Below, piece by piece: positions 1 through 64,000 of a stretch of DNA of 64,000 nt. The notes under the pieces were generated by a model that saw only the letters and a program-made list of their open reading frames with translations, was not told where the DNA came from and did no database searches. Positions within the stretch are counted from its first letter, which is position 1. Every line of letters starts with the position of its first letter. Made by a program: the position numbers and the translations under genes. Source of the stretch: Octopus sinensis (lineage: Eukaryota); contig NW_021833708.1 in assembly GCF_006345805.1 (NCBI RefSeq), positions 1 to 64,000 of the forward strand, given 5' to 3'.

Positions 1-268
1 CAATGTTGTCTTTGAAACATATGTCGAATATAAAAGAATTCGAATAACATCTGCATTCAACTCCATTTATTTACTTATACTACACAAATTACTGCACATT
101 AACCCGGAGTTTCTACCTTTGAATAGGTCGCTACCTCCGTTACTTGCATGAATTTGTCCCTGGTGTTTTTTTTGCTCTGGTAACTGTTTATGAATTTTTC
201 CATGTTAACAGTAAAAAGAAAGAATAAAGGGGGGGAAAGAATAATGCATTTACATATATTATATATAT

Positions 269-302
<34 letters not shown>

Positions 303-519
303 ATATATATAATTATATCTGTGTGGGTGTGTGTGTGGGTGTGTTGGTGTGTGTTTGTGTGTGTGTACGTTATGTATCTATATTGTATATATGTATATAC
401 ATATAATATATGTATAATAGATGATTATATGCGTGTGTAGTATAATATATATATATATATATATATTATTAATATATATATATAGATACATACACTTATA
501 TATGTAAGTGTATATTATA

Positions 520-803
520 GCCAGTGGTTAGGGCAGCAAGCAATCTCGTGGTCGTAGGATCGCGGTTCGATTCCAAGACTGGGCATTGCGAGGTTTATTG
601 GGCGGAAAAACACCTAAAGGCTCCACGAGGCTCCGGCGGGGGTGGTGATCCCTGCTGTACTCTTTCACCACTCTTTCTCCCCCTCTTTCTTCTGTTGGCC
701 TGCTCGCTAGCCAGCGGGGTGGCGTCATTCGAAGGCTAAAACAATGCGAACGCATTGTGCCAGCGTTGTGTAAACTACATCTGAGGAATGGTCGGTCAAG
801 TGA
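520..803 (+). mobile_element. tRNA-derived SINE with bipartite RTE-derived 3' part
   Basis: A-box-like GTGGTTAGGG and B box GGTTCGATTCC (564-574). 698-743 matches the RTE 5' region 4581-4627, and 755-803 matches the RTE 3' end 7518-7566. Confidence 0.75.
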
Positions 804-841
804 GATTATACACTTATATACAATACATACATACATACATA

Positions 842-897
<56 letters not shown>

Positions 898-1356
898 ATA
901 AATATATACATATGTATATATATATGTTTGTATGTATATAGTTTATATCCAATTAAAAGAAGAAAAGTAAAGAAGATCGATCCTCATAACATCCAAAAGA
1001 ACATGTTTTCACTCTGATGAAATTATACTCATGTCACATAAATGTAAATTTAATGTATAAATTTGTAATAATTTCTTGAAATAGCTGTAAGCAGCAAAGA
1101 TGGCCAATTTGATAACAAAAAGTATTAAATTCCTTATCTCTAATTTCTTTATTTCTTTTAAATGAATATAAACCATGTGCTTAATAAGATCTATATATAA
1201 TATATATGCTTAATATAGATCCAATGTTTTAAGGGAATTTCATTCCCCCAAAATTCTAGGTATTGAATCAGTATTTCCTTGAAAACATCTATCCCTTCCA
1301 AAGGCTAACATATCCCCTAATTATATGTCTACATATTCATTTATGAATATATATAC

Positions 1357-1402
<46 letters not shown>

Positions 1403-2089
1403 ATGTATGTTAAATACATTATATGTATGTATGTATGTACATACATATACATATTATATGAATGTATGCATGTATGTATGTGGGCGTATATGTATTTCGG
1501 TTTTACATATTTTTCTAAATTCACACAAAAGGGTGACCTAAGATTAGAATAAAGACAAGTCCCACCCATGCTAGCATGGAAAGCGGACGCTAAACGATGA
1601 TGATGATGATGATGATAAGTACATGCACAAAGTTTTTCAAATAATTAGGAATAGCTTACGTCATACAAAATAAATTGCATTACACTTTGAAAGGATAAAT
1701 TGTAAACAACATTCAAGGTCACAGAAATTCAGGTCAGTTAAGGAGTAGCATGATAATGAGTGAAGATAGAATGTATAGATAAATAAAATTCCAGGAAAAA
1801 CACAATGAATAACCTTATTAGCTGAGAGGACTTACTTCCTGCCTACTAAAATTATATAAACTTATGAATTTAAAACCAGTTTGTTCATTCCAGCGAGAGA
1901 ACTCCAACTGAAAACCTCAAAAAAAACTTACTCAGCTGAAAATCTTAAAACTCAAACTTATCCAACTGAAAACTTCTGATTCAAGGTAAAGAAGAAATTT
2001 TCTTGACTTAAATCTTGTCATATATATATAATATTTTATCTTTTACTACTTAAAGCTGTGGCCATGCTGGGGCACACTGTCATTATTGA

Positions 2090-3135
2090 GAACTTCCTCA
2101 GATATGTGGAATTTGGTGAATAAGGGAGTTTGATGTCATTGCCCTTATTTGTGCCTCCTGCCACAAGGGAGGTTCATCTAGGATTCTCAACAGGGAGAGG
2201 TCCAGTTTTCTTTTGAAAACACATCCACTTTGTGTTAGTCACTCATGCTTTTTGGGAGAATATTAAAAAGCTGTGGACATTTAAAACCCAGGCTGTTGCA
2301 GTAATAACTGGTCCTGAAATGTGACGCAGTGTTGGGATATTTGGCTCTGTGCAGTGGTGACCCGTTCTGGCGTTTGTGTAGCTTTCAAAGCCAAAGTTTG
2401 GTACAATCCCTTCCAGATGTTTATATTACTGCATATCTTCCCCACCTTCACTCTAGGGGTAAAGTCTTACCTGTTTCAGCCTTCCGAGTAGTTGAGCTGT
2501 GCAATGAGATGATCTTCTTAGTAGCTTCGCTGGATTGCTTCAAGGTCCACTGTTAATTTTACACTGTGGGGTGACCGTTGTTAGGAGCAGTAGTCCAGGC
2601 AGCTGAGGATAAATGTCCTCCAGCGGACCATCATGATTTCTTTATCCCTGGCTCTGAAGGTTCTCAGGATCCATCCATCCAGCCATCTGCACTTAGTCGT
2701 CATCTTGCTAAAGTGCACTTGGAAAGAGGTATCATCACTCATGTCGATACCCAGATCACACACGTGATTGTAATTCCCCACTAGGCCAGTATACCCTGTA
2801 TGTTTTCCGTTCAAATTTGGGTGCTGGTAGTGCAGGGTTTGAAATTTTCCAGCATTAAACTGCATATTATTGCCTTCAGACCATCTGTAAATTGCATCCA
2901 GCTGGGGTTCTGTATTTTCTGTGAGATTTACATGTCTCCGTAGCTAGCAAGGGTATCCAGGCAGCTGAGAGCATATCTGAGAGGGCCACTATGAAAATCA
3001 GTGGCCCTAAGACAGTGCCCTGTGGAACACCACTCACTATTTGTGGTTCCGTTGAAGTGGTACCACTGGCTACCACTGCCTGACTTCTGTCTTTCAGAAA
3101 GTCATGTAACCATTCTCCAATTTTTCCAGCTGAAC
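2090..3135 (-). mobile_element. Degenerate CR1/L2-type LINE reverse transcriptase 3' fragment
   Basis: Minus-strand peptides IVSGVPQGTVLGPLIF, FNAGKFQTL and LSCLDYCS. A fragment of the adjoining upstream RT region (HGFRPSRSC...AKAFDKV) lies at about 9270-9660. Confidence 0.7.
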
Positions 3136-3139
3136 AAAT

Positions 3140-3720
3140 AATTTTTTGAGTTTCCTGTTCATCCTGATGTGGGGGTCATTGTCGAGATGTGCCTTAACTC
3201 GTAATCGAATCGCAGCAATGAACTCCTAAAATGGCCATAGGTGTGTTTGACTTGATTTTGTGGGACTCTTTTTGCTCCTGGACTCTAACCTACCATGGTG
3301 TTTTTAGGAACTGAACTTTTTTGATGTACTCTTTCGTTTGAGAGGAATAAAAAAAAATTTTTTTAGTTGATTTGATTGATATTTTCTTTTATTTTATTGG
3401 ATTTTAGTAGCATGACACACTTTAGAATTTTTGGTTGATTGTATATACCTTCTTGATAGGCCGTTCTATATACCTGCATTTTTTCGCATATATATTTTTT
3501 ACCTTCGAAGTTTTTTTATATATGTATAATTTATATGTTAAGAGCCATGGTAATATTTTATATGATGAAATGTTTGGAGGTACGGTGTTATATATAAAGC
3601 ATGGACTCGAATTTGATGTTTGTTTTATGATCAATGTTCTTTATCTCTGTCTCAATTACATTTGAGCACTTCTTTTTTGTAGTCCTATAAAACCTTTGTT
3701 TCCATAAAAGGAGACAGAAA
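3140..3720. repeat. Unclassified dispersed repeat; second copy at 9990-10590, inverted partial copy at 9715-9985
   Basis: Direct visual alignment (e.g. cctgttcatc...gtgggggtcattgtcgagatgtgccttaactcgtaatcgaatcgcagcaatgaactcc). Confidence 0.7.
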
Positions 3721-4043
3721 TTTTTTCTTGCTATATATACACACACACACACACACAACACATATATTATATTATATTATATATTATATATATATATATA
3801 TATATTATATATAATTATATATATATATATATAATATATATATATGTATATATATAATTATATATATATTATATATATATATATATAATATATATATGGG
3901 GGTGGAGTCTAGCTTGAACCTCCCTGAGATTTGAAACATATCCACTGGTCCTAGGGGGTGGAGTGTCCTCATCAATCATCTAGTTCCCCTTACGAAGTTC
4001 CTTGTAACACTAAAGATGAAATGAAAGCAAGGATTATGGCAGC

Positions 4044-4113
<70 letters not shown>

Positions 4114-4186
4114 TATATACATATATTGTTTATTTCCGTAAACCTGCCTTCGTCTTTTGTATTTTCATAAAGCTTCCCATTATATA

Positions 4187-4231
<45 letters not shown>

Positions 4232-4232
4232 T

Positions 4233-4304
<72 letters not shown>

Positions 4305-4341
4305 CATAATACATATATATATATATGTATGTATGTATGTA

Positions 4342-4373
<32 letters not shown>

Positions 4374-4375
4374 TA

Positions 4376-7300
4376 TGTCAGGTCGCTCTAGATTGCTACT
4401 GGTAACATGTAATCCAGTACAACCTGTTGCATGGTCGGGACGTCAGCGACTAAACTGACAACCCCACCAGGTTCGCTTGATGAGGAGGGTGCTGTTGGAC
4501 TCCCTGTGGGATGGAAAAATAAGACCCAACAAAGGGCGGATGAACTCCTGAAGAGTCAACGGCCATCCAACAAATTACCAGCCTGCCCACCCAGCCAGTG
4601 GGATGGCGTCATCTTATGGCTAAAACAGCACTAAGAACGAAGAGAAAAGGAAAAGGGCCTCAGTACCCTGCATGTCAATCGGGACACTCCATGACGGCTG
4701 AGTGCAACTCGAGCGACGAGAGGCTGCTAAGAATCACAGGTTCCTGAAAGCCGTCATGGAACAGGACTAAACTTGCCATATGCACCTACAACTGCAGGTC
4801 CATGCAGGGTGGCAAGAACTGAACCACCTAATGGAGGAGAGGAAGAAGATCAGGTGCGACGTGTTAGGGCTGTGCGAGACACGAGGAAGAAAGGAAGCGA
4901 GTATACGATGGCAAGATGGATGCATTGTGAGATTAGGAAGAGCAGAAGGTGCTAGATCGGTCGGAGGTATCGGATTCATCGTAAGTAAGGAATGGATTTC
5001 GAGGGTCGCTTCTTGCCATTTCATATCATCATGGATTGGTGTACTAAATGTGAACCTCTCAGGGAAGTCCACCCTCAAGATTGTCCAGACCTATGCTCCC
5101 ACAAGTGCCAGCGACGACGACGAGGTGGAAGAATTCTATCGACAACTAGACAAAGGGTTGGCTATGAAGTCCACTTACACTGTCGTGATGGGAGACTTCA
5201 ACGCAAGGGTTGGACATGGACGACAAGGAGAGGAATACGTCGGGAGATTTGGCATGGGAGAGAGAAACGAGAGAGGAGAACGTTTGGCTACCATGGCAGA
5301 GGCGAGGCAGCTCTACATGGGAAACAGCCTATTCAGGAAGAGGGAGAGGAAGAGATGGACTTGGATATCGCCGAACTCTAAGCACCGAAACGAGATCGAC
5401 TACATCCTGGTTGATAAGCGACGCATATTGCATGACGTCTCCGTCGTGACACCATTCAACACCGGCAGCGATCATCGTCTTGTAAGGGCGAAGGTCGTCA
5501 TCGACGAGAAGAGGGAGAAGATGGCTTATATTTGGCGTCGAAGGAAAAACGTGTCCGAGTCTACAACGAGGCAAAGCTGCAGGAAGCCATCATGCAGGAA
5601 GACTGGTGCCAGGAGACGACATAGACGATGACTACAACTCACTGATAGGGAAACTGAAGGAGTGTTTAAAGAAGGCTAAGGGTGTATGCCCAAGAGAAAA
5701 AAGAAGGGAAGAATCTCGGAAGAAAACTACGAAGTTACTCGAGAAGAGGAAAAATATGAAAGAGGACTATTGAAGATCACCTTGAATATTCCATTCTCAG
5801 CAGAGTGATTCGTCAGCAACTAAAGAAAAACTTTGAGGTATACCGGATGGAGAAGCTCTTGAAGGCCGCAGAGGAAAAGAAGAGCCTCAAGAAATGCAAG
5901 AGGGACATGGTACTATATAGATCGGAGGGACGGCCCTGAAAAAATACAGATGGAATACCGGTCAACGAGAAGAGCGAGATGGAAAAAGTTGCGAAGACTT
6001 CTACACCAAGCTCTTTAAGTCTACCAGAAATGTCCAGCCGTTACCACCACTCCAACAGGAAGAAAACGTGCCACCTATCCTTGTCAGTGAGGTTGAAAGA
6101 GCCATCGGCTCGATGAAAAACGGAAAGGCTCCAGGGAAAGACGGTATAACATCGGAGGTGCTAAAGTCAGGCAGAGAGCAGCTCTGGAAAATCCTCGCTG
6201 AGCGATTTACGCACTATCTAGACGAGGGAAGAATTCCCTCGCAGTGGAAAGAGTCAAATACGATCCTGCTGTATAAGAAGGGCGACAGAGAAGATCTAAA
6301 GAACACCGACCCATATGCCTGCTGTCTCACGTGTACAAGCTGTTCACGAAGATAATTCTGAACAGGTTGTCACGTCGTCTCGACGAACAACAACCGAGGG
6401 AGCAAGCAGGCTTCCGGAAGAACTACAGCACAATGGACCATATATTTGCTCTAACGCAACTGCTTGAGCGAGCAAATGAGTACAGCTGCCTCTTTGCGTT
6501 GCGTTTGTAGATTATGAGAAGGCCTTCGATAGCGTCGAAACCAACGCAGTGCTGAACTCGCTGCAGAGGCAAGGAATCGAAGCGCAATATGTGCAGCTGC
6601 TCAGAGAGGCAAATTCCGGATGCACCACCGACATAGCTCTACTGTCATCACCCATACGAGTGTCGGTCGAGAAGGGAGTGAAGCAAGGAGATACAATCTC
6701 CCCAAAACTTTTCACTGCATGTCTCGAACAGATCATCAGAGGCATCGAATGGCAAGGTGGTGTCAACATCAATGGCGAGCTCCTCACTCACCTCCGTTTC
6801 GCCGACGACATCGTACTCATCGCTGAAAACTTGGATCAGCTTCAGACCATGCTGACGGAGAGCTCGACATCAAAAGTTCTGCAGTAGGTCCAAGATGAAC
6901 CGCATGAAAACAAAGTTCATGCGGTCAGACAACGTACCAACAGGTCGAATGGTGATCGGCAGTGTGAGAAATAGGAGGTGAAGAATATGTCTACCTGGAC
7001 AGGAAGTAAATATGTGGGATATCAAAAAGGAGATCTCACGGAGAGTAAGGGCCGGATGGAAGGCGTTCAATGGCATAAGGGATGTGCTCAAGGGAAGGTT
7101 GGACAGGACCACCCACGCCAACCTCATTAACAGTGCAGTTCTGCCTGCATGTTATATGGTAGTGAAATATGGGCTACCACAAAGAGAGAAGAGCAAAGAC
7201 TGATAACGGCTCAAAGAGCCATGGAAAGGTCAATGCTTGGTATCTCGTTGAGAGAACACATAAATAGCAAGATCATCAGAAAGAAGTCCGGCGTGAGAGA

Positions 7301-7586
7301 TGTCATCGCAGAGTATACTCGCAGCAAGTATAGATGGGCTGGACACGTCGCCCGGCTCACCGATAATCGGTGGACGCACGCAGTTGTCGAGTGGTACCCG
7401 CGTGAGCGGAAAAGACCACCCGGAAGACCTCCACGACGGTGGAGTTACGATTTCAAGAGGACGATTGGGATCACGTGGATGAGAAAGACGCGATCCAGAG
7501 AGGAGTGGACAGCGTGCTGTGACCAGCGGTGTCAAATGGACGCCTGACGGACTGGTCGGTCAAAGTGATCAAAGTGATCAAAGTGA
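4376..7586 (+). mobile_element. Near full-length RTE-clade LINE (APE + RT), frameshifted
   Basis: APE motifs VMGDFNARVG and SDHRLV (ORF 4780-5631). RT motifs EKAFDSVE, VKQGDTISPKLF and LRFADDIVL. C-terminal WAGHVAR...RPPGRPPRRW. Tail (AAAGTGATC)n. Flanked on both sides by (TA)n. Confidence 0.95.
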
Positions 7587-7612
7587 TATATATATATATG
7601 TATAATATACAC

Positions 7613-7674
<62 letters not shown>

Positions 7675-7804
7675 AATATATATATATATATATATGCACA
7701 CATATATATATATACATACATATACATATATAGGCTTCGAATGTCCCATCTGTGTTTTTTGTATATCTTCTAAATGTTTTGTATTCTTCTCCCAGTTTGT
7801 AATT

Positions 7805-7839
<35 letters not shown>

Positions 7840-7882
7840 TATATATATATATAGATATTTATATATATATATATAATATATA

Positions 7883-7915
<33 letters not shown>

Positions 7916-7933
7916 ATATATATATGTATATAC

Positions 7934-7965
<32 letters not shown>

Positions 7966-8007
7966 CATATATATATGCATATATACAAATATATATATAT
8001 ATATATA

Positions 8008-9200
8008 TGAGGTGGTGAAGCACGACCTTCGGACTTTAGGCCTCACTGAGGAAATGACCAGCGACCGAGACCTTTGGAAATATTCTGTACGTGAGAAGAC
8101 CAGGCAGGACAAGTGAGCCCAGCCCACTTATGAATGCCTTTCCTCCCTTGGACACAAAAGACCTGTTGAGGCAAGCGAAGTCGATATAGAACCTCATCCG
8201 ACGACAGGCACCATGCCAACCCCCTTGCTTGCGAAGACATGTTGGGGCAAGCGAAATCGAAATCGAAATCGAATTGAACCAGCCAGGATCCCTGGTCTGG
8301 TGGTACGTAAAAAGCACTATCCGACTCGTGGCCGATGCCAGCGCCGCCTCCACTGGCTTCCGTGCCGGTGGCACGTAAAATACACCAATCTGACCGTACG
8401 ACAGGCACCCATGCCAACCCCCTTGCTTGCGAAGACATGTTGGGGCAAGCGAAATCGAAATCGAATTGAACCAGCCAGGATCCCTGGTCTGGTGGTACGT
8501 AAAAAGCACTATCCGACTCGTGGCCGATGCCAGCGCCGCCTCGACTGGCTTCCGTGCCGGTGGCACGTAAAATACACCAATTTGACCGTACGACAGGCAC
8601 CCATGCCAACCCCTTGCTTGCGAAGACATGTTGGGGCAAGCGAAATCGAAATCGAAATCGAATTGAACCAGCCAGGATCCCTGGTCTGGTGGTACGTAAA
8701 AAGCACTATCCGACTCGTGGCCGATGCCAGCGCCGCCTCCACTGGCTTCAGTGCCGGTGGTACGTAAAATACACCAATTTGACCGTACGACAGGCACCCA
8801 TGCCAACCCCCTTGCTTGCGAAGACATGTTGGGGCAAGCGAAATCGAAATCGAATTGAACCAGCCAGGATCCCTGGTCTGGTGGTACGTAAAAAGCACTA
8901 TCCGACTCGTGGCCGATGCCAGCGCCGCCTCGTCTGGCTTCCGTGCCGGTGGCACATAAAATACACCAATCCGACTGTGGCCGTTGCCAGCCTCGCCTGG
9001 CACCTGTGCAGGTGGCACGTAAAAAGCACCCACTACACTCACGGAGTGGTTGGCGTTAGGAAGGGCATCCAGCTGTAGAAACACTGCCAGATAAGACTGG
9101 AGCCTGGTGCAGCCTTCTGGCTTCCCAGATCCCCGGTCGAACCGTCCAACCCATGCTAGCATGGAGAACGGACGTTAAACGATGATGATGATGATGATGA
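8008..9200 (+). mobile_element. 5'-truncated RTE (second family) 3' end with 4 internal ~191-197-bp tandem repeats and (GAT)n tail
   Basis: Begins with the RTE C-terminus EVVKHDLRTLGLTEEMTSDRDLWK. Ends cgtccaacccatgctagcatggagaacggacgttaaacgatgatgat, the same tail as other copies in the window. Confidence 0.8.
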
Positions 9201-10595
9201 TATATGTGTATGTGTATATATGTATATATATATGTATGTATATATATATATATATATATAAGTAAATACAATGTCATGTAATCATTCTCCAAGTTTTCCA
9301 CATTTGCCAAGATCACGTAGTTTGTGGCATATCATATGATTAACTTTATCAAAAGCTTTTGCAAAGTATATTACGTCCACATTTGTGTTGTTAAGTAACT
9401 GTTTCAGCACCCAGTCATTGTGCTATAGGAGCTGTGTCAGGCAACTCCTACTTGGTCGAAAACCATGCTATCACTCAGCAAGTCACTTTCTTCCAGGAAT
9501 GACTTTGCTTGTGTGTGAAGTCAGAGACATAGGCCTATAAGTTATGGCACCTGCTCTGCTTGCTCCTTCATGGATTGGGCATATTATTCCCTTCTAAAGT
9601 TTGCTTGGCAGCTTGCCATTCGCAAGAAAACTCTGGAGGAAAATCTGTAGTGGTTTTTCCTGGCATATATATGTATATACATTATATATATATATACATA
9701 TATATATATAAATATTGATCATAGAACAAACATCAAATTCGAGTCAGCGACTTTATATATAACACCGTAACATTTCATCATATATAAATATTACCATGGC
9801 TCTTAAACATAAAAAGTATACATATATAAAATACAAAGAAGGTGAAAAATATATACACGAATAAAAACACAGATATATAGAACAGCCTATCAAGAAGGTA
9901 TATACAATTGGCTAAAAATTCCAAAGCGTGTCTTGCTGCTAAAAATCCAATTAAACTAAAATAAAATATTAATCGACTAAACAAAGAATTTGTTGAGATT
10001 CCTGTTCATCATGATGTGGGGGTCATTGTCGAGATGTGCCTTAACTCGTAATCGAATCGCAGCAATGAACTCCTAAAATGGCCATAGGTGTGTTTGACTT
10101 GATTTTGTGGAACTCTTTTTGCTCCTGGATTCTAACCTACTATGGGTTTTATGAAACAAACTTTTTTGACATACTCTTTCATTTGAGGGGAGTAAGAAAA
10201 TTTTTCTTTTTAGTCGATATTTTATTTGGATTTTTAGTAGCATGACACGCTTTAGAATTCTTAGTCGATTGTATATACCTTCTTGATAGGCCGTTCTATA
10301 CACCTGCATTTTATTCACATATATTTTTAACTTTGATGATTTTTATGTCTACTTTATATGTTTTTTTATATATGTATACTCTGTATGTTTAAGAGCCATG
10401 GTAATATTTATATAGGATGAAATGTTTGGAGATACGGTGTTATATATAAAGTCATTGACTCGAATTTGATGTTTGTTTTATGATCAATGTTTCTTTATCT
10501 CTGTCTCAGTTACATTTGAGCACTTCTTTTTTTGCAGTCCTATAAACCCTTTGTTTCCATAAAAAGGAGACAAAAATTATTTCTTGTCGTATATA

Positions 10596-10996
10596 TCTTT
10601 ATATATAAAAGAGAAATTGTGTGTCTGTCTCCTACGATTTAGATTCCTAACTACTCCCACATTTTGCAGTGCAGTTTAACCAAAACCGGATATCTTATTG
10701 TCGTGATTCATATCGAGCCCTTCTGGGTATTAGCGCACGTCTACGATGTGTCTACGATTTTAAAATTAATTTACTATAATTTTTTTTTCCATTTTAATGC
10801 ATTTTTTCGCTATTATATAAGGGAAGTAACACTCTAAAAATGTCTACGATGAGTCAACGATTTAAAAAAAAATTTACCATCACTTTTTTTTCCATTTTTA
10901 ATGCATTGTTTTGCTAATTTTTGGCTATAACTCTCTAAAAATGCTTATATAGTTATTTCCCTTACAAACCCGAGCAACGCCGGGCGATACTGCTAG
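10596..10996 (+). mobile_element. Non-autonomous Helitron
   Basis: 5' TC after A, subterminal hairpin cccgagcaacgccggg, 3' CTAG followed by T (A|T insertion). Confidence 0.75.
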
Positions 10997-11004
10997 TATA
11001 TATG

Positions 11005-11302
11005 TAAAAGGGCACCATTCGAGCGTGATCATTACCAACGTCGCCTTACTGGCACCTGTGCCAGTGGCATGTGTAAAAAGATTCGAGCAAGGTCATTGCC
11101 AGTACTGCCTAACTGCCCCCCATGCCGGTGGCACATAAAAAGCACCCACTACACTCTCGGAGTGGTTGGCATTAGGAAGGACATCCAGCTGTAGAAACTC
11201 TGCCAGGTCAAGATTGGAGCCTGGTGCGGTCATCTGGTTCGCCAGCCCTCAGCCAAAATCGTCCAACGCATGCTAGCATGGAAAGCGGACGTTAAACGAT
11301 GA
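11005..11302 (+). mobile_element. RTE 3'-UTR-derived short element with (GAT) tail; related copies at about 1560-1615, 16215-16400(-), 26508-26915, 29180-29315, 31925-32160, 32695-32780(-), 36628-36960(-), 63490-63650(-)
   Basis: Shared ggcacgtaaaaagcacc motifs and aggaagggcatccagctgtagaaac...catgctagcatggaaa...cgttaaacgatgat end. Confidence 0.75.
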
Positions 11303-11311
11303 TATACATAC

Positions 11312-11540
11312 TTTTTTGCTACCCACAAGGGGATAAATACAGAGGGGACAAACAAGGACAGACAAACGGATTAAGTCGATTACATCGACTCCAGTGCGTA
11401 ACTGGTACTTAATTTATCGACCCCCGAAAGGATGAAAGGCAAAGTCGACCTCGTTGGAATTTGAACACAAAACGTAGCGGCAGACGAAGTACGGCTACGC
11501 ATTTCGCCCTGCATGCTAACGGTTCTGCCAGCTCGCCGCA
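11312..11540 (-). mobile_element. tRNA-derived SINE family D; other copies 32165-32355(-), 45170-45365(+), 61672-61889(-), 63160-63300(-)
   Basis: B-box-like gttcaaattcc followed by the shared core gaggtcgactttgcctttcatcctttcggggtcgataaa...aagtaccag. Confidence 0.75.
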
Positions 11541-12949
11541 TATACACACATCGCATACACGTGCACAAAAAAAGGTTCATACACATGTCTATATACGCAC
11601 ATGCACAAGTAAAAACAGGGCTAGAGGCAACATACATATGAAAAATAAGTAATAAAACACGTCTATATACACGCATACCCGTATGCACGTACACACACAC
11701 GTCTCTATACGCGCATACCCGCATGTCTATATACGCACTCGCACACAAAAAGGTTCATATACACATCTATATACGCACATGTACAAGAAAAAACGGCTAA
11801 AGGCAAAATAGAGGAAAATGGGCAAAAAGTGTGTAAAAACGACAAAGACTAAAACACGTCTATATACACACATACTCGCATGCACGTGTGTCCACGTACA
11901 AGCTTTTTATCTCTCTATACTTTTTACTTATATTTCTTTATATTTTATATATATACATATCTATATATATTTTTTACGTATTTATAGAGATATTGTTTTA
12001 TAGGTTTATTGCTCATATATTTTTTACACATATTATTTCTCTATTCTACCTTCCACCCTGCATTTTCCCTGTGCGTATATAGACGTGTATATGGAATCTT
12101 TTGTGCGCACGTGTGGATGTGTGCATGTGTGTGGATACAAGCGTATATAGATGTATGTGTGTGTGTGCATGCGAGCATGTGCGTATATAGGACGTGATTT
12201 ACTTATTGTCTTTTTACATATTTTTTTACACATTTTCCTGTATTTTTCCCTTTGGCCGTGTTTTTTCTTGTACATGTGCGTATATAGACGTGTGTATGAA
12301 CCGTTTATTATGCGCGCATGTGTGTGTGTGTATATAGACATGCGGCTATGTGTGTATATAGACGTGTGTGTTGACCAGACTATCAAATGCTGTTACACAT
12401 CCCTGGTCACAATGTGCTTTGCATCATTTCATCTTTCAAGCAGGCCAGTGAGTGTTCCCCCTAATCACAACACAAGTCTATTGGAGGGTGATCCATTTAC
12501 AGCTGAGTGGACTGCAGCAAAGTGAAATGAGGTGTTTTTGCTCAAGAATACAAGGGACTGCTCAGTATGGGAATTGAACCCACAATCTAGCCACTGTGAG
12601 TGCAACACCCAAACCACTAGGCCACATGCCTTTACACACACATGCGCACACAAACACACACGCACACACACACACATGTATACATATGCATATACATAGA
12701 TGTACATATGCTTGCATATGCATGTATGGTAGTCATTTTTACGTCTGTTTTCCATGCTAGCATGGGTTAGATGAATATGTATTTGATGCCTTTTTTTATT
12801 TCTGGATCCCCTTCATGTCCTTAATCCTTACCTGTTGCTCAAGTAGGGGATCTCTTATTCCAATGGTCTATTCGTCAACGGGAGAAATGATTACAATCTA
12901 ATCACCGAAAGCTAAGAAATTGCCAGAGACAACAAATGTAAATACACAC

Positions 12950-13495
12950 ACGCTTGTGTGTGTGTATGTGCTTGTGTGTGTGTGTATGTGTGTGTGCATG
13001 TGTGTGTGTATGTGTGTATGCTTGTGTGTCACACAAGCACACACATACAAGCACACACAAGGACAAGCAGACACACACACACTAGCACAAACACACACGC
13101 ACACACACATACACACACACACATACACACACACACACACAAGCACACACACACACACAAGCACACACACACACACACAAGCACACACACACACACACAA
13201 GCACACACATACACACACACAAGCACACACACAGGCCTGTGTGTGTGCGTTTGTGTGTGTGTGCGTATGTGTGTGTGCTTGTGTGTGTGCCTGTGTGTGT
13301 ATGTGTGTTTGCTTGTATGTGTGTGTGTGCTTGTATGTGTGTGTGTGTGTGCTTGTATGTGCGTGTGTGCTTGTATGTGTGTGTGTGTTTGCTTGTATGT
13401 GTGTGTGTGTGTGCTTGTATGTGTGTGTGTGTTTGCTTGTATGTGTGTGTGTGTGTGCTTGTATGTGTGTGTGTGCTTGTGTGTGTGTGTGCTGG

Positions 13496-13530
<35 letters not shown>
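12950..13530. repeat. Compound (CA)n/(TG)n microsatellite forming an inverted repeat centred on ACAGGCCTGT (13231-13240)
   Basis: ACAAGCACAC motifs on the left mirror GTGTGCTTGT motifs on the right. Confidence 0.85.
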
Positions 13531-13531
<1 letters not shown>

Positions 13532-13775
13532 ACCAATGAGACTGTGATAAGCAGAGCAATGTAGCAAACCAAAAGATGCAACACAATGACTGTTGTTAGG
13601 TTTATTAGTGTCAAGAAGAACATTCAGCTATAAATAATTGTTGAGATAAGCTGAAGTTTTTAATATTTATGTCATTTCATGGGAGATTTGAGAAACACAG
13701 TCTTCTTTAAATTGCTCTTTACCTCATTTTATAAGTTTTTAAAAACCATCTTACTTTCCTTTTTATTCAAAAGAC

Positions 13776-13859
13776 ATGGATGTAAATAAGATTATAAGCA
13801 ACATTCTGGATGGGGACTTTAAAGATGTCGAACGATTTATCAAAGAAAATCCTGAAACT
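13776..13859 (+). CDS. Coding exon 1, N-terminal ankyrin cap (MDVNKIISNILDGDFKDVERFIKENPET)
   Basis: Acceptor ttcctttttattcaaaag ends at 13773, ATG at 13776, donor gtaagt at 13860, phase 0. The acceptor implies an upstream exon (UTR or coding). Confidence 0.8.
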
Positions 13860-15472
13860 GTAAGTTTACTTTATATTGCTTCCTCAATGTTAAATGTTTG
13901 TTTATTATTTTATACACAATATTAAATGTTCCTAAATAACCAGATATATTTGTCCATAATATTTCATTTCTTTCTTTACCTCTTTCTTCTAATCCTCATC
14001 ATTGTCACTTTTTATAAACATTCAACCAGACAATGAGGCATGCCAGAATTGATGGAATGTGAGTGAGAGAGAAACCCATCCTCACACACTGCAATGGAGT
14101 ATTCTGGCAGGAAATATTCAGTCCAAGAGATGGGGGAAAGATGGACCCAATAGATAAATGATGACTTTGTCAAGAAATTCTCTTGCCATACACAGTTGAA
14201 GGTTTTACCGATGTCATGGGCTACGCTATATCTTTTGCAGAAGTTGTCAAACATAACCAAAACACTGGGGAGTCACGTAGGAATCAGACCCCTGCTTGAA
14301 CCGGCTTTATGGAACTGTACTGGGGCTCATTGAATAGAGAAAGATACCCAAAGGGACAAAGATGATGGTTGTTTATGACTTTTTACTTCATAATTGAAAT
14401 ATTGGAAGTTAGAATGACTGGCTGGTAGTCAGCAGACAGGACACTATCAGCAAGAATTATAAAACAGGGCTTCTCTAAGATAGTAGTACTTTCCTTCGGT
14501 AGGGATTGCGAAGAATTTTATAAGGACCAGGGAGCCAAGGAGGCTATGGTGGTACAAATATATGAAACTCAATGTGTAGTTGAGTTTGGATCAGAGAACC
14601 ATCATGGTTAGGGAGTGGTGGGTGGAATGATTCTGTAAAATCTATAGAGATACTCTTGGTAAGAGACCAGAAAATGAGGCTTTAATTTGGAAGGGAAGAC
14701 AGCTGACAAATGGTGAAATGCAGAAAAAACATCCTTTATTTTCTTGATGACCATCATACATGTATTTCAATGGTGGGTGAATGTCTGCCAGTTAGTGAGG
14801 GTAGGTGTTTTCCTCAAGGAGAAGTCGATAGTGTTGTTTGTACAGCTGTAATACAGTTGTGTATGAACCACTCACACCTTCTTACATATTGTATGGCTAC
14901 AAACTAATGTAAGCCCTGATACTGCTGCCGCATTTAGGCTCAAAATTCTGATCACTACTTTCATAATATTTCTTATTTTCTCCATTGTCTTTTCATTGTG
15001 TCTACCTTTCCATAGTTGCTCAATTAGTTGTGATTGGTGTCGTTCAAAGATGTCACAGATGTCTAATTACAAGTAATTACTTTGTAATAGATTCAGTGAC
15101 TAACATAAATAGATTTTCAATCTTTCCTTGAGCTTATGCATGAACTAAACAGTCTTTCTAAGCCTTTTCCAACTTGATTTACCTGTGCTCTACACCTTTC
15201 TTGTAGATTTGCTTTCATTCTTTTCCAAGTAGATCCCACATTGCTGTTTCACCAGACATATGACATCTGAAGATCCATGCTTCATTTCAAACATCCTGTT
15301 CTTCTCTCACCATTTCTTAAATCTCCTTCATCATTATAGCATTAAATAAAAGTGCTACTATGCCAGGCATCAGTGATAACAGTGTAGAATTTCATGAGCT
15401 TTACCAGGGAATACTAAACTAAAATCTCTCTCCTTTGATATATTTTATATATCTTCTCTTTCTTCTCTTCAG

Positions 15473-15624
15473 GTCAACCAAATAAACTCACACAGTAAAA
15501 CTTTCTTAATGGCAGCTTGTGAACAGGGCAGCACAAGTCTAATAGCCTTCTTGATAGAATCTGGAGCCAATATGGACATGAGTGACAAGGAAGGTCTGAC
15601 AGCATTACATTATGCTGTGATTAG
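15473..15624 (+). CDS. Coding exon 2, ankyrin repeats (VNQINSHSKTFLMAACEQGSTSLIAFLIESGANMDMSDKEGLTALHYAVI)
   Basis: Polypyrimidine tract plus AG, donor gtaagg, phase 0 to 2, G-x-TALHYA ankyrin motif. Confidence 0.9.
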
Positions 15625-16554
15625 GTAAGGCTTGAATTAACTAAAATCTTCAGATCTGTTTTTGTTTTGAAATTTTTTGCAATTCCAGACTATTTGAATA
15701 TCCACAGATACCATAATAGTGACAGTGTGACACGATAACAGCATGATAGTAGTAACCAAATAACATCTTTTACTCATTTTCTCCATGAATCCTCTTCATT
15801 GAATCACCAAAATCTTTTTCGTTATTTGTTGTCAAAACAGATTATTTTTGTTTTCGAGATATTCTTTGAGATCCAACAGTTCTTAAGATTGACCCAATGT
15901 GATTCAGTGTCTTCTCTTCATATTGATTATGGAGAGATCGATCAATTTTTCTCCAAAGAAAATGTTATTTGAGATCTAAAGCAACAAGAAAGATTCTCAA
16001 GCTTGTTTTTGCAGTAAATAATCTGTAAATTTCTTACAGAAATTATTTCTCACCTCCATCAGCAACTCAACACATTTTGAGATCTATTATATTTTGAATT
16101 GTGCTTTATAAGGTCATCTCTGGACAATAAAACATGTTTTGAAGTTCTTGTTAGTTTCTATAGCTTCTGCAGTCACAAATTGTTCCAGAATTTTGCACAA
16201 ACACGCACACATCATCATCGTCATCGAATGTTGCTTTTCCATGCTGGCATGGGTAGGAGGGTTTGATAGGAACAGACAAGTCAGAAGACCACACCAAACA
16301 CTACTGTCTGCTTAGGTTTGGTTTCTATGGCTGGACGACCTTCCTAACACCAACCACTTTGCAGAGTGTACTGAATGCCTTTTACATGCCATCAGAACCA
16401 GTGAGGTCACCAATTAATTGCAAGACAAAGACCTCTCGACTGGTTGAGGTGGTGGGATGGGGGAGCTAATATTGCTGGAGAGAAAGGTGTCTTGCATTAG
16501 AAGAGGGACATGTCTCTCTTCAGATGGAGAAGACAGAGGAGGGAAACACTAGGT

Positions 16555-17450
16555 TAAAAAATTCTGTTTGGTCCAAGCAAAGAAAAAGGAAAAAATAGTG
16601 CAATAGGTGTGAAACAACATGTAGTAAACGAATACTCTTACTCTTTTACTTGTTTCAGTCATTTGACTGTGGCCATGCTGGAGCACCGCCTTTAATCGAG
16701 CAACTCGACCCCGGGACTTATTCTTTGTAAGCCCAGTACATATTCTATCAGTCTCTTTTGCTGAACCGCTAAGTGACGGTGACATAAACACACCAGCATC
16801 GGTTGTCAAGCAATGCTAGGGGACAAACACAAACACACAAACACACACGCACACATATATATATATATACATATATACGACGAGCTTCTTTCAGTTTCTG
16901 TCTACGAAATCCACTCATAAGGCTTTGGTCGGCCCGAGGTTATAGTAGAAGACACTTGCCCAAGGTGCCACGCAGTGGGACTGAACCTGGAACCATGTGG
17001 CTGGTAAGCAAGCTACTTACCACACAGCCACTCCTGTGCCTATGAAAAAAAATATGGCGAACGGGAGGTGGGGAGACGACTCTGAAAATTCAAATCTCAC
17101 CACTTCCCCATTCGTCGGCGAATTTTTTGTTCTTCATTTTCGTTTTTTACACATTATTTTACACCCAGTACTCTACTTTTGTTCAATTTTTGTGACGGTG
17201 TGGGTGGGTGGGGTGCGGACTTGGATGATTCACACGATCCGGTAACCTCACTAGACAACTGGTCCCAAAAATGAAAACAAGAAGTGTAATAGGTGTAAAG
17301 CAACGTTGAGTTTTCGGATCCTGTGAGATTGATCGTGTGAATTTTCCGAGTCGTCTCCACCACCCCTCGTTCGCCAACGTATTCGTTTACTACATGTTAT
17401 TTTACACCTATTGCACAATGTTTTTTGCTCGAGTCAAACACTGGAGTTTA
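16555..17450. mobile_element. MITE with long TIRs; a SINE is inserted in the left TIR
   Basis: 17056-17091 is inverted relative to 17339-17375, and 16595-16634 is inverted relative to 17378-17420. Confidence 0.65.
16635..17040 (-). mobile_element. tRNA-derived SINE family C; other copies about 26190-26507(-), 51673-52032(+), 55305-55450(+), 55687-56047(+), 59040-59447(-), 62520-62700(-, decayed)
   Basis: Head gagtggctgtgtggtaag...gggttcagtcccactgcgtggcaccttgggcaagtgtcttct, central (TG/TA)n, tail cagtcaaatgactgaaacaagtaaaagag. Confidence 0.85.
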
Positions 17451-17456
17451 ACTTAT

Positions 17457-17490
<34 letters not shown>

Positions 17491-17871
17491 GTGGAAGCAC
17501 TCCGTCGGTTACGATGATGAGGGTTCCGGTTGATCCGAATCAACGGAAAAGACTGCTCGTGAAATTAACGTGTAAGTGGCTGAGCACTCCACAGACGCAT
17601 GTACCCTTAACGTAGTTCTCAGGGATATTCAGCATGACACAGATAGTGACAAGCCCGGCCCTTTGAAATACAGGTACAACAGAAACAGGGAGTAAGAGAA
17701 AGTTGTGGTGAAAGAGTAAAGCAGGGATCACCACCATCCCCTGCCGGAGCCTCGTGGATCTTTTAGGTGTTTTCGCTCAATAAACACTCACAACGCCCGG
17801 TCTGGGAATCAAAACCGCGATCCTATGACCGCGAGTCCACTGCCCTAACCACTGGGCCATTGCGCCTCCAC
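17491..17871 (-). mobile_element. tRNA-derived SINE with the same head as 520-803 but a different 3' half
   Basis: Reverse complement reads ggaggcgcaatggcccagtggttagggcag...cacctaaaagatccacgaggctccggc...ctctttcacca, then an unrelated tail ending accgacggagtgcttccac. Flanked by (TA)n. Confidence 0.75.
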
Positions 17872-18759
17872 TATATATATATATATATATGTATCTATAT
17901 ATATATATCTATCTATATATATATATATACACACATATATATATATATATACACACACATATATATATATACATACACACACACACACATATATATATAC
18001 ACACACACACACAAATATATAATAAATATTGGTTTGTTTATATATTCATTTATGTGTGTTATATGACCGCCATACTTCCTTGTTGGTCACTGTTTCTTTT
18101 GGCGGTAAAAATACGTCTCGTTGCCCTTAACAACAAACTTTCTCTTGCATAGTCTGTTGCTATGACAACATTACATTTGCAGACGTAGTTTTCCCGCCAA
18201 TTACGACGTGCTGTTGTTGTTGTTGTTTTTTTAGATTGATGAGAAATCTGCTATCAATTAGTTTGTCTATAATTTTCAGACATTCCATCTTTCGCAAAAG
18301 GATTACAATACATTTTTCAATGTATACCAAATATATAGATACTAACAACGGTACTTAATCCTTGTTTTGTATTGTACACTCGCTGGGATAAAAATATTTA
18401 TACTTTATACCCTCACCTATTAATATGTGTATACACACACACGTACACATTTGTTTACTGTGTATTAACGATTATACGTATTTCAGTGGCTCATATTACT
18501 CTGTCTGTCTTTCTCTCTATATACATACATATATATATATATACATACACATACATGCATATATATATATATAAATATATATATACATACACATATACAC
18601 CTATATAATATTATTGACTTTGACATTTCAACTAGCGATATATACATACATATATGTATGTATGTGGGTGTATATATGTATGTATATATATATATATATA
18701 CATACATATATGTATGTATGTGGGTGTATATATGTATGTATATATATATATATATATAG

Positions 18760-19450
18760 GCATACTTACACAACTGGGCCCCCACGACGAATTTGTTTCC
18801 TTATAACTTTTAGACAGATGGATATCTTTTGATGAAATTTCTATGACAAAAATGCTTCAAATGATGAAGATTCCAATTATATTGGAATTTGTTGTGAAAA
18901 CAAATTTTCAAACGTTGAGAAGTTGACTTAAATCCTTATAGAAACTTTCAGAAAAATGGATATTTTGTTTGTGTGAAAATTTCTACAAATCCCTTTCAAA
19001 GGATTAGATTAGGATTATATCGGAATTTAACATGAAAAAACGTTAAATATTTGGTGGATACACACACATATATACTGACAACATCACGGTTATTTTTCCA
19101 AAGTTCATCTTTCAGTTCTGATGTGTATCAGTGTATATCTCTGCGAATCCACCAATTTAACTTTTCTTCATATTAAATTCCGATATAAGTGGAATCTTCA
19201 CCATCTGAAACGGTTTTATTGAAAATTTCATTAGAAAATATTTATTTTTGGGAAAGAAAGCCGACTCGGGCAAACTTTCCCAATTTCTCTGCACCCACTA
19301 AAAATTTTTTCTCACAATAAATTCCAATATAATTGGAATCTTCGCCTTCTGAAGCATATTTTTGAAAGAAATTTCATTAAAAAATATCGTTTTTCTAGAA
19401 GTTACAGGGTAACAAATTCGTCGGGGGAGCACACTTGTGTAGTTATGTCT
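18760..19450. mobile_element. MITE with ~140-bp imperfect TIRs
   Basis: cccacgacgaatttg...gaagattccaattatattggaattt is mirrored by aaattccaatataattggaatcttc...caaattcgtcgggg. Confidence 0.7.
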
Positions 19451-19608
19451 ATACAGGCATGCACGCACACAGACATATATATATATATACACACGCGGCT
19501 GTAATATATATATATAGGTTTTTATGCATTTAATTGAACACGAGTGTATATTTAATGTAATTGTTAAGTGAATGTCTGTGATGTTTTATGTATTTTCCTT
19601 CCTTTTAG

Positions 19609-19765
19609 ATATAAAATTGATGCAGTGGCCTCCTTAGTTTCCAGGGGAGCAAATGTTAATAAGCAGGACTCAGACGGCGACACACCTCTACATCTGGCTG
19701 TGAGGAACAACTATGAAGATGTAGTCAAAGTCCTGTTAAGTAGCAAAGGAAATAACACTTTACAG
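19609..19765 (+). CDS. Coding exon 3, ankyrin repeats (YKIDAVASLVSRGANVNKQDSDGDTPLHLAVRNNYEDVVKVLLSSKGNNTLQ)
   Basis: ttccttttag acceptor, gttagc donor, phase 2 to 0, GDTPLHLA motif; lies within ORF 19568..19879. Confidence 0.92.
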
Positions 19766-20639
19766 GTTAGCGAATACATTTATATTTGTGTATATAGATA
19801 TGTATATATATGTATGTGTGTGTTATATGTATATGATGTATACATACAGTTTAGTGCCCCAAATTTCGTTTCTTCATAACTGATGATCCATATTATTTTA
19901 AATAAAACTTGCTGCAAGACTTCCTTTTCTACCCCACAAAGAAACCACCCTTTCTTTAAATTTTTTTCCCCGACACAAATCCCGCTTTTCGGTTAAGGGA
20001 AATACGAATCTGCAAAAAAATTGGCAAAAATCGGCATTTTTAAATTACCCCCACCCCCATTTCCTTCATTCTTTACTTTTTTCACAATTTTTTTTTTTTT
20101 CAGAATTTGCAGAAAAATACGGAAATGATGATTCGGACAAAAATTTCAAAACATTTCTGTAGTTGGGGTTAGGGTTAGTGTTGGGGAAAAAAAGTCAAAG
20201 TTGAAGAATTTTGGAGGGGGTGGAAATTCCACTGCCGATTTTTTGGCAATTTTCCGGAACCTCCGAGTCCGAAATCGGGGGGTTTTGGCAAAAAAATTCT
20301 TTGAATAAGCAAATTTAGGTGAAAATGGTGGTGGTGGTGGTGGGGGGACTCTTTTGAAAGTTGCTCATTTCCTTGTGTGAGAGTGTATATATATATATAT
20401 ATGTGAGAGTGTATATATATATATGTGTGTGTGTGTTTATATGTATATATGTGTGTGTCTGTGGGTACAGGTATGATATGAACCTCATTTATTTACTCCT
20501 CTCCATTTATTTACTCCTCTTCATTCCCCCTGTTTATTAATCTGATTCTTTCTCTTTTTCTGAAATTTTTCATTTTTGCGCTGCCCCCCCCCATCCACTT
20601 GACGCCATCTTTGATGTCTTTATTGTTTATCTTTTTTAG

Positions 20640-21406
20640 GTCACTCAGCGAAATAATAAAGGTTGGACACCTCTGCATCGTGCCTCGTATAATGGACACA
20701 CAGACACAGCTAAACTTCTCCTACAACAAAATGGCACTGATGTGAGGGTGGTAAACAAATATGGTTGTACACCTCTCCATCTTGCCTCGTATAATGGACA
20801 CACAGACACAGCTAAACTTCTCCTACAACAAAATGGCACTGATGTGAGGGTGGTGACCAACGCTGGTTGGACACCTCTACATCATGCCTCATATAATGGA
20901 CACACAGACACAGCTAAACTTCTCCTACAACAAAATGGCACTGATGTGAGGGTGGTGACCAACGATGGTCGGACACCTCTCCATCTTGCCTCTAATCAAG
21001 GACACACAGACACAGCTAAACTTCTCCTACAACAAGATGGCACTGATGTGAGGGTGGTGGACAACGCTGGTCGGACACCTCTACATCTTGCCTCATATAA
21101 TGGACACACAGACACAGCTAAACTTCTCCTACAACAAAATGGCACTGATGTGAGGGTGGTGACCAAAGCTGGTTGGACACCTCTACATCTTGCCTCTAAT
21201 CAAGGACACACAGACACAGCTAAACTTCTCCTACAACAAAATGGCACTGATGTGAGGGTGGTGACCAAATATGGTTGGACACCTCTCCATCTTGCCTCGT
21301 ATTATGGACACACAGACACAGCTAAACTCCTCCTACAACAAGATGGCATCGATGCCAATAAAGTGGACAAAGCTGGTGACACTCCTCTCCATCTGGCAGT
21401 TCGAAA
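20640..21406 (+). CDS. Coding exon 4: 7.5 near-identical 34-aa ankyrin repeats (102-bp units)
   Basis: Acceptor cttttttag ends at 20639, donor gtaagt at 21407, phase 0 to 2. Units start at 20640, 20742, 20844, 20946, 21048, 21150, 21252 and 21354. Consensus V-R-V-V-x-x-x-G-x-T-P-L-H-x-A-S-x-x-G-H-T-D-T-A-K-L-L-L-Q-Q-(N/D)-G-T-D. Confidence 0.95.
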
Positions 21407-22190
21407 GTAAGTCCCCAATGGATTTGGATTATCCAAATCTGTTTCTTTAATGTTTTCAATAACGTTTGTTTTCTTGTTTTGAGTCATTCATGTCATAATC
21501 CCACCATGGGACGTCGTGCTTCAACTCTCTCTCTCTCACACTCTAATGACACTGTAACCTACTTCATTAATTAATCATCATAATTATTTATGTTGTTGCT
21601 GTTGTACCTGACTAGATTCTTTACTTCATCTCATCCTTCGTTACCTCAACGTTACAAGTTCAAATCTTTCCTTTTTCTTCTTTTCATTCCATATAAAACA
21701 CCTCACCCCTCTCTCTTGTAATTTTTCCTCTTTCTCTGACCCTGGGCTAAATACAGAATCATTCCCTTACAGTGTTTAGTTTGATCTGTTTATGTTCCAA
21801 GTTCAAATCCTGCCAGAGTATTTATTAACAACCTGGAGTGAAAATCTGTACCAGTAATATCCAGGGTTCATTTAATAAATTGTCCTCCCTCTTTTCTCCT
21901 GTTTTGTGATGTCTGATTGCTGTTGGCAAAATACCTTGTGGTATTTATTTACCACACTTTATGTTCAAAGTTCAATCCTGCTGAGGTCACCTTGTCCTTC
22001 CATCTTTGCTAGGCTAATAAAATACAATACCAGTCATGTACTGGGGTCCTTATAATCCACATTAACGCTTCTCCCCATCCTAAATTTCATGGCTATATAA
22101 CAGTTGTTCATCATACCATATATAGATTGCCGTGTTTACTCAGGTGTGTATATATATCGTTGATCTATAATGTAGAGAGTATGTCGAATA

Positions 22191-22738
22191 TACGAGGGGG
22201 TACCCAAAAGTGGCCGGAAACGCTTCTGTAGGGCAAGGCCATTGAAGTTCAGGCTTCTGCTGCTGGAAGCCACTTGATGTGATACTCAGGCATCAGCCTG
22301 CCAAGCGGCATCTTTGAGGATGGTGCTGTTACCATGTGGTGCATCTTTGTTTTGCAGGGCTTCTCCCTTGTTCGAGTTTTGCAATGGCTGAAATGAAGGA
22401 TCAGCTTGCTTCCATGAAATTCTGTTTTGTGCTGGAGAAAACTGCAGCCGAAACAGTTGTCATGCTTCAAACAGTTTACAAGGACACTGCCATGATGCCA
22501 CGAGCAAAACACAAAATCAGGAGTGGTTTTCATGCTTTTTAAATGGTCACTTGTCACTTGAGGTCCAACCTCATTCAGGGCAGTTCCAGCACTGCTACAA
22601 ATAGTGGGAAACATGTCTGGGTCGATGCATTGCTTCAAATGGGGACTACTTTGACGGTGATAATAGTGTTAATACGTAAAACTAAGCAAAGAAAATAATA
22701 TTGCAAAATTCTGGGTCCTTCTGGGTCCCCACTTCATA
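22191..22738 (+). mobile_element. Internally deleted mariner element
   Basis: TA-CGAGGGGGTACCCAAAAG left TIR, decayed right TIR plus TA. Transposase N-terminus QLASMKFCFVLEKTAAETVVMLQTVYKDTAM. Confidence 0.75.
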
Positions 22739-22983
22739 TATATATATTTATATTAAAGGGTAAAATCATAAATGATTTTTACCAAGTGGTCAGCGCGGAA
22801 ATATAACCACATAGGTAAATTTTTATAAACAATTTATAATTATATACATAATTATAACAAGGGCTTGGCTTGCTCCTCACCACGCACTGAAAAATAGACA
22901 TCAAAAGACACTATTGCCACCATTAATTCTCCGAGAAAAACACAGTACATGTGTTATAATTATGTATATAATTGTATAATGTT

Positions 22984-23016
<33 letters not shown>

Positions 23017-23426
23017 ATATGTAGGATCCAAGGATTGAGACGAGTAGGAGGTGAGCTTTCAGAACAAAAAGGGTTTTATTGGGGTGCAAGGTTGTTGGTT
23101 TTTCCCTTACCGCATCTTTGTGTTTGAAATGTGCCTCCTATTGACAGTGTAAAACTTGATTTAATCAAGACACCCTTGGTCTGAAGAGTGGCCTGTGGTA
23201 TACACCTCGTTTGGATATTTACCAGTTCTGATGTTCCACCTGCTTTGAAACATACGTAGCCAGATTTTATCTTAACTCATATATATATATACACAAATGT
23301 ATAATGTGTATTGTGTGTATGTAATTATTGATGTAATTAGGTTATAATGACCTAATTACATTTGTTTTCATTGGTTAATCTAATAATAATAATTGTTTTT
23401 CCTCTCCTCTTTTGTATAACTTTCAG

Positions 23427-23462
23427 GCAACAATATGGTGTGGTATCGTGATGCTGGCCCAG
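23427..23462 (+). CDS. Coding micro-exon 5 (expected K-QQYGVVS-x-MLAQ), carries an apparent 1-nt deletion
   Basis: tataactttcag acceptor, gttagt donor. It is 36 nt where 37 nt is needed to join phase 2 to phase 0. As given it reads ...GTA TCG TGA (stop); adding one base restores ankyrin helix 2 (VVSxMLAQ-DSVKLDIEN). Confidence 0.7.
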
Positions 23463-23774
23463 GTTAGTTAACAAATACATATTATATCCTCTCTCTAGTA
23501 TTCAATATTTATATCATCAAAATACCAGTGAAATTCTGGGAGTAGATTTAATCAACTGCACTGCAGCAGCCTTTAAATAGCAGGTCTTGGGTCTGTGAAG
23601 AATAATTATGTTGGTAATAACAATGATGATAGTAGTCGTAGTGATAACAGTCCAACTGACCACCACTGCTGATAGTACTATCTTTAATGGTCAGACAAAA
23701 CAAGATCATTATGAATTCAACCCATATATATCAGATTATATATATCATCATCAAACACTCTGCCAAATGCCCAT

Positions 23775-23847
23775 GGGCATATGGCATAGTGGTTAATAGT
23801 ACAGGCTACTAACCCCAAGATTCCGAGTTCAGTTACAGACCGTGACT

Positions 23848-23896
<49 letters not shown>

Positions 23897-24050
23897 CAAC
23901 AACATTGAAAAATACCTTTGGAATGAGAACATAGGTTCGAAATTTCCTCGAGACACCTGACAAAGGCTGGAGAGTATATCAGCCGAAACATTGTGTTAAC
24001 AACAAACAAGATGAGGACAAATACATCAAATGTAAATAATGTAAATAATG
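23775..24050 (+). mobile_element. tRNA-headed SINE-like element with internal (AAT)n and a decayed minimal hammerhead motif
   Basis: A box TGGCATAGTGG (23782-23792), decayed B box, (AAT)n, hammerhead-like 23952-23997, tail (TGTAAATAA)2. Confidence 0.65.
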
Positions 24051-24639
24051 ATGATGATCATTTTAGTGTCTGTCCTCATGTTGTGTGTGTGTGTAAATTG
24101 TTGGTGTCTGCATTTTATCTTGTGTCCAATAATTATTTTGCTTCTTGGCTGCTTTTTCCCTCTGCACGTATGTATAAATGTGTGTCTATATATATATTAT
24201 ATATATATATATAATATATATATTATGTATACCCAGAAAGAGAGTTACTCTTGTCAGACACATTGCACACTCAGATTATGCAGCAGAAATAAGTTAAAGG
24301 TCCTTGTCCCCAGCAACTAAGCTAAATGAGGGCATGCTACACACAGTCTCTATTGCTTCATTAATCCATTATCATCAGTACATGATGAATCAACTTCCCT
24401 TCTCCTCTCTCCCTGCCTAACTCAACGGATTAACTACCCTTACTGTATTTGTCTACCTAACTTATTTACCTGTATTTGTATTAACATGGCTTTGCATGAA
24501 TGCCGGGATGCAACACCCTCCACTGTTGGTGGTGACAATACCTGATTAACTCCTCTTTACAGGTATCCATACTAACACCTCTGTGCTAATGCCAGCACAA
24601 CACCCGCGTCCAGTGGTATTAGCAAGTGTTACATGAATG

Positions 24640-25560
24640 ATGCAGGATTAAATGCAAGGACAACTGCTAATGACATGCTGGCAGGAAAATGCTAATAACA
24701 ACCTTTTCAGATGCTGATAGCTGCAGCCAATGTAGACACAGCACTGTCGATGTAAGCACATGCAACAAGTATCTCGTCTTATGCCCCCCCCCCCCAAAAA
24801 AAAAACTGCCCCTACAAGGTCTGTCAAATGAACTGAAGGGCTACTTCTATGACACTCTTCTGCTGGCCACTTCAAAGATAAATGACCGTGACCTTCGTGG
24901 CTGGTGATTTCAATGGACGTGTTGGGCGGCACCCAGGTATCTTCCATGGGGTACATGGTGGGACACAGAATTGTGGGAACAAAACCATAGCCACCATGTA
25001 CACCATGGAAGCCCCCTGCATGTTGTCCAACGTGCCCATTGAAGTCGCCAGCCACAAAGAGAAGGTCCCTGTCATTCATTGACGAGGTAGTCTGCAAGAG
25101 GGTGTCATAAAATCAGTCTTTCTGTTCATCAGGTAGCCCTGGCTGAGGGTCATAAGCCGAGATAATGGTTGCTAATCCATGTTGCAGCACTAATCTAAAC
25201 TTAAGTATTCCATCACAGACTCTGACTATCTCGATTACCTTATCAGCCCATTTTCTCTGCAAGAAGTATACTCATGCCCCGACTCCATCAGTGTGCCCTA
25301 CCCAGAAAATCTTATACTTATGTTCTTTGCCTGTGAGGAACCTAGGAGAACTTCCTCTCCACTTCTTGGATGCAGCACAAATCTACACGTCTCTGTTCAA
25401 GCATGTTAACAATCTCAGCAGACCTACCTTTCAGTGTGCCGACGTTGAGAGTACACCTGAGGGTGTTGAAGGTATGGTCCATGAGACCTGGGGGTGGGGG
25501 ACAGCAGCATCATGTACCTGAAAAAGAAAGCTTTGCATTTGGCAGAACCCAAAAATACAA
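24640..25560. mobile_element. RTE-like endonuclease fragments in both orientations
   Basis: LFVAGDFNGHVG on the minus strand, and a diverged copy of the same segment on the plus strand (about 24830-24962). Confidence 0.6.
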
Positions 25561-25884
25561 TAGTCTTCAACCTGCAAACACTACACCATCATTTTATGCA
25601 CTACATTACATAGGAGATAACCCTATATATATAAATATATGTATATATATTAAATTATAAAATGATATATATTAAATCAAAATGTGGGTGAAAATTGGAT
25701 ATAATTTAATAAAACATCATTTAAGACCAGTGGTCTAGCGTATAAAAAATGAGATTCAGTAAATGATTTTCTGGAGAAATAATTCTTAGTGGTTGAGACC
25801 TATGTGGATCTCTTTTTAGCGCAACGGCTTCCACATAGTGGTTCCCTCATATTTATGTATAAAATACTATTTACTGAATCTAAG

Positions 25885-25919
<35 letters not shown>

Positions 25920-26915
25920 TTATGTATGTATGTATGTATTGGGATTGTATCACCAATTATTATGACATGATACTGTTTACACTATAACCTTGTAGTAACA
26001 ATAAAACATATTACGGATCAGGGTAACAACAACAATCCATACACAAACCAACAAACAATGAAAACAACACCTTACGACTTCCTGCAATTAACACCTACTC
26101 TCTCTGGTCTCTCACTCAGACTGCTACTATTCATAGTCGTTCAGTCAAGTCTGTTCTTGCATGGGTTCTTGTGACTCTCGCCACAACATGTAATCGAGTC
26201 CAGGACTTATATTTTGTAAGCCTAGTACTTATTCTGTTGATCCTTTTTGCCAAATCGCTAGCTTACGGGGATGTAAACACACCAGCATCGATTGTTAAGC
26301 AATGTTGGGAGGACAAACACAGACATACAAACACACACACACACATATACGATGGGCTTCTTTCAGTTTTTGTCTACCAAATCCACTCATAAGGCTTTGG
26401 TCAGCCCGAGATGATAGTACAAGACACTTGCTCAAGGTGCTATGCAGTGGGACTGAACCCGGAATCATGTAGTTGGTAAGCAAGCTATTTACCATAGCCA
26501 CTCCTGTATAAAAAGCACCATCCATTCTTGGCCGTTGCCAGCCTCGCCTGGCCCCCGTGCCAGTGGCACGTAAAAAGCACCATCCGTTCATGGCCGTTGC
26601 AAGCGCAGCCCCGACTGGCCTCATGCCAGTGGCACGTAAAAAGCACCATCCGTTTGTCGCGTTGCCAGCCTTGCCTGGCCCTCGTGCCAGTGGCACGTAA
26701 AAAGCACCATCTGTTCGTGGGCGTTGCCAGCCTTGTCTGGCACGTAAAAAGTACCCACTACACTCATGGAGTGGTTTGGCGTTAGAGGGCATCCAGCCGT
26801 AGGAAACATTGCCAGATCAAACTGGGCCTGGTGCAGCCTCTGGCTTCCCAGACCCCAGGAACCGTCCAACCATGCTAGCATGGAAAGCGGACGCTAAACG
26901 ATGATGATGATGATG

Positions 26916-26954
<39 letters not shown>

Positions 26955-26955
<1 letters not shown>

Positions 26956-28565
26956 TAGCGTAAAAACTCATAAGAGAAAAAATTTCGAAAATATTATTTC
27001 TTATTGAACATATTAATTTATATATAGAGGGCATAATTATAATACATGCCAGGAGGCATTAATATACTTGCCAAAGCTAAGAGGGACAATCAGTCATTTC
27101 TACCAAAAATATTACTAATCCACCCGAATGCAACTTTTCAAAGTAAGACATTTAAAAATATAGGCCTGTATCACAGTGATTTCATACTTACGTAATCATC
27201 AGAAGGCTGAATGTATTATAAATAAACAACGACCCTGCCTCGCTTAAGCCGAACAGCAACTGATCACATCAACGAAGCACATGGGTGAGTTTATATATAT
27301 TACATCCGGGTGAATGGCAAACTTTACAAAATTGCATTTCGGGAGAGGAAAGTTTTTCGGATAAAAATTTGCAAGAAGGACAACTACTTAATAAGGAAAA
27401 CTTAACAAGTAATTTCAGGTAGATAGCGTAAAAACCTCATAAGAGAAAAAAAATTTCGAAAATAATTATTTCTTATTGAACATATTAATTTATAATGAGG
27501 GCATAATTATACATAATGCCAGGAGGCATTTATATATACTGGCCAAACGCAAGAGGGACAATCAGTCATTTCTACCAAAAATTTACTAATCCCACCGATG
27601 CAACTTTTCAAAGTAAGACATTATGCCCTCTATATATAAATTAATATGTTCAATAGAAATAATTATTTTCGAAATTTTTTCTCTTATGAGGTTTTACGCT
27701 ATCTACCTGACAATTTCTTGTTAAGTTTCCTTATTAAGTAGTTGTCCTTATTGCAAATTTTTATTCCGAAAAAACTTTTCCTCTCCCGAAATGCAATTTT
27801 GTAAAAGTTTGCCATTCACCCGGATGTAATATATGAAAACTCACCCATGTGCTTCGTGTGATGTTGATCAGTTAGCTGTTCGGCTTAAGCGAGGCAGGGT
27901 CGTGTTTATTTATAATACATTCAGGCCTGCTGATGATTACGTAAGTATGAAATCACTGTGATACAGGCCTATATTTTTAAATGTCTTACTTTGAAAGTTG
28001 CATTCGGTGGGATTAGTAATATTTTGGAGAAATGCTGATTGTCCCTCTTAGCGTTTGGCACGTACATATAATGCCTCTGGCATGTATGTATAATTAGGCC
28101 CTTATATAAATTAATATGTTCAATAAGAAATAATATTTCGAAATTTTTCTCTTATGAGGTTTTTACGCTATCTACCTGACAATTTCTTGTTAAGTTTCCT
28201 TATTAGTAGTTGTCCTAATTGCAAAAATTTTATTCCGAAAAAACTTTCCTCTCCCGAAATGATTTGTAAAGTTTGCCATTCACCCGGATGTAATATATAT
28301 AACTCACCCAGTGCCCTTCGTTGATGTGATCAGTTAGCCTGTTTCGGCTTAAGCGAGGCAGGCCGTGTTATTATAATACATTCAGGCTGGCGATGATTAC
28401 GTAAGTATGAAATCACTGTGATACAGGCCTATATTAAATGTCTTCTTGAAAGTGGCATTCGGTGGATTAGTAATATTTTGGTAGAAAATGAGATGTCCCT
28501 TTAGCGTTTGGCAAGTATATATCATGCCTCCTGGCATGTATGTATAATTATGCCCTCTATATATA
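26955..28565. repeat. ~468-bp monomer array: about 1.4 copies (26955-27622) followed by about 2 inverted copies (27621-28565), hammerhead-bearing
   Basis: atagcgtaaaaa recurs at 26955 and 27423. The reverse-complement series restarts at about 27621, 28094 and 28548. Bounded by (TA)n on both sides. Confidence 0.9.
27923..27970 (+). ncRNA. Type I hammerhead ribozyme
   Basis: Stem I AGGCCUG (27923-27929)/CAGGCCU (27964-27970). Core CUGAUGA (27930-27936). Stem II UAC/GUA with a GUAA tetraloop and a U.U base. GAAA (27949-27952). Stem III UCA/UGA. Predicted cleavage AUA| after 27963. Variant copies at about 28383-28430 (+) and 27162-27209 (-). Confidence 0.8.
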
Positions 28566-28576
28566 AATATATATAA

Positions 28577-28624
<48 letters not shown>

Positions 28625-28926
28625 CTCACTTCCATAACATTCATGTATATGTGTGTGTATGTACAGGAATGTTAAGGATGTGGACACTAACCAACTCACC
28701 TGTTTTATGAACCCCTTATTAATATAGCAACATCATAATTCTTCTTTACTAGTTTTGATCTGCTAATTATATGTTCACTCTTGTTCTGCTCCCCTAAAAT
28801 TTTCTATAGTGAGAGATAAATATAGATTAGGCTGAAACAATCTGTTTAAGACCTCTTAATAGATTTATCATGTCCCTTACACATATCCCATGTACATTTT
28901 CAATTTCTATTTTTACTTCCACAAAG

Positions 28927-29139
28927 GATTCAGTGAAACTGGATATTGAGAATCATAAGAAAATGACACCATTGATGGAAGCCGTGTCCAGGGCCCACCT
29001 CGGAATTATCCATAAACTTATTATAAATGGTGCAAACATAAATGCTGTCGACAATGATGGCAATAATTGTTTGCACCTCTCAATAATAAAGAAAGAGATG
29101 TTCCATTCTGAGGTGGAACCCATTCCCATTTTAGATGAG
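28927..29139 (+). CDS. Coding exon 6, ankyrin repeats (DSVKLDIENHKKMTPLMEAVSRAHLGIIHKLIINGANINAVDNDGNNCLHLSII...LDE)
   Basis: ttttacttccacaaag acceptor, gtaagt donor, phase 0 to 0, within ORF 28870..29163. Confidence 0.9.
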
Positions 29140-30835
29140 GTAAGTTTTAAAAATTGTTTGTGAATATGTGTGTGTTGTTGGCATTAGGAAGGGCATGCAA
29201 CCGCAGAGACTATGCCAAAACTGGCAATTGGTGCCTGAGCAGCTCTGCAGCTGCCCAGCTTCTGCCAAACTATCCAACCCATGCCAGCATAGAAAACGAA
29301 TGTAAAATGATGATGAGGAGGATGTGTGTATGTGTGAATGAGAGAGAGAGAAAGAGAAAAGGCAGACATTGTTTGCTATTTTCTTTCACTCCCATCCACT
29401 TCTCTTCCTTTAGTATTAAATAATTCAGTTTCTCCTGATAGCACTAGTTGTATTATGTAACTAACAATATTCCATCTTCTTTCACCTTCAAAAGCATGGC
29501 CACTCCACTGTAAAGAAGGTAACCCATCTTAAATATGTGTCATGTAAACACTGCCATAACTGTATGAAGGAGAGGTGACCAACGACAGAGATAAGTCTTT
29601 AAATTTAAGAAAGAGAAATTCACAAACTGTTTTAAATATCGAATTTCAAGTTAAACGAGTTGAACTGTGTTAATTGCTCTCTGAACTTTGCCCTGCTTAA
29701 TCTTATTCTAGCAGCTATGCTCTTGGCGCATCCACCTCCACTACTGACTTGATTACCTAGATAACAGTAGCTATCAACTACTTCTAGGTGCATATATATA
29801 TATATATATGTGTGTGTGTATGTGTTTGTTTGTTTGAAAGACCTCAGCATCTATCCACTGCTAGATCTGATGGTGTTTATTGTCTATTGTTGCAGAATTT
29901 AAGCAGCTCTTTGATTCCCAAATATGTAACTGTCACTACAGATGTGTGACTGTATTTCAGACAGTTGATGGTCACCTATGTATTGTTGTAATGTCTTCTT
30001 TGGTGAGAAGAAGCTACTCGAGAAGTCAACGACCCATTATTATAGGAATTGTCTATCAGACTAACAGTTTCAACAATTTCTTGACTATAATGTGTTGGTG
30101 TGTTGCCTCAACCACCACACCAATCTTTACTTCACTTCATCAGCCAAAAATGTTTCTTTATAAATTTTGGAAACATTATTGATATGCTTGGATATGTCTG
30201 TCTGGTGTTGGTTTTGTTGCTGTGTCTGAAGAAATTATTATGTTCTTGGTGTTCTCTGTTCATTGTTTGTTGTTATGGAAATGAGTTGCACTTTGTGACC
30301 AGTGAAACGTTTCCCAATCAATATTTGGATTATCGAAATTACCAGTAGGAAAATATGGGGGACTGCTTTCATAGATGCAGATCTGAAGATGTCAAAAATC
30401 TGAGTTTTGATGGCAGTTTTGCAGATGGTAAACAAATTCAAATAGGAGTATATATGTTGTTAAGAAAATACTTCTTGTTGTGACCAGTTAAAATCTCCAC
30501 AAGGAATTACAGAAGATCTTGAGTGATCATAGACCATCAGACGACCCCCATGGTAATTAAAATGGCCTTTGTGTAACAAAATGTAGCTTGCCATTGTTTG
30601 TTGTTATGTTGTTGTGCTATATTTATATATACAATACTCTTCCATAAGTATTTCTTTTGTTATGGCCAATTGGCTTTATCAAGCCAGTTGTAAAGATAGG
30701 TTCTTGTTGGTTTGTTGTGCTCTGTTATTTGTGATACTTGTTCCATTATATTTCCTACATTTGACATGATTTGTTTATCTACAATATATATTTGTGTAAT
30801 ATTCTACTCATCGTTTTATATTTCATCATTTGCAG

Positions 30836-31014
30836 TGCTGCAGAGAGCTCCAACTGGACATGGATAGGAGGCTCTCTGGAATAGTAGTTTTGAGTTACCT
30901 TGCCAGCCAAGGAGCCAACTTATACCATCGTAATAAGAAGAAGAAAGTGACCCCATTGGACTACATAAAAGATCAACATGTGAAAGAAAATTTAAAAACA
31001 TTTTTACAATCACT
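30836..31014 (+). CDS. Coding exon 7, last ankyrin/cap (CCRELQLDMDRRLSGIVVLSYLASQGANLYHRNKKKKVTPLDYIKDQHVKENLKTFLQS)
   Basis: tttgcag acceptor, gtaagt donor, phase 0 to 2. Resembles the Mind-bomb segment [24 protein letters not shown], recalled from memory. Confidence 0.88.
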
Positions 31015-33006
31015 GTAAGTACTCACTGGCAATGCCAAGATACACCAGGACATTTTCTCTTTTGTATATAATCATGTTTATATGTTTATTTAGTTTGAAT
31101 TCTCCCAATGTATTATTCCGTCATTAGTGTCTTGACTCAAGATAACAATAATGATTCTCTTTCTTGACCACACAGCGATGATCATAGCAAGCTAAGAATT
31201 CTCATTTCATTTCTTCCGACTCTTGTACTACATACATACATTTGCCGCTAACCCTTAAATGTTTGAATCTATTCACTAATTCTGCTTGTTCTTATGGTCC
31301 CCCACAAAATATAACCCTTTAATTTGTTTAACCCCTCGGTACCAAGTTAATTCGTTCGTTACTCTGTTAATTTCTTCAAACCCCGATTGCTTAAGTCTTA
31401 TCACTACCGTCCCCAATCAAAATCTTCGCCGCCCGCCATTCGCGGTTCGCCCGCCCTTTCCCACCCCCACCACCCATACTGGAGAACACTCTGTTTACAC
31501 CATCCTCACCGGATATCCCCTCTACCACCGCCACCACTACGTGTGTCTGTTCCTCCTACCCCTCCTCCTCAATATACTTTCTCACTATGTATTTACCCCT
31601 GCCTCTCTCCCCCTAGACAGAAGCAGCTAGCGCCGCAGCTCATCAAACGTCCCACTTAACCTGTTATCTTATGTTCCTCCTGTTTTGAAATGTGTCACTG
31701 CCTCAACCGGCTATCTCCTTCCAGCCCCCTCCCCCACTCGTGATATCCTACGTTTTACTTCCTACTTTTCATTCTGTCTAGAACCTGCCACCAACCCTAC
31801 CTGTCATCGTTTCTCTTTACCCCAAACCTTCCACTCTGGTGCTCCCCTATATTACATGCACACACCCCACTTTCTCTCCCTCTCTTCTCTCTGCCGGAAC
31901 CCTCCCCCTGTCGCAATGCAACGAAAAAAGGCAATAACCGATCGTGGCCGATGCCAGACCCCTCTGGCACCTGTGCAGGTGGCATGTAAAAAGCACCCAC
32001 TACACTTGCGGAGTGGTTGGCGTTAGGAAGGGCATCCAGCTGTAGAAACACTGCCAGATCAGACTAGAGCCTGGGGCAGCCCCTGGCTCCCCAGACCCCA
32101 GTCAAACCCGTGCTAGCGCAGAAAACGGACGTTAAACGATGATGATGATGATGATGATGAATTCTGACACAAAGCCAGCAAGGTCAGGGAGGGGATAAGT
32201 CAATTACAACAGCCCCAGTTTTCAACTGGTACTTATTTTATCAACAGCAAGGTAAAGTCAACGCAGCTGAATTTGAACTCAGCATGTAAAGGCAGACGAA
32301 ATGCCAGAAAGCATTTTGCTCCGTGTGCTAATGATTCTGCCAGCTTGCAGCCTTAAGACCACACAACAATAATAAGAACAATAAACAGAAAATACAGTTG
32401 TTAGTGGATCAAACGAAAAACACTATTTTGATGACATTCACATGATTGCTTGTGTTGACAGATATACCTCACCATCCACCCCTGACTATTTTAGAGTTCG
32501 GTGACCTCCATGAAAATGTAGTACTAAATAATAAAGTGAATGAACACATTTTGAAATTGCTATTTAGAAGTAAATAGGATTTATCTGTCTACCAACAATT
32601 TTTTCTCTCTCTCTCTTCTCTGACTCAATCAGTTGTCATGTACGCTTTCATGTGAAAATAACCTAAAACACACACTAACAATGCGTATGTCATCATCATC
32701 ATCATCATTTAACGTCTGTTGTCCATGCTGGCATGGATTGGTCTGTTTGACTGGGATGGCATGTTGGAAGGCTGCACCTTAGTCAGCCTTTGATATTTTC
32801 AGCCCACCCTTGTATGTGTATGTTAATGTGACACTTGTATACACACAAATCTGCTTGTATGTAATTGTTTACAGAAGAATTTATGATGTACTCTTGCTGG
32901 TTACTGTTGTGCCCCTTAATATTCTGTACTCTAAACATGTCCACAACGAAATATTTTATTATAAATGAATGTTAATGATGGGATGTGTTAATATTTTGTT
33001 CCACAG

Positions 33007-33149
33007 GTGTCGGTGGTGTCAAGAGAAAAAGGCTACTGTCACACTCCATCCATGTCAACATACTGTTATTTGTCAGAATTGCTGTTCTCAAATGACATTT
33101 AAGCAATGCCCCATATGTCGACAACACATACTCCGGAAAAGTGGATTTG
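33007..33149 (+). CDS. Coding exon 8, C3HC4 RING finger (CRWC...PCQHTVICQNC...CPICR)
   Basis: ttccacag acceptor, gtaaga donor, phase 2 to 1. Eight Zn ligands with IAP/MIB-type spacing. Confidence 0.92.
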
Positions 33150-33429
33150 GTAAGAACATTCTTTCTTGATCTGTCTGTTGTCTCATTAACTTTCTGGTAT
33201 GGAATAATGCATTTCATATTGTAGTGGAGACATGCAACTCCTTGTTTGTAACTATATATTATTAACACTTGTTATAATGTTTGCCATCCTTTTAGACATT
33301 TTATACTCACACTCGTTAGTTTTTAGATGTGATCAATGCTAAAAGAGACATTGTTTTCTGACTCTTTCACCTTTTGGCTTTACTTTTGAGTTGATTCGTT
33401 TTAATTCGAACATGAAGCCTGGTCATTGC

Positions 33430-33670
33430 TCCAAGGTGGTATCAGAAAGTTCACGGACTAGTTCTGTAGCATGCCAACAGATGGCAGCACACCGTTGCAT
33501 GCACAGTGAGAGCTAGCAATGACTTTCATGAGGCGGTGTGCTGGGTGACACCACTGCGTTTACTTCAAAAGTTGTGAAATTTGTGCTTTTGTGGTCATTT
33601 GTAGGCTGTAGTCTGCAATTTTCTAATGGGCAGGAACAAATAACCAATGTGAAATTTTGCGTTAAACTTG
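33430..33670 (+). mobile_element. Mariner 5' remnant
   Basis: EQITNVKFCVKL resembles the mariner transposase N-terminus, preceded by a decayed TIR-like aaggtggtatcagaaagttc. Confidence 0.5.
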
Positions 33671-33997
33671 TCCAGCAAAGACATAAGAAAGAAGCAACAA
33701 AACTAAGAGAAAAAGAGTGTTATGAAGTGATAACTAATGAGAGAATTTCAGAGTTGTTAGATTAGTATATAGGATGTCTTAAGAGAAAGATGAGATTTTG
33801 AAAGGTTTCCCCATTTTGTTCTTGTTGTAAATATTGAACTATTATATAGTAACAGCTTAGAAAGTGTTGACCGAAAGCATAGTGGTCACCAATTGACTAT
33901 TGATGATATGAATGCCTTACAATAATGGAATATAGATTATTAAAAGAGACAAACAAATTTTACTATGAAGTATAAAACTTTGAAATGCTTATTTCAG

Positions 33998-34048
33998 TGT
34001 GTCCAAAGTTTGAAGAGAAAGCAGTCCAGGCGGTTGTAGAGTCTGTTG
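33998..34048 (+). CDS. 51-nt symmetric phase-1 mini-exon, copy 1 (VCPKFEEKAVQAVVESV)
   Basis: ttatttcag acceptor, gtaagt donor, open in the phase left by the RING exon. Confidence 0.75.
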
Positions 34049-34161
34049 GTAAGTATAAAATAACTGTAATTGATTTCTATAAATTTTACCTTCACCTGAG
34101 ATGTTTATTGTGTGAATGACTGAGAACAGGTTCCATTCTTAATTTCCAATTCTTATTTCAG

Positions 34162-34370
34162 AGTGTCCAAGGTGTAGAGAAAAAAAAAGTCAGACGTTGC
34201 AGAATCTTTTGGTGAGTATAAAATAACTGTAATTGATTCTATAAATTTACCTTCACCTGAATGTATTATTTGTGTGAATGACTGAGAACAGGTTCCATTC
34301 TTAATTTCCAATCTTATTTAGTGTGTCCAAGTCTGAAGAGAAAGCGGTCCAGACGGTGCAGAATCTTTTG
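34162..34370 (+). pseudogene. Mini-exon copies 2 (34162-34211, 50 nt) and 3 (34322-34370, 49 nt): frame-broken or mis-assembled
   Basis: Same AG/GT flanks as copies 1 and 4 but 1 and 2 nt short. Including both gives a TGA in copy 3. Confidence 0.5.
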
Positions 34371-34479
34371 GTGAGTATAAAATAACTGTAAGATTTCTAT
34401 AATTTTACTTCACCTGAAATATTATTTGTGTGAATGACTGAGAACAGGTTCCATTCTTAATTTCCAATTCTTATTTCAG

Positions 34480-34530
34480 TGTGTCCAAAGTCTGAAGAGA
34501 AAGCGGTCCAGACGGTTGCAGAATCTTTTG
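34480..34530 (+). CDS. 51-nt phase-1 mini-exon, copy 4 (VCPKSEEKAVQTVAESF)
   Basis: ttatttcag acceptor, gtgagt donor, intact frame. Confidence 0.7.
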
Positions 34531-35585
34531 GTGAGTATAAAATAACTGTAACTGATTTCTATAAATTTTACCTTCACCTGAAATATATTATTTGTGTGAA
34601 TGACTGAGAACAGGTTCCATTCTTACATTTCTTTCAAATGGATAGTGATAAAAGTAATTCTATTCACTACCTACAAATGCAAGAATATACAATAAAGGGA
34701 TTTTTATCGAAATATGGAATCATGAGACATAGGAAAAAGGTCCCACACGATAAGGAAAATATAGAAAAAAAGATAAAATATAAATCCTGCAGCGATTCTC
34801 TCCCCATAATGAGACACATTCACTTTTCTCTCATCTTATTGTTATCTATATCACCACCTTGATTATATATTCTTGAATATCATTTCTTATATACCATTTC
34901 AGATATTTTTCCTTTGCAACAATTGGTGTATGAACATTTGTGTTTCATTTAAGATGTTTTGTGCAAGTATACAGTTTTAGGATACTTGTTATCACTTTCT
35001 GTTTTACCTGTGTAGAACTAATCATTGCTCATCAGGAAAGGAAACTATTTCATTAAGGAGTCTTAAATATTTCCTGTATCAGATGAAATTCTGGTGAACT
35101 GTGAGTTGCATAGTTTAAAATTAAAGATTAAAAGCAGCAACGTTTGACAAAGATAACAGGTGTGACATGAGTTTGTGTCAAGGTCGTTGATGACCAGCTT
35201 GGTTGACATCAGAATTAAGCAAAAGAAGAGGGGAATGTTGATTAGTGAAGTCCAGTGGTGAGGGGACAATGCCATGTCATTGGTTTAGCATGGATACAAG
35301 AGATACATGTGATCATTAAATAAGATGATTGCAACGTTGTTAGATTAAGTAGGATGTCTTAATAGAAAAAGGAGGCTTAGGAAGGTCAGTCTATTTTATT
35401 ATGGGCCTAAATATTGAGCCATTATATAGGACCACGGTAGAAAGTATAAAACTATCAACCAAACCTTTAGTGGTCAGCAGTTGTCCATTGATGATAGGAA
35501 TGTCTTACAATAATAAAATATAAACCATTAACAGAGATCGGGAAATTGTGCTATGAAGTGTAAAATTTGGAAATATTTATTTCAG

Positions 35586-35657
35586 ATTCTGTAATGGTAG
35601 AGGAGAAGCATCTTCATTGGGTGTCCAGAAGCTTGGCAGGTAAATGGCAGGAACTTG
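35586..35657 (+). CDS. Death domain exon A (DSVMVEEKHLHWVSRSLAGKWQELG)
   Basis: atttatttcag acceptor, gtgagt donor, phase 1 to 1. Contains the W-x-x-L-G-R-x-L-G death-domain signature that continues into the next exon. Confidence 0.88.
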
Positions 35658-37169
35658 GTGAGTATAAAATACCCAATTAATTTCTATAAATTTTGCTTTC
35701 AGCTAAGCTTTTGTTTGTTTGAATGACTGAGAACCGGTTCCATTCCTAATTTCCAATTGAAAGTTTAGCTATAAAGTAAAGCTATCACTGAAATTTCATA
35801 AAATATCTACGGACGTCAGCACGGTTGTAAAATGAATAAATTAGAAGGTCCAGTAGAGTTAATACTATCGTTTGTAAAAGGGGACTCAAAAATATTGTCA
35901 TTTAAGAGTAAACAGGTGAATTAATGACAATGTTTTTGCTTGTTTACACTTTTAGTAATTTTACTGGTAGGTTGAGGCAGATATCTCCCTTAATCTGGCA
36001 GAATTAAGGGGAAAGGGTTCCAGATGTGCCATCATGTTTTCTCTTGGGTGAAGAGGACCATAATATCAAATGCAACCTTTTTAAAATGAGAGTGTGCATT
36101 GTGTGGGACATGTTGTCATCTCTCCCCTGGCCAGTCTGTTTTTCTATATTTATTGTAATTCTTTAGTCCCAGGTCAACATATATTTCCTGTCTCTATAGA
36201 AGACAGGCCCCATTGTCGATTGTGTTCATGGCTGGATTGAACTCAGCATTGTAAGTTAATGAAACACTCATTTATATTAGAAAAAAAGAATCTCAACAGA
36301 AAATTCAAACTCAACTCAATTTTGTTCTCAATTGAAATCATTTCACTCTCCTTTACATTACAAATGTCACATGGAAAGGCATGAACATCACAATATCCCA
36401 TTTCCCCTTGTCTGACAGTTTAACAACATAAAATATCATTTATACTATTATTTACAGCAATGCCCCTATTATTTACAGCAATGTCTTCTACCTCCCTATG
36501 GTACCTATATACATCTAGATAGACTGCAGCATAGAGAAATGTCTTTACAAGTACTTTTGAGCTATACTGGGGACTAGACTTGACTCAAGAGATCATGATA
36601 ATATCCCCTGAGTCAGCTGATATAAATCATCATCATCATCATTTGACATCCATTTTCCATGCTGGTATGAGTTGGATGGTTTGACTGAAGTCTGGAGAGC
36701 CAATGGCTGCACCAGGCTCCAATCTGATCTGGCAGTGTTTCTACAGCTGGATGCCCTTCTTAGTGCCAAACGCTCCGAGTGAGTAGTGGGTGCTTTTTAT
36801 GTGCCGCCAGCATGGAAGTCAGTCAGGTGGTCCTGGCATCAGTCATGTTTGGATGGTCCTTTTTACGTGCCACCAGCACATGGAGTCAGTCAGATCACAC
36901 TGGCATTCACCACATTCAGATGATGGCTTTCATGTGCCACCAGAACGGGGGCTAGTCAGGGGGCACTGGCCACAGCTGCAATTTTGGTTTTACTTGACTC
37001 AACAGGTCTTCTCAAGCATATCATATCACCCAATGCATCGAGGGTGCTCTTAAATGGGCCGGACATGCAACACTGGCATTGGCCATGGCTACGATCTCAT
37101 TTTAGTTGCCGGGTTTTCTCAATCACAGCATATTTCTCAAATCTTGGTCTCCTGTCATTGCCCCTGTGA

Positions 37170-38230
37170 GGCCCAATGTTCGAAGGCCATGCTTCATCAT
37201 CTCATCCCATGTCTTCCTGGATATACCTCTTCCACAGGTTCCTTCTACAGTTAGGAAGTGGCACTTCTTCACACAGTCGTCCTCATCCATACGTAACACA
37301 TGACCATACCAGCGTAGTCATCTCTCTTGCACACCATGTTTAATGCTTCTCATGTCCAACATGTCCTCAGCAGTCATGGCCCATGTTTCACTGCCATGTA
37401 GCATGGAAGTTCGCACTCAGAAACGATTTATCTAAATTAAGAAAGGACATCATCTACAACATTGCCAGCTTGCTATATGTCTGGGAGTCATACAAGATGT
37501 ACCAGTCATATACTGGGCAAAAATCAATCCACTAACACCAGGTCCATTATCATCATCCCCTTACATCCATTTTTCTAAGTTTGTAATGGTCAGACGACTT
37601 TTCCCAGAGTCGTTGTGGTCCTTTGTCAGGTTTGATCGCTTGTTTCCTTCAACTTGATTTCCAGGCATTTCTTTATCCAAATTTCATCCTCCATGTCCCT
37701 TCTATATCTATACTATTATCTTTTTTCTTGTACACTATCACAGATTTTTCAACACATTAACATTACACATTTAGTGATGTGTGCTCATCTCACTTCCTGC
37801 CAGTTTCCATGCATCCTCCACATTCCATGTAACATTGCAATTTCTCCTTCATTTGGAGACAGAATCCCTTAGTTGCCAGTAGACCTAACAGCTCCCTGTA
37901 CATTTTTCATCTCATTTTCCTTCTAACTACTGTGCTTTCAGAATAGTCTCCTCCACTTCTAATTCTGTCTCTTAGGTCACAGAAACTATCAACTATGCCT
38001 TTATTACTTGTACCTACTACAAACTTATCCTGTATATCTGCTACTTACAAAGTCCTTCCCTAACCTTAACCTGCCCTCCCTGTAAACTTGCTTGTTTGTG
38101 GATGCAGTGATTCTTTCAGGACCCAAGTGTTGTAGGTGTATGGCGTAGATGTTGGTGATTCTTGTCTTATTGCCTACAAACTAAAACTCTTCTCATTGCT
38201 AAGGCCTCTCCTGTATTAAATACTTTGAAA
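37170..38230 (-). mobile_element. Decayed RTE RT fragments
   Basis: Minus strand reads RWYGHVLRMDEDDCVKKC...GRGISRKTW. Confidence 0.6.
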
Positions 38231-39192
38231 TTGTGGCCTTGATCCAGTGAAAGAAGTTCTTGTTATAAGTCATGAATCCAAAAACCTTAAGCCAGTGCCC
38301 TCTATAGTATGTGATATTTACCTAACAGTATTTTATTTTTACTTTCTGTGGTTGAAATCATTTAGGTTCATAATCCCCATTTTTGAAATATTTTTAAATG
38401 TTGATAATTTTGAAATTTCTATTAATCATAGGTGGAAAGACATCACAAATGACTATTTCAGGCATTGATCACAGGATGTTATCAAACGACTGCGATTGTA
38501 TTCCTCCAAAGAGTCTCTGGAGTAACGTTACTCAACAAGGTGTGCAGGCTGGAGATTTGGGGTCTCTCCAGGTCAAGTGACTGCTTCTCTGCATTGAGAA
38601 TTCACAGCTCCAGTACTCCTGGCATGTGATTAAAATGTCACAGGAAAGAACCACAAGAGGGATTCTTCAAGCTGAGCCAACCGACAGGAGACCTAGGGGT
38701 AGAGCAAGAATGAGATGGTTGGATGATATCCATAGTTTCAATTGGTCATGTTTGGAAATCCTTTCAGAACTTCTAATGAAGGTTGCTTCTGATAGAATTG
38801 CATGAAGGAGGTGCCTGAAGACTCTACCCCTAAAACTCTCCTATGAATAGAGCCCAGAGAAGATGGACAGATGGATAAAATTATCTAACTATTGGTGGTC
38901 TTTGTTGATTCTTTAGGCTCTCATACACTTCTTCTGCCAGTTGTTCACCAGGCATTTTCTCTTGTGTAATTTTCAATTAATTTTTTTTAAATATTCTTCT
39001 TCTTCTCCAGCCTTTTTTTCAAATTCTTTGCTATTTTTATCAACATCTTTAGAAATAGATAACAATGTCTTCTAATTTCCCTGTTTCTTAAGTATCTCTC
39101 ACTCTTCTATTCACATAATTTCTTTGTCGTAATTAATACAGGTTTTATATTATCATTAATGCTGTTGTAATTATTTCTTATTTCTTTTGCAG

Positions 39193-39410
39193 GAAGGGAA
39201 TTAGGAATTAAACAAGATGACCTGGAAATCATCAGGCATGACTATTCCTCCAGCGTTGTGGAACAAGGTTTCCAGATGCTGCTCAAATGGTGTCGAAGCA
39301 ATGACCCAGAGAAACGTACACTTCGAATATTAAAAGCAGCTCTTGAAAGAACTGACTGTTTCGGTGCAATTGAATGTTTATCATCAGAATTCAATCGAAT
39401 TTCTTTGTAA
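39193..39410 (+). CDS. Terminal exon, death domain (GRELGIKQDDLEIIRHDYSSSVVEQGFQMLLKWCRSNDPEKRTLRILKAALERTDCFGAIECLSSEFNRISL*)
   Basis: tttcttttgcag acceptor, TAA at 39408-39410. Death-domain pattern (EQ..QML..W, T...L..AL). An AATAAA lies at 39657-39662. Confidence 0.92.
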
Positions 39411-40269
39411 ATTGTTGCTGTTGCTTAGTCCCACATCTATCTTCACCACAGATCTATTATCAAATGCCTTCCATCCAGGACCATCCTGTCTTTTCCCTAA
39501 GTATAGAGAACAGAACCACATAGTTAAATGTGTCCTTCTTTAAGGCAACAGGTTTTGAATGGAGTAGGATTTGGTTACTAATTCTAGCAGATCTATCTAC
39601 CACATGCAGACCCGCTTATTGGTTTGGCTCCCTCGTTGTTCGAGATTAACTGTGGAAATAAAGACAAACTTTGAAATTTCATTTGTTGTTGTTGTTGTTG
39701 TTGTAAGTCCCAGCATCTCCCTAAACACTTCCATTGTTATAGAGACAGTTTAAATATCCTGTGGAATTTTTCAAAAAACGAAAGTTGTAAATTCCATTTT
39801 GTGAAACTTACTTAAAATGCACATTTTGTTTTCAAGTAGAACCTCCTTGTGGACACAATTGTCAGTCAATATACAGTTTCTATTTGTCTCAGCCAATATT
39901 TTTACATTAGCCTTCATCCAAAATCTAGAAAAGGAAACTTACAGCTGACCACGAAAGCACCCAAAATCTCTCACTTCTGAACTTCTTCAAAGCAGCCTGG
40001 AAATTGATCCAAAAAGAGATCCTCAGACGGTACTGGCCAAAATGTCTCTTCACACCAGACATTGGCATGAAACTAGAATATTTCATGTCTGTTATGCAAG
40101 CCATATGCCAGAAATATGTCCCAGAGCACAAGGCTAACACAAAAAAGAAGGAGATTCCAAGGGAGAGGAAGATCCTCATGAGAGACGGACAAAGGTTGCA
40201 AATCGTTTCAACCAACGTTCCAAAAGTAGCGAAAGGTCCCGCCTAAAAACAACATTGATGGAGATTGAA

Positions 40270-41880
40270 AAAAGCCTTGAAAAATATTGCCCAACCAGTT
40301 TGGAGAAGATATAGGTTAGACAAAATGCAGCTCGGTTTTACCCTGGGGAGAAGTACGGCTGAGGCTATTTCTATAGTCAGGCAACTTCAAGAGAAATACT
40401 TAGCCAAGAATATACCATTACTCAGAAAGGATGAAAGGCAAAGTCGACCTTGGCGGAATTTGAACTCAGAACGTCAAGACATCCGAAATGAACTATAGAA
40501 AGCCTTCGATAAAGCACATCTACTGTGCGCTGTCAGTAAGTTGAGAATTAACCACGAGAAAAGCAAAGAATTTGGTGTTCATCTAGGCTCAATCGTTAGT
40601 CCCCTACTTTTCATTATTGTCCTCCAGGCAATAACAGAGGAATTCAAAACTGTCGGCCTTTGGGAAGTACTTTATACTATCTTGCCCTCATAGCAGATTC
40701 TGTATCAGCGCTAGAAAAGAAATTCCGAGTATGGAAGCACAGCCTGGAATCTAAGGGCCTTAAGGTTAACTAAGCAAGAAAACAGACAAGACACTACCCA
40801 CTTCAGGTATGTGGCCCTGCCCGATTTGCAGGAAAGGTGTAGGCAGGAATTCCATATGGTATAGTGTGTGTAAGCTATGGACATACAAGGGGTACAGTGG
40901 AATGATAGGAAGGTTATCAGAGAAAGTAGTGTTCATATGTAGAAAATGCATACGAACCGTAAAAATTATAGATATTCATGAGATTGATTTTTTTAGATGT
41001 CCTTGAGGTTCTTGAAAGGTAGTGGATAATTCCTGCTAACTAGGGGATCAAATTAGTAGTGGGGGAGAATATACTACAAGTACAATAGCTAGAATAAGAA
41101 TAGGATAGAGAAAATTTAGAGAGTTTTTAGCTCCGTTGGCAACGAAATATTTCTCTGATCTAGTGAAAAGAAGCGAATGTGATGCATGCATATGAACCGC
41201 AATTGTACACGGTAGCGAGACGTGGGGCCTGGAAGCAGAGGACATGCGATGGCTACAGAGGAATGAGGGTAGTATACTCCTCTGAATGTGTAATGTAAGT
41301 GTACATACACGACAGATTGTTAATCTGCTGAAGGCGAAGTTAGGTATAAGAGGGATTAGATGCAGTGTGCAAGAGAGAAGACTGCCTGAGTTTGGTCGTG
41401 AGATGCAGATGGATACCGACAGCTTCATAAAGAAGTGACGTTCCCTCAAAGTGGATAAAACTCGTGGAAGTAGGAGACCCAGGAAGACATAGGTCGGAGT
41501 ACTGAAAGACACCCTCAGGAAGCAAAACTTTTCAGACAAGATGACAAAGGATTGCGATAACCTGGGGCCTTCTTGTACTCAAGACCTGCCCTCCACAACA
41601 GAAGTGTTAAAGCCGCAGCCCCTGGTGCAAAGGAATGATCTCCAAGAGTCCTCTGCTGGTGCCACGTAAAAATAACCCATACCAGTGCCATGAAAAGGTG
41701 ATCGCGCCAGTGGCACATTAAAACCACGCCACAAACACTGTAGAAAGCGTATCCAGCTGTAGAACCCAAACCTCGTGCTGTTCTCCAGCTTGACAGCTGA
41801 GGTGAAAACGTCCAACCCATGCCAGCATGGAAAACGAATGTTAAAGGATGCTGACGCTGATGCGGATGATGTTGATGAAA
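40270..41880 (+). mobile_element. Decayed RTE LINE 3' portion with (GAT)-type tail; CR1-like linker fragment just upstream (about 39860-40270)
   Basis: QLGFTLGRSTAEAISIVRQLQEKYLAK, CPICRKGVGRNSI and GSRRPRKT, ending in cgtccaacccatgccagcatggaaaacgaatgttaaaggatgctg. Confidence 0.7.
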
Positions 41881-42230
41881 GACAATGTATTACAACAGAA
41901 ATGTAGTAAAAAAAAACAGAAAAAGGATTAAAACCATCCATCAAAACTTCAAATTAATTTGTTCTAAACGCCAGCTTAATAATAAATTTAATAATAATAA
42001 TAATAATGATGATGATGATGATATAATAATATTAATAATGATAATAATAATAATGATAATAATAGTAATAATAATAATAATAATAACGATAATAATAATG
42101 ATAATGATGATAATAATAATAATAAGCTTAATAATAAACTTGAAATTAATTTGTTCTAAACGCCAGCTTAATAATAAACTTAATAACAATAATAATAATA
42201 ATAGTAGTAGTGTAGTAGTAGTAGTAGTAA

Positions 42231-44870
42231 GGTCTGTACCATCAAAAGAAGAAGTGCAGGGATTTTGGAATAAAATTTGGGCAGAAGAAAAAAACACAAC
42301 GAAAGGGGCCCCTGGATTGATAGAATATCTACAGAACTGGACCCCTTAGAAGAGCAAAAGTGGGAGGGTGTCAAGGTAGAAGATATAAGATCTGCTCTCA
42401 GGAGGTCAAGCAAATGGAAGTCTCCAGGAAAGGATAAAATTCCTAACTTCTGGTTGAATGTCTTCCCAGAGAGCCATGAACTGCTAACAGAACTTTACAA
42501 TGATGTTTTGCAACACCCTAGTAGGATGCCTCCTTTTTTTCATGGGTTAACATTCCTGCTTCCAAAAAGTGAAGAAACAAATGAACCAAAAAACTATAGA
42601 CCCATAACCTGCTTAACAACTATGTATAAAACGCTAACATCTGTCCTGACGGAATATACTTATAGTTTTTTAACAGACAGCAGCATATTCCCTAATGAAC
42701 AGAAAGGATGTAAACGTGGATCCTACGGCTGTAAAGATCAACTACTCATCAATAAGATGATCTTAGAAGATTGTCACAAACGACACAAAAACTTATCAAT
42801 AGCCTGGATAGGCTATAAAAAGGTTTTTGATAGCCTACCACATAGCTGGATTAGGAAATGCCTGGAAATGTATAAGATAGCACCTACTCTGCGAAACTTT
42901 TTGACTGTAAGTATGAGATCATGGAGAACCACACTAACTCTGGACAGTGACAATGAATCCCTAAATGCCTGTGATGTAAAAATTTCATGTGGCATTTTCC
43001 AGGGTGACTCACTGTCACCACTCCTCTTTTGTTTAGCCTTAATACCTCTCTCAAAACTGCTCAACGACGCGCAGTACGGGTATAAAATGTTTGATAAAAA
43101 TATAAATCATTTCATTTACATGGATGATTTAAAGCTTTTTGCAAAAAATGATCAACAACTCAAGGGCATACTAGCGATAGTCAAACAATTCAGTGACGAC
43201 ATCAGAATGCAATTCGGCCTCGATAAATGTGCAAAAGCTACCTTTATCAAAGGAAAAATGACAGAAACATCTAACGTTAACCTTGACCAGCAGAATGTCA
43301 TAAAAGAACTAGACCCAGCGGAGAGCTACAAGTACCTAGGGGTAATTGAAGGGAACAGAATAAGGCATTCAGAGATGAAGGAAAGGATCAGGAGAGAATG
43401 TTATCGAAGAGTGAGAGCAATACTCAAGACAGTGCTGAATGCAAGAAACAGGATCGAAGCGATCAATGCATTAGCCATACCAGTCGTGACTTACAGTTTC
43501 AATATCGTTAACTGGTCAATTACTGAAATATGTCAGCTCGACAGAAAAATACGAATACTGTTGACAATGCATAGAATGCACCACCCTAAGGCAGATACAG
43601 AACGACTTTATCTGCTTAGAAAAGAGGGAGGCCGTGGTCTTTTACAACTGGTAATAAGAATGAAGATTGCTACAATTGGCCTAGACACCTACCTGAAAAA
43701 GTCTGAGGACTGGATGTTAAAACTTGTCTCAAAACATGAAAACAAGAAAGCATCATACTCAGTAACAAAACTGGCAAAGGAATATCTAAGTGAATTCCGA
43801 ATACAACAAATTTCGGAATTAGAGATAGACATACAAGAAACAAGCACAGAAAAAGCTAGGCGCATGAAAACCCGTGCCAAAACTGCGGCCTTAGATATTC
43901 TGAATAATAAATGGCAAGAAAAACCTCTCTATGGCAAACACCCAAAGAGAGCGAATAATGCAGATATTGACAAACCCCTGACCCATCAATGGCTAATGGC
44001 CTCTGGCTTAAAATCTGAAACAGAAGGGTTTATCATAGCAGCTCAAGATCAATGCCTACCAACAAGAAACTACCAGGCCAACATATTAAAGAACGGCAGT
44101 AGCCCAACATGTCGTGTATGCCGACAACAAAATGAAACCATTGATCATGTTGTCTCCAAATGCAGTCTTCTAGCGCCTACAGAGTACCTCAACAGGCATG
44201 ATAGAGCTGCACAATATATTCACTGGGTAATTTGCAAAAACCTGGATTTGCCCCATGAAAAAAAACTGGTGGGAACACAATCCACCTCCAGTGCTTGAAA
44301 ATGATCACATGTCACTCCTCTGGAACTTCACCATTCAAACTGACAGAAATATAGATGCAAATAGGCCAGACATCCTATTGAAAGACTTCAGACAAAGAAC
44401 ATGCCTCCTCATTGATATGACTGTCCCAATCGATATAAACGTATCTGTCAAGACCTACCAAAAACTGAGCAAATATAAAGATCTTGAAATAGAAATCAGC
44501 AAAATGTGGAACCTGAAGACTAAAACAATTACCTGTTGTCATAGGTGCCCTGGGAATGATAGCGAAAGGGGCTGACTGCTTCCTAACTCAGATACCAGGA
44601 AACCCCAAAATGGCAGAAATTCAAAAGATAGTGCTCATGGGAACTGCTCATATCCTACGCAAAATACTTTCTATGTAATCCCAAGGTTTAAAACAAACTT
44701 TTTTTTAAATTTATGTATTAGACATTCACTAGTACAACACAACCCCCCCCCCCCAAATATATGGCACACTAGGCATAACAACAACGTGAACTTCCAACCT
44801 GTTGTCTCTTGAGGTCTCTGGGTGAGACTTGGAGCCAACTCGTACAAACATAAAGCAAAAGTCAAACATA
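42231..44870 (+). mobile_element. 5'-truncated R4-clade (Dong-like) non-LTR retrotransposon: RT + CCHC + restriction-like endonuclease, inside (TAA)n
   Basis: ORF 42277-44298 has GIFQGDSLSPLLF, YMDDLKL and CRVCRQQNETIDHVVSKC. Frameshifted RLE domain RPDILL...LIDMTVP...KYKDL, with stop at 44676-44678. (TAA)n on both flanks. Confidence 0.9.
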
Positions 44871-44948
44871 TAATAATAATAATAATAATAAAATAATAAT
44901 AATAATAATAATAATAGTAATAATAATAATAATAAAAACTACTGAATG

Positions 44949-45015
<67 letters not shown>

Positions 45016-45514
45016 CGGTCGTTAATTATACAATAACCCAGTATATTTATATAGTTGTATGGATGTGAGGGTGAATGTGAGAACGGGAGGGAGAAAGAGA
45101 GTGAGTGTGTGTGTGTGTGTGTGCGGCCCGGTGTGTTTGTGCGTGTGTGTCTGTGAGTTAATTAATGTGTCTACCTCGCAGACACGCCGTACAAAATACT
45201 TAGCAGCATTTTTTGTTCGTCTATGCGTTCTGAGTTCAAATTCCGCCGAGGTCGACTTCGCCTTTTATCCTTTCGGGGTCGATAAAATAAGTACCAGTTG
45301 AGAACTCCGGGGGTCGATGTAATCGACCTGCACCCTCCTCTAAAATTCCTGGTCTTGTGCCAAAATTTGAAATCAATATAGTGATTTCGTTAAACGCATT
45401 GATTACATTACAGGAGTACAATAGCCATCTTGGGCTTTTTATTCCCACATTAAAAGTTTTCAACCCAACATTTGTTTCTGCTAGTGTATATTGCTTATTG
45501 TTTTTATGTCAAGC

Positions 45515-46051
45515 TATACACACACACATGCATACATACATACATACATACACACACACATGCATACATACATACATTCATACATACATACACATGCATA
45601 CATACATACATACACACATACATACATATATATATACATACATACATACACACACACACACATACATACATACATACATACATACATACACACACATGCA
45701 TACATACATACATACATACATACATACATACATACATACATACATACATACATGCATACATACATGCACGCACACATACATACATACATGCATGCATACA
45801 TACATAGGTGCATACATACATACATACATGCACACATACATACATACATACATACATACATACATTCATACATACATAGATACATACAAACATACATACA
45901 TACATACATAAATACATACGTACATACATACCCTGTTGTTGATGGAAGGAGCCTTGCATCTAGGTTAGAAACCGGTTCTTTCTTTATTGGCAAGAAACCG
46001 TGAAATAAACTGAATAATGACATACACACATATATAATACATACATACATT

Positions 46052-46083
<32 letters not shown>

Positions 46084-46190
46084 CATGCATACATACATAC
46101 ATACATACATGCATACATACATACATACATACATACATACATACATACATACATACATACATACATACATGCGTACATACATACATACAT
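45515..46190. repeat. Long (CATA)n microsatellites; other large simple repeats at about 245-500, 3740-3900, 4046-4372, 7587-8008, 46350-46447, 57935-58216 and 58825-59030
   Basis: Direct reading. Confidence 0.95.
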
Positions 46191-46357
46191 AATGAAATAA
46201 AAGGATTTCCTCAGTACTTTTTAGTAGAGTACATGTTTATGAAATTTTGTAAAGAAAAAGGTAGACAGTGACTTCGACGTATCGGACGATAGTTTGATGA
46301 CTGCGAGCAGGCCGAACCTTTTGAAGTTACTGTGTTTTTTTCCTTGAAGTACCCCCC

Positions 46358-46451
<94 letters not shown>

Positions 46452-46899
46452 GATACTGTGCAAGCGCAGTACGAGCTACTACGTTAAAATTTTTGGTTCG
46501 CAACCACGAGGTCCCGGTTTCGATCCAACTGCATGGCATCTTTGATACATATAATTTTCTATGTAGACTGGCATTGGCCTATACCTTGTGAAGGAAATTT
46601 AATGGGACAGGAACGGTAGAATGAGTGGACAAATGAAAGAAAAAAGGCACTCAACATATTTTGTAGGAGTTACTTGTATTATTAATTAAAGCAGTCTGTT
46701 TCGGCTCCATGCAACATTGAGTTTCCTAGGATTCTTACAGAAACCTAGCTCGTTCAGACGAAGATTACAGAAATTGTTAACCTGAACCAGAACCAGCTAG
46801 GATTCTGTAAAAATTTTACGAAACTTTAAGTCGCATAAAATCGAATCAAACAGTTTTTAAAATAATAATAATGATAACAACAACAACAACAACAATAGT

Positions 46900-49800
46900 G
46901 GTTTCTTTATTTGCCTCCAGAGCGAAGGATGAGGGAGACAATATAAAAACAAACATAAAGTGTTGGGGTTTGCATATAATGGGATAATAAAATAAAAAAG
47001 TATACTCGGTATACATTAGAAGGAGGAAAATATACATAGTATATGACACTAAAAAAAAGAGGGAAAAAGAGTCGTGACGAGATCGCCCTGATTCAGGAGG
47101 GCCTCTAGGGATAATCAGAGAACCCCCACCACCCAAGGTCACCCTGAGTAATAAGGACGAGACCCCACTCCAACTGCCTTTTTCCGACTCACGGGTCTAT
47201 ATTGAGAGGAGTACCATCCATCTTGCCATTATCGCAACTTTCACCCAACTTTTCATAAATTCACCCGAGAACAATACCTCCCTCTCCACCCTCACTTCCT
47301 TTCCAAGTGAAACTAGAAAATGTCGATGAGGGCTTTACCAAAGAGGAAAGTTTGTGTCCTCATTCCTTTCAACCTCGTCCTCCATATAACCTCTGATGCC
47401 ACAGCCACCAAACAAAGGAAAACTGCCTTGCCAGGCCGATTAAAGGACGCGTTCCAATGGTCAAGCGGTCGATCTTCTGCCAACTTCCTTTGCGTGGCGG
47501 CTTAGGAATACCATAGATTTTAATGCGCAGCCAAACACTCAGGTTGCGCCACCTGCATCGATTTCTAGACGGTGAACGTGTGTGGGCTCCGTTTGTGAGA
47601 CACGGCGGGGATTCATCATTATGGACTCGGACGACAGACGGATCTGACCTACACGCGACATAACTCCGCAAGTCAGCAATGTCCGGACACTGAAAGTCTG
47701 ACAGCGCATCTGTGCCTGTACAGTTTATCTTGAACTGGTAGCGCCCCCCCCCCCGTAGGCCAAAGACATCTGGAAATTATTCATAACAGTCCCCGACCGG
47801 ACAGGCCTCCAGAATAGATTTGCCAGTGAGTCTTCGTCGACACCTGGGGCCACCCCGAGGAGGACGTCGTCGCATTTCCCCGCTACCAATCCTCTATAAA
47901 TATTTAAAGTGGAACATCCACCGATCTTGTTGCCCGACTTGTTGAGGACAGTGAGCGCCTGACGATATTCTAAGTGCCAGGCACCCAGCCTCGGCCTATC
48001 CTTTACCCAGGACTGCAGCACTGTCAAGGAGACGAGCTGCAGAAAGGCGTGTCTCACAAACGGAGCCCACACACGTTCACCGTCTGGAAATCGCTGCAGG
48101 TGATGCAACCTGAGTGCGTGGCTGCGCATTAAAATCTATGGTATGCCTAAGCCGCCACGCAAGGGAAGTTGGCAGAAGACCGACCGCTTGACCATTGGAA
48201 CGCGTCCGTTCCACAAGAAAATAAACAGATACGCTCCAATCTAATCAAGCAGTACTGGGGAAAGGTACAACGGTCAGACGATAAATAATGACAGAGGCGA
48301 CGTAGGCATTCGTTAACTCTGCCTGACCTCTCAGGGACAACTTCCACTCTGTCCATTTCTGTGTAAGAGAGGTCACCCTGTTTGTTACCTCTTCCCAATT
48401 CTTATCCATCTGGGAGCCGGGGCAAAACAACACCCCGAGCAGTTTCACTGGTCCGTCAGTCCAGCGCCCGACGGCATCGATCTATCTCTCCAGGTGCCCA
48501 ATCGTAATCCCACCGACTTGTCGGCATTGATTTCAGCCCTGCAATCACTCATATTCCTTCACAATGGAGCCGACCGTCTCCACTTCGGAGGTGTCCGACA
48601 CCATGACGGTGATGTCTTCCGTTTATGCAGACACTGCCCTCCCGAGCCCAATTTGGAAAGGAAAGCCTCTTAGCTGTTCCAACTTCCGCAACAGTGACAG
48701 CCAGCACATACAGAGGAGGTGGCAGCGGGCAGCCCTAACGGACCTAACATACGGTTCCGATAAGTGGCCATTTACTTTGACCACCGAGCAGGTACCGTTG
48801 TGAATTGCAGCAATCCAACCTCTGAAAACGGGTCCGAAACCGGCCGCTTTAAGGATGGCTTCCAAGTAGCGAAGGCTGCCAAACAAATCTAGCATGAAAA
48901 CAGAATTCGTAGAACAACCATCCAAATTTCAGAGGGTTTTCGCACAATAACAGCGCCCGTCACCGAGAGCCGTGATATGCCGTCTAGGTACGAAGTAAAT
49001 TTCACTGTCGTCGTCGGCCCATCATCCTCCCCAAACAGCCACGCAAAGTGCTGCTGAAAAGCCGCACATATCTGCTCAGAACCGAGTAGCACGCGTCCGT
49101 CCCGATCTGTGAAAGACTTGATCGTGTTTTTTTTTCCACGTCACGTCTCTACCGTTCGGGTTCATCGGACGGCTTTAGTTCCTTCGTGTTTTAACGCAGG
49201 GGCCTTAGCTCTGGCGACGCACCCTTTGTATTTCGCCTTAAAGAAATGGTGAAGGGCCATTCTCGCCGCTAACACGTCGGTCGCAATGCCTTTACTAGTA
49301 ACCTCTTCTAATTTGCTAACTTGATTTCCCTCTCATCTATTTCTTTTTTTTTTTGGCTAAATCTTTGCTAAACGCTATCGATTCTACTCTAATCGCCCTC
49401 TTCAGAGCGATCCACCACCGGCTGTAGACATTTGCCCCCGTCAACTGCCGCTTAATTAGTTCGCTAATCCGATCCCTGTAGTCTTTACGAGCCGGTAAGG
49501 ATGCATTCTACTTCCAGTAACCAGGTCCCTGTATACGGGTCCTATCTAAGTCAACTGCGCATATCACAAATTTGTGATCTGTGTAGCTGACCAATTTAAA
49601 TTGTGGACAACCTATGCTATCCCTTCCTCTGACCTAACAAATACTCTATCTAAATACGATCTCGATGACCTTTATGTCCACACTGGCACATCAGGGAAAT
49701 CCAGTCGGTATATGCCAGAATGTTGGTAAGTGCTGAGTAGGTTTTCGAGGCTTTTATATCCCCTTCTACTATGTACTAATGCCACACAGTCCTTCCGTGC

Positions 49801-50620
49801 ATCCAAAATACTATTCCAGTCCCTCACTAGTACTAAAGTGCGCGACGTTCCCAAGAATGTTTCCAGACGTCTGAAGAAATCTGGCCTTCCAGCTCCTGTT
49901 GGGCATAAATCGCCACTAGTCTAAAGGCACCACCTTCACTACCTTTCATGTCCAGGACCTCCAACCTACCATCCGGATCCAGGAAAATTTCCAGAGTAGT
50001 ACTCTCGATAGACCAGAAGATGAGAATACCTCGTAGTCTTCGAAAATAGATGCTAGAGCGTGTTTTCCGAAGATCCTTGTTTTACTAATGGCAGTCACAT
50101 CAAATCAAGTGACCTGAGATCATTAAGCAAGTGACCTTGCTTCCAAGCCGATCCCATGCCACGCACATCCATACCCCCCATTCTCAGCACAGCCATGCTA
50201 GTAGGAGGAAGAAAGTGAGGAGGTTACTCACCTTGGTTTTCGAGGGGCTTTGATGGATAAAGTTCGTGCTGGAGTCTCGTGCACTTGTTTATGATTTAGC
50301 ACTTGTGGTACTTGTAATGTTGGCTGTAGTGATACTTCATTTTTCTTTGTTTTAGGGCAGGAAACCTTTAAGCATTTTACAGATCCGCATTCATGGCGTC
50401 TTGGCTTCGACCCTCCAGGAACAGTGACAGGTGAGTACTATCCGGGAGATCGATTAGATCAGGTAACTGGTCGATATGGTCCTGCTTGCATTGCAAGATC
50501 AGTTCCACACCTATACCTAACTAGTTTTGCTTAGGTAGTTTCTTGACCTCCAGTATTGTGACTTCGTCTCCTTCTGAACCCGCCAAGACGGTCGCCACTC
50601 ACCAGGAAATGGATATTTCT
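46900..50620 (-). mobile_element. Degenerate Tx1-like (L1 superfamily) LINE with ORF1 remnant, APE and RT; contains an inverted internal piece
   Basis: Minus-strand peptides LPDLIDLPDSTHLSLFLEGR (ORF1-like), LVLVRDWNSILD (APE), KLLGVLF...WKLSLRGQAEL and HLERKVRVERE. The 3' end AATAAAGAAAC abuts (TTG/TTA)n. Confidence 0.75.
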
Positions 50621-50679
50621 GGCGGCACATTCAGTATCTGAATCTAGGAGATTAATAAAAAGTTGTGATTCTTCAAAGT

Positions 50680-51300
50680 GGTTGCGCAATTACATTTAGC
50701 TTCTTCTTCTTCCGTCCCAAATCTCACCTCAATGGTTCCAAGCTTCTTTCCTCGGCTGATGTGGGTCTTTTGTTCCCACACGCGCCCAAAACATTTTTCC
50801 TACCCGCCCAGACTTAACTCCGATGCAACAGTATGTGACCATACATCTTGCGATATTTTCTATCACGTTGGATGGAGGCTTTAGAGCTACCCTTCTTACA
50901 TCTTTTTTTAACAAATTTTCTAGCAAATTTGAATTCTTCTTCATCTGTGGAAGCACTCCATAATTTTTGTCGCTGACGCAAAAGAAACAGGGGTGATAAA
51001 CTTAGATAAACTTAGATATGTTTCGACCAAAGATTGGTCCAGGCTATGTCTAACTTAATAGCACCACCTGATAGGATTATTCGAATCCTGTTTAAGTCAA
51101 GTTTTGTTTAAGTCAAGTTTTGTTTAAGTCAAGTTTTGTTCAAGTAGTGAGTTCTTGTTGGGTGAGTTGTATCCAATTATGGGTGGCTTATCTGGTATTC
51201 TCTGAAGGAATCTATCCAGACTCTGTTTAAAGTTGATGGGATCCTTTTCCTCTTTGATCTCCCTCGGGACAATGTTAAATAGGGCAGGGCCTGTTGAGGA
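50680..51300 (-). mobile_element. CR1/L2-type LINE fragments including a 3' end with a 16-bp tandem tail
   Basis: TGPALFNIVPREIKEEKDPINFKQSLDRFLQRIPDKP; (GTTTAAGTCAAGTTTT)x3 at about 51091-51140. Confidence 0.65.
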
Positions 51301-52232
51301 AAAGAAATTATGTTGCAGTGTACATGTATGTTGTGATCTTGAATTGGGCAGGGGACGTATGGCCTGCATTTTTATGTTTTATTTCTTTCGTATTTTTGTT
51401 GCTGCTGTTGTTGTTGTTGTTGTTACTACTGCTGCTGCCGCTGCTGCTGCTGTTACTGTTGTTCTCTTCGTCGACACCCACACCCTAAATGTTGACGTTG
51501 CTTAAATGCGAAACATTTTTCGCCCCGGTAACGTCGTTAAATTTAGGCCATTCCATGTTGATATTCTCATTTATTTCCATGGTCTCAATATTTTTCATGT
51601 AGCGAATTCCTTTATCGAACATTATGATGACTTCTTTATCAGCCATATTTAAAAATTGCAGAAAATTGTGACGGCGCAAGAGTGGCTGTGTGGTAAATAG
51701 CTTGCTAATCAACCACATGGTTCCGGGTTCAGTCCCACTGCGTGGCGTCTTGGGCAAGTGTCTTCTGCTATAGCCCCGGGCCGACCAATGCCTTGTGAGT
51801 GGATTTGGTAGACTGAAACTGAAAGAAGCCTGTCGTATATATGTATATATATGTGTGTGTGTATGTGTTTGTGTCTGTGTTTGTCCCCCTAGCATTGCTT
51901 GACAACCGATGCTGGTGTGTTTGCGTCCCCATTACTTAGCGGTTCGGCAAAAGAGACCGATAGAATAAGTACTGGCGGTGCTCCAGCATGGCCGCAGTCA
52001 AATGACTGAAACAAGTAAAAGAGTAAAAGAGTATACGTGTTTTTGCCGAAAGCAGTTAAAATTCAAAATTGCTTTATGCACACCCTATGCAAAACAGCGG
52101 GTATTTCTACACAAAAACACTCTCTGCACAATCCAGACAATTTCTGAAATAACGGAAATGAAAAGATATAAAATGAGAAGGCCGAAAAGATTACAAATAC
52201 GTCTTGAACTTACTGAGCACCAACTTTCTGTG

Positions 52233-53071
52233 TGCCCTGATGCAGTACCAGGAAGTGGCTCTCATGGCTTCTGATCTTAACTGATTGGAAGTGTTATCAT
52301 GTACATTGTTTTGTCTTGGTATAAAAGATGGGTTTTACAGCAAATATTCTGCTCAATACCACAGATTTGCTTGTCAGTTGTTTGACCTTAACCAGTTGAG
52401 CATGTCCCTTAGTGGCTGACGATATGTGCATCTCTGATCACGAGCAGAAGTAGTGAGGGAGCATCATAGCCATATGTTGAGAGGGATTCTTTGGGGTTTG
52501 AATGCCCTGATGCAGTACCAGGCAGTGGCTCTCATGGCTTCTGATCTTAACTGATTGGAAGTGTTATCATGTACATTGTTTTGTCTTGGTATAAAAGATG
52601 GGTTTTACAGCAAATATTCTGCTCAATACCACAGATTTGCTTGTCAGTTGTTTGACCATAACCAGTTGAGCATGTCCCTTAGTGGCTGACGATATGTGCA
52701 TCTCTGATCACGAGCAGAAGTAGTGAGGGAGCATCATAGCCGTGTGATGAGAGGAATTCTTAGAGGTTTGGATAATTCACCTTTGGAAACATGGGTAGTT
52801 CGTTCAGCATCCTTAATCCTTAGTTAGGGACTTTTTCAGTGGGATGGGCTACTTGACCTGAAGAAAATTCTAACTGGGTCCTACCTGCAAGGTCATGTGC
52901 TGTTTATCTTGATATGAGATCACCATGTCACGCACATATGGTTGTGATGCATGTGCCTGGTGTACCCTTATCAGACAGGTAGTCATGATGGGTATACTGG
53001 GCTTCGTATCTTTTGCCCCTGTGTCACTTTGATGGCACGCACTGCTCTTTCACTGAATGATGATGATGATG

Positions 53072-53138
<67 letters not shown>

Positions 53139-54139
53139 TAATAATACTGCTCAATACCACAGATTTGCTTGTCAGTTGTTTGACTTTAAACAGTTGAGCA
53201 TGTCCCTTGGTGGCTGACGATATGGGCATCTCTGATCACGAGCGGAAGTAGTGAGGGAGCATCATAGCCATATGTTGAGAGGGATTCTTTGGGGTTTGAA
53301 TGCCCTGATGCAGTACCAGACAGTGGCTCTCGTGGCTTCTGATCTTAACTGATTGGAAGTGTTATCATGTACATTGTTTTGTCTTGGTATAAAAGATGGG
53401 TTTTACAGCAAATATTCTGCTCAATACCACAGATTTGCTTGTCAGTTGTTTGACCATAACCAATTGAGCATGTCCCTTAGTGGCTGACGATATGTCTATC
53501 TTTGACCACGAGCAGAAGTAGTGAGGGAGCATCATAGCCATATGTTGAGAGGGATTCTTTGGGGTTTGAATGCCCTGATGCAGTACCAGACAGTGGCTCT
53601 CATGGCTTCTGATCTTAACTGATTGGAAGTGTTATCATGTACATTGTTTTGTCTTGGTATAAAAGATGGGTTTTACAGCAAATATTCTGCTCAATACCAC
53701 AGATTTGCTTGTCAGTTGTTTGACCATAACCAATTGAGCATGTCCCTTAGTGGCTGACGATATGTGCATCTCTGATCACGAGCAGAAGTAGTGAGGGAGC
53801 ATCATAGCCGTGTGATGAGAGGAATTCTTAGAGGTTTGGATAATTCACCTTTGGAAACATGGGTAGTTCGTTCAGCATCCTTAATCCTTAGTTAGGGACT
53901 TTTTCAGTGGGATGGGCTACTTGACCAGAAGAAAATTCTAACTGGGTCCTACCTGCAAGGTCATGTGCTGTTTATCTTGATATGAGATCACCATGTCACG
54001 CACATATGGTTGTGATGCATGTGCCTGGTGTACCCTTATCAGACAGGTAGTCATGATGGGTATACTGGGCTTCGTATCTTTTGCCCCTGTGTCACTTTGA
54101 TGGCACGCACTGCTCTTTCACTGAATGATGATGATGATG

Positions 54140-54209
<70 letters not shown>

Positions 54210-54662
54210 TAATAATACTGCTCAATACCACAGATTTGCTTGTCAGTTGTTTGACTTTAAACAGTTGAGCATGTCCCTTGGTGGCTGACGATATGGGCAT
54301 CTCTGATCACGAGCGGAAGTAGTGGGGGAGCATCATAGCCATGTGTTGAGAGGGATTGTTTGGGGTTTGAATTGTTCACCTTTGGAAAAATGGATGATTC
54401 TTTCAACATCCTTAAACAACCCTTATTCAGGGACCTTTTGAGTGGGATGGGATACTCAACCTGAAGAAAATTCTAACTGGGCCCTACCTGCAAGGTCATG
54501 TGCTGTTTATCTTGATATGAGATCACCATGTCGCGCACATATGGTTGTGATGCATGTGCCTGGTGTACCCTTATCAGGCGGGTAGTCATGATGGGTATAC
54601 TGGGCTTCGTATCTTTTGCTCCTGTGACACTTTGATGGCACGCACTGCTCTTTCACTGAATG

Positions 54663-54731
<69 letters not shown>

Positions 54732-54740
54732 TAATAATAA
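52233..54740. repeat. Nested tandem array of an (AAT)n-tailed non-coding element: 270-bp unit inside a ~1068-bp duplication
   Basis: tgccctgatgcagtacc recurs at about 52233, 52503, 53301 and 53573. Near-identical ORFs at 52951 and 54019 are 1068 bp apart. Confidence 0.85.
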
Positions 54741-57700
54741 TATAGACATTCTTTGATGATTGTAGCACAACATCTATTGTCACCTAAAAGGTGACCCAAA
54801 TCGAATGTAATGATAAAGGTATGGGTGTTGTTTTAGACAAGCTCCCTCCTTACCTCGCATTACTGCTGTTGTTATTGTTATTGTTGTTGTAATCGACTGG
54901 TCCCCTCCCCGTAAATTTCAAGGCCTTGTGCCTTCAGTAGAAAGAATTGCTGTTGTTGTCGGTAGCAACGTTTAGCTCCAGATCGGCTCTTATTAGGCAG
55001 CTGTATTATGATTAAAGGCTTTCCAGCCGTGACCATATCCCTTTGTGAATATATAGAACTGCATTCATCATCCCATGTGCTCTTCTCTTTTTCTTTCTTT
55101 TAAGACAGTAGGATTAGATAATTGAAGATTTGGCTGCTATTTCTTGCAGATCGAGTGACTTCTGTGTGTGTTGGCGCTGTTGTTGTTATTTGTCTCTAGG
55201 TCAGTCCTCGTTGTTAAGGCCTGTGATGAAAAGGCGTTCTTGCCGTGACCATCAAATAATTTTATTAAAGGTTACGTTATCCTGTGTGTTCTTTATGTTC
55301 TGGGTTCAGTCCCAGTGCGTGGCACCTTGGGCAAGTGTCTTCTACTATAGCCCCGGGCCGACCAAAGCCTTGTGAGTGGATTTGGTAGACGGAAACTGAA
55401 AGAAGCCCGTCGTATATATGTATATGTATATATATATGTATGTGTTTGTGTGTTTGTGAGTGTTGTCGCTGTTGTTGTTATTTGTCTCTAGGTCAGTCCT
55501 CGTTGCTAAGGCCTGTGATGAAAAGGCGTTCTTGCCGTGACCATCAAATAATTTTATTAAAGGTTACGTTATCCTGTGTGTCATTTATTTTTAAAAGCTG
55601 GTTGTGTGCATTTTGACAAAGATTTAGTTGCGATTTTTAAAGGGCCAAGCAACAAGGTAAAAGGGTCCCTTGCATTTGTGATTTATTGGCTGTGTGGTAA
55701 GTAGCTTGCTTACCAACCACATGGTTCCGGGTTCAGTCCCACTGCGTGGCACCTTGGGCAAGTGTCTTCTACTATAGCCTCGGGACGACTAAAGCCTTGT
55801 GAGTGGATTTGATAGACAGAAACTGAAAGAAGACCTGTGTGTGTGTACGTGTACGTCTGTGTTTGTCCCATCATCGCTTGACAACCGATGCTGGTGTGTT
55901 TATATCCCTGTAACTTAGCGTTGTAGAAAGGAAACCGATAGAATAAGTACAGGACTTATTACAAAGAATATGTCCTGGGGTTGATTTGTTCGACTAAAGG
56001 TGGTGCTCCAGCATGGCTGCAGTCAAAATGACTGAAGCAAGTAAAACAATACACATTTTTATACTGATAAATTTTCATTTCCATATATAACTATATGTAT
56101 CTATTTTCATTCAGCAAGTTTATTAATGAGATCAAAGCTTGGCAAAAGCGTAGAGGAGATAAGGTGTCTGCCTGAATTGGGTATAGGTCTGATTGTAATT
56201 ATTTTATACTTACTATTTAGTAATATGGTTACTTTACATTTTGAATTTTGATATGACACTGAAAAATCCTAAATGTTAAATTTTACTCTTAATTCGCTTG
56301 AAGAAAACGTTTTCTTTAATTAACATAATTGTTTTGTTCATCAATAAAGAACACGTCTGAAACAGCTGTAGTGAACCTCAGCCCATCTGTGATATGATTT
56401 ATATTTATGTATATGGTGTGTTTTCATTGTCCAAATGCTTTCTCTTAACTAATTCATGAGATACTAACGTTTGTTTTCCTCTTTTTGCTGTCTGCTATAA
56501 TAGCCGAGTTAACCCATTCCAACACTTTCTATTTTTTAAAAGTATTTTGGTAAGCTCATCCACAATAACGATAAACCCTACATTCACGAAAGAGGAAAAA
56601 CTCACAACAGACCTCATTACATACAAAACACATAAACCCTTGAAAAACAAAACGGAAACCCATGTAACAGATGTGACCCCACATTACAATAAATGAAGGC
56701 TTAGAACCCCCAAAAATATCTTACAGTATTTAGTTGTATCATTTGCAGCTCTCTGTTTTGGGAATTTTATCCATCTGTGAAAGAGTGTATACGACACAGT
56801 ACCAGTCATGTACTGCAACCAATTAAACCCACCATACCAACTCCCTATAGTTTATGGTCTTATATTAATATCAGAAACCACGGTTACATTTGTATTTAAC
56901 TAGAATGTGTCATTTTTAAAAGAAAATTATCAAAGAAAAGGACGAGAGGAATTTTTTAAAGATGGTCTTCAATTGAAAAAATAAATTGAACGAATAAAAA
57001 AAAGGTGAAAAAATTAGAGAAATCTCTGTTGATTTTCTGGTCAGAAGAAAGAATTTATAGTAAATACTGTAGCTACTTTTCTTTTAAATTCTTCAACATC
57101 GAGAATTGGTCCAGACAGAGAAGAAATTTAAGGAAAATAATCCCTAAAAATAAGAAGGATTAAGAAAGGAAAATGAAGCCGGTGAATCATTTGAAATTTG
57201 AAGAGAGAAAAAATCAACAAGAGATGATTTATATTTCTGAACGGTTAGTATTTATATTTCCGCTTGAAGATTCCACAATTGCACAGTAGTTACCCTTACG
57301 CATATACCAGTACCTTGGTGTTAGTTTCCTTCCAGCTTCCAGCAATAATCCCTTCACTAATCTTTGCTAATTCTCCCTGCCTATCAACCCGTAGAACCTT
57401 TTACCCACCTACACCTCTTTATTGTTTATGTTCAGATAAATGTTTTCGCCACTCCTTTTCCTCCTTGCAACAGGCTTATATAATTGCCTTTATATTTTGT
57501 GTTGACACCGTCTTTAGTGTAAACGTTGTCATGTTTTATATTCTTTATAATTTAACAAAAAAAAAAAGACTGCCTATATACACATATGCACACACTTATA
57601 TGCATTTTCTTTTACTGAAACTGAATATTTGCTTCACGACTCGAGTTCCGTGTTACTATGTTCTTCAGGTGAGAAACTCTAGTAACGAGACAAAGCCTCG

Positions 57701-57973
57701 GTTTCAGTTTGAAGGAATGGAAATTAACCCATCTCTTCTGCAACTTGTACTGAGCAATACTCTCTTATTCGTCTGATCTAAAACCAACCAACACACACAC
57801 ACACACACACGCACACATACACACACACACACACACACACTACTACATACTTTCATTAATAGCTTTGTCTACGCGTTCCATTTTTAAAATGATTTGCTTC
57901 ACGTCAGTTGAATTTTCTAAATTCTTATGACATAATCTATCTATCTATCTATCTATCTACCTACCTACCTGCC

Positions 57974-58107
<134 letters not shown>

Positions 58108-58113
58108 CCTACC

Positions 58114-58150
<37 letters not shown>

Positions 58151-58177
58151 GTCTATCTGTCTATCTATCTATCTATG

Positions 58178-58216
<39 letters not shown>

Positions 58217-58217
<1 letters not shown>

Positions 58218-58824
58218 AGGAAGAGCTATTTTCATCATCCTTGTGGCTATGGCGAAAGAATGTATCTGGTGGACGCGTCTGAAAGGATTGGAGACAAACA
58301 CTTTCCTCTCTGGTCAATCTCTCATCAACTTCTTCAAGTACCACTTGAAAAGGAAAGTGAGAGTAGAGAGGCAAGTTTTGTCTAGCGAATGTTTTAAAAA
58401 AAGATGGGTGAATGTAGCAAGGATGGCACGTATGAATGACGAAGCCACCTTGACTATGATTCTATGAACCGTAAAAATTAATACAGAGAGTTGCTTATTT
58501 GCAAAAAAAAAAAAAAGAAATATAACATGTGACTTCATTGACCGAGGTTACCGTGGTCTTTTCCGTAGGCTTTTCTTTCCACGGGTAAACCTCACCTGTC
58601 CTCCCCTTTACACTTCATATTGACATTTCTGTGATAACGATCCCTATTGATCAAGTTTCCCCTCCCTTTTTTTTTTAATTTTATTCCCCCCTTTTTTTGT
58701 CCTCTTTCTTTCCCTTTACGATCCCTTTCGATCGAAAACCAAATCCGATTTTTTTTACCCCCATAAGAAAAGCTTTTGTAATTTGTCCTGTCTGTGTGCA
58801 GCCCTGTGTGGCTAATAAAGAAAC
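58217..58824 (+). mobile_element. 5'-truncated Tx1-like LINE 3' end inserted in (TATC)n
   Basis: [13 protein letters not shown]...[13 protein letters not shown] is homologous to the 3' end of 46900-50620. AATAAAGAAAC at 58814-58824. (CTAT/CTGT)n on both flanks. Confidence 0.7.
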
Positions 58825-58860
58825 ATATCTATTTATCTGTCTGTCTGTTTGCCTCTCTGC

Positions 58861-58904
<44 letters not shown>

Positions 58905-58906
58905 AT

Positions 58907-58988
<82 letters not shown>

Positions 58989-59544
58989 GTCTGTCTGTCT
59001 GTCTGTCAACCTGTCTGTCTATCTATTTATCTCTCTCTCTCTCTTTTACTCTTTTACTTGTTTCAGTCATTTGACTGCGGCCATGCTGGAGCACCGCCTT
59101 TAGTGGAGCAAATCGACCCCGAGACTTATTCTTTGTAAGCCCAGTACTTATTCTATCGGTCTCTTTTGCTGAACCGCTAAGTTACGGGGACGTAAACACA
59201 CCAGCATCGGTTGTCAAGCAATGCTAGGGGGACAAACACAGATACAAAAACATATACACACACACATATATATATACATATATACGACAGGCTTCTTTCA
59301 GTTTCCGTCTACTAAATCCACTCACAAGGCATTGGTTGGCCCGGGGCTATAGCAGAAGACACTTGCCCAAGATGCCACGCAGTGGGACTGAACTCGGAAC
59401 CATGTGGTTGGCTAGCAAGCTACTTACCACACAGCCACTCCTGCACCTATTTATTTATACATGCATGCATGCATACATACATACGTACATACATACATAC
59501 ATACATACATACATACATACATACATACATACATACATACATAG

Positions 59545-60667
59545 TGTTACGGTTGGCTAAGTGCAGTTCCCGGTGACCCACATTTGGAATTATGGTTCCG
59601 GCATGTCTGGGAGTGAAAAGTGACAGCCCTTTGTTTACGGAAGACTAATGGGTTTTGGAAGGACCTGTGACCTTGTGCGGGTGAATTAGGGGTCGTTCTA
59701 GATACCCCGAGGAAGACAGATTAAGGAAATCTGAGAGCAGATAGAGAGGGTGATAGGCAGCAGGCGATAGAGACAGATTAAGGGATCTGAGAGCTGTCGT
59801 GAGAGAGATAGAGTATAAGGCTAAGGGACAGATAGAGAGGGTGATAGGCAGCAGGCGATAGCGATAGAGTAAGGAATCAGAGAGCAGATAGAAAGGGTAT
59901 GAGCGGTACAGAGGGAGATTGGAGGGAGTGGAAGTCAGGACAAGGAAGTGAGGTTTTGGGCAGTCGGTGATCGGTCGTCAGAGAACACAGACGGATCTTG
60001 GAAGTTAGGAGCAAGCGTTGGAATTTTAGGAGCAAGCGTTGGGATGCGAGAGAACTTGGCGGCACAGAAGGGAATATGTACAGAGGAATTAGCAGTATTC
60101 AGAGATGAGTGCAGAATGGGACACTGGCGATTCAATTAGGAATTGAGGTATTTAATTGTATTGATACGTGTCACGGTGTATTGAACATTGAAAAGAACAG
60201 TCAAGGACTTGTCGATATGTCGATTATCGAGTTGTGGTATTTATGTTCAGAATTGTGTTGATGTGACGTTATCTGTGATGTTTAGAAAAAGACTTTAATA
60301 GAACTGTTGTCTTCGGACGTGAACTTTGAATTGTACTCTTGAATTGCTGTTGTTAAATGCTTGATCTGTGGTATACCCGTATGATGTATTGATTTGTTGT
60401 TTGTCTTAAATGTATTTGATGTTGTAACCATTGATTGCCATATAAACTAGTTGTTGAATATAAGCCAGTGTTGCCAGTTGTTGCCTTGCCTCTTTTGGTG
60501 TCTCTCTCGGTTGTGCCTCTGTATCTCTCTGTGCTGCTGCGGTTGTTGTTGCAGTGTCTCTCCTCTCCTCTCTCTCCGAGTTTCCGTAGCTTATTCGCTG
60601 ATCGAATCGGGCCTGTGTGTGAGGATTTCCGTAACAGTTTTCGGATGCTCCCCACTCGTTCGTAACA
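59545..60667. mobile_element. Probable solo LTR (1123 bp)
   Basis: Termini TGTTACG...CGTAACA (7-bp inverted), imperfect 4-bp flanks ATAG/ATAC, internal short tandem duplications, no coding capacity. Confidence 0.6.
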
Positions 60668-61900
60668 ATACATACATATACAAACGTACAGCAGCATGCA
60701 CAGAAACGACCGAATACATTTACATAAATACAAAAACACATGTACATACACGGTCACGTGCTCTAAATCACATGCATAATAAAAACAAGACAATATGTAT
60801 GCGATTATGGTTTGAATAATTTGAATGATTTGAATGTAATGCAGATGATATAACTGACAAGTTGTTCTAATAACTTTGAATAAAAAGAAATATGCACGAC
60901 GTGCGACTGTACTTTTGTAGTTAGATGCGTGTGTAAAAGCTATGCTTAAAATATTTCTCAGCCCTGTGTGAAACGTAAGATAGTTAGATAGTAGAGAGAG
61001 GTGTGAGATGTCTTATGAACGTGGGACGAAAAGCATAACCTCCGCCTGGAAATATGATTTTTACCGAGATATTAAATCAAGGCCTTTCTTTTTAACAAAC
61101 ATTTTTGAAGGTTCCTTTTATCTTTAATCACGAAAACAGTTTCTTTAATACCTGTCAACTCCCATTAAAACTATCGATAGGCCAGTTGGTTATGTTCAGG
61201 TGTGCATTGTAGCCAGCTTTGATCAGAATGATCAAATATAGTAATGTTAACCGCAAGCGAATTATACTTTTATCAAAGCTGCTCTCAGTTCAAATCCGGA
61301 GAATGATCTGCCATAAGAATTTCCTCGCAACGTGTTTGTTTTATGGCAACGAATGAAACCAAGAAATGTGTGTGTATGCGTGTGTGTGTGTGCAGGTGGG
61401 GTGGGGTGTATGTCTGTCCACGTTTCCGATGCATGCAACAAAAATAATGGAACAATAATCATAAATTTAAGTTTGACTCAACGAAACACGAGAAAATAAC
61501 ATGAAATTGTTTAATTCAATTCATAAATAGTTGAAAATTTTAGAAAAGGTTTAGTGGCTATAAATATGTGTATACATAAATATACATATATATATATATA
61601 AATATACACACACATACATTTATATATATATATATATATGCACACATCAGTAAGTAATGGATATTTCAATACCTATTTCTTTACTACCCACAAGGGGCTA
61701 AACTAGGACAGACAAACGGACTAAGTCGATTATATCGACCCCAGTGCGTAACTGGTACTTATTTAATCGACCCCGAAAGGATGAAAGGCAAAGTCGACCT
61801 CGGCGGAATTTGAACTCAGAACGTAACGGCAGACGAAATACCGCTCAGCATTTCGCCCGGCCTGCTAACGTTTCTGCTAGCTCGCCGCCTTTATTCAATA

Positions 61901-62331
61901 CTAGCAGCATAGCCCGGCGTTGCCCGGGTATGTAAGAACCCCTAGTAGGCAACGACTAATCCCAATCTAGTCCTTTCCCTCTAGGGAACGAAGGCGCATG
62001 TGTAGGTTGCAATGTCTTCTCTTCACACGAATACTTCTGTGTATACGATGTTCCTAGCTGTCCCTTTGGGCGATAAAAGGTCGAGTTGTGTCCCCTAGAC
62101 AGAAAATGTGTTGCATATAAAAAGCTTAGATTCTTGACCCCATGTCGAATTTATCGATTTTTTTCAGAACTGGGGGAACTTTTCAAAATTTTCGCGGTGT
62201 TAGTTTTGAATTATGACATTGGGCTATGTGTGTGTCAAGTTTCATCAGAATCGGTTGAAAGCCGTGGTCAGGGTGAGGGTACAACCTGACAGACACACAG
62301 ACAGACAAACTGCCGTTTATATAGAGAGAGA
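61901..62331 (-). mobile_element. Non-autonomous Helitron
   Basis: The minus strand starts TCTCTCTCTATATAA and ends acccgggcaacgccgggctatgctgCTAG-T, with the same terminal hairpin type as 10596-10996. Confidence 0.75.
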
Positions 62332-62715
62332 TTCTACCAGAATACGAAGTTTAAAAGTGTTTAGTTACCTAGAAATTATGTTAAAAACTGCCGGTCAAAC
62401 TGAAAAGATTCATTTTCTGCCCCAGAGGGCGAAAATTACTGTTTGTCAACAGACAACAGTTCAAATCACCGTACAGAAACCCAATGAAAATTATAAAAAA
62501 ACCCATACATGGAGTTCAGAGATACTGTAGAACAATGTAGAGAGACTGAGTCACAAGAAACCTTGCCAAGCATGTGGTACTGAGCTCAATCCCACTGCAT
62601 GGCACCTCAAGTGTGTGCCTTCTACTTTGTCCTTGTTTTATCCAAAGGGTTCTCAGTGGAATTTCTAGGCGGAGACTTGTGAGTGGATTTCCTATTTGAC
62701 ACACATTCAACATCT

Positions 62716-63110
62716 TCTTTTCCGTTTGTACGGCAGTTTTTTAACAATTTCCACGTAACTAAACACTTTTAAACTTCGTATACTGGTAGAATGTGTTTAT
62801 AAAATATAATTTTCTCTTGGCTTTATTGAGAAAATTCTATAGTTTGTAAGATATTTGTTGTTTTTTTTCAATTTCAACCAATCACTGACGTCTATTGAGG
62901 TAAAAAAAAACATTCTGTGCCGTATGAATATGTCCCTCGTTTAAGAAACAGATTGGGTTTGTTTATATTTGTGAAGAAAAAAAGATACCCTTCCCCCCAC
63001 CCCTAACCCTAAAACAGATTGAAATGCAATAGATCGATACTAGGGTCATAATTATGGGTAACAATTTCATATGACACCGCTAGAAAAAACTGCTGTTCAA
63101 ACTGAAAAGA
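62716..63110. mobile_element. MITE with ~25-bp TIRs; a truncated inverted copy lies at about 62332-62410
   Basis: tcttttccgtttgtacggcagtttt / aaaactgctgttcaaactgaaaaga. Confidence 0.65.
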
Positions 63111-64000
63111 TACTTCTTTTCTACTCTTGGCACAAGATTCGAAATTGATTAGGTTGACAGCATTAGGCAACTGGTACTTAATTCATCAATCCTTAGAGAA
63201 TGGAAGTGAAAGTCGACTTCAGCAGAATTTCAACTCAGAATGGAAAGACAGACGAAATACCAAAAACAATTTCGCCCGGTGTGCTGAAGTTTCTGCCAGT
63301 GATTTGACACATTGCATGTATTCGTTGTAAAATAACCGACGCAACAAATATTTGCATATTTGTTCACAATACTTTGGAGGAGAATAAGAGGAGAAATATG
63401 TTAGTCGCTGTTGTGCATGTCAAAGGACAAGCGCTTCACCTTGCTAAGAATACTTCCTACATCGTTTATGTTGTTTTCCATTCAGGCATATGTTGGATGC
63501 TTCAACGGAGTGACAAAGCCATGAGCTGCACCAGTTTCCTTGTCTGATTTGGCTTTTCTACAGCAGAATGCATTTCCTAATGTCCACCCTTCTACAGAGT
63601 GCACTGGGTGTTACTTTTTCTTTTTATGTGACAACAAAAACCGACAGGGGGCCCAAGGACCTTGCAAGACAAATAGCTCAAAACTGGCAGAAGAAGGTAG
63701 TATTGAAGAACGTCACTTTGTGCCCGTTGACAGGTTAAGGTAGAAAGGGAACAGGGTCCAGATATAGAGCAAAAAAAACAAGCAAAAAATAAATATGTTA
63801 TTCATTATTCTTTATTAAGAAATTCCTATAACTGATGAAAGGAAAAAGCCTGTGTTTTAGCAGACCAATTAGTGTTAATTATCGTTATGACTTAATAAAT
63901 TTTGACATTGAGACAGTAACACGTCTCTGGGAATAGCCACATGTTTATGCATGTGGCTTTTTCGAGAGAATCATTTGCCACACATGTCACACTGACATGG

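What the first reader, a model, noticed from the sequence alone, without database searches (positions are those of the whole stretch)
13776..39410. ANK(variable)-RING-death domain architecture: candidate sensor/E3-ligase/adaptor in one chain
Seen: about 14 ankyrin repeats including the variable cassette, one C3HC4 RING and a C-terminal death domain. Established: Mind-bomb proteins have ANK plus three RINGs after MIB/ZZ/REP modules and no death domain, while death domains mediate homotypic signalling in apoptosis and innate immunity (FADD, MyD88, IMD, RIPK1). Inference: a Mind-bomb-derived ANK-RING scaffold acquired a death domain and a diversifying binding module, so it could ubiquitinate bound ligands or nucleate death-domain signalling. 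Automated pipelines would probably label it only as 'MIB2-like' or 'ankyrin repeat protein'.
Basis: partly seen in the sequence, partly recalled or inferred. Interest (0 to 1): 0.75.

Follow-up and report, generated by a model that had tools for sequence, protein, structure and literature searches.

The report
Octopus ankyrin-RING-death-domain gene, interrupted here
The window holds one member of a large gene family, seen so far only in Octopus, that joins a variable ankyrin-repeat binding array to a ubiquitin-ligase RING and a death domain, but in this assembly a one-base gap splits the long protein so only a short RING-death-domain product is annotated.

Summary
On the + strand, 13776-39410 holds ankyrin, RING (zf-C3HC4_3) and death-domain exons with AG/GT borders, and all three domains pass Pfam's cut-offs. 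The window is the Octopus sinensis locus of RefSeq XP_029656407-9 ("MIB2-like").

The single long chain is not encoded as assembled. A mini-exon (23427-23462) is 36 nt, against 37 nt in the O. vulgaris orthologue and in paralogues. Reading from exon 1 stops at codon 395. RefSeq starts at an ATG inside that mini-exon, giving about 3 ANK + RING + linker + death domain (295-312 aa). I cannot tell whether the missing base is a mutation or an assembly error.

At family level the architecture holds. Intact 583-607 aa ANK-RING-Death paralogues exist, there are about 40 clusters in three Octopus species, and none was seen outside the genus.

- The junction from the last ankyrin repeats to the RING is Mind-bomb-like.
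- The RING is closest to cIAP RINGs.
- The death domain is closest to those of RIPK1 and ankyrin-G.
- The 34-residue ankyrin units vary only at binding-surface positions (pN 0.34, pS 0.03).

Function is inferred: a substrate-recruiting E3 ligase docked to death-domain complexes, possibly immune.

The parts
13776..13859 (+). Exon 1: start codon and N-terminal helix (MDVNKIISNILDGDFKDVERFIKENPET)
   Evidence: ATG followed by a GT donor. Homologous to residues 1-29 of the intact paralogue P0033. Conserved in the O. vulgaris orthologue L001.
15473..15624 (+). Exon 2: ankyrin repeats 1-2
   Evidence: AG/GT borders. 94% identical to P0033 residues 28-77. Pfam Ank.
19609..19765 (+). Exon 3: ankyrin repeats 2-3
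   Evidence: AG/GT borders. In frame with exons 1-2. Differences from the orthologue cluster at binding-surface codons.
20640..21406 (+). Exon 4: the 'variable cassette'. Seven near-identical 34-residue (102-nt) ankyrin units plus the start of one more
   Evidence: The six internal units are 87-96% identical at nucleotide level. Amino-acid changes among them sit at unit positions 5, 6, 7, 9, 14, 17, 18, 31 and 33. At the five a-priori binding positions pN is 0.338 and pS 0.031; elsewhere pN 0.033 and pS 0.102. The orthologue has 9 such units.
23427..23462 (+). Mini-exon, 36 nt, one base short. It links the cassette to the rest and holds the RefSeq start ATG at 23451
   Evidence: AG/GT borders. 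The O. vulgaris copy is 37 nt (..ATCGTTGATG.. against ..ATCGTGATG..) and reads K-QHYGVVSLMLAQ in frame. Paralogues encode the same peptide. Here the read from exon 4 gives KQQYGVVS then TGA.
28927..29139 (+). Exon: ankyrin repeats 12-13, the second one atypical with an insertion
   Evidence: AG/GT borders. Part of XP_029656407.1. Pfam Ank 1.4e-7.
30836..31014 (+). Exon: Mind-bomb-like C-terminal capping ankyrin repeat (RLSGIVVLSYLASQGANLYHRNKKKKVTPLDYI...)
   Evidence: Profile A2 hits the MIB1 ankyrin domain 330-384 at 5.8e-13. The best Foldseek match is also the MIB1 ANK domain.
33007..33149 (+). RING exon: C3HC4, all eight zinc ligands present, Arg directly after the last Cys
   Evidence: Pfam zf-C3HC4_3 1.1e-10. 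Closest solved RINGs are cIAP2 at 4e-8 and cIAP1 at 4.5e-8. Ligands read directly from the sequence.
33998..34048 (+). Cassette exon copy 1, 51 nt, 17 residues (VCPKFEEKAVQAVVESV)
   Evidence: Used in isoforms X1 and X3. First unit of a tandem array of about 159 bp period, 33984-34631.
34162..34211 (+). Cassette copy 2, 50 nt, out of frame
   Evidence: Its length is not a multiple of 3. Not used in any annotated isoform.
34322..34370 (+). Cassette copy 3, 49 nt, out of frame
   Evidence: It differs from the intact copy by single-base deletions in short runs.
34480..34530 (+). Cassette exon copy 4, 51 nt (VCPKSEEKAVQTVAESF)
   Evidence: Used in isoforms X1 and X2. The O. vulgaris orthologue has six copies at a 166-bp period, with 97% matches and no indels; four were read directly as 51-nt exons.
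35586..35657 (+). Death-domain exon 1 (helix 1)
   Evidence: AG/GT borders. 100% identical to the orthologue. Part of the Pfam Death match.
39193..39410 (+). Death-domain exon 2 and stop codon
   Evidence: Pfam Death 5.4e-10. RIPK1 death domain 6.9e-7. The model has pLDDT 83-91 in this part. Only 88.8% identical to the orthologue, while the surrounding aligned block is 97.8%.

Best explanation
This is one locus of an Octopus-lineage gene family derived from the ANK-RING half of Mind bomb. Family members have lost the N-terminal Mind-bomb modules, keep a single RING, and have gained a C-terminal death domain after a disordered linker built from repeated 17-residue cassette exons.

Likely mechanism (inferred):
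- The ankyrin array is the ligand- or substrate-binding module. Its tandem 34-residue units are held constant in the scaffold and diversified at the binding surface.
- The RING recruits an E2 and ubiquitinates whatever the array holds, or neighbouring proteins.
- The death domain docks the protein by homotypic contacts into death-domain assemblies of the RIPK1/IMD/FADD type.
- The family therefore looks like a set of variable-specificity E3 ligases attached to cell-death or innate-immune signalling complexes.

At this locus, as assembled, one missing base in the 37-nt linking mini-exon separates the variable array from the RING and death domain. The only annotated products are 295-312 aa proteins with about 3 ANK, a RING, a linker and a death domain. 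This copy is either decaying under birth-and-death turnover or carries an assembly error.
For: Shown:
- Domains and splice structure, with exact identity to XP_029656407.1.
- Intact full-length paralogues have the same exon order and Ank + zf-C3HC4_3 + Death (P0033 607 aa, P0037 583 aa).
- About 40 clusters at 50% identity cover the RING or death-domain region. All 20 that I named are from O. sinensis, O. vulgaris or O. bimaculoides.
- Four family genes lie within 1.4 Mb of O. vulgaris chromosome OX597842.1.
- The ankyrin cap is MIB1-like.
- The RING has intact zinc ligands and a linchpin Arg and is closest to cIAP RINGs.
- The death-domain fold is predicted with confidence and resembles those of ankyrin-G, TNFR1 and RIPK1.
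- The linker is predicted to be disordered (pLDDT about 30).
- Among 16 distinct units from four loci, 23 of 34 positions are invariant. Variation sits at canonical ankyrin positions 1, 2, 3, 5, 10, 12, 13, 14, 27 and 29. At the five a-priori binding positions pN is 0.34 and pS 0.03 in both species.
- The frameshift at this locus is documented.
Against: - There are no expression, interaction or activity data. E3 activity, death-domain partners and an immune role are all inferred.
- In this window the variable array and the RING-death-domain part are not in one reading frame.
- The O. vulgaris orthologue has its own one-base frameshifts in exons 2 and 4.
- dN/dS between the two orthologues is 0.6-1.75. 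This copy may therefore be non-functional in both species.
- Absence outside Octopus is not proven. Giant generic ankyrin proteins filled much of the top-150 list, and other cephalopod proteomes may be missing from the libraries.
Confidence: 0.6

Rival explanations
1. This particular copy is a pseudogene, or is becoming one. The long ANK-RING-death-domain protein is no longer made here, and the annotated short isoforms are leftover open reading frames.
For: - A one-base deletion in the mini-exon gives a stop at codon 395.
- Two of the four cassette copies are out of frame.
- The O. vulgaris orthologue carries independent frameshifts in exons 2 and 4.
- Orthologue dN/dS is 0.68 for the N part, 1.75 for the ANK end plus RING, and 0.60 for the death domain.
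- The paralogue P0032 also contains an out-of-frame stretch in its model.
Against: - Exons 1-4 (386 codons) and the exons from 28927 to the stop (274 codons) are each fully open.
- All splice sites are kept in both species.
- Over 19.3 kb aligned to O. vulgaris, the window lacks single bases at 64 sites (41 in short runs) against 30 the other way. The damaged sites are of that same kind (TT to T), so assembly error is a real alternative.
- High dN/dS is also expected under diversifying selection or gene conversion.
Confidence: 0.35
2. The locus produces two separate products: an ankyrin-only protein from exons 1-4 and a short RING-death-domain protein from an internal start. The variable array and the ligase would then act in trans or independently.
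For: - RefSeq models only the short product, starting at 23451.
- The upstream ORF is intact for 394 codons and ends in the mini-exon.
- No annotated protein contains this locus's exons 1-4; the best match is a 73% identical paralogue.
Against: - Closely related paralogues join the same exons into one protein (P0033, P0037).
- A stop in the mini-exon, far upstream of the last exon junction, would normally mark such a transcript for nonsense-mediated decay (general knowledge).
- No promoter or transcript evidence was available.
Confidence: 0.12
3. It is simply the octopus orthologue of Mind bomb 2, working in Notch-ligand endocytosis as its database name suggests.
For: The database name is 'E3 ubiquitin-protein ligase MIB2-like'. 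The ankyrin cap followed by a RING is MIB-like.
Against: - No MIB/HERC2, ZZ or REP modules are present in full-length family members.
- None is present in + strand open segments of 40 residues or more upstream in the window.
- There is one RING instead of two or three, and a death domain is present.
- The family has dozens of fast-evolving copies found only in Octopus.
Confidence: 0.02

Closest known systems
Mind bomb E3 ligases (MIB1/MIB2)
   Same: Both have an ankyrin array ending in the same unusual capping repeat, followed directly by a zf-C3HC4_3 RING. MIB1's ankyrin domain is the best solved match by profile and by fold.
   Different: The octopus proteins have no MIB/HERC2-ZZ-MIB/HERC2 or REP substrate-binding modules, one RING instead of two or three, and a C-terminal death domain. 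They are multi-copy and fast evolving, and their ankyrin units are hypervariable.
cIAP1/cIAP2 (BIRC2/3), Drosophila DIAP2 and mollusc BIR-death-fold-RING IAPs (PMC8917759)
   Same: These have the closest RING sequences (4e-8). They also carry a death-fold domain and a RING in one chain. From general knowledge, they ubiquitinate the death-domain proteins RIPK1 and IMD.
   Different: The octopus proteins have no BIR domains. Their death-fold module is a true death domain placed after the RING, not a CARD placed before it. Target recognition would be by ankyrin repeats.
Death domains of RIPK1, ankyrin-G/ankyrin-1, PIDD and TNFR1
   Same: Closest death-domain sequences are RIPK1 at 6.9e-7 and ankyrin-3 at 2.6e-5. 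Closest folds are ankyrin-G (TM 0.79) and TNFR1 (TM 0.75).
   Different: No kinase, ZU5-UPA or receptor parts are attached.
Other ANK plus death-domain proteins: DAPK1, NF-kB p100/p105, ANKDD1 (from general knowledge)
   Same: Ankyrin repeats and a death domain occur in one chain. DAPK1 is also a reported MIB1 partner.
   Different: None of them carries a RING. Their ankyrin repeats are not tandem near-identical hypervariable units.
TRIM5alpha-type restriction factors and designed ankyrin repeat proteins (functional analogies only)
   Same: The logic is the same: a RING, an assembly domain and a rapidly evolving binding surface. The variable positions (canonical 2, 3, 5, 13, 14) are those randomised in designed ankyrin binders (positions from general knowledge).
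   Different: There is no homology to TRIM B-box, coiled-coil or SPRY domains. No binding or restriction activity has been shown.

Membership tests
Mind bomb (MIB1/MIB2) | N-terminal MIB/HERC2-ZZ-MIB/HERC2 module and REP repeats | tested here: not met
   Pfam finds none in the full-length paralogues P0033, P0037, P0057, P0243, P0272. It finds none in the window's N part. It finds none in upstream + strand open segments.
Mind bomb (MIB1/MIB2) | Ankyrin domain with the MIB-type C-terminal cap directly before the first RING | tested here: met
   Profile A2 against the PDB: best hit is MIB1 8v0e_A 330-384 at 5.8e-13. The single sequence aligns over 118 residues at 1.5e-11. The best Foldseek hit is also this domain.
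Mind bomb (MIB1/MIB2) | Two or three C-terminal zf-C3HC4_3 RINGs, with the last at the C-terminus | tested here: not met
   There is one RING, followed by a linker and a death domain. Only the paralogue P0272 has two RINGs.
Death domain (Pfam PF00531, death-fold superfamily) | Sequence match above the curated cut-off | tested here: met
   39.7 bits against a cut-off of 22.6, E 5.4e-10. RIPK1 death domain 6.9e-7.
Death domain (Pfam PF00531, death-fold superfamily) | Compact helical-bundle fold | tested here: met
   In the AlphaFold model, residues 210-298 are helical with pLDDT 83-91. TM 0.79 and rmsd 1.4 A to the ankyrin-G death domain. This is a prediction, not a solved structure.
Death domain (Pfam PF00531, death-fold superfamily) | Homotypic binding to other death domains | not testable with these tools
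   Needs pull-downs or co-expression.
RING-HC E3 ligases (zf-C3HC4_3, IAP/MIB type) | Eight zinc ligands in C3HC4 order | tested here: met
   The sequence reads C-x2-C ... C-x-H ... C-x2-C ... C-x2-C in LCRWCQEKKATVTLHPCQHTVICQNCCSQMTFKQCPICRQHI. Pfam 41.6 bits against a cut-off of 27.
RING-HC E3 ligases (zf-C3HC4_3, IAP/MIB type) | E2-dependent ubiquitin transfer | not testable with these tools
   An Arg directly after the last Cys (CPICR) is present, as in active IAP-type RINGs (general knowledge). Activity needs an assay.
Inhibitor of apoptosis proteins (IAP) | At least one BIR domain | tested here: not met
   No BIR match in the window's pieces or in the paralogues.
Ankyrin-repeat proteins | Tandem ankyrin repeats above the Pfam cut-off | tested here: met
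   Ank 307.7 bits and Ank_2 563.1 bits in the N part. The cassette unit is 34 residues rather than 33.

The most novel reading that the evidence does not exclude
The family is an octopus-specific intracellular immune receptor repertoire. Natural hypervariable ankyrin cassettes of the designed-binder type would recognise pathogen or danger ligands, and would be wired directly to a ubiquitin ligase and a death-domain assembly module. Diversity would come from three sources: gene duplication and conversion, changes in repeat number (7 against 9 units between sister species), and a choice among tandem linker cassette exons. That would be a cephalopod counterpart of TRIM5-like or NLR-like sensing, built from different parts.
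Probability: 0.2. Interest if true: 0.8.

Novelty: new variant of a known kind. Interest (0 to 1): 0.55.

Why it matters
Cephalopods have no adaptive immunity, and little is known about how they recognise intracellular threats. This family would be a concrete, testable candidate for lineage-specific innate sensing or cell-death control, for four reasons:
- it couples a surface-diversified ankyrin binder to an E3 ligase and a death domain;
- it has dozens of copies;
- those copies are clustered on a chromosome;
- it has been seen only in Octopus.

It would also be a natural example of the design principle behind engineered ankyrin binders. The proteins sit in databases under misleading names (MIB2-like, ankyrin-3-like, secG-like, PSMD10-like), and I found no paper describing the architecture. 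For this window the practical point is narrower: the annotated product lacks the variable array, so this copy is not the one to use for functional work unless the frameshift proves to be an assembly error.

Tried and rejected
- My first gene model had no mini-exon and gave a phase clash between the cassette exon and the next exon. Paralogue proteins showed the missing peptide and a motif search found the exon. My notes and the query briefly gave it as 23415-23450. The correct position is 23427-23462.
- The look-up of encoding contigs had no record for P0001 or P0033. P0029 gave the O. vulgaris orthologous locus instead.
- The first collinear-chain script kept only one spurious block and was redone.
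- The first dN/dS run used local alignments that lost the frame. Only the redone values are used.
- Two regular expressions for collecting ankyrin units were wrong (second half, 58) and were fixed.
- Because the query profile included an ankyrin repeat, giant generic ankyrin proteins took much of the exhaustive search's top 150. It therefore cannot prove absence outside Octopus.
I used joined open segments instead.
- Five literature searches found no description of ANK-RING-death-domain proteins in cephalopods.
- Considered and rejected: a true MIB orthologue (no MZM or REP modules) and an IAP (no BIR).
- Considered and rejected: a gene-model artefact joining two genes. Phases fit, RefSeq splices the RING to the death domain, and more than ten paralogues share the order.
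- A weak alternative donor (GCA|GTTCGA, three codons upstream of the exon-4 end) would restore the frame into the 36-nt mini-exon. I noted it but do not rely on it, because nothing supports its use.


Full report
**What is in the window**

The window is eukaryotic, AT-rich and full of simple repeats and LINE fragments. On the + strand between 13776 and 39410 I found open segments carrying ankyrin, RING and death-domain motifs and read their borders. The exons are:
- 13776-13859, with the start ATG
- 15473-15624
- 19609-19765
- 20640-21406
- 23427-23462
- 28927-29139
- 30836-31014
- 33007-33149
- 33998-34048
- 34480-34530
- 35586-35657
- 39193-39410, ending in the stop codon

All have AG/GT borders.

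Pfam on the spliced pieces gives Ank at 1.9e-95 with 9-10 matched repeats in the N part. The C part has one more Ank, zf-C3HC4_3 at 1.1e-10 (41.6 bits, cut-off 27) and Death at 5.4e-10 (39.7 bits, cut-off 22.6).

**Identity of the locus**

A protein search with the C part returned Octopus sinensis XP_029656409.1, 'E3 ubiquitin-protein ligase MIB2-like isoform X2', and its sister isoforms X1 and X3 on a 73,208-bp scaffold. Splicing the window at the coordinates above, starting at 23451, reproduces isoform X1 residue for residue. The three isoforms differ only in which of two 51-nt cassette exons they include.

**The chain is interrupted here**

The three RefSeq isoforms all begin with MLAQ.
- Paralogues encode ...TPLHLAV(R/Q)K-QHYGVVSLMLAQ-DSVKLD... 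across this junction.
- In the window the mini-exon is GCAACAATATGGTGTGGTATCGTGATGCTGGCCCAG, 36 nt.
- The orthologous O. vulgaris locus (L001, OX597842.1:29,577,981-29,619,969) has 37 nt, with ..ATCGTTGATG...
- Exon 4 ends in phase 2. Exons 1-4 plus the mini-exon therefore read ...LHLAVRKQQYGVVS and then TGA at codon 395.
- Skipping the mini-exon also breaks the frame.
- No annotated protein contains this locus's exons 1-4. The best match is a 73% identical paralogue.

As assembled, the long ANK(variable)-RING-death-domain chain is not encoded. The annotated product has only the last ankyrin repeats, the RING, the linker and the death domain.

**Mutation or assembly error?**

I cannot decide this with the tools available.

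Evidence for decay:
- Two of the window's four linker-cassette copies are 50 and 49 nt long.
- The O. vulgaris orthologue has its own one-base frameshifts in exon 2 and exon 4.
- dN/dS between the two orthologues is 0.68 for exons 1-3. It is 1.75 for the ANK end plus RING, based on only 2 synonymous and 14 non-synonymous changes. It is 0.60 for the death domain.

Evidence for assembly error:
- Both halves of the gene are otherwise fully open.
- All splice sites are kept in both species.
- Over 19.3 kb aligned to O. vulgaris, the window lacks single bases at 64 sites, 41 of them in short runs. The reverse case occurs at 30 sites, 16 in short runs.
- The damaged sites are of exactly that type (TT to T, AAA to AA).

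**The architecture is real at family level**

- The intact paralogues P0033 (607 aa) and P0037 (583 aa) align to every exon of the window in order. They carry Ank + zf-C3HC4_3 + Death by Pfam.
- A profile of the last ankyrins through the death domain (A1) found strong hits only in O. sinensis, O. vulgaris and O. bimaculoides in the word-indexed search. Scores then dropped to those of generic ankyrin proteins.
- The exhaustive search of 1.84 billion representatives listed about 40 short proteins whose best match extends past the ankyrin part. All 20 that I looked up are from those three species.
- Giant generic ankyrin proteins took up much of the top 150, so absence from other cephalopods is not proven.
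- In O. vulgaris, four family genes lie at 28.36, 29.25, 29.58 and 29.72 Mb of one chromosome. The family is therefore clustered.

**Origin of the parts**

- Ankyrin cap. A profile of the region after the canonical repeats (A2) has the C-terminal cap of the MIB1 ankyrin domain as its best solved relative (8v0e_A 330-384, 5.8e-13). The single sequence aligns to MIB1 over 118 residues, and Foldseek ranks the same structure first. One O. bimaculoides member has ANK plus two RINGs and no death domain (P0272). This supports descent from the ANK-RING half of Mind bomb.
- Missing Mind-bomb modules. None of the defining N-terminal modules is present in full-length members or upstream in the window. 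These are not MIB orthologues.
- RING. All eight zinc ligands are present, with an Arg after the last Cys. By sequence it is closest to the cIAP2 and cIAP1 RINGs (4e-8), then CGRRF1, MYLIP and XIAP. The MIB1 RING3 scores only 0.36.
- Death domain. It is closest to RIPK1 (6.9e-7), ankyrin-3, PIDD and TNFR1. The AlphaFold model (mean pLDDT 73) gives a confident helical bundle for residues 210-298. It superposes on the ankyrin-G death domain at TM 0.79 and 1.4 A. The cassette linker (residues 166-206) is predicted to be disordered.

**The variable cassette**

- Exon 4 holds seven near-identical units of 102 nt (34 residues, one more than the canonical repeat) and the start of an eighth, divergent unit. 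The six internal units are 87-96% identical at nucleotide level.
- Amino-acid changes among those six units are confined to unit positions 5, 6, 7, 9, 14, 17, 18, 31 and 33.
- I pooled 16 distinct units from the window, its orthologue and two paralogues. In these, 23 of 34 positions are invariant. The variable ones are canonical ankyrin positions 1, 2, 3, 5, 10, 12, 13, 14, 27 and 29.
- I also tested only the five positions known beforehand to face ligands and to be randomised in designed ankyrin binders (canonical 2, 3, 5, 13, 14; from general knowledge). At these, pN is 0.338 and pS 0.031 in the window, and 0.325 and 0.023 in O. vulgaris.
- The remaining 29 codons give pN 0.033 and pS 0.102 in the window.
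- Unit number differs between relatives: 7 in the window, 9 in the orthologue, about 4 and 6 in the two paralogues, read from their sequences.

This pattern fits diversifying selection on a binding surface carried by a homogenised scaffold.

**Most likely mechanism (inferred)**

The ankyrin array recruits a ligand or substrate. The RING ubiquitinates it, or ubiquitinates neighbouring proteins. The death domain places the protein in homotypic death-domain assemblies. Known parallels are cIAP acting on RIPK1 and DIAP2 acting on IMD (general knowledge). The combination of a RING, an assembly domain and a fast-evolving binder also recalls TRIM5-type restriction factors. The family's copy number, clustering, lineage restriction and surface diversification fit an immune or cell-death role. 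I had no expression or interaction data, and five literature searches found no study of these proteins. A paper on oyster IAPs describes BIR-death-fold-RING proteins, the nearest published mollusc architecture (PMC8917759).

**Verdict**

- Right: a Mind-bomb-derived ANK-RING scaffold, an added death domain, a diversifying array, and misleading automated names.
- Not supported here: a single chain at this locus in this assembly.
- Untested: ligase activity, death-domain signalling and any immune role.

I rate it a new variant of a known kind, with moderate interest. The family deserves study, but this copy is the wrong starting point unless the frameshift turns out to be an assembly error.

Noticed in passing
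window 33984-34631; L001 26194-27189: Between the RING and the death domain lies a tandem array of units about 159-166 bp long. Each unit carries a 51-nt, 17-residue cassette exon with its own splice sites. The window has four copies, two of them out of frame. O. vulgaris has six, with 97% matches and no indels; four were read directly as 51-nt exons. Choice among copies gives RefSeq isoforms X1-X3. Some paralogues carry up to five or six copies, some with a CPxC motif. The linker is predicted to be disordered.
   Followed up: partly
window 20640-21406 against L001 14641-15640: The number of ankyrin units differs between the sister-species orthologues (7 against 9 near-identical units). The unit is 34 residues, not the canonical 33.
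   Followed up: partly
window 39193-39410 against L001 31772-31989: The last death-domain exon is only 88.8% identical between the orthologues, while the surrounding aligned block is 97.8%. The differing residues resemble other paralogues in patches, which suggests gene conversion or positive selection.
   Followed up: partly
window 13700-41000 against L001: The window has twice as many single-base gaps as the O. vulgaris sequence (64 against 30 over 19.3 kb), mostly in short runs. This may reflect deletion-type errors in this assembly and would affect any frameshift call in the window.
   Followed up: partly
L001 about 9990 (exon 2) and about 15440 (exon 4): The O. vulgaris orthologue has its own one-base frameshifts. 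Its annotated products are a set of exon-skipping isoforms, for example P0029, which reads the mini-exon in another frame.
   Followed up: partly
paralogue protein P0032 (O. sinensis, 669 aa): This RefSeq model contains an out-of-frame translation of an ankyrin unit (LNFSYNKMASMPIKRTMMVTLLSIWQF). Frameshifts inside the near-identical repeats recur across the family or its assemblies.
   Followed up: no
window 4780-7547 (+) and 42277-44298 (+): Two LINE-type retroelements flank the gene. One has an endonuclease (Exo_endo_phos 4.4e-11) and reverse-transcriptase fragments (RVT_1 6e-15). The other has a 673-residue open reverse-transcriptase frame (RVT_1 4e-25).
   Followed up: partly
window 12900-13620: A long imperfect (TG/CA)n-type simple repeat lies directly upstream of exon 1. 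Similar simple repeats and repeated GC-rich elements fill the introns, for example at 8000-9200, 26300-26900 and 36600-37300.
   Followed up: no

What the first reader, a model, noticed from the sequence alone, without database searches (positions are those of the whole stretch)
20640..21406. A natural 'DARPin library' exon: concerted-evolving ankyrin units diversified at the ligand-binding positions
Seen: seven full 102-bp units plus a half unit in one exon. Codons 19-25, 27-30, 32 and 34 (GHTDTAK.LLQQ.G.D) are identical even at silent sites in all seven. Among units 2-7 I count 9 codon positions with amino-acid change and 4 with only silent change. Seven of the 9 are unit positions 5, 6, 7, 9, 14, 17 and 18: NKYGC/TNAGW/TNDGR/DNAGR/TKAGW/TKYGW, then L/H, then YN/NQ/YY. 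Variants recur in mosaic combinations (TCT AAT CAA in units 4 and 6; CGG in 4 and 5; AAA TAT in 2 and 7). Established: in the designed-ankyrin consensus DxxGxTPLHLAAxxGH the x positions of the beta-turn and helix 1 form the binding surface and are the ones randomised. Near-identical repeats with surface-restricted variation are known from fungal NLRs (HET-E WD40, also TPR/ANK), where they reshuffle to change specificity. Inference: unequal crossover or gene conversion among units generates variable binding surfaces, giving a candidate variable recognition module in a cephalopod.
Basis: partly seen in the sequence, partly recalled or inferred. Interest (0 to 1): 0.9.

Follow-up and report, generated by a model that had tools for sequence, protein, structure and literature searches.

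The report
Fast-evolving octopus ankyrin repeat array
One exon of an octopus-only gene holds seven near-identical ankyrin units that differ almost only at the residues ankyrin proteins use to grip targets, and the matching exon in the sister species has fourteen such units, so this looks like a rapidly reshuffling binding module, though its target and function are unknown.

Summary

The window is Octopus sinensis contig VCDQ01005283.1. The exon belongs to an Octopus-restricted tandem cluster of ANK-RING-Death-domain genes, annotated "MIB2-like".

The decisive new evidence is the O. vulgaris orthologue (L005). Its flanking introns differ by only about 2%, yet its array has 14.5 units of the same type.
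- All 21 units share the framework GHTDTAKLLLQQ.G.DVRVV.
- All 19 internal units have different surface residues, and none is shared between species.
- Most O. vulgaris units are closest to a unit of their own array.
- At the positions randomised in DARPin libraries, omega is about 4.2 (p = 7e-4). Elsewhere it is about 0.5.

Unit gain, loss and shuffling plus diversifying selection on the binding face are therefore supported as germline evolution.

What is not shown:
- Expression, within-species or somatic variation, and the ligand.
- Gene integrity. Each species' copy carries one different single-base frameshift, which may be a long-read assembly error.
- A family-wide pattern. The other five arrays examined have 2-4 diverged units.

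This is a new variant of the pattern known from fungal NLR repeats.

The parts
13776..13859 (+). First coding exon (MDVNKIISNILDGDFKDVERFIKENPET), with the start codon of the upstream 394-aa ANK-only gene model.
   Evidence: The gene table of L004 starts a 394-aa product here. My five-exon model reproduces 394 aa.
15473..15624 (+). ANK exon A (VNQINSHSKTFLMAACEQG...LHYAVI). It ends in phase 2.
   Evidence: tblastn of O. vulgaris family proteins gives 80-88% identity. Sequence read.
19609..19765 (+). ANK exon B (R-YKIDAVASLVSRGANVNKQDSDGDTPLHLAVRNNYEDVVKVLLSSKGNNTLQ).
   Evidence: Against the O. vulgaris orthologue it shows 5 non-synonymous and 0 synonymous differences.
20640..21406 (+). The array exon: seven 102-bp (34-aa) ANK units plus a half unit. 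Units 1-7 start at 20640, 20742, 20844, 20946, 21048, 21150 and 21252; the half unit is 21354-21406. The exon ends in phase 2.
   Evidence: Pfam ANK. AlphaFold and Foldseek.
20640..20741 (+). Unit 1, an edge unit. Its 5' part (VTQRNNKGW) is of the family's first-unit type, and its codons 15-34 are identical to the internal units. It is orthologous to unit 1 of O. vulgaris (94% identity).
20742..21353 (+). Internal units 2-7, 87-96% identical in DNA. Variation is confined almost entirely to codons 4-18 of each unit.
21354..21406 (+). Terminal half unit (ANKVDKAGDTPLHLAVR-K). It is orthologous to L005 3615-3667 (about 91% identity; 4 non-synonymous and 0 synonymous differences).
23427..23462 (+). 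36-nt mini-exon carrying a 1-nt deletion relative to the 37-nt exon of O. vulgaris (TCGTGATG against TCGTTGATG). This creates an in-frame TGA at 23449-23451 that overlaps the ATG at 23451-23453, where the annotated downstream gene starts.
28927..29139 (+). Exon D: a further ANK repeat and the start of the linker (DSVKLDIENHKKMTPLMEAV...).
   Evidence: Identical to XP_029656407 (P0141). 97.7% identical to the orthologue, with 2 non-synonymous and 3 synonymous differences.
30836..31014 (+). Exon E (CCRELQLDMDRRLSGIVVLSYLASQGANLYHRNKKKK...FLQSL). It ends in phase 2.
33007..33149 (+). Exon F: the RING finger (zf-C3HC4_3). It starts in phase 2, so it is also frame-compatible with the end of the array exon.
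   Evidence: Pfam PF13920, E = 1e-10. 141 of 141 nt are identical to O. vulgaris. Joining exon C directly to exon F gives an open 564-aa frame.
33984..34631 (+). 159-bp tandem repeat, four copies, each holding a 51-nt linker exon plus its intron. Copies at 33998-34048 and 34480-34530 are used in annotated isoforms X1-X3.
35586..35657 (+). Exon encoding DSVMVEEKHLHWVSRSLAGKWQEL, the start of the Death domain.
39193..39410 (+). Last coding exon: the rest of the Death domain and the stop codon (...ECLSSEFNRISL*). The end coordinate is good to about 2 nt.
   Evidence: Pfam PF00531, E = 8e-10..

Best explanation
The exon is the target-binding ankyrin array of one member of an Octopus-specific tandem cluster of ANK-RING-Death-domain genes. 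These are probably E3-ligase or death-fold adaptor proteins.

In this gene lineage a single 34-aa unit has been amplified by unequal crossing-over or replication slippage between the 102-bp units. This is shown by 7.5 units in O. sinensis against 14.5 in its roughly 2.5-million-year-diverged sister O. vulgaris.

The units keep being duplicated, lost and partly exchanged. This follows from the lack of one-to-one correspondence between internal units, from nearest neighbours lying within the same array, and from many four-gamete failures.

That turnover keeps the framework identical even at silent sites. Selection meanwhile favours amino-acid change at the beta-turn and helix-1 positions that form the concave binding face (omega about 4 there, below 1 elsewhere).

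The outcome is a germline-encoded binding surface that differs in every unit and between species.

Inferred, not shown: the surface recognises fast-changing partners such as pathogen or other conflict-related proteins, and passes the signal to the RING and Death domains.
For: ANK fold.

Family and architecture:
- All 23 homologues of the C-terminal half are from Octopus.
- The family carries a RING and a Death domain.
- Paralogues lie at 28.22-29.09 Mb, and the orthologue at 29.71 Mb, of O. vulgaris chromosome record OX597842.1.
- The homologous exon holds 2.5 to 4.5 units in the five paralogue copies, always with the same splice sites.

Orthologue L005:
- It is collinear with window 18395-34284.
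- Flanking introns are about 97% identical by column; I counted about 1.4-2.6% substitutions by hand.
- Its array is 1482 nt, which is 14 units plus a half unit plus 1 nt.
- The framework is identical in all 21 units, and the variable codons are 5, 6, 7, 9, 14, 16, 17, 18, 31 and 33.
- 11 of 13 O. vulgaris internal units are nearest to a unit of their own array and none to an O. sinensis unit.
- All 19 internal units have distinct surface haplotypes, none shared between species.

Selection:
- Five of the 9-10 variable codons fall in the six a-priori DARPin positions, P = 0.002-0.005.
- There are 17 non-synonymous events on 14.3 sites against 7 synonymous events on 24.7 sites, giving omega 4.2, p = 7e-4. 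Elsewhere omega is 0.47.
- The anchored ANK parts differ between species by 14 non-synonymous and 1 synonymous change, while the RING exon is identical.
- Among O. vulgaris paralogues the whole array exon has pN/pS 2.0-4.0, p = 0.005-0.024.
- Non-synonymous events at the binding positions are 8 transversions to 1 transition, against 4 to 7 for all other events, p = 0.03.
Against: - Each species' copy has one frameshift. In O. sinensis a 1-nt deletion in the mini-exon separates the array from the RING and Death domains. In O. vulgaris there is a +1 insertion (GAAT) in unit 8. If both are real, the lineage may be decaying.
- I have no transcript evidence. No protein containing this array was found in the protein collections.
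- Counts are small. Events are minimum counts on sequences that recombine, so omega and the p-values are approximate.
- A spatial test for recombination was not significant, p = 0.17.
- The DARPin positions are also the least constrained positions of ankyrin repeats in general, so the enrichment alone would also fit relaxed constraint. Only the comparison with silent and intron rates argues for positive selection.
- Both assemblies are long-read (PacBio for O. sinensis; ONT for O. vulgaris, per PMC10700109), so unit numbers could be off.
Confidence: 0.62

Rival explanations
1. Neutral instability in a dying gene. The copy is a pseudogene in both species, and the 102-bp array simply expands and contracts by slippage. 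The surface-restricted differences are a legacy of the functional ancestor's few diverged units, copied many times.
For: Independent frameshifts are present in both species' copies. Whole-unit pN/pS is about 0.9. The locus is annotated as two truncated genes. No array-containing protein was found in the collections.
Against: Non-synonymous change is 5-6 times denser at the binding positions than at the other codons, p = 1.5e-7, and exceeds the silent rate. All 19 units differ at the surface, and no surface haplotype is shared between species. Copied legacy variants should recur. The RING exon is 100% conserved and exon D shows 2 non-synonymous to 3 synonymous changes, which indicates constraint on the rest of the locus. 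Both frameshifts are single-base indels next to short runs, in long-read assemblies (PMC10700109). An in-frame 564-aa ANK-RING-Death isoform remains possible by the exon C to exon F splice seen in O. vulgaris paralogues P0077 and P0082.
Confidence: 0.22
2. Ordinary recent intragenic duplication with purifying selection on the framework and drift at unconstrained surface residues. There is no diversifying selection and no special recognition role.
For: The variable positions are those with the highest entropy in natural ankyrin repeats generally (PMC4308713). Within the window alone the excess is modest: omega 2.7, p = 0.016-0.05. [quoted passage not shown]
Against: Drift cannot raise the non-synonymous rate above the silent and intron rates. 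The values are pN(x) 0.26 against pS 0.09; 14 non-synonymous to 1 synonymous change in the anchored ANK parts between species whose introns differ by about 2%; and pN/pS 2-4 across paralogue arrays.
Confidence: 0.1
3. Assembly artefact. The array length, unit order or both frameshifts result from mis-assembly of near-identical 102-bp units.
For: The window is a 73-kb unplaced contig of a PacBio assembly, and the O. vulgaris assembly is ONT-based. The O. vulgaris frameshift is a GAAT hybrid of the two codon-31 variants, GAT and AAT.
Against: Arrays of 0.8 and 1.5 kb are far shorter than the reads. Both arrays are bounded by unique, well-aligned introns and the same edge units. The O. sinensis array is an uninterrupted open frame, and TRF finds no indels in it. 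Two independent assemblies give the same unit type with different, internally consistent unit sets.
Confidence: 0.05

Closest known systems
[quoted passage not shown]
   Same: Tandem units are about 85% or more alike. Repeat number changes. Units are shuffled within arrays. A handful of hypervariable, positively selected positions map to the beta-hairpin and inner helix of the concave ANK face. Five such positions were found in Pa_3_8560. Here there are 7-8 on that face, plus codons 31 and 33 in the loop after helix 2.
   Different: There is no NACHT or NB-ARC domain. The array sits N-terminal to a RING finger and a Death domain. The host is an animal (cephalopod), not a fungus. Variation is shown only between species and paralogues, not between individuals. 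Exchange of units between family members is not seen; the unit type is private to this gene lineage.
Designed ankyrin repeat libraries (DARPins; ANK-N5C, PMC4308713; PMC8683736)
   Same: A fixed consensus-like framework carries variability at positions 2, 3, 5, 13 and 14 (plus 10) of the repeat. The predicted fold superposes on an extended DARPin at TM 0.93, rmsd 1.4 A.
   Different: The array is natural, has a 34-aa rather than 33-aa unit, and has no capping repeats of the designed type. Position 33 is invariant (Val). Position 1 and two loop positions also vary. Diversity is 19 observed units, not a combinatorial library.
MIB1 / MIB2 E3 ubiquitin ligases (the name used in the annotation)
   Same: ANK repeats are followed by a C3HC4_3-type RING. 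The MIB1 ANK domain is a detectable sequence relative (8v0e).
   Different: There are no MIB/HERC2, ZZ or MIB-repeat domains. There is one RING rather than two or three. A C-terminal Death domain is present. The family is restricted to Octopus in the searches made.
Lamprey VLR and other somatically assembled repeat receptors
   Same: A repeat protein whose binding face is diversified unit by unit.
   Different: Nothing here indicates somatic assembly. There is a single in-frame array within one exon, and no donor cassettes elsewhere in the 64-kb window.

Membership tests
Ankyrin repeat (Pfam PF00023 / PF12796) | A repeat of about 33 aa with a TPLH motif, two antiparallel helices and a beta-hairpin loop, stacking into a solenoid. 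| tested here: met
   Ank_2 E = 3e-177 with 9-10 repeats. AlphaFold with an alignment gives pLDDT 98.2, with helices at unit positions 11-18 and 21-29. Foldseek gives TM 0.92-0.93 to ankyrin-1 and an extended DARPin.
Octopus ANK-RING-Death tandem cluster (annotated MIB2-like / ankyrin-3-like) | The same exon structure and splice sites around the array exon. | tested here: met
   The acceptor tttatcttttttag|GT and donor AA|gtaagtcccc are shared with five O. vulgaris exons. Introns are 90-97% identical in mosaic fashion.
Octopus ANK-RING-Death tandem cluster (annotated MIB2-like / ankyrin-3-like) | The ANK array is joined in one protein to a zf-C3HC4_3 RING and a Death domain. | tested here: inconclusive
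   RING and Death exons are present downstream. A 1-nt deletion in the mini-exon breaks the long reading frame in this assembly. An in-frame exon C to exon F isoform of 564 aa is possible but unverified.
MIB1 / MIB2 E3 ligases | N-terminal MIB/HERC2 and ZZ domains, and multiple C-terminal RINGs. | tested here: not met
   Pfam scans of the 394-aa and 312-aa products and of paralogue P0074 find only ANK, one RING and Death.
Highly internally conserved (HIC) repeats of fungal NLR type | Units more than 85% identical over at least 100 aa (criterion of PMC4986451). | tested here: inconclusive
   Units 2-7 are 79-91% identical in protein (mean 85%) over 204 aa, and 87-96% in DNA. O. vulgaris units reach 98% in DNA. 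This is borderline at the protein level.
Highly internally conserved (HIC) repeats of fungal NLR type | Repeat-number variation. | tested here: met
   7.5 against 14.5 units between orthologues, and 2.5-4.5 units among the five paralogue copies. Variation between individuals could not be tested.
Highly internally conserved (HIC) repeats of fungal NLR type | Positive selection confined to binding-surface positions. | tested here: met
   Omega is 4.2 at the a-priori positions (p = 7e-4) and 0.47 elsewhere. These positions lie in the loop before helix 1 and in helix 1.
Highly internally conserved (HIC) repeats of fungal NLR type | Attachment to a NOD (NACHT or NB-ARC) domain. | tested here: not met
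   No such domain appears in any product of the locus or its relatives.
DARPin-like library pattern | Variation restricted to repeat positions 2, 3, 5, 13, 14 and 33 on an invariant framework. | tested here: inconclusive
   Five of the six positions vary, and position 33 does not. Positions 1, 10 and 12 and two loop positions also vary. The mapping of numbering rests on the TPLH motif and on my knowledge of the DARPin consensus. PMC4308713 gives positions 2, 3, 5, 10, 13 and 33 for a related library.
Somatically diversified repeat receptors (VLR type) | Incomplete germline gene flanked by donor cassettes; somatic variation. | tested here: not met
   No further ANK unit cassettes are found elsewhere in the window, and the array is a complete open exon. 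Somatic variation itself cannot be tested with these tools.

The most novel reading that the evidence does not exclude
The array is the sensor of an animal counterpart of the fungal HIC-repeat immune receptors. On this reading it is an intracellular ANK-RING-Death surveillance protein. Its binding face would be renewed by unequal crossing-over fast enough to be highly polymorphic within octopus populations, and conceivably unstable in somatic tissue. That would give cephalopods a germline-diversifying recognition system built on ankyrin repeats.
Probability: 0.15. Interest if true: 0.85.

Novelty: new variant of a known kind. Interest (0 to 1): 0.62.

Why it matters
Near-identical repeats with hypervariable binding positions are the hallmark of fungal allorecognition and immune NLRs. 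They are rare in animal proteins (0.8% of metazoan ANK, TPR and WD repeats, PMC4986451).

Here the same evolutionary pattern appears in a cephalopod-specific gene cluster with a different output: a RING finger and a Death domain instead of a NOD domain. Unit number doubled between two species that split about 2.5 million years ago.

If the gene is expressed, it is a concrete candidate for a rapidly adapting recognition protein in an animal group whose immune recognition is poorly understood. It would also be a natural experiment in how ankyrin binding surfaces diversify.

If instead the frameshifts are real, it is a clear example of repeat instability in a decaying gene.

Tried and rejected
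- **AlphaFold on the single sequence.** This gave a meaningless all-beta model (pLDDT 62.6). Only the run with a 76-sequence alignment was used.
- **Exact look-ups.** The 394-aa product and the 222-aa in-exon ORF were not found. Look-ups of P0049, P0074, P0037 and P0121 were not on record.
- **First homologue search.** It was swamped by generic long ANK proteins. The array-containing products that the gene tables list (394 aa, 379 aa) are absent from that collection. Their absence there therefore says nothing about expression.
- **PHI-type permutation test for recombination.** Not significant, p = 0.17. Recurrent mutation (for example CGG to TGG at a CpG in codon 9) cannot be excluded for some of the homoplasies.
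- **"Family-wide concerted evolution".** I considered this and rejected it. Units of the O. vulgaris paralogues keep first, middle and last orthology between genes.
- **L003 as the orthologue.** I first took L003 as the closest O. vulgaris relative because of 95-98% identity at window 29.7-34.3 kb. Its array exons are unrelated 2.5-unit types. The true orthologue, L005, was only found through P0130.
- **Nei-Gojobori numbers for exon E against L005.** These are invalid because of a one-codon indel.
- **Literature searches.** No description of this octopus family turned up. The library searched is limited to open-access papers.
Full report
**1. Observation**

Window 20640-21406 (+) is a 767-nt open exon bounded by tttatcttttttag|GT and AA|gtaagt. 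Tandem Repeats Finder reports a 102-bp period, 6.7 copies, 91% matches and no indels.

Laid out in codons, the array is seven full 34-aa units and a 17-aa half unit. Every count in the finding is correct:
- Codons 19-25, 27-30, 32 and 34 are base-for-base identical in all seven units.
- In units 2-7, nine codons change amino acid (5, 6, 7, 9, 14, 17, 18, 31, 33) and four change only silently (4, 12, 16, 26).

Further measurements:
- Units 2-7 are 87-96% identical in DNA and 79-91% in protein.
- In units 2-6, 14 of the 15 variable bases lie in codons 1-18.
- 29 of 55 informative site pairs fail the four-gamete test, and the shortest tree needs six extra steps. The mosaic is therefore real. A spatial permutation test does not separate recombination from recurrent mutation (p = 0.17).

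**2. What the sequence is**

The window is positions 1-64000 of Octopus sinensis contig VCDQ01005283.1, assembly GCA_006345805.1. Locus L004 is 100% identical to it at offset 13450.

The exon is the fourth coding exon of a gene on the + strand. Its parts are:
- exon 1: 13776-13859
- ANK exons: 15473-15624 and 19609-19765
- the array: 20640-21406
- a 36-nt mini-exon: 23427-23462
- an ANK and linker exon: 28927-29139
- exon E: 30836-31014
- a RING exon: 33007-33149
- 51-nt linker exons inside a 159-bp tandem repeat: 33984-34631
- Death-domain exons: 35586-35657 and 39193 to about 39410

Pfam finds 9-10 ankyrin repeats upstream. Downstream it finds one ANK repeat, a zf-C3HC4_3 RING and a Death domain.

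An AlphaFold model of the exon built with an alignment of homologues has pLDDT 98.2. Helix 1 lies at unit positions 11-18 and helix 2 at 21-29. The model superposes on an extended DARPin (6mol_A, TM 0.93, rmsd 1.4 A) and on ankyrin-1. The single-sequence model was unusable.

**3. The family**

The closest proteins by identity are from Octopus vulgaris and O. sinensis. They are annotated "MIB2-like", "ankyrin-3-like" and similar, and share the ANK-RING-Death architecture. A search with the non-repetitive C-terminal half found 23 proteins, all from Octopus: O. sinensis, O. vulgaris and O. bimaculoides.

Three O. vulgaris loci at 28.22-29.09 Mb of chromosome record OX597842.1 (L001-L003) are collinear with the window in a mosaic of 67-98% identity. 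They contain five homologous array exons with the same splice sites but only 2.5, 2.5, 3.5, 3.5 and 4.5 units.

In those genes the units keep positional orthology. First, middle and last units are 85-94% alike between genes but 67-89% alike within a gene. The window's units 2-7 are only 59-74% identical to any of them. The near-identity of units is therefore a property of this gene lineage, not of the family.

The family as a whole evolves fast. Between O. vulgaris paralogues the array exon has pN/pS of 2.0-4.0 (one-sided Fisher p = 0.005-0.024). The other exons give 0.25-0.9, or values above 1 that are not significant.

The proteins are not MIB orthologues, because MIB/HERC2 and ZZ domains are absent.

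**4. The orthologue**

P0130 led to L005 (O. vulgaris OX597842.1, 29707944-29744258). L005 is collinear with window 18395-34284.

The introns flanking the array exon align at about 97% column identity. My hand count gives about 20 clean substitutions in about 1470 columns downstream and about 18 in about 850 upstream, which is 1.4-2.6%. This fits the roughly 2.5-million-year split of the two species (PMC10700109).

The L005 exon (2186-3667) is 1482 nt, which is 14 full units plus a half unit plus one extra base. TRF reports 13.8 copies at 92% matches.

What the two arrays share and how they differ:
- All 21 full units of the two species share the framework GHTDTAKLLLQQ.G.DVRVV.
- The amino-acid-variable codons among the 19 internal units are 5, 6, 7, 9, 14, 16, 17, 18, 31 and 33.
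- The edge units are orthologous: unit 1 is 94% identical and the half unit about 91%.
- The internal units have no one-to-one partners. The best cross-species identity is 96%, and the best within O. vulgaris is 98%.
- 11 of 13 O. vulgaris internal units are nearest to another unit of their own array, and none to an O. sinensis unit.
- All 19 internal units carry a different combination of residues at positions 5, 6, 7, 9, 14, 17 and 18, and none is shared between species.
- The last full units of the two arrays differ at 12 of 102 bases, while the first 118 bases of the adjoining intron are identical.

**5. Selection**

I fixed the test set in advance as the positions randomised in DARPin libraries. 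These are repeat positions 2, 3, 5, 13, 14 and 33, which correspond to unit codons 6, 7, 9, 17, 18 and 4. The mapping uses the TPLH motif and my own knowledge of the consensus. PMC4308713 lists 2, 3, 5, 10, 13 and 33 for a related library.

Within the window alone:
- 5 of the 9 variable codons fall in this set (hypergeometric P = 0.0024).
- Omega is 2.7 at these positions (9 non-synonymous events on 14.0 sites against 6 silent events on 25.0 sites; Fisher p = 0.016, binomial p = 0.049).
- Omega elsewhere is 0.35.

With the 19 internal units of both species:
- There are 17 non-synonymous events on 14.3 sites against 7 silent events on 24.7 sites.
- Omega is 4.2 (p = 7e-4), against 0.47 elsewhere.
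- Non-synonymous events are concentrated in the set at p = 1.5e-7.
- Pairwise values are pS 0.094, pN 0.259 at the set and pN 0.046 elsewhere.

Between the orthologues, the parts that can be anchored (exon B, unit 1 and the half unit) differ by 14 non-synonymous changes and 1 synonymous change (pN 0.059, pS 0.014). Exon D shows 2 non-synonymous to 3 synonymous changes, and the 141-nt RING exon is identical. Against an intron divergence of about 2%, 14 changes on 236 non-synonymous sites is roughly three times the neutral expectation. My hand calculation gives a Poisson P of about 4e-4.

Non-synonymous events at the binding positions are 8 transversions to 1 transition, against 4 to 7 for all other events (p = 0.03).

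Caveats:
- The counts are small.
- Events are minimum counts on recombining sequences.
- The chosen positions are also the least constrained positions of ankyrin repeats in general.
- Only the comparison with silent and intron rates speaks for positive rather than relaxed selection.

**6. Integrity of the gene**

In the window the mini-exon is 36 nt, where O. vulgaris (both the orthologue and a paralogue) has 37 nt. The sequences are TCGTGATG and TCGTTGATG. The frame runs into TGA at 23449-23451.

The annotation therefore splits the locus into two products:
- a 394-aa ANK-only product
- 295- to 312-aa "MIB2-like" products (XP_029656407, XP_029656408, XP_029656409) that start at the overlapping ATG

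The O. vulgaris mini-exon is intact, but its array has a +1 insertion in unit 8 (GAAT at L005 2990-2993). The annotated 379-aa product stops there.

The two lesions differ between the two species. Both are single-base indels next to two-base runs, in assemblies made from PacBio and ONT reads. I cannot tell whether they are real.

A splice from the array exon directly to the RING exon is used by O. vulgaris paralogue products P0077 and P0082. In the window that splice would give an intact 564-aa ANK-RING-Death protein. This is an inference without transcript support.

**7. Interpretation**

Most likely (0.62): a germline, fast-evolving binding array. Unequal crossing-over or slippage between 102-bp units changes unit number and order and keeps the framework homogeneous. 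Selection diversifies the concave face.
- Shown: the unit number change, the loss of one-to-one orthology, the within-array nearest neighbours and the excess of surface replacements.
- Inferred: that the surface binds changing partners, and that the RING and Death domains transmit the result.

Rivals:
- A decaying gene with neutral repeat instability (0.22).
- Plain recent duplication with drift at free positions (0.10).
- Assembly artefact (0.05).

Nothing points to somatic diversification.

**8. Comparison and novelty**

[quoted passage not shown] Those also show repeat-number change, concerted evolution and a few positively selected positions on the concave face (PMC4986451).

It differs in lacking a NOD domain, in being joined to a RING and a Death domain, in being from an animal, and in lacking population data.

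It resembles a DARPin library in which positions vary, but not in mechanism.

I found no description of this octopus family.

I rate it a new variant of a known kind, with interest 0.62. The functional claim, the integrity of the gene and any variation within a species remain open.

Noticed in passing
window 33984-34631: A 159-bp tandem repeat (4 copies, 88% matches) in which each copy is a 51-nt linker exon (VCPK[S/F]EEKAVQ.V.ES.) plus its intron. Copies 1 and 4 are used singly or together in annotated isoforms X1-X3, and copies 2-3 look degenerate. Paralogue proteins carry up to five such 17-aa modules (P0128). This is a second, independent exon-level repeat in the same gene.
   Followed up: partly
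window 23427-23462 (TGATG at 23449-23453): A 1-nt deletion relative to O. vulgaris makes a stop codon that overlaps the next ATG, so the annotation splits one ancestral gene into an ANK-only gene and a RING-Death gene. This could be a PacBio indel error.
   Followed up: partly
L005 2990-2993 (O. vulgaris OX597842.1, about 29,710,933): A +1 frameshift sits inside unit 8 of the 14-unit array. The codon reads GAAT, a hybrid of the two codon-31 variants GAT and AAT. It may be an ONT consensus error or a real lesion. Units 9-14 are open in the shifted frame.
   Followed up: partly
window 9270-18600 and 34844-39574; L001-L003, L005: The cluster is mosaic. The 5' introns and exon A of the window are 90-96% identical to three O. 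vulgaris paralogues that lie 0.6-1.5 Mb from the orthologue. The 3' Death-domain end is closer to paralogues L002 and L003 (85-90%) than to the orthologue L005 (about 68%). This suggests gene conversion or recombination between cluster members.
   Followed up: partly
L003 49639-55437: In one O. vulgaris locus the pair "ANK exon B + 2.5-unit array exon" is duplicated in tandem about 3.6 kb apart. The two array exons differ by six changes, all non-synonymous. They lie inside a single annotated gene, so they may be alternative cassette exons or a partial gene duplicate.
   Followed up: no
L001-L003 array exons: Between recently duplicated O. vulgaris paralogues the array exon has pN/pS of 2-4 (p = 0.005-0.024), with pS only 0.04-0.12. 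Positive selection on the ANK array is therefore a family feature, even where units are not near-identical.
   Followed up: yes
window 33008-33148 against L005 17444-17584: The RING-finger exon is 141 of 141 nt identical between the two species, although the neighbouring introns differ by about 2-3%. This points to strong constraint or recent conversion.
   Followed up: no
window 16639-17043, 51673-52025, 55691-56046, 59047-59453; tandem arrays 8201-8975 (192 bp), 26509-26741 (62 bp), 52233-53838 (270 bp): An interspersed repeat of about 400 bp is present in several copies and both orientations, in the window and in all O. vulgaris loci. Several satellite-like arrays are also present, and two of them share the motif TAAAAAGCAC.ATCCG. 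These are probably octopus SINE or satellite families.
   Followed up: no
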